NCBI GenBank assembly: GCA_977030845.1
Contig: OZ365116.1
Coordinates: 18,600,001 to 18,664,000 of the forward strand
Origin: Fimbriosthenelais zetlandica
Taxonomy: Eukaryota
DNA length: 64,000 nucleotides
Reading direction: 5' to 3'
Positions 1 through 64,000 of this stretch are shown piece by piece. The stretch's first letter is position 1; each line of letters opens with the position of its first letter. Below the pieces are notes generated by a model, which was not told the DNA's origin, did no database searches, and saw only the letters and a program-made list of their open reading frames with translations. The translations under genes and the position numbers were made by a program.

Positions 1-23
1 TTTGTGAGGGATGTATTGCTTAC

Positions 24-140
24 CGTTAGGACTGTGACCGTTGAATATATTTAGAATGTTCACCATGTATCCAGGTGGACACCGTGCCTCCAGCACTTTG
101 TCCGCGGATGAGAAACATGCACTCAGGGTTATGTCATCTT
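24..140 (-). CDS. G9: N-terminal half of a SUEL domain; gene continues off the left edge
   Basis: ctcatttcag acceptor and G|gtaagc donor flank 117 nt, phase 1 to 1: EDDITLSACFSSADKVLEARCPPGYMVNILNIFNGHSPNG. This matches the family pattern C[FYW]..CxxG..I..xFxG. Confidence 0.8.
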
Positions 141-3100
141 CTGAAATGAGAAAATCATTTAAAATGTAAAAATTTGTGTCAGATCCTGTGTCAGATAGTG
201 GCTCATCTCATGGCTATTTTAATTGTCATGCCCTCTAGTGTATTGAAGTGAAACCCACTCCTCTAACATAATTATGACCTCCCTTTTTAGCTGATATTAT
301 AATTATTTTCTATCCATTTTCCCTCATTTCCCTCCCCATGTCCTGGGGATCGCTATTTGGCCAATTTTTGGTCGAGGGGGAATTCATTACTGGCCCTTCC
401 CCATCCAGGGCAGCTGCTGCATGTTCCCAGGCCAGCAATATCAATATTTCACATCTTTCCCCTCCCTAATGATGATTGTATTCATTTTCTTTTTATTCCA
501 CCTTTGGACTTTCTCAGATAGCCCTTGAGTACATTAGGCAGGCTATGCCGGGGGTAATCCAGAAAAAGATAGATTACAGACCTATATGTTTACTCTATAG
601 ATGACATAGTGCCCTTAGTAGTTGCATAGTAGTCAGTCTTGGGTCCCATTTTACCCATAGAGGATATTAAGTAGCTGTACTTTAGTCTACTATCTGGGTC
701 CCACTATACCCTTGCTTCTATCTAAGCCGTGGGAATTAGGCCTTGTGATGACTTTACGCTACTATTTATCCTGGGAATTATGACAGTTCCTGAGCCGATA
801 ATGGCAAATAGAATGCTGGTGCATGATTAAAAATGCTCGAGGGTTTATATTGGAGTCTCATCTTAGCTCCAGTACAGTTCATTGACAATTTAATTGCTTC
901 ATCGTCAATGTTTCTCTGTTAACGAAATTTCCAACCTGATCTCATTGTGAGGACTGTTAGTCGTGGCTGGCAGTATTCTGAGTTTGTCTGTGAGGTTAGT
1001 TTGGGGGTAATTGGCCATGGCTGAGTGATAGACTATGGCAGGCCTGGCACGTGACATGCACGCGCACCACGCGCCATACAACCACTCTCTGCTCACCACC
1101 AAAACATGGTCTAACCAAAAAATGAGAGTTTGTCAATTGTTAATTCTAACACATATTGTGAAAAGTGTGCCATATTAGTTAATCTGGGTGAAAGTGGGGT
1201 TTGAGTGACACTTGAGTGTTTGTAGAAAGATGAAGTGGGGAATGAAATGATGGATGGTGGGAGGGCTATGACCTGTTTACCTACAGGCCAGGTTTTGGGT
1301 TGTTTGGGGGTTGGGTTTGGCAGATGTTGGGTTCACAGGGCTTTTAATATCCTGCTTCTACCATATACCACCTTCACAGTTTATTATGTGTAAAGGGGTA
1401 TAAGAGGTCATGGGTGAAAAAACCGTATCTATATAAAATTATTAGGGTGTGATCGATTTTTTGATAAATATTGCCTTTCTGTATTAATAAGTGGGAGGCT
1501 ACTCAGTGACCGTAAAATAAGCGGGTGAATTTTTCTCTGAATTATGTTTCGTTCTTACTGCACGGTTTACAGTACATGACATTGGGTAGAGCAGAAGGAA
1601 AGGTGAAACTAGGAAAAGAACATTACACATCCATGTCTAAAAAAGTTTGAAAAAACTGACTTGGCAAATAATGAATGAGTGTGGTTGGATAACGAGCCAA
1701 GATTAGAGAGGAAACCCTGGGACAAAAATAGGCCTTCCCTGGTTTTATCCTGGCTGTGGATTAATGACATCATGTTTAATTGATGCTCATTATTACATAA
1801 TACCGAGGTTTTACATGCCGCCCTCAAATTGTTCCAATGAGAAGACTCTGGTCTCATATTTTAATAAGAAACGTCCAGGAAATGTAGGATTTTGTTAATG
1901 ACCATTCTGTACTCATTAACCTGTATTTTATCAGCGTTTGAGGAGGAAATCAGTTATACCGGGTCTCATTTTAAAACAAAAGCAATTTAGTTTAGCCTGG
2001 GCTGGGAGTGTTATCTGTATAGAGACGCCTTTGTTAGGTCTACTTTATCATGTATGTATACAGTGAGAGTCATTACCACATAGAACATGAAGATGTGAGG
2101 AACTCTAACATGTACCGCCACCCACCCGTGCACTGTGAGCCCTACCCACCATTGACGCCCATGATAAACTGTACCTCGGCATCACACAGGTCTGTTAAGG
2201 GTGGATGCATCTATTATACCATTGTTTACCGTTATGTTACAAGTATCAATCTACTCGCCCCCTCATTGCATGATTCAATGTCATCAGTATTTTTTAGTCT
2301 TTCATCATTTTGTCATATGTCTAGCTAAGACTTTTTAGACTCGCATAGCGTTCCCTCCCATTATGAAACCCTTTCACCAGTTTACATGATGGCTCATCTT
2401 TACAATAATAACCTATACTAAACCCCGCCATAACTCCCCTACTAGTCTGTTATGATGAAAACTCACTTCTCATAACTCATAACCTGTCCAAACACCCTTC
2501 ACCCACTGGCCTGTCTGTTATCATATCAGTTGCCCAAATCGTATTGATTGTGAGCTTTGATCTTAAATGAAAGGAAAAAAGTCTAATCAAGATAAATAGC
2601 ACTTATGTGTAAAATACTCGTTGCAAGCAGTGCATTTTAGTGCAACCAGTGTATTTTCAAATTTTATTGGACATTATGTTTGAGAAGAGGAACAGCCGAG
2701 GGCGTGCCGAGCCTGGGAGACAGCTAAAACCACTTTCTTTACTATAGGCGTCGGTTATAATGCCTATCAATTAGAGCAAATTAATATGTCAACTTAATTC
2801 AACAAAGCTGAATGCTTCCACTCAGCCTCAGGTGCAGCTTTTGTGCTTGTTCTTGATAGGCCAGAGGCTTTGTCTCATGTTACATTATCATGTGTTTAAA
2901 AGTTTTGTTCGCGGCGATTTGATTCTCTCACAGACATGGCACCACAGCATAATGTTATTCTATCTAGTCATGTATTGGAAACCAGGCTCTTGTGCAAGAA
3001 AATACGGTAGTTGTCCTTTATATCTGTCCACGCAGATCAATAAAAAGACCAATATGGCACTGGACCTGGTGCACAGATCAATACACACCTATAGATTGGC

Positions 3101-4611
3101 CGTCCTATTATATATTTACCTGCCTAAAGGACCACTGACAGCACCAGTCACTGTGCTTTCACTGCCAAGGCTGAAACTCAATGCCATCTGTCTTCCAGCA
3201 AATACATATATTTACGACTTTTTTAAAGCTTGAATAGTACCATTCAGAACAGTGCCAGGTATAAATGGTCTCTTTTCTCTCAAAACTTGTGTTCGGGTAT
3301 GTTTTTTTCTGGTTTGACCTCTAGGGCAGGTCTACATATTTAATTCCTTTAGACATTTTTCGGTTCCTCATTGAGTTGGAGATCAGTCAGTGTGGGACTG
3401 AAATTTCACAGCTTTAACTGACTGGTTTAACTGACTGGTTTGTAAGTTGTGAGTTCATACATTGGGCTGTAAATGACTGATTGATTATACATTCATCACT
3501 GATTATATCTACCGACAATGTTTACTGAGACTCCTATAATAAACGTACATATATCCTGGTCTTTGTGAGCATTGAATTCTACATGTAGTAAACTTAGTGA
3601 CTATAGGCAGGCTCGGACATGACTCACTGACTGGTGCGACTGGTGCTCATTAAGATAAGTTACACTTAATACACCTCCTCATACTGCCTTAATAATCACA
3701 CCCACATCCTGTAATGAGTCCATGTCATAATAGATGACACATGTATCATAGATATATGTCACTAATATTGGCTAATTTGTTAGTACTAATAGCTTTGGCT
3801 AAATTATTTTCACAACGAAAGTACTGACTATATTATGTAATGTCTCCTCAGTTTTGCCTCGTTTTTGCATTTGGTAAGAGTTAATGCTTACCCTAGTAAC
3901 ATGTTTCCGTCCAGTCATCATTTCGGCCATTGTACATGTTACTTTACCCCTCTAACCCAACACAAGAGGTCAGAAGGTTCTGGAAATGACCATAGGTGTT
4001 GGTACAACCTTAAAACCTCAACGATCCAACCCCAACTCCCTCACCAAGGATCAGACAGAGAGAACAGCTGAGTGACTGGCCTGTGGAGGAGAGGGAGGGC
4101 CCGTGTAGTGATTAGTAAGGTTTATATGCACTATTTGCTGAGCACCTGAGGGCAGGAGGGCTGGCATTTGAGCTGCTCAGACAGTGGTGCCCCTTGTAAA
4201 ATGCCAGGGGTGAGTTGCTCCTGGCACGATGCTTGGAGCAGGTCTTACATACAGGGTCTTGTCTTGTGGCCCTGAGATTCTAATGGCTCCACGAGTGGCA
4301 GTTCTACCGGATGTAATGTAGAGTTTATATACAGAAACAACCCCCAGGTCTTAGAGATGTGAATGGATCTAAACTCACATCTTCCCTATGTCTACATTCC
4401 ACACCTCTCCTCCCCTTTGTGACATGCTTTATGCTGGAAGCTGCATTTGTCAATCACCTAAAACCCAAGCGTGGGAATCTCAATTCAGAGCCGGTACACT
4501 TTATCAGCTGAAATGTTTCAACCTTGGTGTTTTAGAACTCAGTATTCAGTCAATGCAATGAACTCGCACATAGAAAAAAAGCGCTGAAGTCCTATTGTTG
4601 CATATTCTATT

Positions 4612-4630
4612 GTTGCCCAGGCAACTTCCG
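4612..4630. promoter_or_regulatory. X-box overlapping an ETS core in the putative G9 intron
   Basis: GTTGCCCAGGCAAC at 4612-4625 overlaps ACTTCCG at 4624-4630. Confidence 0.45.
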
Positions 4631-6449
4631 CAGATCTCAAATAACTTCTGACTAAATGATTAATAATTTTGTCACTTGATTGGGACGGGCTTTTATAATT
4701 TGTATTTGGCAGATAGTAAAATCACAGAGCGTGTAGAGAATTTCAATTTACTGACGCGAATACAATGAAATATTCTACTCACTCACACGCGGAAGAGATA
4801 TTTTTTTTTTTAAATAATTACTTTCCCCATTGATGCGTGACATGAATTGTTACCTTACTGTTACCCATTCATCAGATGGCAGGTGGAACCAGCAGTTCTA
4901 CTATCATTCATCTATTTAATATATTTTGGATTATAGATGAAAGGCTATGTTAATATCATCGATGCCAGAAATGATGAGTGTGAAGCATTGGTGGTTCATG
5001 TGAGGTTAACAGTGAATCAATGACCACAGGTAGAGTGAAGGCCTCTCTAACCTACCCCTGATTGTTCTAACACAACTCTACCCGCCCATTCTACATGGAA
5101 CCATGCTGTTTACTCTGCTTCCTTCTACCCAAGCTTTCATCAGCTCTTCCTTTAATCATTTAACCCTTTCTCTGTACACAAACTCTTGCTTAACGTGTAC
5201 TTAACTTGGATTAAAAATATGATTCCCTTTGCCCGTGCTCTAGTGGATTGCCAATGGGGTGGTTGAAGCCTTGGGGTGTATCAAGGATAGACCTCTAGGT
5301 AAGGCTGTTTTTAAGGCCAGCATTACATCACGTTGTGGTATGTATATATCATGGGTTTTTACCCAATCTTACCACTGCTCCAGCCTTCCTCCAGTAGGTG
5401 CAGGTATCTCCACCACTGAGCTAGGCAGGTAGTACTCAGCCGTGTGTTAGAGTACAGATAAGGCAGGTAAAGGTATTACATATATACAGGTTGCTTCTAC
5501 TATAGGAAGCTTACCTTCACCTGGCCACATACTGGAGCTCGCTACTCCCCCATACCCACCATCCAAACCAACGCTTTACTCAACACAAACTTTACAAACC
5601 AAACCAAGCTTATAACCAGCAATGTATGCATAAACAAGTGGTGAACTTTGAGCATTTATACATACCTCAATGACCAATTCCTGGCGGGATAACTTGAGTT
5701 TTACACTCCAGCTAAATGTCAGTAAATAGGGAATACGCACAAGTTCAGGGAATCAAACATTTAAATGCCATCTCAAGATTCATTCCCTCGAGTGACCAGG
5801 GGTAGTCAGTTGTACTCTCTGGATCTTCCCACTTCTTCTCCCGTTTACTGTGCATTTATTTTCCCACAATTTCTTATAGCCCATTTAAATATTCATTGAT
5901 TTAACTTTTTAGAAAATCCAGACAATATTCGTCGAAAAAAGCTGTCGGCACATTTGTATGCGTAGTGCAACTATCAATGTGTGAAGCCTATTGTTATACT
6001 GATGAGATCTGTCCCCACCAAATGTTACATGATCAATGTTTCTCACATTAGTCTGTGCTAAAATAATAATTTAACTATATATCACTTATATAAGATACTA
6101 AAAAAGACAAGTCTATTCTTAATCTACCATTCCGGAACCTTTCAACCAACATTGCTATTTTATGGAACATCTCGCATTATGTGATCCTATTTGGAAGGAT
6201 TTGTTTAAAGTATATACAGGTTTGTAAAAATAATTGTATTGTGCTCCTCCGACCAAGTGTATATTATGGCACGTTAAATAAATTATATTTAATTGGTCCT
6301 CCGCCCAGGCTTCCCAGACCATATGAACCATGCGGTGCACCCGTCTTTGGCACCGATCAATAATTATTTATTGGGTCACAATAATTAATAAATTAAAGCA
6401 GAATTTGTGACAATAGTCTGATGTAACAGTTCTACTGGGCCATGTGTCG

Positions 6450-7377
6450 ACATTACTCTGTTACCCTCAATACACTTACAGATTAGTGTATATCAAATCT
6501 TTTTGAAATGCAAGTTCATTGACTCGCCCACCGAGTTAGACATGTTTTTTGTAATAAGTGGTGCGATCCTCACTGACAGTATTGAGAGTTTTTACTGGTG
6601 AGTTATCGTTTATATAATACATGATAATAGAGAGGAGGCCTGATGGCGGTGAATTATGTATACTATATTATCCAGGCTCAGACACGCCTAGTGTCAATGT
6701 GTTGTTTTATTTGTACCATGTGTCTCCTATACCAGCTGTCCCCCCCCCCCCACCCCCCTCATGACACATGGCACCACAATTATCGTGTATCATCATCTTA
6801 CCATCCATTAATCCCGTACCTCTCATTAATTCCTTATATTACTCAATATATATTCTCACCTCATGTCATTTCACATTAACTCATATAAATACTTGATGAC
6901 TAGATCAGAATAACATTACTCTGTTACCCTCAATACACTTACAGATTAGTGTATATCAAATCTTTTTGAAATGCAAGTTCATTGACTCGCCCACCGAGTT
7001 AGACATGTTTTTTGTAATAAGTGGTGCGATCCTCACTGACAGTATTGAGAGTTTTTACTGGTGAGTTATCGTTTATATAATACATGATAATAGAGAGGAG
7101 GCCTGATGGCGGTGAATTATGTATACTATATTATCCAGGCTCAGACACGCCTAGTGTCAATGTGTTGTTTTATTTGTACCATGTGTCTCCTATACCAGCT
7201 GTCCCCCCCCCCCCCCCACCCCCCTCATGACACATGGCACCACAATTATCGTGTATCATCATCTTACCATCCATTAATCCCGTACCTCTCATTAATTCCT
7301 TATATTACTCAATATATATTCTCACCTCATGTCATTTCACATTAACTCATATAAATACTTGATGACTAGATCTGAAT
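6450..7377 (+). repeat. Near-identical ~463-bp direct tandem duplication
   Basis: Copies at 6450-6912 and 6913-~7377 differ mainly in a poly-C tract (12 vs 15 C) and near the end; the duplicated 78/79-aa ORFs in the track reflect this. Confidence 0.95.
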
Positions 7378-9377
7378 CTCACTATTAAAATGATTTAGCA
7401 TGTAGTCCTACTATCAATATGCCTCGTATCAGTTTTGTGTAAGGTATTGGAGGTAAATATTGTGAATGTAAGCCAGTATAGCAGAGGCAATATTTAGGGA
7501 GACCCCCACGGTGCAAGGAGCAAAAAGAAAGATTAGAAGATCGTTTCAAGCTATTGTAACTTGTGGCCACACTTTACCGCCATACATTGTTTGTGCTCAC
7601 AACTCTGTGAGTACTTCATCCATGGTTTATTTGTGGTTTGAGAGTGGGAAACAATATAGATATGAACAGCTGTATAGTTGTATGCTAACGATCCTATACC
7701 ACTGAGATAAGTGCTGATAACATTCACTCAGATACATTTATGATCTCTTCCTTTGTCTTTGACTAGGTACCGAACAAAGGCACTTGTCTTACTACTTGAA
7801 CTGTTATTGAGGCTTGAATATTTTTATTGCCTCGACCGATGTCAGGTAGATAGCCAATGAACTGTGCGAGTCCCAGGCCTCACTACCTCTTCCCCGTGTT
7901 TCTTCCTATATCTTTTTCCCCCTGTCAACCCCCCTTCCCCTATCCTGTTCTTTTATCTTATCTTATCCCTCACGTAAACTACAACTTACACGTGCCTGTT
8001 ATGAAACAAGAGAAGAAAAAATTGCGTGTAGATGTAGTAGTGTTGGTGGGCTTTTTGAGGCGTGTTTATGTTGCTTCTCGCTTCCATGTCCTGCCGTGGA
8101 TAGCTGTGTGTATTTGGACGGAGGACTATTGTCAATACACCTGAACCCCCGGCCCACGCCCGAGCAGCTCACCGCCGGCGATGAGCGCTCAAACCCCCGA
8201 CAAAAACAGGTTCATTCATCTATCTGATCCCTCTTGTTTTCATCCTTTCTATCTATGTTTGTAGAATAACAGCAAGGGTATCGATCCTAACAATAATAAT
8301 AAAAGTTGTCATAAGGATTCCTAGCTATTACTTTACCACAATGTTCTTTGTCGGATAACCTTCTTCTCCATAAGAGAATGGGTAAATGTGTTGGTACATG
8401 TAATGCCCCCATTAGGCCCTGCTCAATGATGTTTAGCCTAACAACATCCACAATAATATAAATGCATGGGGAAGCAAGTGTTTATGTCTGTGTGTGGCTA
8501 ACCCACTTCACAAACATCCATATTGATAAGTCGTGGTAGCACTTTACTTCCTCTCGCTATATTCGGGGTTCTTGGAACAGTTTTTTTGGATGTGGGATAT
8601 CCCCAGACCTTTGCTTCTATATGTATCAAGGACACTGTGATAGAACAAAACTTGATCTTACATATGACAGCCCCCTCCCTACACCTTGACAATGGGGGTG
8701 AATATACATAATACACACCCATTGGTGATCCATGACCCGCAGGACCAATTACTACAAAAAACTCAGGTGCCTTTATATAGTGTCTTTGAGTACAAGAAAA
8801 AAAGTTTAAGGGGATGAAAAGAAGAGGCAACATTGAGCGATCCATTGATGGGACTTTACAAGTAGAGGTGAATACCCGTGTAGGTAATGTTGACATGTAT
8901 AATGAGGTAAAAGATCACCTTTATACCTCAACCCACTCACCACCAAGTCAACATATCTCTCATCACCTCGCCCACCCTTCCGTCCTTCCTTTTCAAATGT
9001 TTACTTCTTTCTTTTTGGAATTATGTGGGTTCATTGACTGAAGTAAATGGATAGAGTCCTAGCGTCTTTCATTATAGCAATCAATGTATTTGTATTATGA
9101 CTGACTTTGATTGTATACATTTCTATGCTCCCCTCACACTGCTCTATATTCGTCAGGTCTGTGGGGGTAGAATTTGATAAAAGCCGTTAAAGTAATTTAT
9201 ATATCAATATCAGCTGAATACCATCAGGGATGGAAAGGTTATCATTTCTTTCATTACCTCGGTTTGATGTGTTTTTTTGGTCCAGAAAAATTCAGAGCTT
9301 TATTCATAGAAACTACCCCCTTAGGCCTATAGCCAGAGTTAATTTTTCATATATATTTGTTTGTTTTATATACATAC

Positions 9378-9468
9378 CTTTCTCAGGATGCTCCTGCTCC
9401 TCCTTGGCCTGTGTTGTGTGGATGCCAAGTTGTAGTACTAGAACCACCAGAACCACCCTCATCACCAT
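9378..9468 (-). CDS. Signal-peptide exon, probably the first coding exon of G9
   Basis: MVMRVVLVVLVLQLGIHTTQAKEEQEHPEK ends at G|gtatgt, phase 1, like the other family first exons. It joins exon 24-140 in frame (..HPEK-EDDITLSAC). I found no better signal exon between 141 and 9377. Confidence 0.6.
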
Positions 9469-11250
9469 CTCCCCCCATCCCTCATTCCTCCCGCCTGGCA
9501 TTCTCCACCTTCCACAGACCATTGCTTCTACTATAACTGAATTGTACCCCAATAGTAGTAGGCACTGTGTATTGGAGTTGAGGCACAGGAACTGTCAATA
9601 AAAACTTATATGGGTCCAGAGAAAAAAGATCCCGACCCATACAATCTCCACAGGTGAGATATAAAGTCAGTACCCTTCCTCCTACCACCCACCACCCACC
9701 CCAGGGGTTAATCCTTGACACCGAGCCTCAGGTAAATCCAGGTGGCCTTGGATCCCAACCATCCATGCTGCTCTGTGATCTGTTATTACAATGATCTCGC
9801 TGGTGTAGGTGACTAGGTAGATGATATTGTTCTGGTAGGTAAGCAGTTCCAGTCTATTGGTATTTCTGCCTATATGAGCTGAATGTAGAGGTAAGTGAGT
9901 AAGTCAGTGAGTGGTTGCATGTGCATGCGCCAGTAGGATACAAGCGAGTGGCGCCCGCTGACTACAGGCCTGGCTTCTTATACGAGCGTCTGCTCATGGA
10001 CTACTATGATGACTACTCCTCCTAGCCCCCATGCTCCTCAGCGCCACCACTCACTCATTGCTCACATTACTACCATTATCTCTCCACCTTACCCAGTGGT
10101 TGGCACGAGGCTGCCTCCTACATCTGCTGCCATTCATTTATACCACGATAAACCATTGATATTGTATCTCACTGATCATACCTAGTATTGACTTAATGTA
10201 CATGTATCCACAGAAAAAGCATTACATATTCTGTATTATGCTATCAACTGTACTGCTAAATATTGCAGGAAAAAATCATGGTGGAGGGAAGAAGAAATTC
10301 CATGACTTCCCCCCTCAAAAGTGTTTTTCCTTGCAGGGCTTGGCAATTATACAAAAAAACCTAACATTCTGATGCTGCAGGTTTAATTAATAAATTACCA
10401 GCTGCTGACTGACCATCTGCTCATTCTCCATGATGAAGCAGCTGTCCTCAGCTGTTTTCAGATGGCATGGAGCCAGACGCCGGCTCTACCATCGGCTGAG
10501 TCATGTCTTCATTCACCTCTCATTGTTGACTTTTTGATTCATTCATGTATAATGAAGTACTACATCCATGATCTTAATTACCCGTGCCCACCTCCAGACC
10601 ACGAGATGTTTCATTAAACCAGAAAATGAGGCCATGAGTGCCAATTCTTCAGCACAAAATAACTACAATTATTTAATTTTATACTACAGTATTTACTTTA
10701 ACTTAGCGTCAACTTGGAATAATTCCAATTAACTTTATTAATTACAAATCCTTTGAAAGGATTTTCCTCAGATTGGATGGCAGATACGAAGACCCTTTCT
10801 AGAAATCTGAGATCAGAAAGTAGACTCCATGGGGGAATTTAAACTCAAATAAACATGGTTTTCACAGCTGGAGTTGTTTGCCTGTGGGAGTGAGAGGAGG
10901 ATATAAGTTGCATGTAGAGTGAAGTTAGATGGTCTCAGTTGCTATTCTCCAGCCCTCTAATTGATCCATGCCACTGGTGCAGCATTTGTATGTGCGCCAT
11001 TCCCAGCCCAGATCCCTCTCACTCACTGCCCACTCCACCTCCACCAACTAAAAACTTTCATACTAAGTTCATGTTTTCTTTAATATCTTAATTCATCACT
11101 GTAAATTGCTTTAAAATTTGACGACCAAACTTTAAAAGAAAAATATGGAAAGTGCCCCAATAATTCTAAATGAATGTCAGAAATGGGATAAATTAAATCA
11201 ATTCATAGTAAAGAGGATTTGCCTCATCTCATCTATCACTGTCGTTGATA

Positions 11251-11396
11251 TTTGGCGGGAATTTGAAGTTTTGTGGGCATAATAAACATTCTGTCCTCTC
11301 TCACCTGCCTTGCCATGGGCAGCAGACCACTTAGCTGGCCCAACCTTAGACATACAAACCCCCACTCACCCGACCCACACGACAAACCGCGCCAAA
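11251..11396. promoter_or_regulatory. E2F/CHR-like elements
   Basis: TTTGGCGGGAA at 11251-11261 directly followed by TTTGAA at 11262-11267; second E2F-like site TTTGGCGCGG on the minus strand at 11387-11396. Confidence 0.35.
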
Positions 11397-11616
11397 ATAG
11401 AAAATCCCCAGGCATATAATATTATTTCAAATTTAACAGTATCAATTTGTGATTGATTGAAATTATAATTTTGACATTTTATTTCTGAAAGAACTGATTG
11501 AAATATAGTACATGATTTCCATTCATTTTGTGGGTTTCACAGATTCTTTTCTATTAAGATTCTAAGCGTTTACAACTTATTAAAAGTTATCAGTAATGAT
11601 TAGGATGATGACGCTG

Positions 11617-11659
11617 GTGACGTCACTGACACCTGGTCACGTGCCACTCATCACGTGAC
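11617..11659. promoter_or_regulatory. CRE plus two CACGTG E-boxes
   Basis: GTGACGTCAC at 11617-11626, GTCACGTG at 11636-11643, ATCACGTGAC at 11650-11659. Confidence 0.45.
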
Positions 11660-14528
11660 TGGAGGCTCCTGTTTTAGGTAAATCCTGCTATGATTTTTCT
11701 ACACACCTATGTGTGTTAGTGGTGGACACACCTGGGCGCGCCTGGCACTATGTACCAGGTGTGGTGGGTGGCGGGACGCTGAGGCAGATGCCTGGATCCT
11801 CTGCCACTCTATATAGGTATATAGAAAACTCAGCCACTTACATTTCCACCTCTCTACCGCTACCACCTGCCCTCCTCACTCTCCCCAAACAACTTATCAT
11901 CGAGTACTACATACAACAGGCTACTCACAAAAACATGCCAGATAAATACTGACGCGTGGCTCTGTCACATTCCAAAGTAATCACCACTCATATTTCACAG
12001 AGTGCTTGCCATGTATTACTTACTAATAAACACCTAAATCTAAATAAAACAGAATCATGATATTTTGACATATCAACCTTTTATTAATTGGGAAATTCTT
12101 AATCATATTTTCCTATTCGTTTATCTGGATCTTGACTGTTTACCCCTGTCATCCTTTGTTAGCCCCTCAGACTGACTCTCCCCCGTCTAACAGCTGCCCC
12201 CTGGCAAGCTGATCTGTTTTTGGCAGGCTTAGCTCATCCGGCTTTTTTTCTCAACTGTTGGCTACCTTGACTGTGTAAGTCGTTTTAACGTCATTGTTAG
12301 ATATCTGAATGATCGTGAAAGATGAACACCTGCTCTGTCTAAATATGTCTAAAATGACATCAAGTAATCCACATAATGATATTCTTGTTGTAAAACCCCT
12401 AGACATTATATAATATGAGTTTGGGGCCAACAAAATATTGGTTATTTATGATGACCACTCGTGGAACTTGTGCTAAATATACCCCACTGCGAGTTGCTCA
12501 CTTTTGCTGGTTGTTTTGCTCTCTCAAGCCTTCCAGAAGTGAGAGACTTGTGTGTATGTTTTTTTAAAATTCCAGTTTAAGATGAAAGAAATAAGTTAAG
12601 GCAGCACCAGCAGCAGTGGGTAGGAAGGTGGAGGGGTTTTTGAGGGGTAGAGTATGTACCTTTTGGTTGAGTTATGGTATGGAGTTTAGCTGAGTGTCTG
12701 CACCTGTTAGCTCACCACCCTTTACGTACTGCATGCTCACCGCTAGCTATACTCTATGACAACTATCTTTACTATAGCACACTATAAACTTAACTCATTG
12801 AACATACATGTATGTGCACTAAACTGTTTATATATGAAAGCTCAAAGTATAATCTTTGATGAGAACTTATTCCAGGTGTACCTGCACGGACATTTGTCAA
12901 AGAGTTTTAATAATTTGTTCACATCTAGCTATGGATGAAATCACCACTTCCTATACTCTCCTCTCCCTGTCATTTTAAATAAGGAAACTTCTGCCTTGAG
13001 GTCCGCCTACCCTTCACCACCCTGAGGGTGGTAGACCTCGCCCCCTGCCGCCCCCACTGTGATTTTGTGTATTGACGCCTGAAGGTCCGAGCATGCACGG
13101 CACGTGTCAGAACCGGCGTGCCACGTGCCAGGAGCAGACTGATATCAAACCCTTATCAGGTGATAAGATAATTCTAATTTCCTTTTCCTATCATGTCCCC
13201 ATTCATAAGTGACATTTTCTGTCCACATTTATCGTGTTTGGTCCATTAGAAATAATGAATATGGTTCATTTTAATTGAATCATAATTTCTGCCCGAGGAA
13301 ACCGCCGAACTCCAACCAACACCAGGACGCCTGAGGTCAGAATTACATGTATCATTCACTCCAATAAGTCATACATTAGAGTAAAATGCTCTAAGATCAT
13401 ACCTTTCCTCTTTATTAACCATCTTTTGAAGATTGTTATCATTTAGGCTTATTAATTGCAAATGAATGAACTAACGAGTTTCTTTGTTTACTATTTCATG
13501 TGCTGTCCTCTTCATCACATTCAGGTAAGAGAACAATTCCATGTATCCAATTTACAATTAAAATCTGTTTAAAAACTGACCTCTATACATGCCTGGAGGT
13601 GATATGATGAATTTAATGAATATTAAGGTAGAAAGGTAAGGATGAGTGGTTCATATTAATATTATAAATGTCATGTTTGTAATAATTCATGTAACTGCCG
13701 ATCGCGGGAGCCTGAGGTGTTAACGCGCATGGCGCGTGCCATTTTAAGCCAGCGGCCAAACAGACACAAGTAAAATGTTGACATAAAGTTTATTTTACAC
13801 CAGGTGCAGGTTTGAGGAGGGGGGCTTCCTCAAACCGGGGGCGGTGAATGGTGGGGCAGTGCTCACACCACGCACCTGCATCTTATAAAGAGTAAATAAA
13901 CGAGTGAAGGAATGTAAGTGTGGATAACAAGATAGCATTTTAAATTACTTGTTTATCTCTGCTCTAAAAATGCTGAAAGTACATGTTGAGTGTTGTATAG
14001 TGGTTCTGTTTATTTTCTGGGAAGGACAAACAAGATTGAAACCACTTTTTGCCGTGAAATTTTACTTTGATTTGGTTAAAATCTCTTGCATATGATGAAA
14101 GTTCAGGGGGTGTGAAGAAACTGAATAATTTCAATTGCACTTCATGAACCTATGTTCCCATAAACAGTTCATATTTGCCTCTGAGTTTAAATCAATATAA
14201 ATATATTTCGTTATTGAAATACAAGTGGCCTCTCCCCCAATCTTGAAGGATCTATATTATGGCTTTCACATGAGAGTGTACCGGGAGGATGTGAAGGATT
14301 TGTGAGTTGGGTGGCCATGTTTAGGAAGTGGTTTAGAGAATGCAAACATATGTTTGATAAACATAAACTCATGCTGTGTCATAGGGTGCATATACATTCA
14401 CTTTCAAACATGAATTCCATATAGCCTCAAATGTTGAATCATACTGATCTACCAACCTTTTTTCCATTGTTTAATTTTAAACGAGTACACATTCAGATCG
14501 ATTCCTAATAGATAAATATTTGTATTCA

Positions 14529-14582
14529 AGTTAAATTATCTTCCCCTGAAAAATCTAGTTAAATTATCTTCTCCTGAAAAAT
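14529..14582 (+). repeat. 28-bp unit x2
   Basis: agttaaattatcttc(c/t)cctgaaaaat is repeated at 14529 and 14557. Confidence 0.85.
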
Positions 14583-17132
14583 GTTATTTCTCAGGAGAAG
14601 GCCCTTTGGGAGGAAAACAGACAAACATATAGGAGTCCATACAAGTACCATATGTCGTGTGAGGACGGCAGTCTTGTATGTATATATGCACGTTGATTGA
14701 AGTAAGCACGTTCCAGGTGGAGATACTTGGTGGCGCTGCGTGCGCCTATACTGTAGACAAGATGTGGAATGGCAAGAAGCAGTGGCACATAAATATTTGG
14801 GGTTAAATTGGAGAGATATAAAAGTTGTTTTAGGGTGAGTGAAGGCATGGTAAAGAAAGTGGATCTGGGATCTGTTGGTCTAGGTCTGTGAGGGTGATGA
14901 CTGTAGGGTATGTGAGGAACGGATAGGGGTCCAATCCATATATCAACATCACCCAAGTTCCGTCACTTCATTAAAGAATTCACCAGGCTTTGGCTGCTAT
15001 GTCAGTTAATAAGCAGCAATAGTTGTGCTGTCAATATCTCGAGTTGGATCAAGATACCAGGTTTTCAGCACTGTTACATGGGACATGTAGTGGGGTAGTG
15101 ACTGCTTGCCTCACTGACTACCTGGCTGGTGCTCTATGGATGTGAGGTATGGAGGAGGTCTGTAGCAGGAATGCTGGTCGCCGAGGGCTGTTTACAAATA
15201 TGTCATCTCCAAACACCTCCACACATCACACGACTCACCATGTGGTATTATGTTCCCTCCCATCCTCATTACATCCAAGATCCAAAACTACCCCTCCTCC
15301 TCCTTACATAACCCTCCCTGATTAACCTCAAAATATACATCTCACTGACATTTTAAATGTGAAAATGGAGCATTTCTTGAATCATTATTGAAGGTTTTGA
15401 GTTAATAAGTGTTCTAAAAGAGCTCAATAGTCTATAATGAAGATAATGGAGCAGCTCATGAAGGGAGCCAGCACTCCTGGCAGGAGTCATTTGTCCCTAT
15501 GTAAACATGAGAGGTGCTCTGATCGGCTGGAGCATTTAGCAAGCTGTTCCTGATTGCTTAATGGATGTTATGGGCTGAGTGTTTATACAAGTTTAACTAA
15601 CGAAGACAACTTAACCACTGGTGGACTGGGCTCAGTGATAAATACTCCAGTGTAATTGCTTTCTTTTTTGGAGTGGATGCTTTGAGCAGTGTATAACTGA
15701 TTTGAGACAGGAGGCTGGGGAAGATAATGTATTTGGATGTGCTGTGTCGGACCCTGGATGGATTGCATCCTAAGCAAATCTACATGATTAAACCTTCATA
15801 TATTTTCTTAAGTCTGTAATGAAGGTAACTAACTCCTATCCCCCCGATACCTTTCAACCACCGAGAATGAGTGGTGCTATATACTGAGTTCAACCTGAGC
15901 ATGTCTTCAGGTGTAATTACTCCAACCCGGATCCATGACCGCCATGAGTTTCAAACCTTGCCCTGGCAGCTTGCCAGTCCTCCAGTCCTTATCCCCCACC
16001 CTTCAACTCTATACTCTGTGACGCACTGCGTCCACTTTGTGCCTCAATGGACATCCATACTGAGCCTATGAGGCTCTGCTCTAAGCGCAAACTGGTAGAG
16101 AATATACTCTCCAGTCCCTTTGCTTTTGGTGCACGTGTTTTCTGCATTAAGCACCAATTCCTCCAGCCTGTACTCACCACTCCTCCATCTTCCTCCCAAC
16201 CACTCCTCCTCCTCCCCTCCACACCTGGAAGCACCTGATGCTACCTGTTGATTGATAAGTTCATAACCTTCTTTCCACTCTCCTACCCTTGACCTATGTC
16301 TTCCTCCTGTACATCCACTATGATTCCCCCCAGTTTTAACACTGATAGCTTTCCTGACTTCAATATTTGCCCAATTCAAATCAGCCTAGTGTATCACAGG
16401 TACTTTTTGACACCTGATACTTTTCCATGTCTGTGTCAGGGTGTTATATGTACCAGGTATATCACACCTGTATGAGTGATAGGGTTGGGGGTATATATTT
16501 ATGCCTGGGTTGTAGGGGTTAGGTTTTGATACTGACAGATGTAGGCCATGCATCCCTGGAGGAGGGAGAGGGCCTGGGTATTCTATATCCAGATGTCATC
16601 TGCCCATTACATGTGGATTTATACTCTGACAGAACCGAACTCTCTACCTTCTATATTGAAGATTTTACCCCTACCCAATTTACCCATTCTTTGAATGCCT
16701 GTGGAGAAAATGATCCAAAATAAACTAAAGTATCCTGTTTTTTGAGGAACTGAGTATTTTTTACTTTATTGGTATGTAGAAAGAGATTAAACTCAGACTG
16801 AGTGCATTCCTAGAAAAGCATCCACTGACTGGGAGATCCCCTTACTTCATGAACCCTCTGATTCACACCTTTCCTCCATGGCTACCCTCAGTGCTTCTTC
16901 AAGGAAACTTGGATATAAATAGTCGTGCATACCAGCACTGCCACAGGTGATTTTAGACCATGGTAACTTTATAGCTAACCCTCAAGACATCCATGCCTAT
17001 AAATCAATCAATTCGCCTCATCTTTTAACTCTTGATCCTATGTTGCCATTTTCTCCTAACTGTCCTTGTGTCAGTGTCGCCTTTGTTTGCAAGTAGCATA
17101 TGGCAATGTTCCTTTGTCCCTGGGCCTTTCTT

Positions 17133-17430
17133 TGTTAGAATATATGATCAATCTACCACAAGAGTTTGTAGAGAGATACTGAACAAACAGCTGCAGTAAA
17201 ACATTACAAACATCTGAATATTAGTCTGTAATCAGGACGGCGAATGACTTGGTCTTTGCTGCTGCCAGGGCCCTCCCAGCCACATGTTAGAATGTATGAT
17301 CAATCTACCACTTGACAGAAGAGTTTGTAGAGAGATACTGACCAAACAGCTGCAATAAAACATTACAGTCATCTGAATATTAGTCTGTAATCAGACTTGG
17401 TCGTTACTGCTGTCAGGGCCCTCCTCCAGC
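17133..17430 (+). repeat. Diverged ~147-bp direct tandem duplication
   Basis: Copies at 17133-17280 and 17285-17430 share tgttagaat..gatcaatctaccac..aagagtttgtagagagatactga..catctgaatattagtctgtaatcag..cagggccctc, with several indels and substitutions. Confidence 0.9.
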
Positions 17431-20120
17431 TGCAGCATCTAGCTGATTACGGTCAGTTAATGTGTGATATGAGAACACATGGTCCTTTACAGGATGACAG
17501 GCCTGATAGCTGACTTACACAACCTAGCAGACTTTATGTTGTGATAAGAGCTAACATTATTTGGGCATATATCACCTGCATGCATGCTATATCTGAGACT
17601 ATCTTGATTCAGCTGATTGGACCTTAGTGATTAACTGAGGTTTTTCATGCTCAGAATATCTCTAAAAACAAATCTGATGGCTTCTGCCTACCCCGACTAA
17701 ACATACCCCCTCCCCCTCCCATGTTAAACCCTTTTACCACCATGTATCGCCCATCACTCACCGTGCTCTGGTCGACATACCCCTCTAGGCCGGACTCCAC
17801 AAAGTAGCAGATATGTCTGAGCACTTATCTCCTGCCCTAGAATTGATATCTCTTCACTTGAAAGTGGCAGATTGGGGTCCTCCTCTTTGCCCTAACTCAC
17901 ACCCTGCATGTGCTCTAGTTTCTACCCTTGAAAAGTATCAGGAATGACCCTTAAAACCCATCTCTTGGCTCTTGCACAAACTACTTACAAAGTAGCTAAT
18001 ATTTTAATTCGTATCTGACCCAATGGCAGCTAATAACCCAGGTGATAAGCCCAGCTGAGGCCCCAGATGTTTTCTCGAAACATTTTCAGACTTAGTAAAT
18101 CATCTTGGGATCTTGCCTGAAATTGAAAATGACCTCGGTCTTGACTTAGAGATGACCTTGGGGTGGAGGAAGGTATATCTATTTGTAGGATCTCCTTGAA
18201 GAGGTGTTATATGTGTGATCCCTGACTCATTACACACAACCTCCTCACATCTGGTCTGGGTCAAGGTCAAAGGGCTTGACCTTGGGGTTTTCTTTAACTT
18301 TCGACCTTCACCTAACTTCACTTCAGCTACATTGTATGGGGGCATCTTTGTCCATCCTACCACTGTGCAGCTGACAAGTCTGGTCATAAATCTGTGAATC
18401 TGATTTGAAAACCCGGAAAATATAAACCTTGAGAACTTGATCAAATCTTAGAACTTGCTTCCATTTTCACTGACAGAGGATTATGAATTCTCTGCTGAAT
18501 TTGATCATATTATTAGCACACTTGCCAGGTGGGTGGCGGTGTAAGTTGTCGTAACTGTAAACTCCTACCTGTTAAGACTGTGGTATAGATTAACCTTTAT
18601 CTAGGGTCGGTGCCTGTCCCAAGCTTGAACCCTCAACCTGTATATCTCTCTCTAACTCTACAGTTCAATCAGTCTCCATATATACCCTCTATCTCTCCCC
18701 GCCCTGCCTCAGGTGTAGCAATGATAAACATGAATGATAAGAGGGGGAGGTGAGAATGTGTGATTTATGATATTCATCATTGAGTAAATCATCTTAGTCA
18801 TCTTACTCACTGCCCTTTCTATGTATGTGGTAGTTGAGTTTACATGAGCAGATGCTGACTGGATGTTGTACCTTGGTGCATACAGGGTATAGAGTACCCA
18901 GGTACCCCAGACCAGCTGGACCAAGTTGTCCAGAGGTCAGTGCTCACAGGAGGAAGCACAGGTCAGAAGGGTCAAACTGTGGAGAAGGGTGAAGGTCAGC
19001 AGGTGAGCTGGTCAGTCAGGAAGTGTGCTCCAGGTGTTTACCTACCAGCAGGAAATGCCATGACCAGCTTACATCAAATGGTGCGCTTGATAAGGTCAAA
19101 TAATACACTGGACACTGTATCTAACTCACAAATATAAATAACCCAGAATTACACTTTCCCTGATTGACTCAATTTCAAATTCAATTTCAATTTAAAAAAA
19201 AATGTATTCCGTACTATTAAGCCCTCCCTACTTTAGCTGGCCAGGTACTGCATGGTCTTACTTGTATATACACCCCTGATAGGTGCCACACCAAGGGGTA
19301 GGTGTGGTCAGTGGGCATCAGACCTCCTATATTGTGGTTTATGTTTAGATGGTCAGTGGCCTTTAACGGTACATCTTACAGAAGGCTAACCAAACTAAAC
19401 TTCCATTCCTGTTCACCAATGCTGTAGAGATCTCTATACTGCTGGAGCATGTATAATGTATGACCACAAAGGTAAATAATCCTTGTAGATGGGTTTTACC
19501 TGGAAATTCCCTAAATCAGCCTCTTCAATATTAAATGGGCCGATGATTTAATGGCTTACTAACATGTGGTTGATATTGATTTGTCGGCAATGTTCAGAAC
19601 TGAAGTTGGTTATACTTTAATTAATCAACTCTGTACACTCTCATTCTTAAATATAATTGCCATAGATCTACTGGCTAACAGTTCATAATTCAGTAGGAGA
19701 TTCTCTTTGACTGAACCTCGTCCATGTATATTTTATCATAGTACATGACACCTTTTTATTATATATTACGCTCTAGATATTTTATAATCAGCCCACCCCT
19801 CAGGACTGCAGACATTATCGATTGCGTCTTATTGATCTGTCCCATTTTCCTGCTATGAAATTAATCAGCTTGGTAGCAGCATATTGGCGGCGATCGACTG
19901 AAAGGAAACTATTAGAGGATATGGTCAAATATGCACTCCGTTCCTATACGCAACGACGCAGTGTTTACCATGAGTTAAATATAGCGATATGGAACTAAAG
20001 ATTGAAAGTCCGAGGGTACTGCGAGTTAGATAGAAAAACGACCTTAAATGAGTTAATGATAATTTAACATTAAAGGGTTGCTTAACCACGCTCTGAGATA
20101 ATGCCCCTGCCTCTCAGACT

Positions 20121-20217
20121 ACCGGATGTGCTATTATGTGATCGGCCTACTACTCATTGGTTCCAATCAACCAATCAATACTCTGCAATATTTTATTTAT
20201 TATAGCCTATGTCCAAT
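20121..20217. promoter_or_regulatory. ETS plus multiple CCAAT boxes, promoter-like
   Basis: ACCGGATGTG at 20121-20130, ATTGG at 20156, CCAATCA at 20163, 20171 and 20213; the flank at 19.88-20.13 kb is relatively CpG-rich. Confidence 0.35.
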
Positions 20218-23200
20218 CAATACTTGGCTTACAGCTTAAGGTTCAATCCATTCATACAGATGCTGAGTCATGCATTGTGTGTGCATGTGTGAAAAGACTC
20301 CCTAATCACACAAAGCCAATTCTGATTTTTTTTTCATCCAGCTCATTTCATCTCTACAGAGTACAATTTTACCATTGTGTGTGAGATCAGGACATTACAA
20401 GATCTGATTATGGATATATAATATTATCCAGACATCTCCCGTATTATAAAGTGAATAATTCACATTAAGTTTAGGTAAATTGCCAACATTTGTGTTCTCA
20501 CATTAGTAAGTTAGGTGGAGTATGTGATTGTAACCTGTGTAATACCTCGACTACTCATCATTATTTACCCACCTATACCACTCTACCTACTACAGCTGGC
20601 ACCCAGCCCACACCTGCTAGCCGCCTTATCCCCTTGTATACAACTCATGTCTTAGACTTACTACCCGTACACATACACAACTTGACTGCTTCCTTCACTT
20701 TTTCCTCCTTTATTTTTGCATCTCTCGTCGTCAGGGATAATTGCTAGTGGAGAGAGAAAAACAGCTGTTGGCATTAGTTCTTGCTATTAAGGCGTATTAT
20801 TTACTGCTCGTGGCCAAATATTATTACAAACAATGTTTGTAAACGTTATTGTATATAATAGGAACTGATTGCCTATCTTCCTCAGCTGGACCCCTGCTAG
20901 ATTAAATGTGTTGTTAGACAAAGAAAAGTGTGGTAAACATTTTGAATATTGCACAGACGAATTTGAAATAGACAGCAGGCAGCTTCCCTGCTGGCAGATC
21001 TAGGTGTGTAGTGGTTGTAGTAGTCATTCTGCTTGGAATGGCCTGCTAAATCATATCGTGAAAAATGTGTTGCGTCCCAGGGAGAAAATGAGGAAAAAAT
21101 GTTTGCTCCATGTTTTTGTATGGTGTTGCCCGGCCACCTGTAGTTGGGGTGTGGTGTTCAGTGGTTGGTAGTGGGCTGAGAGTGGATGGATGCTGGGATG
21201 GGGCAGAACCATGCATGTGGTAACAATTAAACTCACCTACTCTCAATTCAGGCTCATATCACCTGGAGCAACTCATGTCCACCAGTACCTGGATGATTAT
21301 AGACGGTTAACGTAAGATGGAGACAAAGCATCTCATTTTTTGGATGCAAGGAATGCACCAATTGCTTCATGTCTACCTACAAAGAAAGGACTTTGAGGCA
21401 ATGATGAGTCTAGCTGTGCCCACCCTTGTATAGTGCCTATATTGTCTAGATATATCAGTAAAGGATGAGGTATTGGATAGTTTATTTATACACTTCCACC
21501 AAGTCCCACCAGGTGTCGGAATATGACCACCTGAAGTGAAGTAACTTCTAGTGAAGTCTTCATCACACGCTTTGTGTTCATATATCAACTTTCATAACTC
21601 TCACCCTCATAACCTGTTTGTGGTGTTCTGCACAAACTCCAAGATATGAAAACACTTTGACAGCTGGAGACATCAAAGCTAACCCTTCTCCTCAGTTATG
21701 ACTAATGTTATCCCATCTCAGAGGGAAGGTTCATTTGTTTATCTTTTGAATTATCGGTATAGATCATGGTCCGTCACAGTACACAAACCTTGGGTGATGT
21801 ATTTATCTAGTCATCCCGGCTGATAACTTATTTCTAAATATCAAACGGGTTTATCAAATATGACAAATTGAATGAGAAATGGCCATAGTGTATGCAGGCT
21901 TTTGGAGCATCAAGCAGCGCTGTATGGTATAAAGTGGCCCCCAGTGGAGGTAGACCTGGCGGTGTATGAGGGTGGTGGTGGGGAGGAGCAGATGATGTGT
22001 GGATACCTGTCACACCTGTTCTCTCCTCCAGGTCAAAACCTTCCATTCTGACGTCATCCCAACCCTGGAGTAAGGTGAAGCCCACCTGCTTACGTCACAA
22101 TTCAAACTTCCAGAAAACAGCCTGCCCTAGGCTATTCCATCTGATACCTTGACTTGAACTGTGATTATGTGGTAGAATTTGACTTAAGGTTTCAAGAAAC
22201 TTTCATGTCACCTTGCAGTATTCATCTTTTATTGACTGCCTGGATTTAGACTTGAAAATTGTTAAGATTTGCAAAAATGTATCTGAATTCACTGGAAGGA
22301 TATTTACACCCGATTTCCCTCCCCATTAACCTGAATGCCCCATAGAACTTTGACAGCTGTAGCTATATGTGGCTCCACCTAGCGAGTGAGCATTCAACTA
22401 GTGAGAAACTTATCAGAATGGGAGTAAAACATCATGTTTTTTCTGTATTTATTTCTTTATTGATATGGACATTTAGTTACAGTTCTTTGGTAACCTTACA
22501 AAAAAATTGATTTATTGTACTACAAAGAAGTAGTTGCTAAACTATACTACAGAATAATATTCACCTACGACTACTGACTATCAGATTCACAACGATCCCT
22601 GCCTCCGACCGTCAAGCAGTACGGCCCAGCAGATATATAATGTCTACATCTCTACACGTTACTTTATACAGCATTTCATGTTTGATCATATAAGTTTAAT
22701 GTTAGTACAGAGGGTCTAGTTCAGTGTCATTTACACAAACTATGTAACTAAGATATACAAATCTAATTCTATCTACAAGCTAAGACTGCGGACTCAGGGT
22801 TGAGAGTCAGGCATAAGATGTGGTCAACACAGCGGAAATGTCCTCAAGCATCCCTTCATATATCGGCAATTTCTGTGTGAAAGGCAGTGAATATTATGAA
22901 CCTTAAAGCAAGTATCAATTCTTAAAGTCCTCATGCATATCATCATTTCTTTATACAAGCAGGACTGTTAATCTCCAATAGGTACATTTGATTGTCCTCC
23001 TCCTTTGTGTTTCAATTCCACAATATGCTTTCCACCTTGGGAGAGTTAGCATGTATTCAAGATAAAGGGGATACACAAAGCTAGCCAAATTAGAGTTCCC
23101 AGGCACAGGTGCATCTATGCTCTGACAGCACTAAAATCAACTGGTTGCTGCTCAGAAGCGTTTCATATCCAAATGAGTTCAAATGGAAATGAAATGATGA

Positions 23201-23335
23201 GGCGTTTAGCTTAGTATACGCCTGCCTTAAATCTTGAAACTGCTCGACTTTCATTACCTATGACCGTGGATCAGACCACATTTATAATAGGTAAAACTCT
23301 CCCAGCCTTTTGCCTAACTTCCAACCCTGTCTGTC

Positions 23336-25518
23336 CTAGAGTTCGTTGGGTGGGTAGCGTGAACTAGGTCCAGGCATAGCCTCGTATGATGATATAGAGT
23401 ATGCTCTTTGGTTGTCAAGGAAGTGGTGACCATGGTGACTGAGTCTGTCACTCTGCCTGTCACTGGGATGCTGACTGTCACAGTGGTGACTGTCGTTACT
23501 AAGACAACTTGTATGAGATGTAGCGAAGGAGTATTGGTTGGAGGCGTGAGATGGAGAAGAGGAGCCTGCTGAGGAGGCATGACCCACAACACCCACTCTT
23601 AGAGGCCCGTATAGGCTGGCATTATCAAATGTCCTGTTGAGAAAATAGAGAGGAAACATTACTTTCCATACTAAATGCACACAATATAATTTTTTTTTAT
23701 TTTTTATCAATCTTGTCAATTAGGAGTTGTTCTGTTTAGGGTTAAATCTACTCAGGGTATTACATAATTCTCACCTTTTCTTTATCCTGTGTGCTAGAGT
23801 TGCCATTGCTGCTATCACAAATATAATAGCTATTGCTGATCCTGATATGATAGCCACTGTATAAGAAAGAAGTATGTTGTAAGTATAGATATGAATAGAC
23901 AAGCTATATACTTCAATAGTTGTTGATAAAGTTGGTGACAATATCCACATAACCTGTTAAATGACAGATGACATTTGAATGGCACATGATGCCTCCAGCA
24001 TGTGACCTAGCCCCCAGGCTGAGGTGCTATTATAGGTGTAATCCATCTGTGGTGGGCATTAATACACTCATCACACTGACCAGTGGTCAGCTAGACACAC
24101 CTGTATCTACCCTCCAGCTCGCCACCTGACCACTAATTCATACATTACGTATTCACTAAATCACTGTAGAAACAAACTACCATAGAATATATTATACTCA
24201 CCAAGAGTCACTTTAGATCCCAGACCACTTTGCGGTTTACTTTTCTCAGCTGAAAAGGGATTTGTAGATCAGCGTTCATGTGTATACATAGATGGAGATT
24301 AGATTCTCCAATTTCACTCAATTTTGCTACTTTTTTGAAAGTTAAGTTCCTGGTTGGTATTAGAGATAATTTAATGTGACATATTTAGCGTTTAATGGTC
24401 TTACCTTTATCTTGAGATTCGTTAGGTGTAATACCAGGTATTCCCACTTTAGGGTAGATTGTCGTAGGTTGTGTGGAGGATTTTAACACATGATTTCCAT
24501 CGGCTATTCAGGGTGGGAGAAAGGAGAGAGACACAACTTTATATATACCGTATCTTATGTAAGTGGACTGTGTCGGCATGTATGAAGATAATTTCACGTC
24601 TTTTAAACATTTACTCACCTGACAGACACTCATACTCTATCTGGAAGTACCTCGTCTGACCATTCTTGCCACATGAGAGGCCTGTCTTCTGATTATCACT
24701 GTAGGCGGCACTCACTGTACACGAGGTTTGATTGTCACATCTCTCCATGGCCCCTTCCTGGACCTGTACAAATATTGAAAACCAATCATCAAGTTGGTCA
24801 AATATTATGACAATAGGAAATCCCCTGACAGTCCACCAAGCATTTGTGTCTCAAAAATAATCTGAGAAAATTTGAGAAGGGATTATAATTACCACACAGT
24901 CCCAGGCCCTGTAGGAGCAGGCCTTGTAACGACTGATCCCCGTGAATGACGTCAGAGTGTGGATGACGTACCCTGATGGACAGCGAAGGTTGATGTTAGC
25001 CTGGCCATGAATGTCATAACACAGACTCGACCTGTACGTGTCTAAATGAAATAAACTCTGTTACAGAGGCACAATGATAATATTAACACACAAAGGCAGA
25101 CCTTGTCACAATAGCAATTGATATCTTGGGAAGAAAACTGAAAGTTTACCTGGCAGACTTGATAGAGCTACATTGGTTAGCATCACAATCTGTATGTAGT
25201 AAACTAAGATGGCCTTCATCTTCCACTATGTTTGTATTGTCCTCCCTGTGTCTTCCTTGAGTAAAAGAGTCAGTACTTGAGGTTCAAATCAACTGTCAAC
25301 TGGTGAACTTGTCCTGTCTAATGTTCCTCAGTGTTTTGGGTTGAGTGTTTGTTAGCATTGAAGCTGACAGCTTCTCTGATCTGTTGTTGATTGTGTGGTC
25401 TTTTGATGAACATAGATGTACCATTACACACAGTAATCATACTAAATACTGATAGAGACAACTCCTCTCTCAGTCTATAGGTAACATGTGGGATGATGGT
25501 GAGAGGGTGGGGGTCCAT
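23336..25518 (-). CDS. G8: SUEL-only type I membrane protein (no CUB) with ITIM-like tail (~278 aa)
   Basis: Exons 24893-25041 and 24619-24763 (SUEL, 8 Cys, LCY..RCPSGYVI..SFTGI..RYFQIEYEC), 24202-24249 (linker), 23775-23856 (TM VAIISGSAIAIIFVIAAMATLA-HRIKKR), 23336-23633 (tail). The 5' exons 25422-25518 and 25150-25167 are less certain because the signal peptide is weak. These exons are mostly absent from the ORF track. Confidence 0.8.
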
Positions 25519-27096
25519 CTATGGATAGTTCCACTCATCTCGTGGATGTGATACAGGGGGAGGGGGCTAGCCCTAAAATCTCTCTAAATTTGCTGAATGA
25601 CAGAGTGATGCCATGTAGGGTAGCTTGAGGGTGGGACGTGTAAAATGGAGGATAAGTGCAGGATAAGTGTCAGTGTCCCTCATCAGTGTAACAGACTGTG
25701 ACAATAACAGGTGCAGGATAATCATGGCATCATTATTATCCTCAGGGCAGAGCAAGGTGGTGGATTATTGGCCATAATCTACCTGCTGGAAACCTGTGAT
25801 TCTGAAGGTGTTTTAAGCATACACACTGCCATTCCCTGATTCCCTATCTTGCATTTTAATGTGCACCTGAAACTGAATAATATATATGTTTCTCCCAATT
25901 CACTCAGTTGAGAATTGATCAGTCCAATACTGTGGTCATTCGTGAATTAAGGCATAATATATATGGAAAATATTTAGTCTTTGGAGGAGACCTTTTGTAG
26001 AGAATGATTTGATACTTTGGTTCGCTTAATAGTGTGAACAGCTGTGACAATCACTATACTAGGTCCAGTCAGCATGTGGCCCTGCACACCTTACCACAGT
26101 GGTTTATACATGCTTGTGGAATGCTAGTATGGCCACAGGTTACACTCGGGACCAAGATAAATATGCTATGAATGCTTTGGATCTAATACCCTAATATGTA
26201 TCTGTACTGTTATGGCGAATGCTACTAGAAATACTGAATAAGATTTTTAGTTATTTCTCTGGAGAATAAGTTATTCAGAAATATGTCTATATTGTCTATG
26301 ACATTTTACTTATTAAACAAAAAGACCCAAAAGTAACTTTATTTTAATATTTATTTTCGTGAATTATTTAATTGAATTTACAATCTCTTCCACTGATATT
26401 ATATGGCTTATTCTACAATTATGTAGTATTACTAATGAAGAACCTATTCCAGACGAGATGTTTATAAATATAGACCCTATATAACTACACCACTTGGTGG
26501 TACAGAAGCTTCTAAATCTAAAAGAGAAACTGTGTAGGTTTGGACAGAGGTACATTGTATAAGTTACACTTGATTTATAAATAAGAAGATTCTCATTAAT
26601 AACAGTATGAACGCATATAAAACACAACATCCACAAAGCACGATCTATGTACATCGGTGAAATTATACAAACTTATAAATCTATCTTTTTGTTTTTTCTT
26701 TGAGTTCGATTATAGTTTTCATATATGCAGAACTAGAACTAGGAAAGGGTATGAACCTTTTTCATTAATATTCTTTCTATATATATACAGTTGTTTTAGC
26801 ACATATCAACCAAATCAGGGGTTGGTTGCTCCAGCCTGTATGTGCCAAAATTTGAAGGTGACATCATTCAGTTCTCTTAAACCTCGAGCTTGATGCTGTG
26901 AAATTTTCAACCGTCAGTCTGCCCTCTTGTATCAACCTGAAGTAAAGATAATTTACATGTAAGGCACACTTGTCAGTTATTCTGGCTCGGTTATAAACGA
27001 TTCATTATCGTATTTGGATAGAGTGAGTTCTCTTCATTTTCTTAAAGTATGTATTCATTTATTAAGAGATTGAAGTCAGCATGAGCTCCTCCACCT

Positions 27097-30000
27097 TTAA
27101 TATAAAGTTGTATGATGAAGGTTTATTTGTTTCTCGGACGCACCCTTCATTGATGGTTGAGTGACGTCATATCCGCCATGAGCGTGTGGGCCGCTGTGTT
27201 CACCTAGAGGTCGCTTGTTGAGCTTAGACAAGTAGGAAGATTCATTGGGAATGTGGGAGATCTCCTCCTTATGACGTCTCCTGAAATGAGAGACAAGTAA
27301 CAGAAATCAATGAACGATTCAAAGTAATATGTGTTTCTCTTTCTATTACTAAAGAGACTCAATTACAATCTGAAATACGTGTAGTAATTATAACTGAGTA
27401 CATAACTTACTTTTTGTACCAGATGATCCCAAAGATGAGTAGGAATAGAAGCAACACTGCTACTATACATCCAACGATAATTCCCACTGAAATAAAGGGC
27501 TGAACGTTTATGCCATTTCCAACGACAATACAGATTCTCACGTTACAAATAAGGCCATGCAGACAAGGAATCTCAAAAATTTCATGATATTATATTCAGT
27601 GAGATTTACTTACCTAAAGATGCCATTTTATCAGATACTTTAGGTCCTGAAAATAATGAGATAGAAAATGATTATGCACTGCAGTTGAAATGTTGTTAGA
27701 AACGATAGTTAATAATTATTATAGAGACACCCACCTGCCTGATGTGGGTAGTTAGCATAAGGATGGTTGTGGTTGTCATCAGGATTGATGAAGGACCAGG
27801 GTGGGTATTGGTAAGGTCCACCAGGCTTGTCCGTCCCACCTTTGTGTGGGGGTAACTTCCCTGAGGGACTGGTTTCCATGTCTGGACTTGGTGTCAGCTC
27901 CTCAGTGGTTGTCATGGGCGGTGTGGTGGTCGGGGGTTCCCAGTTAGCAGGGGTACAGGATATCTGTAATCTTCCCAAAGCTGAATATGGGTAGAATAAT
28001 ATCACATTTTAGCTTCTTGAGATGCCGTTAATGAACTTGGATTCAAGCAGTCAGTTTATCTTGCGACTAAAACTAAGAATTACTCATACAATGTGAAGGT
28101 ATGTGTAGGTGTTTTACCTTCTATTTGTAGCCAGAATCCCTTCCTTTGTTGCCACTCATCAGTTTTGAAGTACAGTTGTACTTGGTGGGTTCTGCTTGTG
28201 ATGTTGTAATTTCTTGGCAGTTGTCCGCACCTTGGCATCCTCGACCCACCATCTGATACCTGTATATTTATACCAATTGATATTTTACTTAATTTGACCA
28301 TTTTTTTCTGGACTGGGGTCATGTACTGCAGATATCATTTGTACCTTAATGTTTCTTTTCAAATGAAACTTTTACCTATTGAACTCACCTGCACTACATC
28401 ATTTTCACAATTTTCGCTCCATTCCAAATTGTAATCAGCGAACTTGAGGAGTATACGTTGATCTGGGTCTGTGGTGATGTTACAGCGACACTCCAGGTTT
28501 GGTGAGTACATCTCAGGGTAGCCGGTACTCATGATGAACGCGGTGCGAAAAGATGACCTCTCAACTCTCTCACACACATCCACCACTTCACTCCCTTCAA
28601 AAATACAAAATATACAAAATCATCACTGCATTTTTCACTATTGAAGCATTTAAAATATCCCATATCTCAGCCCTTAATGTTACTATATAGGAATGTATTG
28701 GAGTGTTACATACTCGGGATACATTGGTAGATGGCATAGTTATAGCTGCTGTAGGCGTTACACTTGCCCATCCAGGTAACACTGACTGGTATGGTACATG
28801 TATCTCGCCCTATACAGGCATCATGAAGCTTGGAGTCTGTCTCTGTAGACGGGGGTTCTGTACAGTCACCATGTCTGTAGATACACTGACCAGCTCGTTG
28901 ACCAATACCCTGGACAGCGTCCATGATGAGGATCATCTCATCAGGCTGACACTGGTTGAAGTCTATACGGGGTACACCAGCCACACTGAAACATTTATTG
29001 GCTGTCTTGGTACCTAGAAAAACATACATACTTCGTTTTAGTTGACAGAGATGGAAAGTAAAGAAATGTGCCTTAATTCGACTTATCCATTAAATCCATT
29101 ATCCAGAAATTACTATAGAAGAATACCCCACTGAATTTATTTTTGCAAATCAGGAATGGTTGACTCTGTATTGTAGAAATTTGGATTCTTTGTGAATTGA
29201 TCAAAGAACATAGCCCTAGTTAAGATTGTCAATCCAGCATCAGTATTCAATGCAGGTTGACATGGAAAAACAGCATGGATAGGAAGCAATGAATTGGATT
29301 TCTAGAAGGCAGCTAGCTGTGAGATATTGAGAAAGCTGAAAGCTTTTTAATGGCAGACTTCTCAGAGCAGACAAGAAGCATATTAGAGCAGTTTAATGTA
29401 TATTTCATATAGGAATGAATGACTACAGAATAGATACTTTATAAAATGAAGGTAGAAGAGGAACACGATGCAGAGATGACCAATGATACTGATTTATTAG
29501 GTCCAGATTGTCCAGCATCATAGATTGGCCTGATGGCAGGTGGGACTAGCCAGGCAGGCGTGAGGCGAGCATCTACACAATGTGGCTCAATGTTAGCAGG
29601 TCAGATTGTAGAGCTAAATAACCAAACATAAAATGCCAGGTATGCACACCAGTGGCTACTATAGGCACTAGTGATTTAGCAGCAACTTTTTTCAGAAAGG
29701 AATTCTCTACAGAGCATTGGCGATTTTTTGTAGCCATCAGAGCACCATATGTGATACAAGAATTTGGATTGATTGATATTTAAATTAAGTATTTACAGAC
29801 TGAGAGCACCCCAAAGAACCAGATTAAACCAAGCATGGAACAAGCAACTTGCCAATTAAATGATAATTGGTTTGTGTCCATTGCTTACCCTCTTCTTTTT
29901 CTGAAATACATTTAGCTTCTTAGTAGTTGGGCTAAACTTTGGGTTAGTCATACGTCCAAGAACTTATGTTGGTATTCAAATGTTCATTTTAAAGTACTTA

Positions 30001-30716
30001 ATTTCAATTTAAAGTTTAGTATAAATTATCATCCTTACCCTTATTCCTCTCTGAAAATATATATAGGGGAGAAATCAATATCTTTTGTTAAACGTGCTTA
30101 TTAAAAAGGTCTATTGTTAACATATGTCGTATTTGTTTTCTGATATGAAAATAAATGTTCTATGTTACATTGAGTTACAATACACATGTCCCTGATGGGA
30201 GGAAGTTATTTTTGATGTCTGGTAACTCTTGGCTCTTGTTGAGGGAGAGTTGGCTGTGACAGCAGTCTGTCTGTGACAAGCTGCTACCAAATACCTTCAC
30301 CAGTCACAAGCTTCTCCCCATGTTTCCTCCACAGGTTCTTGTACTGTTTTATTTTTGTACCTGGCGATTTTAAACTGTGCAATAACCTCCTTTTAAACCC
30401 CTCTATTGTTCAAATCTGGAATGAGCTGAAAAACTTATTATTTTGAGTGGTCCAAGCCACATTATTTATATATATTATAAGCTATTTTAATTATATTTTG
30501 CTATAAGATCGTTCTTATCTTTCTGGCATTATGAGCTGGAGGTTTACAATATGGGTTAGCAGGTAAATCCGATGTTCATTGCTTCCTTCCAAGTAATAAT
30601 ATCTTTGGAATAAGCAACTTACCGAGATACCCTATTGAGCTGAAGGAACTTGTCACTTGAATCATGATGACGAATAAGACTGTGGCCTTGATATGTACCC
30701 TTGGTGGACACTCCAT
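27097..30716 (-). CDS. G7: signal peptide + SUEL + CUB-like + Pro/Thr stalk + TM + ~60-aa tail (~415-423 aa)
   Basis: Exons 30623-30716 (MECPPRVHIKATVLFVIMIQVTSS..), candidate microexons 30039-30050 and 29889-29900, 28714-29013 (SUEL), 28389-28594 and 28118-28259 (CUB, STGYP..ECRCN..KGFWLQIE), 27735-27980 (LQISC + stalk), 27411-27486 (TM VGIIVGCIVAVLLLFLLIFGIIW-YKK), 27097-27280 (tail ending HTTLY*). Confidence 0.88.
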
Positions 30717-31079
30717 CTTTGATTTTCAGCAATCACTATCACAAAGTTAGAAGGATGGATATAAAGTTTCTGTGTCCAATCAGTCGTAATCCATTTAAAT
30801 GTAGTTCCTTCACAGCAGTCAGCCTTGTCACATCCTGGTGTGAATTCTCCTCTGTACGTCCTTTACAACCATTGGATTTTACCCTGGACAGTTAGTTAAG
30901 TCATTTTCGATGATATTTAAATTGAAATGATTCAAAACTTTGTGATTTCTGCCCCCTGTTCAAGACCGGGGGTTTGACCATTGGATGAAGTCCACTAGAA
31001 CCAAGTCCACCTCCACCACCTCCTCAGCCTCGGACACCTTGAAACAGGCACTCTCATTGGTCCACTTCAGGCGTCGCTT

Positions 31080-31162
31080 GTCCCATGGTGACCAAAAAAT
31101 ATATCCGTTACCATGGTAACACCTGACCTTTCACCATGACATGGGATTGTTGCCATAGCAAT
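31080..31162. promoter_or_regulatory. Cluster of RFX X-box motifs upstream of G7
   Basis: Perfect palindrome GTTACCATGGTAAC at 31107-31120, GTTGCCATAGCAAT at 31149-31162, degenerate GTCCCATGGTGAC at 31080-31092; ~370-450 bp 5' of the G7 ATG. Confidence 0.6.
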
Positions 31163-33165
31163 GAGGCTGGAGCAGGACACCATCTGGTGGGCTATTATGT
31201 GGTGGCCATTTGCTGGGTGTGGTTTGGTGCTATCCATGTCATGTCTATACCTCATCATTGACAATGCATCTATAACCTGACCCGGCCCAGTGAGACTGTA
31301 ATAATTAGCACTGGATGCTGGAAAAGACAGAGCCGACTTGACCCGCCATATTAAAATTGTCATCCATTTCGACAGATTGTTCAACACAGGTGCATGATGA
31401 GTTGATTGTCAACCATCAGTCATATTTCCCTGTCCTACTTTGTAGGAACCATGGCCAACTGTTAAAATCTGAGCTGTGGGATTTGACAATCTTTTCTTAA
31501 AAGTTCCTCACTCTGATAGATGCATGAGTTATCCATACTTTGTAGATCAGAGACGCATTCATTTATTGAATTCATCAAGTTTATTGGATCGGATTTTTGG
31601 TCTAGTATAAGACTTGAAGTGTAATGATACTCAACTGTCACAAGCAAAATTTGAGACCTCCTCAAGTCAAACTAGCTCATCCTATGAAGTGACTAAGTTA
31701 TTTTCTGCTGCCAAAGCAGCTGGTGCACAAAAGTGATTTCATTTGAAACAATTCCCATGACCTAACGTCAGAAGTTCCATGTAATGTTTGTTGTTTTTAC
31801 TGACTCAAGTCCAAAACCATTTGTCAGATCTTCTATTGTCACAGTTTAAAGTGGGCGGAAGGTTAAAGGGGCATGATCACATCCTCAGAGCACCAATAAA
31901 GCTGACAGATTGAGATGATGATTCATGACCACTTCTTTCATATCTCATGATTTACCTTTTCATGACATAATACATCAAGACATTTGTATTAACGATAAGA
32001 CAGGTATGCACTGTTTGAACACATGTTCTCTTATATTATTTTGTTTCTATTTTTGCCTTCCTGTCCCACCATGTGCTACTACTGATAAATCCTGTAACAT
32101 GGGGTATCTTTTGAACGCCTATTTTTTCTGGTGAATATCTATAGAAAATCATGGCCATTTTCCCTAAGTTTGAGCTGTCAGGATTTTACTGACAACTAAA
32201 CATTAAGCAGTGTTTGTCAGCCTGTTCAGAATCCCCCTGTTTGACATGATAACATGTGCTGCCACCTGCTATATTGCCATCGGAAATACTCAAAAGAACA
32301 CAGGGGGCAGTAGAGGTTTTGCCATAATAATGCCTCACTTTTAGGCTCTGAGTGTGATGTCACTTACAAGGGTTATATATACTCGAGTATATATGTGAAA
32401 AAAGGTCACCCTGAGATGAGTGTTTTTCTGACACCTTTGACTGTCGATGACCCAAAATGATCGATTGAAGTTGGTGCCCCCTGATGACGGGGTAGTTTGT
32501 TAGATACATGTATATAGATATTCAAAGAAAAATATTTCCTCTGCCGTAAGTTATTTCGAGCGTATTCATTAATTATTCTACAAGGCATTAACTTAGACGT
32601 GTCACATAGTTAGATATTTTTATCTCATTCATCAAGAAAAGTCCAGGTCATATTTTATAATCAAATGTAATTTATTCAATATAGACCAGCTATTGTTATC
32701 TTTTTTGTTGTATTCAGACTTACAAATCATTATAACATATTTGGCACTCTCATTTACATTAGTTAAATGATAAATAATGAGTTAGATTGTTCGCTTTACG
32801 TAACGATCATTTGCCATAAGTGGATTTTGAAAGCTGAACATTCATATAAGGTATTCATAATACACAAGGTTAAACAATAAATCTTTATTTAAATGCGTAC
32901 AGATTATATCTTTACAAAATCTGTTGAATGTTTCATTCAAACATATATTTCATTCTGTTTGACAATTAAGGTGAGTTAATCAACATTTGCTGCACCCCCT
33001 TTGTCAGTTTTGAAAAATCCACGATATGTGAATTGTGTACAAGTATTGTGAGAATGTGACTACGGTACATACACCCACATTGTCATATCTATCTTCTTTG
33101 GCATCCAAAGTCTTAATGGCCCATAATATTGACCAGTTTGGGCCCAAATAGAGATTTCTCTGTTT

Positions 33166-36100
33166 TCACACTCGTTTTGGTCTTGGAATCTTTCTCCCAT
33201 CGAAATTTGTCGCACTTAGATTGCGGCTCAGTCCTTTAGCAGATGCAAAATGAATCCCTTCTTCTCTGTCATGGTTCCGCCTCATAATGCTGCAATTAAA
33301 TGGTAATTTATTTGATTTGATATCTTTGAGAGCTCTTGGCACATTAATTTTGTCATTTATTTGGAGTGTAAGTGTCAAATACTCACAATCTGATGACGAT
33401 TCCAAGTATAATCAGCAGTAGAATGCTACCAACCACACACGCTACTATAATAGTCACTGGAAACAATTTAAAACATCAATCAGTTTGTATTACATGAATT
33501 TGTGCATTTATAGAGTATATTATTATTGGTCCATAAATCGGTGGCCATATACTCTACCTACCCAAGTTATTTTGTTGCCCCTGGAGTGATTCTGTTTGGT
33601 TCGGCGTCTCGCCTGAAAATAATCAATCGTGGAATCTCATCAGGATTTGGTGACTTGATCTAACACGTCTAATGCTGAGGGTCAAATTCATTTCTTGAAT
33701 CCCAGTTTTGAATCATATTACTTACTTCTAGTGATTGGTTTGCCTGGGGTTCGACGTCTTACTTTTTCTGCTGGTATTGCCATTGGAGATGCTAATAAAA
33801 TCATAAGAAGCTTTTATAGCCGAGAGCAAGCGAATAGGAAGCTGTGATGAGGCAGAATTTGAGAGAACCACAAGATATGAAATACATGCATTTGAGTCTC
33901 TAGATTTCTAACTATTGACCGAATGTATTTGAGGTCTGACCTCTTACTAAAGAAGAATTTTTGTGTGCAATTGTTTGTGAATATGTGTGGTATTCATTTG
34001 GATTTTCTCCCTTTTATGAACTTCCAAATGAAACTGAAGTTGGTGCTATTACCTGAGGCCATCTTTGTTGCGCGCGGCATCTGGGGAATGGAGTTGTCCA
34101 GTGTTGGTGGAGCATAGGTTGGATCTGCCATGGTGGAGTAGTGTGTTGTGTCTATTGAACCAGAGGTACCAGTCAATGAAGGGGCTGTCACTTTAGCTAC
34201 TTTAGGTCTTGGTTTAGGTCTGACAGTGGTTTTTGGTTTGGGTCTAGGAGTGGGGATGGGTGGGTTGGGTGGCATGGTATGGCCCTCTTTGACATGTGCT
34301 ACATCACGGGGCCTCACATCAGAGGAAGAGGCAATTGCTAAGATCGGACCATTGAAGTCTGGAGAGTTCTTTACTTTCTCAAAAGCTGGCCAGGAAGTCC
34401 AGTCTTCTTCATCAAGGGTCTTATAAAAGTCTGATACTGACTGAATTTTACCTGCCAATTCCTCCACCACATTGTACCTGTCCTTATGCACTGAGTCAAC
34501 TAGAGTGGGTTCTGTTTTTGAGGTGGTACTGCTTGAGCTCTGTGTTGTCATGTCAAATGGCGATACATATACAGTTTTGATTGTGGATTGTTCTTCTTTT
34601 TGCCTTGGTCCTATGGCAGGCAGGTACATCTTGGGTTTTGGGCTGACAAATCTAGGCCTTTCAGTTCTCCCCTGCCAGTTCTTAGTCCTTTTTCTTTTGT
34701 ATCTTTTCATGTCATCGTCTATGCTGGACTCAAATTCATAGTTCCTGCTGTATCTATATTTTGGTCTACTTCTTACTGGATATCTCCTCCGGGGACTGTA
34801 TGTGTACTTTTCTCTTGGATATACCCTGTTCTTAATAAGATCTTTCTCTGGCATATCCATGGGTTCTATCCAAGTCACAGGTTGCAGGGCCACCTTAGAA
34901 GTTGGTACCTTGTAATTTTCCTCCTTTGGCTTGACATTTCTAAATTTGTTCCTCCTGTTGCCTCTGACTCGAATGCTAGGATTTTCTGACTTGCCTTTTG
35001 TTTTTGGATACTTTACTTTTAGCTTTTTACCTTTTATGCGTTTGTTATTTGATTTGCCATGTTTGGCTAAAGGTGGGTCAGTTTTACTCTGAGGTTTTGC
35101 TGTGGTGGGTTGTGGGGTCGTTGTTGAGGTGGTTGTATTCAGAGGTGGACTCACTGTTGTCTTCTCCTGATGTTTCTGACCTCTCTTAATCTTGGTATTT
35201 TCCAATATTTTGACAATTTTCTTGACTTTATCAGTAAAATCTCCTTTGTTTTTCTTGACCACAACTGGAGGGTCTTGACTTTGCTCCTTTCCAGTGTCTG
35301 GTCTCACATTAGTATTGAGACGCTTGCGTTTATTTTTGGAAGTAAATCTCTGGTACTTCTTCCGCTTTCTCTTGATTCCGAGTTGGTCTGATGCCTGATT
35401 CATGTTTGTGAATTTGGTTTTCTTTGTGGAATACCTTGGATGAGGCCGTAATGGTGAATTAGTAACACGCCATTCATTGTCACTCCTTCCATACGATTGA
35501 AACATGTCTTCAGAGTTGATATCAGAAGGATTCCCTGATGAATTTGAACCTTGGATATCTGTTTTCATTCTTGTGTCAAGTTTCTTGCTAGGCATTGAGT
35601 CCACTTCAGCTGGTCGACTCTTGCTTGTTCTTAAGGCAGGGTGTTCGTTTGGTGTACCTTCTGAATTATGTCCTAAATGTTTATATCTGTTGATGTTTTT
35701 GTTAGGTTGAAGAGCTGGAAGTACCCTCAGATATCTGTCTGTCTGTTTCTCTGGTTCTACCACTAACTCTTTCTCCAGTGCTCTGATCAAGGGTAAAGGA
35801 AACTGGAGTTTCTTTAGCAAGGAAGATGGGAGGTGTGACCATAGCCTTTCAGAATTTGTAGGGTTTAGGGAAAAGGTCTTGGGATCAGTCTTAGAAAAGT
35901 CAAAGTTGCCATGCTGAAGAATGTTAGGGTTAAAATAGGGGGAAGACTTGCCTGCTATCGCCTCAGGGTGTGCAGGTTTTGGGTGTTGGTAGCGGTTTTC
36001 AGTGGTAGTGGTTGTGGAGGTGCTACTAGAGGAATGACGTGGGATGGACATTGTGTGGTAGCGTCTAGACCTGGGTAGATCACTAAGCATGGTTTTATCT

Positions 36101-38220
36101 TTGGTTGGTGGGTTTGTAGGGTTGTCTCTGTAGTACTTGGTAGCATTAGGCTTCTCAGTAAACCTCCACCACCAGGGTGTAGTGTACTTGTCTGAGGTTG
36201 AGCTGCTCAAGTCTGTTTTCTCTGTATCTTGCACTTCATTGGCCTTCATAATTTTCTCTATCTTTTCTTTTCTCTTTCTCGGTTTGAAAGTCTTTTTGGG
36301 TTTTCTGGGTTTTGTTGTAAGTCTTTGTGTGGTTGTCTGAGGATCGGTGGTTGTCTCAACTATCCGATGAGTACACATCAATTTCACTGGGTTTGGGGGC
36401 GTAGCTGAAAGTGGGAGACATTTATATTGTAGATTAATATGAGAGAGACAGTGTCATTGTATTATTGCTAGGTTTAAGACTTATTGCTTCCTGATATATT
36501 AATGCTAGTTTACTCGTGAATGACACAGTGTGATGTATAGTATAACAGCTGACTGTCACCTTCATACTTTAACCAGAAGCTGCTCTTGCCACCTTGACCA
36601 TCTGTGTCAAACTTCACGTGGATGGCGTTTGTATTTGAATTAATCTTGTCAGTCTGCTGATTACAGTAGTGCGTGGTCTGTCCATTGTAGGAGACTTGTA
36701 ACTTGTTGTGATCACAAGTATAATCCTGAGACTGAAAATAACAAGTATCATTTACATATAAGACATGGTCCTGTCTGTCATCAGGCTAGATAGAATGCCA
36801 CATCTTACTTACTTTTCTTTCTATACTATTGGAGCATTAATCAGGGGTGAGGTTACCTGGAAGTCCAGCACCGTGAGCTCTATATTGCTGTCTGTCTCTG
36901 TTGTCAGACTACATTCACATTCACGAGCTGCTCCCGGGTTAATGTGACTGTTTGGACTTCTGAGGAAGCCACTCTCTGACTTTAACTTGACGCTCGTGCA
37001 AACGTCACTTACACTGTTCAGTTCAACTGAAAAAAAAGTTGCATTTACATGTTATAAATTACATGTTAGCCTATGAGTTGTTGCAGATTTTTGTATGCAG
37101 ATTGACCTGTTGATTTGAGATAAATATAAGTGTTGTCATGTGATTTAACCCACCTGGCACACAGTTAAACTCGATGTACATATAATCGCTGAAGCCGCGA
37201 CATGTTGCAGTGTTGATGTACTGTTGTGTGACGTCTAGTCGACATGCTGGACGTCCCATACACAGCGTCCGTACGTCCTGCATCTGACAGCCTCTCTGAC
37301 CGTACTCACATCCACAGTCATTATCATTATAGGCACACAGGCCCACGTGGTTCTGCACCTTCAGACCAGCCCGAATTACCTGCAATAATAGTTGGTCAAG
37401 AATAAACTGGTTTGAAATGTGCAATCAAATAAGTTATGTGAATATCTCAAGGTTTTGAATGTATCCATCAGATGGTTCCCATTTCATCCTCTACTGGGTA
37501 TACATGAAACATCTGTGAAATCATTTTTATTCGAAACTGAAATATCTGACAGTCAAACTATGCTGATTCATCTTCATTTATGGATAAAAAAAAAATATAG
37601 GCTAAAATTGATGCCCTGAATGTAACATGATAGTCATGGCCGTCTCCTGGCACGGTAACTATGGTGGCCAGCTGGTGGAGTACTTAGCCGGCTTTTATTG
37701 TGTGGCCAGGTAATAGCATTCCCATGGTAACACACTCAATTTATAACCAACCATTTTAATGTTACTGCATTTGAACTGTACAGAATATTCCGACTGATTC
37801 AAGAAGATGTTTAATATATTATTGACTGTCCTTGGATCCCCAGAAATTGGTTGCCAAGTTTGGTACCTACTAACATTTCAAGTAATATGAGTGTGTGAGG
37901 CAAAGTAGCTTATTTGGTTTAAGAGAATGTTCATGTATGAACGGTATGCCAGCCTACCTGAATGACGGTGTTTCTTGGACATTGTGCGCTGACAACTGGG
38001 GGTCCGAAACTACCCCAACAGGCATAACGCCTCTCAGGAGACTGTGCTTCCACTGAAAGTATATGAACTCTTATTCTGTCATCTTAACAATTGAGGATAT
38101 CTTAGCTATCTTAGGTAAGAAATGCAGAGCAATTGAAACAATTGTGAAAGAAATGTCAGTACCTTGATGTTGGCGAAGGCTCGCCAAGATGCCTGCTACA
38201 AGAAGCAGTTTAGCGTCCAT
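33166..38220 (-). CDS. G6: signal peptide + SUEL + CUB-like + ~780-aa basic/Thr/Pro-rich stalk + TM + short tail (~1100 aa)
   Basis: Exons 38163-38220 (MDAKLLLVAGILASLRQHQ), 37958-38052 and 37154-37379 (SUEL), 36857-37026 and 36560-36731 (CUB, RSPN..ECECS..SSFWLKYE), 34053-36404 (2352 nt, the 797-aa ORF), 33562-33612, 33387-33456 (TM VTIIVACVVGSILLLIILGIVI), 33166-33289 (tail). A further 48-nt exon near 33.76-33.81 kb is possible. Confidence 0.85.
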
Positions 38221-41200
38221 CCTCCCTTTCCTTGACCGATGAACCTCCATGACCAATTCTCATTTTTCTATCCCTGTTTGTAATTATATCTCACTCGCCC
38301 ACAAATCGTAGTCCTTCTTTTCCTGGAAATGTCGACGTTATCCTCCGAAAAGTGCTACACACAGAACGATGTACTCAAATTGTCCAACTGAGGAAAACAA
38401 TGATTCAGCTTTACCTGGATTTTAGGAAGGCTGCTGTTGGATGTTGTGAAAGTTGAAATGTTTTGTCTTTGGGATCTGTTTGTTGGAGTTTTGGGTGTGT
38501 CTGTAAACAAGATAGTTGGGAGGCTGCGGTGATGGTGAGACGTAGAAAATGACGGTGGTGGAGGAGGGATAATTGGTGAGGAATGTCAGCCGTGACATTT
38601 TGACCACCGGCCACCAGGAGGACTGCCCCCATCCATCTGGTGACAACAGGCCCCCAGATGGTGCGTCCACGCACCTGGGATGGACCCAGCCGCTAGGTGG
38701 CTAGTTGGTGTTGGGTGGGGGCCTCACATGGGGGTCAGGAGGGACGAGGTTTTTATATTAATCTATTAAAAGAGTCCCTCACTAGATGACCTGAGGGATG
38801 ACCCCTCCCTGAACACTGATCATATTCAGACCATCGCTTCACTTGTGCCTTGCTCTGAGATTTTGTTTCTGCTAATTTTGCTCCATCTTCAATCCCATTT
38901 GTACATCCCTCTTTCTCAGTGATGTCTTCTATAAGATTTATTAAAAGGAAGGTAGAGTGCATTGAACTCTTGCTGTTTACAATATTTACTGCTCACTCCT
39001 TGACACCTAACACATTGATTTCTTTGTTTTCTACATTGAGATATTATGGTGTCGACATTATAGACCATAATTTAACTTCTCATACTGTGACATTGGGGAA
39101 GACGAATGTAAAGGGACAGATGGCTGTTAGTCTGACAGGAAGCTGGTCTAGGTCACGTGATGAGCAGTATCACATCTATTAGCATGATGGCTTCTCACGT
39201 GCTGCAACACAGATCACAAATATTTGAGGTATTTTGATATGTCCTCTTTATAATATTTGTTTTCAGACAACCTATCTACAGCCGTCTTTTAATTTATTGT
39301 GAACTACGTAAGGCCACATGTGTGGGGTTTATTTTTCCTTTATTTATTAAAATTTGCCTACTAAACCACATCTGGAGGATAACGTTTTCTACTTTCCTTA
39401 AATAATCATTAATGTGGTCATTTTGAGTTCCATTACACAGGGCATTTTCCTTCAGAAATCTTAAGTAAGTTTCAAGGTTTATCTGGAGTATTGTGTCTGG
39501 GTTTATTTTTGGAGAAAATGAACAAAATCTGTTAGTTTTGAATTATAGCACTTTATTTAAAACAGAATACATATCAACAAATGTGTGAAATAATTGTGAA
39601 GAACAATGAGGCTAACATATCAATCATTCAGCCACTCAATTAGGTTTAGTCGTTTAGCAATGTGCTCTGCACACTGTGACAATATGAAATTGCTTCGCTT
39701 CGAATTGATAAATGATAACTACTCTAGTTATCTTCCCACTTTTGCCAAAGGAAGATGGTAGAACTAAATGAAGCCCATGGAAAGTGAAAATTGATGTCAT
39801 GTCTGAACTAGAAAGGGGTCATTAGTTGCTAAGGCAGTCATTTCATTAAAGAATTGAATCTTTCTCAAATAATATAATGGGGAATGTAGGCCAGATGAGT
39901 AGGGAGGGTATTTCGCATTTACAGTTAACAAAGCATTGTTATTTACAGGCACATCTGGTTTACTCAGTTTAGTTTCAAGGCACAACTTTACCACCCTTCC
40001 TTCACTGTAATAGTATAGAAGCTTTATATTTTATGGCAAAAATAAACTGGCGAATAAGTGTAGTCATTCACTTTTAAGAGGGACTTAGGGTTATAGGAGG
40101 AACATCCTATGACACTTAGTGATAGCCGAACTTTCTGTCAGGAACATTCGTTCGTATCAATGGAATTCTGGCTTATAGTTTATTGTTCGGCTAGTTGATA
40201 CGTTTCCTTGATTTATCTATCAACTTTACCCAAGCACATACTTCTTTTACTAGATCCTCATATCGCCTATAGATATAAAATTGAAGCAACAAAACACAAT
40301 CTGAGGGACCAGAATTAGTTGGAAGAGATTTTGAGTATCTGACTGCATTGAGTCTGTCCCAGCTCTGCCTTCAGCTATACATTAGGAAGACTGGGGGAAT
40401 ATATGGAAGTTTTTGTGTTGGAAGGTTCATGAAGTTACTGTCGTGCCATACAGGGTATTAGATACAACATTCAATCATATGTACAGTACAGGATTACAAT
40501 TAAGCTGAAACATCGCCTCACAGAAGAATCTGAAACAAGGTATTTTCTAGGGTGTTGGCCTTGGCTTGAAATAGTAATTGTCACATATTTATATACTTGG
40601 AAGGTCTATCTTTCTTCTCTCTTTTTTAAACTAAAATTTTGTTAGAAGTCTGTGTTGAAATATCCCAGTAGAGGGTCTTGCAGGCTGTGGCTGGATGCCC
40701 ATGGCACATCCCGAGTCAGCAGTCCGCAACTGCCAGGCTTCTCACTAGGTGTCATGGTTGTAGGATTGCTATCACAGACGTCTGCTTATGTACGCCTACC
40801 TGTTAGTACGCAAAGAACACACAGGGAGTCAGTCATAGTCAAATCATTTTACATCAATGCGAAAAGATTACCAGCTAGATTAAACTGTTGTAGAGCTCTG
40901 TACAATTCCAGTGTTCAAGCATTAGTATTAGTGTTTAAAGTTTAGGCATGTAATTGCAGCATATGAACAAAGAGGGTCCAAAGCTTGTAGGAATATAGAT
41001 TAACAAAATATGTACAGAACAAGCAGTAGTGTGGGTGTGAAATAAGTGGAAGTTCAGGCAGCTGAGCTTATGTACAAAAGACTTTGCAAAGCTTTCCTAA
41101 TAAATTTGCATCTGTCACCATTGGAGCTGAAGCTTTGAGGTAAGGAGGGTAGGGGTAATCTCTGTAGAACGCTTGTGGGTCAAACTATGGTCAGGTATTA

Positions 41201-41307
41201 TTTGGTGAGGGATGTGTGCAGTAACTGGATAACTAGAGTGAAGAGACCAAACAATACATTACTTTTTGACTTTCTGAGTGGACTTCATCTGACTTTGCCT
41301 GGCTTAC

Positions 41308-44300
41308 CTCCTGAAGACGAGGACTATGATGATGACGACTGCTATGAGAATGAGCACAGTTACCACAGCACCAGTCGCCACTTGTACTGCAAGAAACCAC
41401 CACACCCTACTTGTAGATTTCCACATTAATTGGAAATAAAGATCTACAAAAAGCTTTGGTTTTGAAACCATCGCTGAGGCCAAATGTCAGTTGACTTCAT
41501 TCAGAACTGTCCCTTGCTTAAACTATTTTTGTGGTGCTTTAACTGGGAAAGACCATTTTGTGGTGGAGCTAGTATATTTTGTGTCTACTTATCGAAGTCT
41601 GTTGATGAAGATGTGCAAGTGTGACTGAGGAAATTAAGCATGCTTGGGGGAAAAAGAATAAATGTTTGGAATAAATGATCCAAAGATTATCAGTCGATGA
41701 AAAAAGTGGAGACAAATAAGGAAGAATAGCATGCTTTGAGTTAAACCTAACTGAAAATGGGTCATCCTTTCAAGGATTTTTTTTTCATATTAGAAAACCT
41801 CTTACTTCGTCCTACATTGTAGCGAAAGGATTCTTGGTGATCCATGAAGTCATAGGTGTCGAATTCATCAAAAGTGTTGCTGGTGAATTGGTTTTCAAGT
41901 TCCTCTGTGGAGGTAGATTCTGGTTCAGTGGGATATATATCTGTGTCATCTATGATGACGATGTTGTTGTCAGTGGTATCTTCAAAGTCAGTCGTACTCT
42001 CATTCAGAGAGGCTGACTCCCATTCATCCGGCTCATTGGGGGTTTGGTTTGAGATAACTGGAATCTCTGGGATCACTTGTCCACAAGTCATTGTCACTTT
42101 ACCTCCATTTGATCCTGAAAATACAAAAGAACATCTTTACTTATTTCACTGTCATCACTTTTATATGATAAGTGGAAACTTAAGATTTCAGTTTAATATA
42201 GTTGTCATATGGACATTTTCGGATCAGCAATTACCTTTGAATTCTAGCCAGAATCCTCTGTCCTGATATTTATGATCTGAGGTAAAACTGAGGGTTAAAG
42301 CCTGCCTCATAATAACTAGCTTCTCTGGTAGTCCCTCAGGTACCACTGGGTTACATTTATCTCCCCAGCTCTCTATGTTCAGCTTGTCTTCTCGACACTT
42401 CCCGTCATGCTGTCTCGAGATATTTAAAGAAAAGTCCAGGATCCACAGCAGAATGCTTCGGTCTTGTGTTTTCAGTTGACACTGGCATTTTTGTGACGAG
42501 TCATAGTTTCCTGGATAATTTGGAGAGCGGATGTACCCTTGCCAGGAAGTGACTTCCAGATCTTGGCATATGTCATGGATTATCTCGCCTAGAAGTGAGA
42601 ATAAATGCATTAATTATTGGATTACATAATTATAAAAAGATCATAAAAAGTCCAGAATATGATCTTTAATGTTGGCAAGCAATACTACTAGAATAGAAGA
42701 TTATTGATATGAGAGCAGACATGCAATGATTAGACTTACGTGGGATACATGTGTAGTTGACCTGCATGTAGTTGGCATAGCCTTCACAGTTGGTGAGGAA
42801 GGGGTTACTGACAGGCAGTGTACAGTCATTCCTGCCCATACAGTTCTCCTTCAGACTCGTGTATTGTACACAGTGTTGTTGAATGCTGTCATATTCGCAC
42901 ACATCTCTCTCATCTCTTTGTGTAGGAGCGACTCCATAGAAAGACTTCTGTACTCTGATCAGCTCCCCTACCGGACATCGTAGGTTGAGTTCAGGTACAC
43001 CGGGTACATTAAAACATTGGCTGGCAGTGTGCATATCTAGTTCCTTCCATTCATTATCATCTGTAAGCAAAATGAAACATAGTTAGTTATTTGGTTAGCT
43101 GAGACCAAGCCATATAAGGCCATGTTGGGCACATGGCAGGTTCACAGCTGCCAGGCCTCATTTATGGTTTTCAGCACAGGTCTTAGTAATTAGTTGTATT
43201 TCCAGGCACCAGGAAATGAACAGGTTATTCCCTTCCCAGATGCCTGATATGCATTAATTTTGTCCTTTGGTGTCGATTCAAGAGTCGAAATAATTGTATA
43301 TCTATGCCTCTTCCTCCAGAAGAGTTGGGATATGAGAGAAATCAGGTCAGTCGGATCAGACACATGTTTAATTGTGGACGTTGAAGTGCCAAGTTTCAGC
43401 TGATGTTGTAAGGTTCATTGGCACACAGTGAGGTATGTTAGAGGGCATACTGTTCCTTGTGAATGTCCGTGGCTGCCATCAAGGCCATGGGTTTACTTCC
43501 TGTCGCTAGGAAGGCGCCATAAACGCCAGATGTGACCCTGGAGAATTTAGCTCATTGTTATCACCAGTTACGGTGCTTTTTACAACTCAGTCTTACCGGA
43601 TTTGTTACCCAAATGGGGACAGCTTAGGCCTTTGCGTGCACTTCATTTGAAAGTTAGGGACTATAGAGATATTGAATTTTTGAATTGAACTTTGACCCTG
43701 TGTTATAAGCTGCTGTATGTCTCATTCCGCCCATGCCTTGTGAACCTCTCTCGTCATGTATTTTTTGTCAGATATGTCATTTCTATTGTGGCCTCTTGAC
43801 ATAATCTTATAAGATGTAATAGAGGTTATTTATCATTATAAATGATTGATCATCCCGGCATGCTCCGCGACATATGGCGTCACGTGCTAGCAAGGGCCAT
43901 CTGCTATTGGTCGAGGTCACCTTGACCACGACAATACTTCTCTAACCTTCATCTGACCTCTAAAATCTGGTACGGCATAAATGGACTTTTACAAAAGTTT
44001 TCTATTATTATATATGCCTTATCTCTGTTATAAGACTAGTAGGCTTATACATGATCATGAATTTTCAATTAATGTGTACATTGATGCTTGTTGCTGGATT
44101 TAACGAGTATAAAACGACACACGTGATTTAATAAGGGTATAGTATTTCGTCCTATAAAATATATTCAAGAGTTGATTTGAAATTCTCAAATGAATATATG
44201 CAGATTTTTAATTTATATTTGGATGTTATCAGATAATTTAACAAAATAGTCTTCCTCGTTTCATTGTGTACGGTCTTCATTGTGGCAACTAATATATGTA

Positions 44301-44440
44301 TGATTTCCCCGTAAGAAATGATGAGAATACTTACTTTGAATGGCCCTAGACTGTGCAGGATGAAGTAGAGTATTTAAAATCCAGCTAACTAGTAGAAAAG
44401 ATGATATTGAAAAGTGGTATAATCCTTTTGGTGAAGACAT
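41308..44440 (-). CDS. G5: signal peptide + SUEL + CUB-like + acidic stalk + TM (cytoplasmic end unresolved)
   Basis: Exons 44335-44440 (CCCACC-ATG, MSSPKGLYHFSISSFLLVSWILNTLL..), 42740-43060 (SUEL, SFYG..YMQVNYTC), 42235-42588 (RSPNYP..KCQCQ..RGFWLEFK), 41806-42114 (VTMTC + D/E-rich stalk), 41308-41386 (TM VATGAVVTVLILIAVVIIIVLVF-RR, phase 1 to 2). Confidence 0.85.
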
Positions 44441-44535
44441 GGTGGGAGAAGGCCAGCCTGAGCCAGGAGCGATCCACACCCGACTTACAACAAATTGCAA
44501 TCATGAGCCCTTTCCTCCCCCCAGTCCTCTTCTCC

Positions 44536-44674
44536 CATTGGTTGTCTCTTCGCAACGTCACAAATGGCGTCCATAGCAACCATATTGAGGCGAGTGGAGG
44601 ACAAGGTCGTACTGGGCATGGTCACTAGACAACTGACCCCAATCACCCTCAGCTGGTGAAGTATCCATGGCAAC
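44536..44674. promoter_or_regulatory. Probable G5 promoter with X-boxes and CCAAT motifs
   Basis: GTATCCATGGCAAC at 44661-44674, half-site CCATAGCAAC at 44571-44580, CCAAT/ATTGG motifs near 44537 and 44639; 100-235 bp upstream of the ATG. Confidence 0.55.
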
Positions 44675-45175
44675 GACCACACCTGGAGCCATTGCCCAAC
44701 CATTGTCAGAATATCTTGGCTAGTCCACCTTTGTCGCAGCTTGGACTTGGATCCTCTTTTCGCTGATGGGCTAAAAGGGATCCTTGAGGCATGCCGGATA
44801 CTCCCATAACTACACCACTAGTATCCATTTTTATGCCACTCCTGTGGCACACCTCTGCAAATTTGAGTTCAAATATGCCAACAAATTAGATGCCATGAAA
44901 TCTTTAGTGTCTGGTCAACTAGGGGGGAAAAGTGAATTTTTAATTCGTCCCCAAAAACCTGGAGCAGAAGGTTACCCTTTTATGGGTTTAGAATTTTGCT
45001 GTTTAACCAGTCTACGTTGTAAACGCATTTAAAACAGGGTGCTTTGCTTTAATCTTTGTTGCAGGCCCCGGTTAATTAATGTCTATTAATGTTTATTATG
45101 ATTACTGCTCATTAATTTTGTGGTTAATGTACCACATTGTCATCAAGGCACGAGCCAGTAATGTTGGCCCACTTA

Positions 45176-45196
45176 GTCACGTGCCTGATGACGTCA
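45176..45196. promoter_or_regulatory. E-box plus CRE upstream of G5
   Basis: GTCACGTG at 45176-45183, TGACGTCA at 45189-45196. Confidence 0.45.
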
Positions 45197-46077
45197 CTTT
45201 GATACCAGCCTCGTCTTGGATGAGATGTCTCTAGGATCTTCTTCACATAATAAATTAGGAGGACTCCGCCCTTCCTCATCACTCAATTAGACATCTCACT
45301 GCATCAAGGATGTCATTTGGCAACCTTTTTCACTTTAGCCTTATTTAATGTTAGGTAAATAACTATAACGATGTTGAAAGTAATATAGAAGCAATATCCT
45401 TTTCTCTAGAATTTTTATTTTTGCAATATATTCAGCATATACATGTTCGTGCAGAATGTTCTGGAAATGTTGCAGTGATTTTTACACACTGCTTATCATG
45501 ATGGATATATTATGTTAGCTATATTGAGACCCAATCTTGACTCTGGAAATCACATGAAATTCGGCAAATTATCATAAATCAGATCAGAGATATATACTAC
45601 TCATTTAAGTGTTTATTTATTGCTTGCTAATGTACATAAGCGTTTGATGCTCTACATGTTCTATTTCCCCTTGATTTTCCCTTTTACAAGTCTTTGGCAT
45701 ACCCCACTGTAGAACCTGTAGATTACATTCTCACATTAACAACTATCTTGAATATTAGTAAACCTGTGTCATCGTTCATGGTCCCGTCATACGATGGTGT
45801 GTCTATAGGCTCAGAAAACACAGGTCTCCTCTCTACCACCAGGTGGGGATCTAGATCTTCATTTCCACGTGACCTTGTTTAAGTGTCTCTAGATATGTTA
45901 TGCAAAAATGATTGAAAAATATTGTGCGATACGACAGAAGCACATCTTATGATGAATTCATACTTATGACCTCATTCGCTCATTTGCTCAGACAGTATAA
46001 GATTTACATTGATGTTTCGCAGTGTAGTACTAGTTAGTACTAATATAAGATGGTAGTATGACCTAAATCTAAGGTGA

Positions 46078-48158
46078 TCATCTTCTCATTGCTGCCAGCA
46101 GACCGAGCAGTATCGTCACCATGCTAGTCTTCACGTTCTCTCCACTTCCTAAGTAGTAGTCTGTGAAAGAAACAAATTAAAGGGGAAAGTTATTACCTGT
46201 TACATGGTTTGGTTAAAACAGTGCTTTAGCTTCTTAGATCTTATAGATTGTCTATGGATTGAAAGTACCTCCGTCTTTGGGTTTCCTTGTGGGACTTGGC
46301 TTCAGCTTTCTCAGGAGTTTCGGTCTAGTTGGTCCACAGGTCATCGTTATGTTGGCTGCTGGTTCAGCTGTAGAGATGTTAGAAAGAAAGTTTGGTTAGC
46401 AATTGCTTTAGGTGAGCAACGTTATTTATGCAGATGTATATTAAATCTTCACATTTATCTAGTTGCTAGAATACTGAATATACCATGCAGTTTCTGGTAG
46501 TTTCTTCTCAGTTTTTATCTCATAATTGGACTGCTTACCTTTGAAATAAATCCAGAAGCCTTTGAGATTGCGCTGGCTGTTGAACCTAAACGCCTGAGTC
46601 CTCTGATCATTCTGGTCTGAGTGAAAGTGCATCTTGAAGTCTGTACCTTTGATGGTGATGTTTTTAGTGTTGAGCAGCACCTCACCACAGTTGAGGTCGG
46701 TTCTTTTAGAGTACCCCTCCTCTGTCGACTCTATCAGCAGCCAGTCTGCACACTCAGCGTTGTTGAGCATGGCCAGAGACAGGTCAAAAAAGGAGAAGAA
46801 GATGTGGTCTGTGCCTTGAGGTTGAAGGCTGCACTCACAGTCTCTGGAGTGTGGGTAGTGATCAGGGTAATCAGGACTCCTCAGGTAGCCTCCATGCTCA
46901 TCAAACGTGTACCGTCCTCTCTTACAGATGTTGATCAAATCATAATCTGAAGTTGAACAATGTTTATGTTAAGAGAAGGCATTTCTGGATATTAATTCTA
47001 TAAAATTAAAGTATGCTTAAACTCAAATTTTTTTAATGCATCTAGGAAGTAAAGTCATTTTAATTAAATGATATTGGTGCATGTACCTGGGACACAGGAG
47101 TAGTCAGCTTGTAGATACTGGCTGTAGTTACCACATGATGGCATCCAGGACTGCTGTACTGATGTAACACAGCGCGTCCGTCCTATACAGTCCTGCCAGT
47201 CATAGAAGGACTTCATTTGGTCCTCCACGCAGTCATCGCCCTTCACATAGCACTCTGTCGTGTTCTCCAGGTGCCGGCCGTGCAGGGCTGAATTGAGCAC
47301 CAGCCGCTGATTCCTGGCGCAGTTCATGCTCACAAAGGGATTGCCTTTGGTAGCAAAACATTGGTAGACCCTTTGTATTGGACCTGTACATGAAAATTAA
47401 AAGCATATTTCATTGATTGTCCTTAGACTTTGGCTATATTGTGAAGAGGTACCTATTGCCAAAGGATAGGCGCTGTCTTGCCTTTTTGCAATAAATACCA
47501 TATATGCATTAGGCAAGTATAAATATACTATGTACCTGATATTGTACAAATATTTGTGATCATATGGACTACTGTCCATTTTTTCGGCATTTAGATTAGA
47601 CTAATGTGGTCCTGCTGGTGGCTTAGAGCGGGTAGTTGATATAGTAGGAACCATGGTGGTAACCTGCTGTTACCTGGACATAGTCTTCATACAGGTATGA
47701 GGTATAGCACAGCTGCTACATGGAATAACAGACAGGTACTCTCAGCTATCTCACACATCTACACATGTCTTAACGCCCACCTTACTGACACTATACATTT
47801 TTATCCTAATAATTTCTCTCCTTCAAGTCAGCAAGGAGAAAAAAAAATGAAAACCAATGAAAATTAACCCATTTAGAAATATTGCCATTTGTCAGTTTGG
47901 GTTGCAAGAAAACTCCCAGAAATCTCTTTCAGAACTGCCCGATGCCTTTCAGAACTTCTATGAGAATATCAGAGCAAGAATAGATTCTTTTCGATTTATA
48001 GAACAGTACTAATGGAATAGCCTAGTTGTGAAGATCTAGCATGACTGAGAAGAAAGAAGGTGTTCTTCCTCAGAAGACAGTAAACTGAACTCACCTATTT
48101 TTGCTTGTGTTAATCCAGAGTATAATCCAATGATAAGATATATAGCTAGGGTGGACAT
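46078..48158 (-). CDS. G4: signal peptide + SUEL + CUB-like + basic linker + probable GPI-type signal (~316 aa)
   Basis: Exons 48095-48158 (MSTLAIYLIIGLYSGLTQAKI), 47087-47383 (YQCF..ALHGR..YDWQDC..YLQADYSC), 46539-46946 (RSPDYP..DCECS..LKGFWIYFK), 46269-46367 (ANITMTC..), 46078-46160 (GSGENVKTSMVTILLGLLAAMRR*). Total 951 nt, open. Confidence 0.88.
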
Positions 48159-49329
48159 GACGAAACTAGACAAGATTCCCTTTTGAAGCACCATTTTGAG
48201 GGTCCTGTATATTAATTTGGGCTAGCTCCTCCTCTATCTATCCACGTCCCGATGTAGGGTTTTTCGGGGTGGAGGTTGGGATGTTGTGCTGCCTCTCCAG
48301 TCTCTGGTAATGATGGAGTCTGGTAGGAGTGACCACCTGACGACCTCTGTGTTGTTTCTACCTTGCTGCTCTTTGTCATCGGACATACATCTCACAGGTG
48401 GGTGGCTGACATCACAATCATGTGGGGTGCCCACCTCCCACCACCAACTGTCGCTCCACAAATAGCACCATTTCTCATTGGAATTGGATCCATGGGTGGA
48501 TTTTGGGTCATGGACTACATTGCTAAAACATCTTAGAGTTGTCTTTATGAAAGATATAATCATGCTGGTTAAATATTTCTTTCATTTTCGTCTAGAAGTC
48601 TGTGGTAATTTGCAGGAATATGATGGCTCTTTTAAAAGAGGAATTATCTTTTTTTCCGGTTTATTGTATGCACCGTATGTCAGTGTGTACATGCCATCAT
48701 TCAGGATCCGTCACTCCTGATATTTATGTGTGTGCCATAAAAATTCCAGAGCAGAACCTTTTAAGGATATTGGAGTTCCACCGTACACATGGAACTGCTC
48801 TCAGAAAGGTTTTGAAAAGCACATGCCATTCTGATGAGCATTGGTTATAGTGTACCCCTCGATATTTTTCACCAAAGTTAATGTTACTTTTCATTTGGTT
48901 TTGGAAGATACTTAACTAACTTTTATGAAATATTGGATAGTTTAAACTACAGGATAATAAGGGAACAAAGTTAGTCAGTAAAATATTTATTTTTCCACTG
49001 CCTCTGTATATATACAGAATGAAATATTTCACCTAAATAGAGCAATTCTAAATGGCTATATGAGCAAACTACATTGTGACGGATATCTCGGGATCCTATG
49101 TCATCTATATACATTAGCATTGTGAAGCTAAGCTCTATAAACCTAATACATGTATGCCTACTTGTTCTTTAGGCAAACAACATTAAAAAACTGTCTTCAC
49201 TGCCACCTGTTATCATAGAAATATTATACACAGTAAAATATGAAATTTGTACAATTGTGTTTAAACAACAAACTAAATATTAAACGAAAACTATTCACAA
49301 AAATATGTAACTCCATCTGAAGGCGTCGT

Positions 49330-51293
49330 CTATGGTTTCAGTAAGGTTAAGATGATGGTGAGGAGGTATATGACTGGACTAATTGATGTCCTGCTCACTG
49401 CTGACCTGTCCTGCTTCTGGCGGGAAACCCCGAAGTTAGTTGGTGGTAATGCGTACGGCCTGTCAGGGTCCGCTGAAAAACATGATATAGTACAGTGTCA
49501 GTAAGTCTTACTGTTAAACTTGGCTGGTTTCAAGAAAACATTTTCATCGTTTTAGCATTCAAATTCACTTTGAAGATAAGAGTTTTGAAAAGTGACCTAC
49601 CTGAGGCAGACCCAGGTGGAATGGCTTTCAGTGCTTCAGATGGCATGGTCTTATAGCAGTCAATCGTCATATCCTTACTACCTGAAAATCAGAAATGGCC
49701 TTAGTTAGAATAGGGGAAATGTATGACAGAACCTGGGTGATATGATTGTTGTTGTGACTCTCATATGGAAGGATATCATGGCATATACACATTAGTATTG
49801 GTCAAGATGTACCATACTCACTCGTGACTCTGATACTGAATCCTCGCAGGTTCTTCACCCCCATACTCTTCATGGAGTGGAAGTGTAGTATAATGTGTGA
49901 TGATCTTGACTGTAGAGACTTTCTACCAGCATCTATATCATGACACACCACTACTCCAGCCCCTTTATACATGGGTGACTCCAACATGAGCCAGTCATCA
50001 CACAGACCATCCTCCATACTCAGCTGAACATCTTCAAATGTCACCGTGATGCTGCCTTCATCTTTACTCATGATTTCACACCGGCAGTCCATGTTGTACG
50101 GGTAGAAGTGAGGGTAGCCGGGAGTCTGCACATAAAGATCTGAGTTGAATAGTGTCTTGTTCAGGCAAATGTTGGCTGCTTTGATTCCTTGCTCTGTAAA
50201 ATAGAAATATCATTGTTTTGGATGAGCTCTAGGGAATCATTTCAGTCTTCAAGTAGTTAAATGCATCATGAAATGTGTAGAGTTTTATAGGAGTTTAGTT
50301 TAGGTCTGATTACTTGCCCATCTTGGTAATGGTAATTGCAGGGGAAGGCTTGGTCTTTGTAGGCGTTTCGTTCTCATTTACAACCGCTACCTCCTTCACC
50401 TTGTTTGCAGATATTGGCTTATATGATGTGGCTGTTCCTAAGAAAAAAAGATTCTTAAGTTATTGTTAGTCAAAAAATGAGATGCTTCTTACCATCGTAG
50501 AATAGCTTCTTAATCTTATGATATTATGAGTAAATCCCAGCATACCCTTGGAGACATTACCTTTGACACAGGTATAGTGGACCTGGAAGTAGGTAGGGGT
50601 TGGTGCATCACAGGATGGCATCTCACCAACCTGCTGTACCAGCTGTACACAGCTGTGCCTCGCCTCACATCGACTCCAGTCATACTGTGATCCCATGTCC
50701 AGCGTACAGTCTCCTTCAGTGTGGAAACAACCATTTGACGGATCTTTTGATATTCCATAGAAGGCACGTTGGACGTGAACTACCTTGCCAATGCCACAGT
50801 AGAGAGTAACAAATGAGATGGTATTGGCTGTGAAACATTGACTCGTTGCTTTGGTTCCTGTAAAGAGAAGAATAAAAGAGGAAGATCAAAAAATGTCTCT
50901 GTGCAATGCCACCAGATGTCAGTCTTGCTCATGCAACAGTTTTTTCAACCTTTTGCTCAAAATTTAGGTTTAGGATTAGATCTATAGAAGGAAATGTGCA
51001 CTGTATACATGAGGGTTCCATCTTGTACTGCAAGCTTTTTACATGGTAGATCCTATTGCAACACAGCAGATTTAAAGACTAACTGTGAATGCACAGATAC
51101 AGAGTTTAATGGCATTAAAATCTTAAGGCACCAGTTGATATCTGGAAGTAATAAGATGTCGTGTTAAGCAGGACCTTGTGGGTGACCTGGCAGAAGTTAC
51201 ATGATCTTTGATCTCACCTGGCTCAAGAAGTTCAGTTGGTGTCACTCCTAATGAAAGAATTCCACAGGCGATGGCTATTAAGAGACGCAGCAT
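49330..51293 (-). CDS. G3: signal peptide + SUEL + CUB-like + GPI-type signal (~322 aa; in-frame upstream ATG at 51359)
   Basis: Exons 51218-51293 (MLRLLIAIACGILSLG..), 50561-50857 (SQCF..AFYG..YDWSRC..YFQVHYTC), 49822-50193 (QTPGYP..DCRCE..LRGFSIRV), 49601-49681 (MTIDC..), 49330-49472 (..DRSAVSRTSISPVIYLLTIILTLLKP*). Total 969 nt, open. Confidence 0.9.
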
Positions 51294-53165
51294 CCTCCTC
51301 CATGGTCCTAAATCCGAGAGACCAACAGGAGAGAACACAGGAACCTCCTCCAGAGGCATCTCCCCTTTTGAGTTGTGATTTCCTGTAAAAATCTCCCAGT
51401 ATTGTCTACCCGACTCCCGGTGTTAGATTTGGTGATGTGGACAGAGCCTGATTAGAGATTAGTCGGTGTAGATGTAGCCATTATGTTGTTGTATGTCGTT
51501 GCTTGTTGAGGGTCGTCATAGGGCCTGGTAGACGGTCCTCCTGAACTCCCGGAGTGCGCACCTGTCTCACCTGGTCACAGGAGGAGAGCCGCAGAGAGAG
51601 ATGGATGGTGATCAGAAACTGCTGAGTCACTGGTCACAGATGGTGGGCGATAATAAGTGGAGCTTGGTAATGGTCACCAATATACACCTCTCCACCCTGC
51701 TTCCCCCTTATTTACATAATACCGATAGATATACGAGACATATATTGGTTTACAATTCAACATTAAACATATGGCAATCTTATTGAAAGTAGGTTTGAAG
51801 TTGATGCTTTATGATGCTCTATCCATTGAAGATAATTGTACTGGATGATTGGATCTAAATGGTGACATTAGAAGTCAGATTTGTGTGGGAGTGGTTCTAT
51901 GAACACCTGGTGTGTTAAATCTGACAGGGTCCTTGCCAATAAATGAATAAAATGGCCTTACATTGAAGCTTTTTTACAACAAATAGTACTGAATATTGGG
52001 TCCTATCCTGAAATTTTCTGTCGAAAATATCCAAGTTTGAGTACAAATCATGTCAGATAACGGCAGTGTGTGAACTCCTAGCACTTACACTCTAGTTATC
52101 TGCTATACCCTGGAATAGACTTACTTATCTTGCCTCAGAATAATTTACGTCCCTTAATAGACTAGAAAAAGTGGTGCCTGGACTGGTGACCATCAATAGA
52201 TCAGGCTTTAAGGTGGGATTCACCAGCTGTCACTGCTATTACCCAGCTGTCACTGTCACACATACTTCCTATCAAGGTCACACCAAAGTACACGGGATTA
52301 ACACATTCAAAGCCAACCCAGCAAAATTTAATTAAACCCTTCTTAAACTCTTCCATATATATAGGCAGTGTCACTTGTGTTACCCTTTCTTTGCTCAGTC
52401 CGCCGTTTCTTGGCAGGAAGTGGCCATTTTCTGGCAGAGTAAAGAGCATATATTAAAAAATATATATACTAATTTTCCTAATTAATTCATCACTGCTTTA
52501 AATTTGAATTTTGTATGTTTATCGTGAAAACTTTCTTAATTATTCTTCATTCATTATTTCTAATACTTGTTGATTTAATCATGTAATATTTGTTTCTTTT
52601 CTCTTCCATGTGTTGCCTTTGCTGTTCTCTACTAAAGGTAAGCATTCATGTCGATATCTTATATACATTATTTCAATTCTAAATGTTGGTTCAATAAGAA
52701 ATAAGTTAAGTATAATACACATAAAATATTTTGTATTATATATACGTTTATTTTCATCAAAATATACACAGATGAATCTGTTCATATTTCCAAATGTTCG
52801 CTAGGAAATTGATTGGATATTGATTCGGATATTGATTCGGATATTATCTAGAGTGAATTACTTTCCTTATTCTCTGAAATGAATTCTTTTCAGTTACTCT
52901 GCAATGCCATTCTATCTAAGCTTAAAGACAAAGTATATTTTATGCATAATCACCTCAATTTTTCTAACCAATCATTCCCATGTTATTATGCCCAGCATAT
53001 TTACATAGCCTGTTTACTAATCCTGGATTATATTTAGCTGCGTTCCTTGGGCGTTTCAAGCGGTTTGAAAGCATTCTGCGATAGACAAACGCTAGAACTA
53101 CAATTTGAATATATTTAACTGATTCCAAAATGACTGAAGACTTAAGCTCACTGAGCCTGACTTAA

Positions 53166-53205
53166 GATAATGAGCATGTGAGCTGGATAATGAGCATGTG
53201 AGCTG
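53166..53205 (+). repeat. 20-bp unit x2
   Basis: gataatgagcatgtgagctg is repeated perfectly. Confidence 0.9.
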
Positions 53206-54035
53206 ATTATAATACAGTGTACTTATATAGAGAGTATTTTGAGCATTTTATTCTCATGAGTAGAATATGTTATGAGTATCTGCTTGGGCATATTTACAGC
53301 CCTGTATACGAGAGAAAGTGACCTGCTTCTTTTACTGACAAAATTTGAAAGTTATGGTTTGACACTGCAGGGTTATACATTAGCCTTGACTAAGATTTAT
53401 GTGAATTATGATTTACCCAATCTTATATTAAAATAGTAAGTTAGTATAGTAAAGAGATTGTCTGAGACAGTATACCTCCTCCAAGAATGAATTAGGATAT
53501 ATACATCTACTGATTCCTTGATGCAAAGCAGCCCAGCCTAAGCAAAGAAATTAATTAGACTGATTTAGATCTGACTCACTAATTATCAACTTGTACTCTA
53601 CTTGACGACCTTTCATGCATTATGCTTACATATCATTGAGAGATCATATTCCCACAGCATGATATAACATACTGAAATAACTGACCTCTGAAAGGGTTAT
53701 ATAGCACAGATTATGATGTTAACATGTGATTCATTATATGGATGGACCCAGGATCCTGCAAGAGGTACCAGTGTATATACATGAATACCTGGTGATCAGC
53801 CATAGAGCACCATACTTGGTACAGTTTTCTGCTTGCTATAGTGGCTTGATGATTTGCATAGCTGATTCTTTAGAGACTGCTTCCACATAGAATTTTTGTC
53901 ATAGGCTTAATTACATTTTTGCGTTTCCTTGTTTTGGAGCTTGAGTCAGAGTCTCTATTGAAAGCTTACGAGGGAGAGATGTAGCAGTCTATGTCCCTGG
54001 GAAGCATACAATGATGGCGGGTGGGTACATGTGGC

Positions 54036-56384
54036 TCACAAGTGGTACACTAGGCTGGTTAGAGCGGCTATGCTGGCCATTAGCAGGGTTGCTGAATGCT
54101 GATGTCCGCCATTAGAGTCTAGTTGATTTGCTGAAAATAGTAATTATAAACACATTGCTTAGTACACTTGGAGATTGCCGCTCTGGAGAATGAATTCAGA
54201 ACATAAACTTAGTATCATGCTTTCACTAGAGTCTGGCTATGGGCTACAATGAGATGCTTTGACATTTTTTGAGACTGAGTAAATCTACTTACCGCCATGA
54301 TGCCCTCTCTCGGCTTGAGCATTGTTGAATTTATTGCCAGGCTTGCGCATCCTCTTGCCACCACCAGGCCGTTTCTTGGGTCCGTCCATCTTGTCGCCCT
54401 TCTCAACGGTTTCGTTTAGTTCTGTCGTCATCATGGTGGTCGTCTCCGTGGCCTTGGTGCTGAGGATCTCATCATACTCAGCATCGTCCTTGGTGATCTC
54501 CTTCACCTCAGTGTCTGCTGAAGACATGGACCGGCAGGCTATGCGAACTGATGCCTTAGGTTCAGCTGCAATCAAAAGAAAATTGGATATTTTTAAGGAT
54601 TGAATAATACCTTTTATATGCTATTATTAAGAGATGAGCATGTGTTTTACAAAGGTTTTACATAGGGACCATGGTTGTTGGTTCCGTACCTGTGAATGAC
54701 ATCCAGAAGCCCTTGAGTGACCTTGTGAAGTACTGGAACTTTTGGGTTCTGTTATTGTTACCATCTGAGTGGAACTGTATATCTAGTTGAGGCCCGGTGG
54801 ATGTTATGTTCTTCACCCCGGTCATGATGGCCCCGCAGTGACGATGCTTCTGGTTGTTTTGCCTCAGCATCATCCAGTCTGCACGACATCGACTGAAATA
54901 TTAATTTTTACACCTATATTTCAACTTTCATGTCATTCACAAGGTGGATCACTATTTTAAATTCCATATTCAATGTCTCATAGATTGATATGAAAGTGTA
55001 TTACCTGTTTTTCGTCTCAAGGAGGAGATCAACTAAGCTTAGTACTATTCTTGATTCCCATTGAGTTGACAGCTTACAGATACAGTCCTTGTTGATGGGG
55101 TAGTTATAAGGGTAGTTGGGGCTCATAATGAACCCGTCGTTTACTGTAGTCTCTATGTGCTCACAGATGTTGTAGACCTTTTTCCCTGAAAAGTAAAAGC
55201 ATCGCTTAATATCATCTAATCTCTCAGATGATAATGAATTTTATGAAGACTGAAAATAAAAATGGACTAGAAAAAACTGTTGTATGCACATACTTGGAAC
55301 ACATTGGTACTCCACTTGTAAGTAGTCGGAGAACTTCTTTTTCGTTCCTTGGCAGGTTGGCATATAAGACTGCATGACTGTCCGTGTACAGGACCGGTTA
55401 CCCATACAGGTTGACCAGTCATACACCAGGTTCATACTGTCGTCCATACAGTCTCCTGGACAGTTAGAACAGTTATAAGAGTCCTGTCCTGGACTCAGTT
55501 CACAGTTCATCTCCCACGGCTTCAGATTCGTTTTGGTTTTGATACCATGAAAAGCTCGGTTGATTTTTATCATGTCACCATCTGCACAATCAAACTGCAC
55601 CTTGGGAATCCCCCTGCTCTTGAAACATTGGCTGGCTTTGTGAATTTTGAGATCTGTACAAGAAAAAAATGAGTTTTTATTAATATATTCAGACCAGCTG
55701 TACTTGAGAAACTCATATTAGCAATGCAACTAAAGCACCTGTCAAAATATTATAAATGTTGCCTCCCAGTGATAGTATTCCAGAAGTTCTAGATTTGATC
55801 AGGGGGAGTAATTTGAGGTATTTTAGTGTCATATATTAGTCTGAGGTAGGCATGTATAATTGGCATGATTAGGCTGTCAGATGGACGAGGCTAGGTCAGA
55901 GAGCAGGCCAGCACAAGGTGGTGGTCACTCCCTGCCTACACCGTGGACACCAATCATCTTCTTCATGGCAACAGATGGACACCATTAAACATGGCCACCA
56001 AATATTGCGTGAGAAAAACTGCTTCCCAACATCTTTCCTTGTACTGGGAACATTTGGTCATATCCGCAAATGGTTGCCAAAAAAACTTAGATATAAAATG
56101 TTACATTTGTATTATGCATTGCTTCCGTATTTTGGATGTTTTTTGAAAGTTCAAAAAGCAAATAACATGAATATACTCTGCGAATGTTGTTCACAGTTAT
56201 TCGGAAATATATTGCTAATACATGTAAGAATCTGTTAGCAATTTGTAATGTTGGCTCACCATAGATTTGGTATGAAATATCGATACAAATTTGTAAATTA
56301 AAACTCACCATTAGTGCTGACCACAGTTGCCAGGGCAACCAATAAAGCCACTGTGTAGAGGATGTGTGGCTGAATCCCCTCCAT
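54036..56384 (-). CDS. G2: signal peptide + SUEL + CUB-like + stalk + GPI-type signal (~395 aa)
   Basis: Exons 56309-56384 (MEGIQPHILYTVALLVALATVVSTN), 55294-55653 (SUEL), 55005-55185 and 54690-54892 (CUB, MSPNYP..DCICK..LKGFWMSF), 54293-54565 (ASVRIAC + stalk), 54036-54130 (DSNGGHQHSATLLMASIAALTSLVYHL*). Total 1188 nt, open throughout. Confidence 0.9.
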
Positions 56385-56802
56385 TGCCAAAGATGTTCTT
56401 TTAAATGAAGTGTCAGATTGAGATGTGGCAGGGGATGTAATTATGTTAGTCTATCTGTTATCTTATCTTGTCCTGCCCCTGGCTCTCTGGTAAGGATCCA
56501 GATCCGACTATTGTCAGTCCTTATTGTGTGATTGTAAAGTGTCCTCTTCACACTGTAGCTCGCCAAAATACTGATTGACTAGTCGAGCCTCTGCCCCCAT
56601 CAACCACTCCACCACCTTAGTAACCAGTTCCAGTCTTCCGCGCTGGCTCTCCCCTCCTCTTGCTGTTCCCTGACACAAGGTAACATTTGGTGGCCAGTGC
56701 GTAAAAACACCAATATGTGACGCTAGTGGTCGTCTGATCTTAAAAGAGCCACGCCCGGAATGGTCACATTGCTCCTCCAGCTGTCGTCATGGTGGACTGG
56801 TC

Positions 56803-57321
56803 GTTACTATGGTAACCACCTCCTGAAGTAACCTCCATTAGATGTCTAGGCTAGTCCCTCATGTTGGTGGAGAGGGCCATCACTGATGGATGAGGGATGG
56901 AATGGTGCACATTGATGGACTGATGTACTCAAGTATGATCACTTGGGAGAGTTTTGGCTCTTATCTAAATGAATTCAGCTCATATCCCATAAGAAATATA
57001 TTTTTTTGGAATTATTTCCTTTAAATGGGTATATAGCTGTATAATGGCTGCTTTATCAATAGTATCAATATTCAGATGCTCAATGAAGTTCAGATTTATA
57101 CCAATTTGAATTTTCTTTTGTATACAATTTAAGCAGAATTGCATTAATATATTCATTTTTATATTACCTTTTTTTCTATATTTTGCATCACTTTCCTTTG
57201 CTCCTTACCACATATCTGCTGCCACACGGCCTGGAATTCACCAATGTTCTATCTGTCAAGGCGGAAGTGATTGACGCCCACAATTGCCAGCTATTGGTTT
57301 TGATGCTGTTGCTATGGTTAT
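56803..57321. promoter_or_regulatory. G2 upstream region with X-box, ETS and CCAAT motifs
   Basis: GTTACTATGGTAAC at 56803-56816, GCGGAAGTG at 57261-57269, ATTGG at 57293-57297, partial X-box GTTGCTATGGTTAT at 57308-57321. Confidence 0.5.
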
Positions 57322-58596
57322 TCAGGCTATGTCACTAGGTGTCTTCGACCCGTGACCTCTCTCGACCTTCCACTATGTCTGCCTCTCCATCCTTTACCTT
57401 TTACACCAAATGTGATCAATACCATATTTTTTTCCACAATGTTTTTAATCTTCCCATTGCCTCTTGGCATGTGTTACACATATGAACAGCAGTAGAACTA
57501 TCCAAAGATTGTATTTTGGGATTGATTTGTGAATGAATTCTAGAATTATTCCCAGCGATTTTGTCCCTGAATATGTCGGAATTGCTTTAATAGAAAGTAA
57601 CATACCACCTCGAGCTATTGTTTCGTGTAAGTCTCCTCCATTATAATCTATTTACCATATGTTACATAAGTTGTTAGCAGGTTATTATCACCGATTGATT
57701 ATCATTGATTTATTGGCGTTGATCGATGTTGATAAGCAGTTTCAAAACTGACTTATTATGACTGACACTTAAGAAAGACCACAGAGTGGGTTGTGTATGT
57801 TTTATTGCACCTTTTTGACAGTAATACATGATGGATGTTCTCTCTGACTCGGTATATATGGCAGTAATATTATGATCTGGGTTGACTTGAGGAGATCAAA
57901 TCGACTATCGATTATTATTGCCTCATAAATACAATTGCTAGATGGTTCCTAATGTAATCATGCTTATAACTCTTATCTACATGCATATAGGTCTGGCATT
58001 GGGATAGATATGAATAACTTTGATTTTGTTAACACATTTGTTAGGAACTTCAATAGAGGATCTGTGCTTGGAATTGTACATTATAATATCATAATTTATA
58101 CGCCCAGATAATGAGTGGTGCACCTAGAAACGGTGAGCGATGGTGAGTAAGACAAAACCTAAACCAATTTTGGTGAATGAAGCTAAATAATCATTGACTA
58201 TAAACGAGGAAATTGATGGGTAAACACACTTCAGTCGTCACATAATGTCTCTACTAACATGCTCTCACTGATCTATGATAATTCCAGACTTGTGTTCATA
58301 TAAAGCATATATATATATGAACTATCACTCAAATAGCTATGATTGCTTTAACATATGTTATGCCTTCACGAAGACATTGCGCAAAATGGAAACAAACATG
58401 GACTATAATATGTGTTGCTCTTTTGCATTGACTCTGCCTGCAGAGCCTTTCTGATGTTTGAGAAGCACTCTTTCCTATTTGATTAGACACATGTTGGCAT
58501 AATGTTACAATTGGCATTTTAACCAGGAATGACTAATAGTATGAAACATATCTCTCCCAATGTTTAAGCACATCTTGATACATAATGTACTAATTG

Positions 58597-61500
58597 TTAG
58601 TGCCCGTACATATCATTTTCCATAATGAAGATCCCACGTTGTTCCTTTCTCCGGGCACCGTGTTTCCTGGCATATAATGGCTCTGTACTTCTGGCTGTGT
58701 CATAGTCAGGCTGACTGAGACTCTGAATACTGCTGCCACCTGACCTCAGATGACCTGCCTCCCCTCTACCCATCCTCATGGACGGATTCCTCGCCAGATT
58801 GATGGTGCTCTTGTGGCGTAAAGGTTTAGGTAGAGGCATGGGTCTCTTGTTTAACTTAGCGGGGAGGGTGTTGGATCTACCAGGTGGAATGTTAGCATAT
58901 GTATGCTCATTGCCTCGTGTGAAACAATCCTCAGACCAGCGTGGGAAACCAGCAAAGACATTATTGTCACCCAGGCCAGCATTGTTCAGGGATTCATTGC
59001 TGCTGAAATGTAATGTAATCTGACTGGTGGACTTTTTCTGATGATGCCTGGTGGCTTTATGCTTGGTGACTGGAGTAGGAACATTAACATATGAATGACC
59101 AGGTAATGAGGGATGTTGATGAGACTTGGCTTGTGATGATGAAGCTACTCTCTGATGATGCTCCAGTGTACCATTGTAATGGGGAGGTACACTGCTGCCT
59201 CCTTGTGTCTGTTTCCCTGTCTTACCACCTCCTCCTCCACCACGGCCTCTCTGACGACTCTGACGCTGTGCTATCAGCACATTAGCATGAACAGAGTAGC
59301 CCAGATCATTCCCCTTCTTCTTCTTCCTCTTACTGTAAAAAAACATGTAAGCATGAGTCGCTATTGGATGTAATAAATGCCTAACTGGAAACTAGTTTGC
59401 AAACATAAGCGTAAAAAAACGAAGTTTTCCTCTATAAATTACATTGGAAGGTCACACTTACCTGCTACTTTTGTGTAGACAAACTGACAAGAAGACAATA
59501 ATCAGAATGACAACCACTCCACCAGCTGCTGCTCCTCCTACGATTATTTCTGTGTGCGAAAAGAGTCATAAATAAATCCAGATTCATGAAATATGAGATG
59601 AAATAACAAAGGAGCTGCCAACGTTAACTCATTTTAGAGTATCTCCTAGACAGAGTAACTGATTGTTCTATGTCATATGATATATCGTATTGATATACCA
59701 TATACTTACTAATGTCTAGTGCCTCCTCCATCACTTCTGGTATGGATGTTGAGGTTTTCACACTTGGAGATGGTGATATAGATGTAGTTGATGTCATTGA
59801 AGTGTTTGTCACATTCCCTCCGAGGGACACAGTAGTTGTACTTTGTGTTTCCTCCTGTGAATCTACATATTTCATTGATGTTGTGGGTGTTGAGCTGGCC
59901 ATTGTTGCTGGTGTAGTGGTTAGCGTCGCTGCTTCAACATCTACAGTTGTTGCTGAAGTTGATGGTGTTGTTGGAGTAGTTGTCTGGGTTGATGTTGGGG
60001 ATGATGCTCTATGGAAAGTACTATTCAATCTGCCGTGACCAAAGTTCTGGCAGCGAACTGTCGCCTTTGAATATTCTCCAGTCTGCAAGGCAACTTGAGG
60101 AGAAAGGACACATTAATATTTAATTATTTTCATAGTATAAAGTTACATGGCCATTGCCAGCATTTAGACGGACACATTTGGTACGAATTTCTCAATAGGA
60201 TTAATCTTAGATTAAACTTTCAAACGGACATCTTGTATTATTAGATGCATACCTTTCCTGCTAATGTAAACATCTTTTTAATCTTTCCCTGAAATTGTCA
60301 CCCCTAGCCTTTTATGGCCATCTCACAATGAATCTATTATGAATCTGATAGAAGTATGTCTCAACCCCGAGCCTTCCAAGTTACCTCAAGCTTTCTTAAG
60401 TATGTTTGTGTTTGTATGAATGCCAACAAAGACCATGGCCCCCATTGGGGACAAAAAGATTATGTTGACATATGTCGGGATGTATTGACATTCATATGGT
60501 GGATCCAAGGCGGCGCTTAGCTCACCGTTACGCCCCAGTGTACAAAGTGACTAAATATATCCCATGCTACCTCCCATACCGGGATTCCCACTTTATCAGG
60601 TTCCTGTTTTAGGACCTTATGAAATAATTTAAGACCTTATGAAATAATTTCGGAATATGAAATTCCCACTTGAGCATATAATATTCCTTATAGATACATA
60701 AAATGTCTTGTTGCTGTATTCGTCCGGAATCCACTTATACTAAGGGAACTAAATCCAGTATTTTTCCGAATTCTGAAAACAATTATGATTAATTTTAAAT
60801 GAATAATTAAAGTCAATACTTACTTTGGATATCTATCCAGTATCTACCTTTGACGTTGAAGTTTTCACTGTAGAAAGTGAGTGGTATATCCTTGAATGGT
60901 TTATCAGCATCAGTTGGCTTCACATCCACCCCTTGGAAGATCATTCCTCGGGATGCGCACACCTTCTCATCGTTTATCATCACGTAGAAGGGGCAGGCAG
61001 CGTTGTTGACGTCATTGTGGGCCATGTCCCGTATGTTGATATTGGCTATACAGTTATATTCCATGCGGACTGAGCAGTGGCACTGGTCGGAATGCTGCCA
61101 TGTTGTGGGGTAACCATTAGACCGTAGTCTCACTATGCTGCTCTCTGTAGCCTCCTCACTAGACGAGCATGGGTCGAGCACAGGGTAGAGGATTCTCATA
61201 TTATCAGAGACTGAAAGGAAACATGTTTTTTGTTTATAAAGTAATTTCTCATTAATATTTTTATTTTTTTTATTTTTTTATTTTTTTTTTTTATAACAAA
61301 AATGACCAATTCCCCATAGTATAAGCTTGTATACTCACTTGGGTGACATACATATTCAATGTGTAGATACATGCTACCATAGAATCCATCACAGTCATTG
61401 AGGGGTTTATTGTTGAGGAAGAAGTTACAGTTGGAGAAGCCGTTACATTTCTTCCTGTAGAGGTCCGTCTGAGCGTCCTCTCCCAGCATGCAGTGTCCAC

Positions 61501-61650
61501 TCCCAAACGTAGGATACTCACAGAAATCATCATCAAAACTTCTGCTGACAGCAGCGAAGGCTTTCACTATTTCCAGCATGTATTCTGCATCATTACAGCT
61601 GATAGTTTTGGATGTTGAGTTGCTGTAACACCAGTTTCTATGCTCAGGGA
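58597..61650 (-). CDS. G1: SUEL + CUB-like + Ser/Thr stalk + TM + long Tyr-motif tail (type I membrane protein; signal exon not located)
   Basis: GT-AG exons with consistent phases: 61339-61650 (SUEL, 8 Cys, WCYSNS...YLHIEYVCHP), 60824-61210 (CUB-like, SNGYP..QCHCS..KGRYWIDIQ), 59710-60093 (ATVRC then Thr/Ser-rich stalk), 59462-59549 (TM IIVGGAAAGGVVVILIIVFLSVCL), 58597-59332 (KRKKKK stop-transfer, tail ending ENDMYGH*). Possible extra 42-nt exon 61856-61897. Confidence 0.85.
60613..60650 (+). repeat. 18-bp repeat with a 20-bp period, x2
   Basis: gaccttatgaaataattt at 60613 and 60633, in a G1 intron. Confidence 0.85.
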
Positions 61651-64000
61651 CTGGAAATGAACGGAGATATACTTGCTTATTAATGATGAAAAAATGGCCC
61701 ATATAAGTTACTTTTAGCATTTGGAACATTCGATTTATGAACATATAAAATATATCCAACAGGTAAATTAAAGCTTTTGACTTTGTGCTATTATACAGAC
61801 TTGACCTTGGCCTGTCTGGCTATCCTATAAAACATGTATCAAGCCTGGTTTTTACCAGCGGTTTGGTTGAATAATTTCCTCTTCTCGTGTCGGTGGACTA
61901 GTTTACATGGAAAAAACAACTTTATTTCAGTCGGTATCCATCTGTGATGCCACGACTTCATTCACCTTGAAGTATTCATTTTTTTCTGCAGTTTTCTGGT
62001 ACTTGAAATATAGAGTAATGTCTTATTACTTAGTGTTACGGGTGGCATCTCCCTCGTTTAAGTGGACATTTTCTCCTATAATCTTCTGACAAACATTATA
62101 TCTCAATCTCACTTGTCATACCGTCCCTAACGCAATTTTACATTTCAATGCCTTTGTAAAGTACTTGTAAATGGCGACACCTGAACAAATATCTTTCTGT
62201 ATTGGGTTTCCACCTCTTGCATTGACAAGTATGGGTGAGAATTGATCCCTGAAATACTGTCAATAGATGGGTATCTCTGAACCCTATGATTGAGACACCT
62301 GGAAATAGAGAAAGGCATCTATTTGATGTCTCCGTACGAGCTACAGACTAGTAGACACGTGACGATGCCAATTCACAGACACCTGATGAATGGATCCATC
62401 CAGGGGTTAAAAATACTGATCACCACTGGCGAAATACTCCCTGCCAATTCCCTCCTTTTCCCCTCTTCCAGTCTTCCCTATATCTATACTCTTTGCCAAA
62501 GTTCCAGCTACAATATATATGTAAAACATGGATCCATACAAGTTGTCATTGAGTATAGATCTGTCTTCCTTTCAAGTGTAACACTGTACTAACTGGAGAG
62601 CAGCCATCCCCCATGTAAGAGTTTCAAGTTTTAAGGAGACATTTTGTGTAGGGAGCTGTATAAATGTATATATGCTGGGCGTCTGCCATAGAATTTGGGA
62701 AGGGTACTGTCAGGTTACAAATAGTTGATTCAACTACATGTTCCCTCACCTCGCTAGACTTTTATATAATGTTGGTTATCTGGAAATGAAATATGGTCTT
62801 GTTTTCGGGAGATGAGTGGAAGTTTGTTTCTAGCTTATTCTATAGACTTGATTGACAAAGTGCCAGAGGGTGAAGGGATATATTATTCGTGATAAGTTTG
62901 CCGAATCAAATGCTTCATTTGCCTCAATGCTCTTGTTGGAATATTCATACACATGATATTCCATGCTGCACCAAGGAACTATTTTTCTGTATGTTATATA
63001 ACCTGCTTAATACACAATGTTTCAGCTGCATTGATCGTTTAGTGAAAGTGAAATTAACAAGAAATATTTAGAAGAAACATTGAGAAAAAATGGTAGCTCT
63101 TTACACATGTATAAACCATACAATTATTCCAGAGATGGATTCCATTCAGAATACTGTGATTTAGAACACTGTGATAAGAACATTAATTGAGTACTGTTAT
63201 ATAGCAATTCAATTGGTGTCGTGAGGCGACAAAGAGCAAACCGGTCTATCGATGTACCTGTATCATATTTCTACAAGAAAGGAACGTGTCTGTCATGCAC
63301 AACTGGTTCCGCTGGTAGAAGTCTTCTTTTTAGATGTGATTTTCTGGAGTTGGGTCATGACTTTCTTTTTTAATGGATTAGTTTAATTCATGATCTTGGC
63401 AGTGAAGATAGAACTATCTCAGAAAATAACTTATTTGGCATCGATTTGTTCTACTTATAATTCATATAATGAGTTGAATACTGGACGTGGAGCAAGCAGG
63501 CCAGCCTACATGTATGTTTGATACGAGGCGCCATCTTGTGAGGACCTTTTGTATAGAATCTCAATCATAAAGTCAGGTTATAAAGCTGAGTGGCATTCAC
63601 AAGTGATGCTTTGATCTGCAAATAAACTTAGAAATTGCTTACTTAGAGTACTTCTCAGTGTTTGAAGTGGTTTCTAATGAATGTATCAAAAGCAGAATGA
63701 GGTTTATATATGACCTTAGTCGTACACTGGTGCATACTTAGCTTCCCCATCTCTCTGGGAATCTTTACAAGGTATTATTTGAGAACACCACCCGCAGAGT
63801 TCAAGAGGACGTGGGATGAACAATATAATTATATTTATTGGGCCCCTATGGCACCAGTCGTTGGCTTCTGTAAAATATGTGTCATCCATCTGAATCTTCT
63901 CAGTCCCATCCTTGACAAAAATCAAAGCCATCAGTATCTGAAGTGTCTGATAGATTTTGTTTTTCCACAATCGGTTATTGTCCTCTCAGATTAAGTTTAA

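What the first reader, a model, noticed from the sequence alone, without database searches (positions are those of the whole stretch)
24..61650. Tandem cluster of at least nine SUEL-CUB cell-surface paralogues: a candidate cell-recognition code
Seen: nine co-oriented genes share a signal-SUEL-CUB-stalk-anchor plan (G8 lacks CUB; G9 is truncated by the window edge) but are very divergent in sequence and have different anchors and tails. Established: SUEL domains occur in latrophilin and EVA-1/EVA1C, and CUB domains in neuropilin, SOL-1 and Neto. Clustered families mixing GPI and TM members (Dpr/DIP, Beat/Side, clustered protocadherins, Hydractinia Alr) act in neural wiring or self/non-self recognition. 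I do not know a named family with this architecture. Inference: a lineage-expanded family of heterophilic adhesion or recognition receptors.
Basis: partly seen in the sequence, partly recalled or inferred. Interest (0 to 1): 0.9.

Follow-up and report, generated by a model that had tools for sequence, protein, structure and literature searches.

The report
Ancient SUEL-CUB surface receptor gene cluster
Eight complete genes and one partial gene in a row encode uncharacterised cell-surface proteins built from a lectin-like (SUEL) domain and a CUB domain, and the same genes lie in the same order in a brachiopod and partly in an annelid, so this is an old conserved receptor cluster rather than a recent expansion.

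Summary
On the minus strand I rebuilt eight complete open reading frames (G1-G8; 40 introns, all GT..AG). A ninth (G9) is only a 39-residue SUEL fragment at the window edge. G1-G7 share the plan SUEL, CUB, stalk, anchor. G8 lacks CUB. G2-G4 end in GPI-type tails. G1 and G5-G8 have one transmembrane helix. No signal-peptide exon was found for G1 or G9.

The "lineage-expanded" reading fails. The paralogues are 14-38% identical to each other but 35-49% identical to single proteins of Lingula anatina and Owenia fusiformis. A tree groups G5, G6, G7 and the GPI members with their own orthologues. Lingula carries G2-, G3/4-, G4-, G5-, G6- and G7-like genes co-oriented in the window's order. Anchor types are conserved.

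Both SUEL residues needed for sugar binding in latrophilin are replaced in all eight genes. The calcium-site acidic triad of CUB is intact in G2 and G7. G5 ends two residues after a transmembrane helix that is 77% identical across phyla. The G1 tail keeps three YxN motifs.

Best reading: an old spiralian family of protein-binding receptors and co-receptors. No characterised member exists and function is untested. Other notes of this scan report more SUEL-CUB receptor loci elsewhere in this genome.

The parts
58597..61650 (-). G1: SUEL-CUB-Thr-rich stalk-TM-244-aa tail. The 5' end (signal peptide) was not found in the window.
   Evidence: Exons: 61650-61339 (SUEL, Pfam E=5e-4), 61210-60824 (CUB, Pfam E=0.028; family HMM), 60093-59710, 59549-59462 (TM, phase 1 to 2), 59332-58597. 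The tail is 52% identical to P0181 of a related species, with YNGT, YVNV and Y[AL]N[IL] conserved.
54036..56384 (-). G2: signal-SUEL-CUB (two exons)-acidic/basic stalk-GPI-type C-terminus, 395 aa
   Evidence: Exons: 56384-56309, 55653-55294, 55185-55005, 54892-54690, 54565-54293, 54130-54036. It is 71% identical to transcript-like P0156 and 49% to Owenia P0024, with no gaps at the junctions. The CUB acidic triad E/D/D is intact.
49330..51293 (-). G3: signal-SUEL-CUB-short stalk-GPI-type C-terminus, 322 aa; the most divergent GPI member
   Evidence: Exons: 51293-51218, 50857-50561, 50193-49822, 49681-49601, 49472-49330. Pfam SUEL E=4e-5, CUB E=6.5e-7. It sits in the GPI clade on a long branch of 1.68. 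The end of a G3-like CUB lies upstream of the G4 orthologue in a related species.
46078..48158 (-). G4: signal-SUEL-CUB-basic stalk-GPI-type C-terminus, 316 aa
   Evidence: Exons: 48158-48095, 47383-47087, 46946-46539, 46367-46269, 46160-46078. Three exons are conserved at DNA level in L006. It is 69% aa-identical to the related species and 41% to Lingula P0015.
41304..44440 (-). G5: signal-SUEL-CUB-acidic stalk-TM, ending RR-stop two residues after the helix, 390 aa
   Evidence: Exons: 44440-44335, 43060-42740, 42588-42235, 42114-41806, 41386-41304. It has the best Pfam scores of the cluster (SUEL 1e-11, CUB 1e-12). The TM helix is 20/26 identical to those of the Lingula and Owenia G5-like genes, which also end RR-stop.
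33166..38220 (-). G6: signal-SUEL (two exons)-CUB (two exons)-784-aa basic stalk-TM-41-aa tail, 1108 aa
   Evidence: Exons: 38220-38163, 38052-37958, 37379-37154, 37026-36857, 36725-36560, 36404-34053, 33791-33726, 33456-33387, 33289-33166. The stalk, micro-exon, TM and tail exons are conserved in L001. Stalk dN/dS is 0.23. It groups with the Lingula 499-aa gene at 99/98 support, and the SUEL is split in both.
27097..30716 (-). G7: signal-SUEL-CUB (two exons)-Pro/Thr stalk-TM-tail, 415 aa; the most conserved member
   Evidence: Exons: 30716-30623, 29013-28714, 28594-28389, 28259-28118, 27980-27735, 27486-27411, 27280-27097. It is 84-91% aa-identical to the related species in SUEL and CUB, 37% to Owenia P0032 and 35% to Lingula P0049 over about 370-390 aa. 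A juxtamembrane K/R-RH-x-E-x-IS motif is conserved in all three. The signal exon and the 3' end after 27204 are the least certain parts.
23336..25219 (-). G8: signal-SUEL (two exons)-short stalk-TM-tail with SLYGPL and YEAM motifs, 280 aa, no CUB
   Evidence: Exons: 25219-25150, 25041-24893, 24763-24619, 24503-24405, 23856-23775, 23633-23336. The family SUEL HMM gives E=2e-7 for the first half and 0.02 for the second. Pfam gives E=0.009 for the second half. No CUB-like ORF lies between. No orthologue was recovered.
24..140 (-). G9: first half of a SUEL domain only; the rest lies beyond the window edge
   Evidence: Phase-1 acceptor at 140, donor at 24. Family HMM E=0.026. Its best local alignment is to the first SUEL half of G8, with RCPPGY against RCPSGY. 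No upstream signal exon was found.
207..23335 (.). 23-kb spacer between G8 and G9 with no family exon
   Evidence: No SUEL or CUB HMM hit on either strand. No Pfam hit in the six longest ORFs. No Rfam family. It holds a 465-bp tandem duplication at 6450-7377 and a 150-bp one at 17133-17424.

Best explanation
Shown:
- The window holds a tandem, co-oriented cluster of eight intact genes plus one partial gene.
- They encode type-I or GPI-type surface proteins whose ectodomain is one SUEL domain followed by one CUB domain. G8 has SUEL only.
- The cluster is old. The GPI group (G2-G4), G5, G6 and G7 each have their own orthologues in a brachiopod and/or an annelid, in the same order and orientation, with the same kind of anchor.
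- The exons tested against a related species are under purifying selection.

Inferred mechanism:
- The SUEL domains are not sugar binders, because the Glu and Lys required for rhamnose/galactose binding are replaced in every member.
- SUEL and a calcium-site CUB together form a protein-binding head. It would work like EVA-1 (a SUEL co-receptor for secreted cues), or like neuropilin, NETO and PCPE (CUB heads that grip basic residues of protein ligands).
- The members then differ in how they couple to the cell.
  - G2-G4 are lipid-anchored binding subunits that need a partner to signal.
  - G5 is a tail-less protein whose conserved helix probably docks to a partner inside the membrane.
  - G7 has a conserved juxtamembrane motif.
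  - G1 and G8 carry phosphotyrosine-type motifs (YxN, YxxM, SxYxxL) that would recruit SH2 adaptors.
- Each paralogue therefore has a fixed, conserved role as a receptor or co-receptor. The set is not a freely diversifying repertoire.
For: - Gene models: eight stop-free ORFs, 40 GT..AG introns, phase-1 domain exons.
- Domains: Pfam; PDB sequence profiles hit RBL lectins and latrophilin for SUEL, and cubilin, neuropilin, MASP and NETO2 for CUB.
- Orthology: G2-P0024 49%, G4-P0015 41%, G5-P0072 40%, G7-P0032 37%, against 14-38% between paralogues.
- Tree support: 99/98 for G6, 94/95 for G5, 98/95 for G7, 99/97 for the GPI clade.
- Synteny: Lingula contig LFEI02000589.1 carries G2-, G3/4-, G4-, G5-, G6- and G7-like genes in the window's order. 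Owenia has G2-like followed by G4-like, and G5-like followed by G7-like, on one chromosome. A related species has G3, G4, then G6 and G7.
- Selection: dS is saturated and dN is 0.04-0.45.
- Anchors: GPI-type tails in P0015, P0024, P0156, P0157, P0148 and P0154; TM in P0032, P0049 and P0072.
- G5 helix: 20/26 identical across phyla, with RR-stop.
- G7 juxtamembrane motif and G1 tail motifs.
- Sugar residues: the position after the first Cys is F/Y/W and the KYL lysine is M/D/T/Q/N/D/S/R. E42D/Q and K120R abolish binding in latrophilin-1 RBL (PMC2430599).
- CUB acidic triad: read from the alignments. Its role in binding ligand lysines is described in PMC6372009.
Against: - There are no transcript, expression, localisation or binding data for any member, so the functional part is inference from domain features.
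- The acidic triad is complete only in G2 and G7. It is partial in G4 and G5 and degenerate in G1, G3 and G6.
- GPI anchoring is not predicted by a dedicated tool.
- A SUEL domain that has lost the canonical residues could still bind a glycan in another way.
- Short tyrosine motifs occur by chance. Only those of G1 were shown to be conserved, and only against one related species.
- The G1 signal peptide is missing and its CUB is barely recognisable by Pfam.
- A head that binds proteins could act in trans (adhesion) as well as in cis.
Confidence: 0.6

Rival explanations
1. The family would be a trans-acting heterophilic adhesion or recognition code, like Dpr/DIP or Beat/Side. Ectodomains of different members on neighbouring cells would bind each other and specify wiring or tissue sorting.
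For: The cluster mixes GPI and TM members with one shared ectodomain plan. The domains look protein-binding rather than sugar-binding. Old, conserved 1:1 orthology also fits Dpr/DIP-type families. Latrophilin uses its SUEL domain for trans-synaptic binding to teneurin (papers listed).
Against: No binding or expression data exist. Six to nine members is a small code. A tail-less G5 with a sequence-conserved helix points to cis partners in the same membrane. So does a conserved juxtamembrane motif in G7. Known CUB-bearing membrane proteins (NETO, neuropilin, SOL-1, LEV-10) act as cis co-receptors; this last point is from established knowledge, not tested here.
Confidence: 0.2
2. Membrane-bound pattern-recognition lectins. 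The SUEL domain would bind microbial rhamnose or galactose glycans, and the CUB domain would recruit complement-like proteases, as in innate immunity of marine invertebrates.
For: The SUEL fold is that of egg and skin rhamnose-binding lectins. CUB domains mediate MASP-MBL and C1r/C1s-C1q assembly. A bivalve SUEL lectin agglutinates bacteria (cited in PMC8878817).
Against: Both residues shown by mutagenesis to be essential for sugar binding are replaced in all eight genes. The pattern of 1:1 orthology, conserved synteny and purifying selection is unlike immune lectin families, which usually expand by lineage. The proteins are membrane-anchored single-domain lectins without multivalency.
Confidence: 0.08
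3. Gamete or egg-coat recognition proteins. SUEL was first found as a sea-urchin egg lectin, and CUB occurs in spermadhesins and the sea-urchin bindin receptor.
For: The only support is domain precedent, from established knowledge. G1, G3 and the G6 stalk evolve faster than the rest.
Against: G2 and G7 are strongly conserved across phyla. dN is far below dS in every exon tested, unlike typical fertilisation proteins. No ZP domain or other egg-coat module is present.
Confidence: 0.05
4. A rapidly diversifying allorecognition or self/non-self locus, like Hydractinia Alr or Botryllus fuhc.
For: It is a tandem cluster of divergent surface paralogues.
Against: The divergence is old, not recent. Orthologues exist across phyla with conserved order. 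No DNA similarity remains between paralogues. Two haplotig-like contigs of a related species carry the same G7 SUEL exon product, P0041.
Confidence: 0.02

Closest known systems
NETO1/NETO2 (and the CUB auxiliary subunits SOL-1 and LEV-10)
   Same: Both are single-pass membrane proteins with a membrane-proximal CUB ectodomain. NETO2 CUB is among the sequence and fold hits (7f56). NCBI's pipeline names the Lingula G7 orthologue "neuropilin and tolloid-like protein 2". Conserved TM and juxtamembrane segments would fit an auxiliary-subunit role.
   Different: NETO has two CUB domains and an LDLa module and no SUEL. Here there is one CUB, one SUEL and no LDLa. NETO has no GPI paralogues and no tandem cluster. 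The automatic name is a misnomer.
EVA-1 / EVA1C
   Same: Both carry SUEL domains on a single-pass protein, with the sugar-binding Glu and Lys substituted (PMC2430599). EVA-1 acts as a co-receptor for a secreted protein cue. EVA1C is the one reviewed protein matched through the SUEL part.
   Different: EVA-1 has two SUEL domains and no CUB. G1-G7 have one SUEL plus CUB. G8 (one SUEL, TM, tail) is the nearest in plan, but orthology was not tested.
Latrophilin (ADGRL) lectin domain
   Same: It is the best solved single-domain relative among receptors (6ske, 2jx9, 8suf). That domain binds a protein (teneurin) rather than a physiological sugar.
   Different: Latrophilins are adhesion GPCRs with olfactomedin, HRM, GAIN and 7TM modules. 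None of these is present here.
Neuropilin, cubilin, MASP/C1r/C1s, PCPE-1 (calcium-binding CUB domains)
   Same: These give the top CUB matches. The acidic triad that holds calcium and grips ligand lysines is kept in G2 and G7 and partly in G4 and G5.
   Different: The domain contexts differ, and none carries SUEL. TM-scores by query are only 0.2-0.25, meaning one shared domain.
CDCP1 and DCBLD2 (CUB-bearing scaffold receptors with tyrosine motifs)
   Same: G1 and G8 combine a CUB and/or lectin-like ectodomain with a non-catalytic tail rich in SH2-type tyrosine motifs. This comparison rests on established knowledge.
   Different: There is no sequence relationship beyond CUB, and the ectodomains differ.
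Rotifer multi-unit SUEL-CUB proteins (Adineta, Rotaria, Didymodactylos, Seison)
   Same: They have the same SUEL-CUB unit, and it is the outgroup in the tree. PMC8878817 mentions SUEL in large membrane-associated bdelloid proteins.
   Different: There the unit is repeated four to eight times within one 1000-2300-aa polypeptide. Here it occurs once per gene in a tandem array.
Clustered recognition families (protocadherins, Hydractinia Alr, Dpr/DIP, Beat/Side)
   Same: They are also tandem or multi-member families of surface proteins, some with mixed GPI and TM anchors.
   Different: They use Ig or cadherin folds. Protocadherins use variable first exons and Alr is hypervariable. Here there are separate complete genes, old 1:1 orthologues and conserved order.

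Membership tests
SUEL / rhamnose-binding lectin domain (PF02140) | Domain fold and cysteine framework recognisable by the family profile | tested here: met
   Pfam E-values of 1e-11 to 6e-4 over profile positions 1-80 in G1-G5 and G7. The window profile hits RBL lectins 5h4s and 2zx0 and latrophilin Lec domains. Only G5 exceeds the gathering score.
SUEL / rhamnose-binding lectin (functional lectin) | Glu directly after the first cysteine and Lys of the KYL motif, both required for rhamnose/galactose binding (PMC2430599) | tested here: not met
   The position after the first Cys is F, Y or W in G1-G8. The Lys position is M, D, T, Q, N, D, S or R. E42D/Q and K120R abolish binding.
CUB domain (PF00431) | Profile match above the curated threshold | tested here: met
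   G2 (29 bits for the first half), G3 30, G4 41.5, G5 48.8 and G7 38.9 bits, against a cut-off of 21.4. G1 scores only 15.2 bits. The G6 CUB is supported by the family HMM.
Calcium-binding CUB subset | Three conserved acidic residues (Glu, Asp, Asp) at the calcium and ligand site (PMC6372009) | tested here: inconclusive
   Read from the alignments to cubilin and neuropilin. The triad is complete in G2 and G7 and their orthologues. Two of three residues are kept in G4 and G5. It is degenerate in G1, G3 and G6.
NETO (neuropilin and tolloid-like) | Two CUB domains followed by an LDLa module and a TM helix | tested here: not met
   Each gene has one CUB, no LDLa and an N-terminal SUEL instead.
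EVA-1 / EVA1C | Two tandem SUEL domains, no CUB, one TM helix | tested here: not met
   G1-G7 have one SUEL plus CUB. G8 has a single SUEL. Orthology of G8 to EVA-1 was not tested.
Latrophilin / adhesion GPCR | GAIN domain and seven transmembrane helices after the lectin domain | tested here: not met
   Each protein has a single hydrophobic helix or a C-terminal GPI-type tail only. No Pfam hit was found in stalks or tails.
CUB-Sushi receptors (CSMD, SEZ6; the SUEL-CUB-sushi loci noted elsewhere in this genome) | Sushi/CCP domain after CUB | tested here: not met
   Pfam finds no Sushi in the stalk exons tested. Only one conserved Cys follows CUB, in a (V/I)x(I/M/V)xC motif.
GPI-anchored proteins (G2-G4) | C-terminal hydrophobic signal preceded by small omega-site residues; release by PI-PLC | not testable with these tools
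   The C-termini are hydrophobic with no downstream basic tail, and the same holds in six orthologues. No GPI predictor or experiment was available.
Lineage-specific or hypervariable recognition clusters | Recent, species-specific duplication or high diversity | tested here: not met
   Orthologues across phyla are closer than the paralogues are to each other. Order is conserved in Lingula. No DNA similarity remains between paralogues.

The most novel reading that the evidence does not exclude
The cluster would be a conserved spiralian receptor system. The lipid-anchored members (G2-G4) would capture ligands and hand them to the transmembrane members encoded next to them: tail-less G5, G6, G7, and the tyrosine-motif signallers G1 and G8. 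The fixed gene order would be kept for over 500 million years because the genes share regulatory elements that set cell-type-specific combinations. That would amount to an unrecognised, non-Ig, non-cadherin cell-recognition or guidance code of annelids, brachiopods and their relatives.
Probability: 0.15. Interest if true: 0.85.

Novelty: new variant of a known kind. Interest (0 to 1): 0.6.

Why it matters
Spiralians (annelids, brachiopods, molluscs and relatives) have very few characterised surface receptors of their own. This is a whole family with a domain pairing, SUEL plus CUB, that no studied protein has.

Its members have kept their identity, their anchor type, in one case even the sequence of the membrane helix, and their order on the chromosome since before annelids and brachiopods split. 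Tandem arrays of surface-receptor paralogues rarely stay collinear that long. This suggests shared regulation or functional interdependence.

The result also corrects misleading automatic names such as "neuropilin and tolloid-like 2" and "cubilin". It gives concrete, small ectodomains of about 220 aa for binding screens.

Tried and rejected
1. Searching with the 819-aa G6 stalk exon found one Logan protein only. The window's own proteins are not in the collection, so annotated models could not be borrowed.

2. A profile search with eight full-length relatives found only nine proteins. The word filter limits reach, so I do not claim that the family is absent from molluscs.

3. Fold search in AlphaFold DB clusters returned many SUEL+CUB models, but no organism names. 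I did not use accession prefixes as evidence of taxon.

4. Five literature searches gave nothing on this family: SUEL with CUB domain, rhamnose-binding lectin with CUB, Gal_Lectin with CUB, and accession and LOC numbers.

5. dN/dS could not be given as a ratio for most exons because dS is saturated.

6. I first gave G5 a spliced 38-aa tail (41232-41115). I rejected it when Lingula and Owenia showed the same RR-stop end.

7. I first used G7 acceptor 28307. I replaced it with 28259 on the basis of conservation.

8. No signal exon was found for G1 or G9, and no G8 orthologue in the loci fetched.

9. I could not pass spliced window proteins to the remote tools because they have no reference. The structure was therefore predicted for the G2 orthologue P0156. 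Model coordinates were not readable, so the proposed extra disulfide (second Cys of the CxC motif to the post-CUB Cys) is untested.

10. Rfam found nothing in the window.
Full report
**What is in the window.** The sequence has about 40% G+C and no N runs. All family exons lie on the minus strand.
- Pfam recognises SUEL_Lectin (PF02140) and CUB (PF00431) in single exons.
- SUEL E-values run from 1e-11 (G5) to 9e-3. They usually cover the whole 80-position profile but stay below the gathering score.
- CUB is above its threshold in G2, G3, G4, G5 and G7 and weak in G1 (E=0.028).
- HMMs built from the window's own exons find SUEL-like ORFs at nine places and CUB-like ORFs in seven genes. They find nothing between 207 and 23335 on either strand.

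**Gene models.** The domain exons are bounded by phase-1 introns, as expected for shuffled extracellular modules. I enumerated acceptors and donors by phase and assembled eight complete reading frames without internal stops.
- The eight models are G1 (634 aa, 5' end missing), G2 395, G3 322, G4 316, G5 390, G6 1108, G7 415 and G8 280 aa.
- All 40 introns are GT..AG and measure 97-1609 nt.
- Signal-peptide exons with phase-1 donors precede G2-G8. None was found for G1 or G9.
- G9 is one 39-residue exon (140-24). It resembles the first SUEL half of G8 (family HMM E=0.026).
- The five transmembrane members share an exon that enters in phase 1 just before the helix. In G1, G6, G7 and G8 it leaves in phase 2. 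In G5 the stop codon follows at once.

**Independent support for the models.**
- blastn against contigs of a related species conserves only my exons, with edges within a few bases of my splice sites. The contigs are from ENA assembly ERZ25767047 (L006-L008) and Logan run ERR14368249 (L001, L009). The comparison corrected the G7 CUB acceptor to 28259. It also added a G6 micro-exon and the G6 tail exon.
- Synonymous sites are saturated between the two species while dN is 0.04-0.45. For the G6 stalk, dN/dS is 0.23. The exons are therefore under purifying selection.
- Two JGI proteins encoded on 1.5-1.8-kb contigs, so probably transcripts, are about 70% identical to G2. They align across all five G2 junctions without gaps.

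**Anchors and tails.**
- G2, G3 and G4 end in a short hydrophobic stretch after small residues, with nothing following. This is the pattern of a GPI signal.
- G1, G5, G6, G7 and G8 have one internal helix.
- G5 stops two residues after the helix (RR, TAA at 41306-41304).
- G1 has a 244-aa tail. Its orthologue P0181 in the related species is 52% identical. It keeps YNGT, YVNV, Y[AL]N[IL] and a proline-rich RPMPLPKP stretch. YxN is the Grb2-SH2 consensus; this is established knowledge and was not tested here.

**The family is old, not lineage-expanded.** The paralogues share only 14-38% identity over SUEL+CUB and no DNA similarity.
- A profile of six window SUEL exons, searched against 1.84 billion representatives, gave 1248 hits. 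Among the best 150, the single-domain hits covering the family-specific N-terminal motif (ASQCF) are SUEL-CUB proteins of 283-409 aa.
- These proteins come from Lingula anatina and Owenia fusiformis. All are unnamed, except one auto-named "neuropilin and tolloid-like protein 2".
- blastp shows that cross-phylum pairs are closer than the window's paralogues are to each other. G2-P0024 is 49%, G4-P0015 41%, G5-P0072 40%, and G7-P0032/P0049 37% and 35% over nearly full length.
- A maximum-likelihood tree of 33 SUEL+CUB cores gave these groups:

| Group | Support (bootstrap/SH-aLRT) |
|---|---|
| G6 + Lingula c5 | 99/98 |
| G5 + Lingula c4 + Owenia P0072 | 94/95 |
| G7 + related species + P0060 + Owenia P0032 + Lingula P0049 | 98/95 |
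| GPI clade (12 rows): G2 with Owenia P0024; G4 and G3 with Lingula c2 and c3 | 99/97 |

- G1 sits on a very long branch at the base. Rotifer multi-unit proteins are the outgroup.

**Conserved order.**
- On Lingula contig LFEI02000589.1, tblastn with my models finds six co-oriented genes. Their order is G2-like, G3/4-like, G4/2-like (P0015), G5-like, G6-like and G7-like (P0049). This is the order of the window. The G6-like gene is 499 aa with its SUEL split into two exons, as in G6.
- Upstream, Lingula has three further SUEL-SUEL-CUB units and one lone SUEL.
- In Owenia, a G2-like gene is followed by a G4-like gene at 21.77 Mb. A G5-like gene is followed by a G7-like gene at 12.55-12.69 Mb of the same chromosome. 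The cluster is split in two there.
- The related species has G3, G4, then the G6 TM exon and G7 on one 2.25-Mb contig.

**Anchor types follow orthology.** GPI-type ends occur in six relatives of G2-G4. TM plus tail occurs in the G7 orthologues, and TM in the G5 orthologue.
- The G5 helix is 20/26 identical to both the Lingula and the Owenia helices, against about 40% for the ectodomain. All three genes end RR-stop.
- The G7 orthologues share a juxtamembrane motif, K/R-RH-x-E-x-IS.

**What the domains say about mechanism.**
- In mouse latrophilin-1 RBL, rhamnose is held by Glu42 (the residue after the first Cys), Tyr63, Gly117 and Lys120. E42D, E42Q and K120R abolish binding. The authors argue that receptor-borne RBL domains bind non-carbohydrate ligands (PMC2430599).
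- In G1-G8 the residue after the first Cys is F, Y or W. The lysine position is M, D, T, Q, N, D, S or R. Canonical sugar binding is therefore unlikely in every member.
- The CUB profile aligns best with cubilin CUB5-8, neuropilin, MASP, C1r/C1s, PCPE-1 and NETO2. In that subset, three acidic residues hold calcium and bind ligand lysines (PMC6372009).
- Reading those columns, the triad is complete in G2 and G7 and their orthologues. It is two of three in G4 and G5, and degenerate in G1, G3 and G6.
- Cysteine counts in the ectodomains are even: 8 in SUEL, 5 in CUB and 1 just after CUB. The family-specific CxC motif in CUB probably pairs with the post-CUB Cys. I could not check this because model coordinates are not readable.
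- An AlphaFold2 model of P0156 (the G2 orthologue) is confident for both domains (mean pLDDT 72, pTM 0.63).
- Fold searches hit solved or reviewed proteins through one domain only, with TM by query of 0.20-0.25. AlphaFold DB clusters hold many unnamed SUEL+CUB models.

**Interpretation.** The shown facts are a conserved, collinear cluster of SUEL-CUB surface proteins with fixed anchor types. I infer a protein-binding head of non-lectin SUEL plus CUB, coupled to the cell in different ways.
- G2-G4 would couple through a lipid anchor.
- G5 would couple through a tail-less conserved helix, suggesting contact with a partner inside the membrane.
- G7 has a conserved juxtamembrane motif.
- G1 and G8 have tyrosine-motif tails.
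- This works like EVA-1, neuropilin or NETO co-receptors and like CDCP1-type scaffolds. It is a member of none of them, because the defining domain sets are not met.
- A trans adhesion code remains possible, at about 0.2.
- Immune lectin, gamete recognition and allorecognition readings are disfavoured. The evidence against them is the lost sugar residues, the 1:1 orthology and the purifying selection.

**Novelty.** I found no paper on this family. A review of rotifer lectins states that the role of SUEL lectins in lophotrochozoans is elusive. It mentions SUEL only in large membrane proteins of bdelloids (PMC8878817). The proteins exist in databases as uncharacterised or misnamed entries. The architecture and the conserved cluster appear undescribed. 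Earlier notes of this scan report further SUEL-CUB(-sushi)-TM loci elsewhere in this genome. I did not examine those.

Noticed in passing
window 41304-41386; L002 about 19721; L003 about 12996: G5 and its Lingula and Owenia orthologues all end RR-stop directly after a transmembrane helix that is 20-22 of 26 residues identical across phyla. This is far more conserved than the ectodomain (about 40%).
   Followed up: yes
window 58597-59332; L009: The G1 cytoplasmic exon keeps three YxN motifs, a proline-rich RPMPLPKP stretch and the C-terminal ENDMYG in a related species, at 52% identity overall.
   Followed up: partly
window 34053-36404; L001 467-2931: The 2352-nt G6 stalk exon (basic, Lys/Arg/Pro/Thr-rich, no Pfam hit) is conserved at 44-50% aa identity with dN/dS 0.23. 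It is constrained despite its low complexity. The Lingula G6-like protein is only 499 aa, so the long stalk is a later addition.
   Followed up: partly
window 6450-7377: A 465-bp unit is duplicated in tandem at 99% identity (6450-6911 and 6913-7377) inside the gene-free spacer. This could be a recent duplication or an assembly artefact. A 150-bp tandem pair lies at 17133-17424.
   Followed up: no
window 207-23335: A 23-kb stretch between G8 and G9 has no family exon, no Pfam hit in its longest ORFs and no Rfam match. This contrasts with the 3-6-kb spacing of G1-G8.
   Followed up: partly
L010 11154-17207 and 21326-21610 (Lingula LFEI02000589.1): Upstream of the Lingula G2-like gene lie three SUEL-SUEL-CUB units and one lone SUEL. 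RefSeq XP_013419491.2 (816 aa, two units) looks like two neighbouring genes fused. MetaClust P0155 (697 aa) likewise joins two genes.
   Followed up: partly
P0049 (XP_013419485.1); P0006 and P0177 (Rotaria): Automatic names are misleading. The Lingula G7 orthologue is called "neuropilin and tolloid-like protein 2" and rotifer SUEL-CUB repeat proteins are called "Cubilin". Neither has the defining domains.
   Followed up: yes
P0003, P0006, P0010, P0030, P0097: Rotifers (Didymodactylos, Rotaria, Seison, Adineta) carry the SUEL-CUB unit repeated four to eight times within single proteins of 960-2300 aa. One is encoded on a 5.2-kb transcript-like contig, so these are not merely fused gene models.
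   Followed up: partly
L007 5508-7238 compared with L008: One of two haplotig-like contigs of the related species carries a 576-aa reverse-transcriptase (RVT_1) ORF about 3 kb upstream of the G7 orthologue. The other contig lacks it.
   Followed up: no
window, first residues after each CUB exon (for example 42114, 46367, 54565, 36404, 27980, 60093): Every member has a (V/I)x(I/M/V)xC motif with one Cys right after CUB, and CUB has an extra Cys in a CxC motif. This is probably a family-specific disulfide, or the remnant of the sushi-like module reported at other loci of this genome.
   Followed up: no

Follow-up and report, generated by a model that had tools for sequence, protein, structure and literature searches.

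In the genome of Fimbriosthenelais zetlandica, three adjacent genes of a SUEL-CUB family, whose products end without a cytoplasmic tail, lie between transmembrane (TM) members of the same family. This raises the question of how the tail-less proteins are held at the membrane, and whether the type of anchor follows the sequence of the ectodomain. The window analyzed here is a stretch of 64,000 nucleotides of contig OZ365116.1.

Gene models and domains of G2, G3 and G4

Three intact adjacent genes, named G2 (395 aa), G3 (322 aa) and G4 (328 aa), were distinguished on the minus strand at positions 46078-56384 (Table 1). The models were built by hand, using exclusively GT-AG introns (nearly all of them in phase 1), and their limits, i.e., the ATG of G2 at 56384 and the stop codon of G4 at 46078-46080, matched exactly those of the initial annotation. 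In each product, a putative signal peptide precedes a divergent SUEL-fold domain and a CUB domain, and a short stalk leads to the hydrophobic C-terminus. The signal peptides were judged by eye from N-termini that are hydrophobic and then rich in small residues; in G3 an additional, in-frame ATG is present upstream. The models are colinear with independently annotated proteins of Lingula (a brachiopod) and Owenia (an annelid), with gap-free exon junctions.

Table 1. Features of G2-G4 and of the anchor regions of their TM-type neighbours (positions within the window)
Gene	Feature	Position	Strand	Remarks
G1	TM exon (upstream neighbour)	59461..59565	-	25-residue core, then KSSR
G1	cytoplasmic exon	58600-59391	-	264 aa
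G2	exon 1	56309..56384	-	ATG at 56384; putative signal peptide MEGIQPHILYTVALLVALATVVSTN; donor GTGAGT, phase 1
G2	exon 2	55294..55653	-	divergent SUEL-fold domain; LVYDWSTC and YMPTC
G2	exon 3	55005..55185	-	CUB domain, first half; followed by a phase-2 intron
G2	exon 4	54690..54892	-	CUB domain, second half; contains FHSDGNNNRTQKFQYFTRSLKGFW
G2	exon 5	54293..54565	-	stalk, ~90 aa, strongly charged, begins AEPKASVRIAC
G2	last exon with stop	54036..54130	-	candidate omega S-N-G (S 54114-54116), 7-residue spacer
G2	hydrophobic tail	54039-54086	-	16 residues, terminates the protein
G3	exon 1	51218..51293	-	putative signal peptide (MLRLLIAIACGILSLG...)
G3	exon 2	50561..50857	-	SUEL-fold domain; QYDWSRC and EMPSC
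G3	exon 3	49822..50193	-	CUB domain, fast-evolving, without the G2/G4 insertion
G3	exon 4	49601..49681	-	short stalk, SSKDMTIDC...
G3	last exon with stop	49330..49472	-	candidate omega S-A-V / A-V-S (49396-49404), spacer
G3	hydrophobic tail	49339-49374	-	12 residues, then KP and stop
G4	exon 1	48095..48194	-	ATG at 48194, putative signal peptide, donor GTGAGT
G4	exon 2	47087..47383	-	SUEL-fold domain; FYDWQDC, WMPSC, eight Cys
G4	exon 3	46539..46946	-	CUB domain with FHSDQNDQRTQAFRFNSQRNLKGFW
G4	exon 4	46269..46367	-	stalk, proline-rich and basic, begins AEPAANITMTC
G4	last exon with stop	46078..46160	-	DYYL-GSG, candidate omega G 46147-46149, 6-residue spacer
G4	hydrophobic tail	46087-46122	-	12 residues, then RR; stop 46078-46080
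G5	TM exon (downstream neighbour)	41307..41486	-	31-residue core ending RR; splice donor, more exons next

The SUEL, or rhamnose-binding lectin, domain has about 100 residues and eight conserved Cys with four disulfides (PMC10817417). Eight Cys are found at aligned positions in G3 and G4, and G2 has the same set plus extra Cys within an insertion. Scores against Pfam PF02140 (27.3 bits for G4, 22.7 for G3 and 19.6 for G2) are all below the gathering threshold of 31.4 bits; the paralog G5, whose homology to G2-G4 is seen in tblastn (E values as low as 2e-12), reaches 45.9 bits. AlphaFold2 models the G4 lectin exon with pLDDT 91, and the top Foldseek matches of this model in the PDB are latrophilin Lec, sea-urchin SUL-I and C. 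elegans LAT-1 Lec (probability 1.0, TM 0.60-0.65, E about 2e-3). The canonical sugar-binding motifs of SUEL lectins are YGR, DPC and KYL (PMC10817417), in place of which the alignment of G2-G4 shows HGR, HGI or YGI, P-S/T-C without the Asp, and Q/D/T-Y-L/F without the Lys. As most of these motifs are lost, we file the domain as a SUEL fold and not as a demonstrated lectin, and consider protein binding, in the manner of the latrophilin Lec domains (which bind teneurin and TOL-1, according to PDB entry titles), at least as likely as sugar binding. The likeness to latrophilin/LAT-1 Lec covers the structural match, the eight Cys and the length of ~100 residues; unlike latrophilin, G2-G4 score below the Pfam threshold, keep YGR only partly, lack DPC and the K of KYL, and have no GPCR part.

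For Pfam PF00431 (threshold 21.4 bits) the CUB domains of G4 (41.3 bits) and G3 (33.9 bits) score above the threshold; that of G2 is encoded by two separate exons, the second half giving 17.5 bits. In both sequence and fold, the CUB domain comes closest to the Ca2+-binding CUBs of cubilin, C1s/MASP, neuropilin and TSG-6 (with cubilin, MASP, C1s and neuropilin among the profile matches in the PDB), and the fold was confirmed on a model of the ortholog P0013 (Foldseek probability 1.0). The Ca2+-binding Glu/Asp/Asp triad is a feature of only a subset of CUBs. In the sequence alignment, to which this comparison is confined, G2 and most of the G2/G4-type orthologs have Glu, Asp and Asp at the cubilin LE, DY and SD positions. 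Unlike in the cubilin-type CUBs, the Glu is replaced by Ala in G4, both the Glu and the last Asp of the triad are missing from G3, and in the G2/G4 type the SD and GF motifs are separated by an insertion of ~11 residues (RTQ.F...LK) that the model resolves poorly (pLDDT 43). Structure matches of a two-domain model include accessions that we take to be annelid, mollusc, brachiopod and rotifer entries.

The initial annotation regarded YDW and MP[TS]C as motifs shared by the trio alone. Both are present in G2-G4 (Table 1) and absent from G1 and G5-G8. Across genomes, YDW proved to be a conserved signature of the tail-less members in general: it was found in 10 of 11 of them, representing four genomes or more (the remaining one has YYW), versus none of the 10 other family members, outgroup included, a distribution beyond coincidence. 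MP[TS]C is confined to G2-G4 within the cluster, but it does not hold as a family signature, being specific to this lineage and one close relative. The further motifs HSD.N..RTQ.F...LKGFW and AEP.A occur, as described, in G2 and G4 only, although the spacing written as F...LKGFW is really 6-7 residues and not three.

C-termini and the type of anchor

The proteins end in ...SNGGHQHSAT-LLMASIAALTSLVYHL (G2), ...SAVSRTSISP-VIYLLTIILTLL-KP (G3) and ...GSGENVKTS-MVTILLGLLAAM-RR (G4), i.e., in a strongly hydrophobic run of 12-16 residues (uncharged core 14-19) and 0-2 further residues, with no cytoplasmic extension. In the TM paralogs G1, G5, G7 and G8, hydrophobic cores of at least 25 residues are followed by basic residues and cytoplasmic exons, so the earlier description of three adjacent tail-less genes is well founded. 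Tyrosine motifs are present in the adjacent TM paralogs.

In a GPI signal, small residues at omega-1 to omega+2 are followed by a spacer at omega+3 to omega+9 and then by the tail (PMC2571997). The triplets SNG/NGG (G2), GSG (G4) and SAV/AVS (G3) are located 9-10 residues ahead of the tail, which, by a home-made rule check, fits this layout and agrees with the GPI-type ends initially proposed; in one reading of G3 the best residue at omega+2 is Val. Each of the 11 tail-less members, which come from four genomes or more, has a triplet with small first and third residues 6-12 residues before the tail. Less GPI-like are the final RR of G4 and KP of G3, and in both proteins the strongly hydrophobic part of the tail is only 12 residues long.

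GPI and TM features are readily mistaken for one another, and rules for inferring GPI anchors are known to be unreliable (PMC10863630). Another reading is that G2-G4 are not GPI-modified but are single-pass proteins, whose short hydrophobic end serves as a minimal TM anchor with hardly any cytoplasmic tail. In its favour, the last exon of G2-G4 occupies the same place after the stalk exon, and has the same phase-1 acceptor, as the TM exon of the paralogs, and the uncharged stretch extends to 17-19 residues in G2 and G3 if polar Ser/Thr are counted. The RR of G4, earlier taken as an atypical GPI end, is indeed present, but its reading has to be corrected: the last exon of G4 closes with RR-stop at the point where the TM exon of G5 closes with RR-donor, so that the RR parallels the basic residues at the end of that exon. 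The closest G4 ortholog keeps a single R, and no GT donor is found immediately beyond the RR codons. On the other side, the strongly hydrophobic runs of 12-16 residues contrast with at least 25 residues in every TM paralog, and the small-residue triplet stands at the expected distance in each tail-less member. Moreover, the G4 line conserves DYYL-G/E-S/G-G while the tail itself drifts: between G4 and its ortholog the ectodomain is 71-77% identical (pN 0.17, pS 0.78) and the C-terminal exon 37%, yet hydrophobic nonetheless. The tail of a Lingula ortholog was modelled by AlphaFold2 with pLDDT < 50 and no helix, which is weak evidence. Overall, a minimal TM anchor seems rather unlikely, and the sequences indicate that G2, G3 and G4 are probably GPI-anchored.

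That the stop exons represent just one isoform, with alternative 3' exons giving TM forms, as in NCAM, is very improbable. On the coding strand, no TM-like open segment was detected in the intervals of 1.1-2.9 kb between each stop and the next gene, in a search that did detect control TM exons; AATAAA signals lie ~340-780 bp beyond the stops of G2-G4; and the independently annotated Lingula and Owenia proteins share the tail-less ending.

Phylogeny and origin of the tail-less class

Tail-less counterparts of G2, G3 and G4 were found in Lingula, and of G2 and G4 in Owenia; the pairing of G3 with its counterparts rests mainly on gene position. The gene order in Lingula is G2a-G2b-G3-G4-G5-like, spread over two contigs, while in Owenia a G2-like gene is followed by a G4-like one, and in a close relative G3 is followed by G4.

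In trees calculated under a site-heterogeneous model, the tail-less members came out as a single clade in three data sets: with another SUEL-CUB cluster from this chromosome as the root (support 91/98), with the lectin domain alone (95/97), and with the two longest rows left out (98/98). Thus, anchor type does track the ectodomain, as had been proposed. The trio belongs to this clade, but the idea that it constitutes a local, window-only subclade is rejected (AU p = 2.6e-6), which rules out a local expansion. By these sequence comparisons, G2, G3 and G4 are three ancient paralogs of an old subfamily.

The clade might nevertheless be an artefact of slow evolution, the tail having been lost repeatedly or the tail-less form being ancestral; in slowly evolving genes the shared motifs would be retained ancestral states. 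Tail-less branches measure 0.1-0.6 (G3 type excepted) versus 1-7 for the TM-type rows and the outgroup, and as the latter are all long, long-branch attraction could fake the monophyly of the former. The split was not recovered in the CUB-only tree, nor in the tree of all rows, where it is broken by G1 (branch length 6.9), and within the window the pairwise identities among the trio (33-39%) only slightly exceed those of G2 with G5 or G7 (34-35%). Against this, AU tests never reject the clade, either for the CUB-only (p = 0.49) or the all-rows tree (p = 0.35), its support is high in three data sets, YDW is missing from all other members including the outgroup, and the fast-evolving G3-type rows nevertheless fall inside the tail-less group. 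We therefore regard an artefact as unlikely.

Rooted on the outgroup, the tree makes TM the ancestral state and requires no more than one change, although long branches weaken the rooting; the likeliest history of the tail-less genes is a single ancient truncation of a TM exon. Taken together, G2-G4 are probably intact, anciently diverged type-I surface paralogs in which this exon was shortened to a GPI-type signal. The members of this spiralian family are built of a single SUEL/rhamnose-binding-lectin-fold domain and a single CUB domain, preceded by a putative signal peptide and followed by a stalk and the membrane anchor. In the tail-less subfamily, shortening of the exon for the TM helix, with a stop codon at its end, would have left a C-terminal signal of the GPI-attachment type. 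Cleavage of the propeptide would take place at a small residue ~9-10 positions ahead of the hydrophobic tail, leaving the ectodomain on the outer leaflet, held by a GPI anchor and lacking any cytoplasmic portion. The change most likely took place once, before the annelid-brachiopod split, and the genes would since have been kept beside their TM-type relatives. As the tail-less class seemingly arose once, keeps a diagnostic YDW, has a unique CUB insertion in two of its three lines and in the brachiopod still adjoins TM relatives, it offers a tractable case for the origin and upkeep of an anchor switch.

Proposed role and comparison with known systems

The tail-less proteins may act as membrane-tethered binders in recognition or adhesion, or as accessory subunits; since they are themselves tail-less, any signalling would depend on a transmembrane partner. 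The initial annotation invoked the logic of Dpr/DIP and GFRalpha-RET, i.e., GPI-anchored binding proteins that require TM partners for signalling (PMC10863630). However, the binding of Dprs to DIPs joins two GPI-anchored proteins, and so is not that of a GPI/TM pair. That tail-less members are ligands or co-receptors of their TM neighbours is a plausible analogy only. The stronger proposal is that the trio and its neighbours form a conserved functional module, in which the GPI-type proteins are obligate partners of the adjacent TM paralogs, either as co-receptors in cis or as ligands in trans, and in which co-regulation of the partners has held G2-G3-G4-G5 together since before the annelid-brachiopod split. 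This appears quite improbable. If true, SUEL-fold and CUB domains would make up a cell-recognition system of spiralians that had not been known before.

G2-G4 represent an uncharacterised SUEL-fold and CUB family on a known anchor logic. Families split between GPI and TM members (ephrins, semaphorins, CEACAMs) are central to cell recognition, and the same logic is met here in a family widespread in spiralians. It may thus serve as a well-defined lead, providing a short candidate list of surface proteins for binding screens in animals with almost no known receptor-ligand pairs. Both ephrins and semaphorins include GPI and TM members (PMC10863630). In ephrin-A/ephrin-B and semaphorins, like here, anchor type corresponds to a sequence subclade, and the GPI members are tail-less and need partners to signal; unlike there, the family described here combines a SUEL fold with CUB, domains not related to those of ephrins and semaphorins, and both anchor classes occur in one tandem cluster.

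In the CEACAM cluster, GPI-linked members were derived from TM members through changes of the TM exon, and these conversions are recent and repeated in primates. The likeness to our locus lies in a tandem cluster mixing GPI members (in our case probable ones) with TM members that bear tyrosine motifs, and in a GPI-type signal that here, too, would correspond to a shortened TM exon with a stop; unlike in CEACAM, the domains are different, and the change would be one ancient event conserved across phyla.

Gene models of the tandem row

The analyzed window, animal DNA of approx. 40% G+C and free of N, is located at C27:18.60-18.66 Mb of a 447 Mb assembly, and eight related genes are arranged in tandem on the minus strand of the window. 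A tblastn search with the exons of one gene as query placed the family members at approx. 24.7, 28.5, 37, 42.5, 47, 50, 55, and 61 kb (G8 to G1, respectively). Within the 10 kb past the right end of the window (locus L010), a family member was not found, and G1 is therefore the end of the cluster; a weak match to SUEL is present about 51 kb further on (locus L007).

Gene models were built by reading the three minus-strand frames and each junction, and the exons were then spliced by script. The region 46078-56384, in which three GPI-type members had been delimited in the initial annotation, is identical to the outer limits of the spliced G2, G3, and G4 models. In each of these genes, the hydrophobic N-terminus is followed by the lectin-like exon, the CUB domain, and the stalk exon, which opens with a conserved motif containing a Cys; the last exon is short. 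All their introns are of the GT-AG type and of phase 1, with the exception of one phase-2 intron splitting the CUB domain of G2. The splice sites and 3' ends are based on the sequence and on orthologs; proteins of Lingula anatina and Owenia fusiformis, for which the annotation is independent, align with the models end to end and with gap-free exon junctions. A reading of G2-G4 as pseudogenes is ruled out by the intact frames, the canonical splice sites, and, for the ectodomain of G4 and its ortholog in L003 (a locus of an ENA assembly), by pN of 0.17, i.e., far below pS of 0.78 (a saturated value).

In G3, an additional in-frame ATG (MPLEEV...) lies 22 codons ahead of the ATG giving a canonical signal peptide. 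In G6, one uninterrupted exon of 819 codons, highly basic and with a high content of Lys, Pro, and Thr, is situated between the CUB domain and a candidate transmembrane (TM) exon.

Coordinates of the genes, exons, and loci discussed in the text
Feature	Location	Strand	Remarks
G2	window 56384-54036	minus	6 exons, 395 aa
G3	window 51293-49330	minus	5 exons, 322 aa
G4	window 48194-46078	minus	5 exons, 328 aa
Upstream ATG of G3	window 51294-51359		
Long exon of G6	window 33997-36453		
Candidate TM exon of G6	window 33386-33475		
CUB of G4	window 46539-46946		LSLAM
CUB of G4 ortholog	L003 9800-10240		LALEM
Stalk-exon Cys sites	window 46269-46367, 54293-54565, 49601-49681, 41765-42136; L001 18836-19210; L002 21452-21697		
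Lingula genes of 1489 and 468 aa	L006 1-8587 (contig LFEI02001038.1)		
Right flank of the window	L010 (G000:C27:18664001-18674000)		
Weak SUEL match	L007 (18710001-18720000)		
Second SUEL-CUB cluster	C27:3.22-3.26 Mb		
TM-type gene of second cluster	L009 (3248001-3258000)		
Adjacent lectin-CUB units	L008 (C27:3219001-3229000)		

C-termini of G2-G4 and their counterparts in other genomes

The G2 protein terminates with a 16-residue hydrophobic run with no residues beyond it, and the G3 and G4 proteins with 12-residue runs followed by KP and RR, respectively (uncharged cores of 19, 17, and 14 residues; mean Kyte-Doolittle values of 1.5-2.05). In the TM exons of G1, G5, G7, and G8, the cores comprise 25-40 residues with means of 2.1-2.75, and these exons close with KSSR, RR, KK, or RIKKR, after which cytoplasmic exons follow. 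A GPI signal is composed of small residues at positions omega-1 to omega+2 (omega being the attachment residue), a spacer at omega+3 to omega+9, and a terminal hydrophobic tail (PMC2571997). Small-residue triplets were found 9-10 residues ahead of the tail in G2 (SNG or NGG), G3 (SAV or AVS), and G4 (GSG), and the same layout fits the C-termini of 8/8 tail-less relatives from other genomes. Thus, by a rule check rather than a trained predictor, all three genes agree with the GPI-type ends devoid of a cytoplasmic tail that had been proposed for them. GPI predictions are known to be fallible (PMC10863630), and we regard the predicted GPI anchoring of G2-G4 as probable.

No TM-like open segment was detected between the stops of G2, G3, and G4 and the next gene by a scan that did detect the control TM exons, and AATAAA signals are localized approx. 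340-780 bp past the stops. Relics of cytoplasmic exons were not found downstream of G2-G4, although the power of this search was low, given that even the TM paralogs have tails dissimilar from one another. The last exon of G4 is localized at the place of the TM exon of the paralogs (after the stalk exon and in the same phase), and its RR-stop corresponds to the RR-donor of G5.

Relatives were identified in a HMMER search of the whole sequence library with the CUB exon of G4, which gave single-domain matches of 34-70% identity; the search was crowded by multi-CUB proteins, and single-stretch matches alone were useful. The taxon sampling is thin, as word-indexed searches gave two proteins with the Lingula ortholog P0013 as query and four with a six-protein profile. 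The named tail-less relatives come from L. anatina (P0013, P0063, P0115, P0152, and P0154) and O. fusiformis (P0049), and further ones from unannotated assemblies, those of ENA among them, and from contigs of sequencing runs. All full-length relatives are 327-375 aa long and possess the YDW motif and a hydrophobic tail without a cytoplasmic part. Of the SUEL motifs ascribed in the initial annotation to G2-G4 alone, YDW indeed marks tail-less members (10/11, the other having YYW) and occurs in 0/10 of the remaining ones, whereas MP[TS]C is limited to this genome and its close relative.

The loci of the relatives were searched with the window exons. In Lingula, the order on one strand, read from two contigs, is G2-like A, G2-like B, G3-like, and G4-like, and in the longer-reaching contig the next gene is an unannotated G5-like one (39% identity to the lectin exon of G5, E = 2e-29). 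Owenia has a G2-like gene and, after it, a G4-like gene encoding 343 aa, with ...YTLGGASS...LLIRL* at the end of the last exon. Locus L003 contains the 3' end of a G3 ortholog and then a G4 ortholog (69-71% identical), the last exon of which reads DYYLEGGGSRTD followed by an 18-residue hydrophobic run, R, and a stop. The C-terminal exons of G4 and this ortholog are just 37% identical, with their character retained, a pattern that fits constraint on properties and not on sequence, e.g., in a signal that is removed.

The SUEL-fold and CUB domains

The SUEL_Lectin (Pfam) scores of G4, G3, and G2 (27.3, 22.7, and 19.6 bits, respectively) are all under the threshold of 31.4, and their paralog G5, which is clearly homologous to them, exceeds it (45.9 bits). 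A sequence search of the PDB yielded relatives of the CUB domain exclusively, with no SUEL chain among them. Since Foldseek with a two-domain model likewise returned CUB matches alone, the lectin exon of G4 was modelled separately. The AlphaFold2 model obtained (pLDDT 91) has its best PDB matches in the Lec domains of latrophilins 1-3, the sea-urchin rhamnose-binding lectin SUL-I, and the Lec domain of C. elegans LAT-1 (probability 1.0, TM 0.60-0.65), and the eight Cys typical for the SUEL domain are present in G2-G4. The sugar-binding SUEL members are marked by the motifs YGR, DPC, and KYL (PMC10817417), of which G2-G4 retain only a part of YGR and YL. As the Asp of DPC and the Lys of KYL are lost, the N-terminal domain of G2-G4 is named a SUEL-fold domain with unproven lectin activity. 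The genome as a whole has undergone a large expansion of SUEL domains: the SUEL_Lectin profile has matches in at least 72 exons, the majority on C10, C1, C25, and C27.

For CUB, the Pfam scores of G3 and G4 exceed the threshold, and in G2, whose domain is split, the second half scores under it; by sequence profile and fold, the CUB domain matches those of cubilin, MASP, C1s, neuropilin, and TSG-6. Between their SD and GF motifs, the CUBs of the G2/G4 type contain a poorly modelled insertion of approx. 11 residues. This insertion is the RTQ.F...LKGFW motif noticed earlier as common to G2 and G4, and it was found in 9/9 G2/G4-type genes and is absent in the G3 type. The Glu/Asp/Asp positions are kept in G2 and most G2/G4-type orthologs, which hints at a Ca2+-dependent CUB site in these proteins; G4 has Ala for Glu, and G3 is without two of the three residues. 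At the Glu position of the cubilin-type Ca2+ site, G4 reads LSLAM and its 71%-identical ortholog LALEM, and the aligned Glu is also kept by G2 and by the Lingula and Owenia relatives.

A few residues from the start of the stalk exon, all family members, tail-less or TM, have a Cys (ITMTC, VRIAC, MTIDC, VTMTC, VTISC, and IKIKC), and they have an additional CUB Cys in a C.C pair. Both are invariant in a six-protein alignment and may form an extra disulfide linking the stalk to the CUB.

Phylogeny and origin of the tail-less branch

The phylogenetic analysis (IQ-TREE, LG+C20 PMSF) was based on the lectin and CUB segments of 17 rows: G1-G7, five from Lingula, two from Owenia, two from other assemblies, and one upstream Lingula gene. 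In this tree, G1 (branch length 6.9) is placed with the G2-like pair of Lingula, so that two changes are required for the tail-less genes; constraining the tail-less genes together is 1.5 log-likelihood units worse (AU p = 0.35). When the two longest rows were removed, the split between tail-less and TM genes obtained support of 98/98, and after rooting on a second SUEL-CUB cluster, localized on the same chromosome, the 11 tail-less rows formed a clade (91/98), for which one anchor change is enough. The lectin-only tree also recovered this clade (95/97), with G1 and G8 outside, and the CUB-only tree neither recovered nor rejected it (AU p = 0.49). It should be stressed that the branches of the outgroup and of every TM-type row are long, and therefore their mutual attraction could inflate the clade support.

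A recent local triplication, by which G2, G3, and G4 would form a clade of their own, is 120 units worse and is ruled out (AU p = 2.6e-6). Hence, the subclade proposed initially stands as a clade of tail-less genes but is not exclusive to the trio of the window; the accompanying claim that anchor type tracks the ectodomain sequence is borne out by the lectin-only, rooted, and reduced-row trees, but not by the 17-row and CUB-only ones. In the clade, G2 falls together with the G2-like gene of Owenia (85/79), and G4 with its L003 ortholog (100/99), the latter pair being nested in a G3/G4-type group (94/98). Since G3 and the G3-like gene of Lingula are both long branches, they are paired chiefly by their place in the gene order.

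The reading that the evidence fits best is a single ancient truncation of the TM exon of a SUEL-CUB surface protein, which would have taken place before the annelid-brachiopod split. Later duplications would have given rise to the G2, G3, and G4 lines, still adjoining their TM-type relatives, and the mature proteins would be GPI-tethered ectodomains with no signalling capacity of their own. Protein binding by G2-G4 is suggested by the degeneration of their sugar motifs and, by analogy, by the closest Lec structures, whose ligands are proteins (according to the PDB titles), and the putative pairing of G2-G4 with neighbouring TM members would be compatible with the data. The anchor dichotomy has precedents in other families, as has the TM-to-GPI route. 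The literature search for a SUEL-CUB architecture or family found nothing relevant, and all named relatives are 'uncharacterized protein' or unnamed entries; as far as the literature searches show, the family and its conserved tail-less branch are undescribed.

Upstream of the Lingula tail-less genes, there is an annotated gene of 1489 aa with two SUEL domains and one CUB, followed by a 468-aa gene without a recognisable domain, which may be its mis-split 3' part. The lectin-CUB unit of the 1489-aa gene groups with G1 in one tree, but their orthology is unproven, because both branches are very long.

In the second cluster of C27, at least one gene encodes a TM segment and has a cytoplasmic exon of 347 aa with a GH[AT] repeat (locus L009). 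Locus L008 contains two lectin-CUB units separated by only approx. 650 bp, which may belong to a single gene whose ectodomain is doubled. It also contains an intron with a tandem repeat, the in-frame reading of which is ILTLLDIQVINPT.
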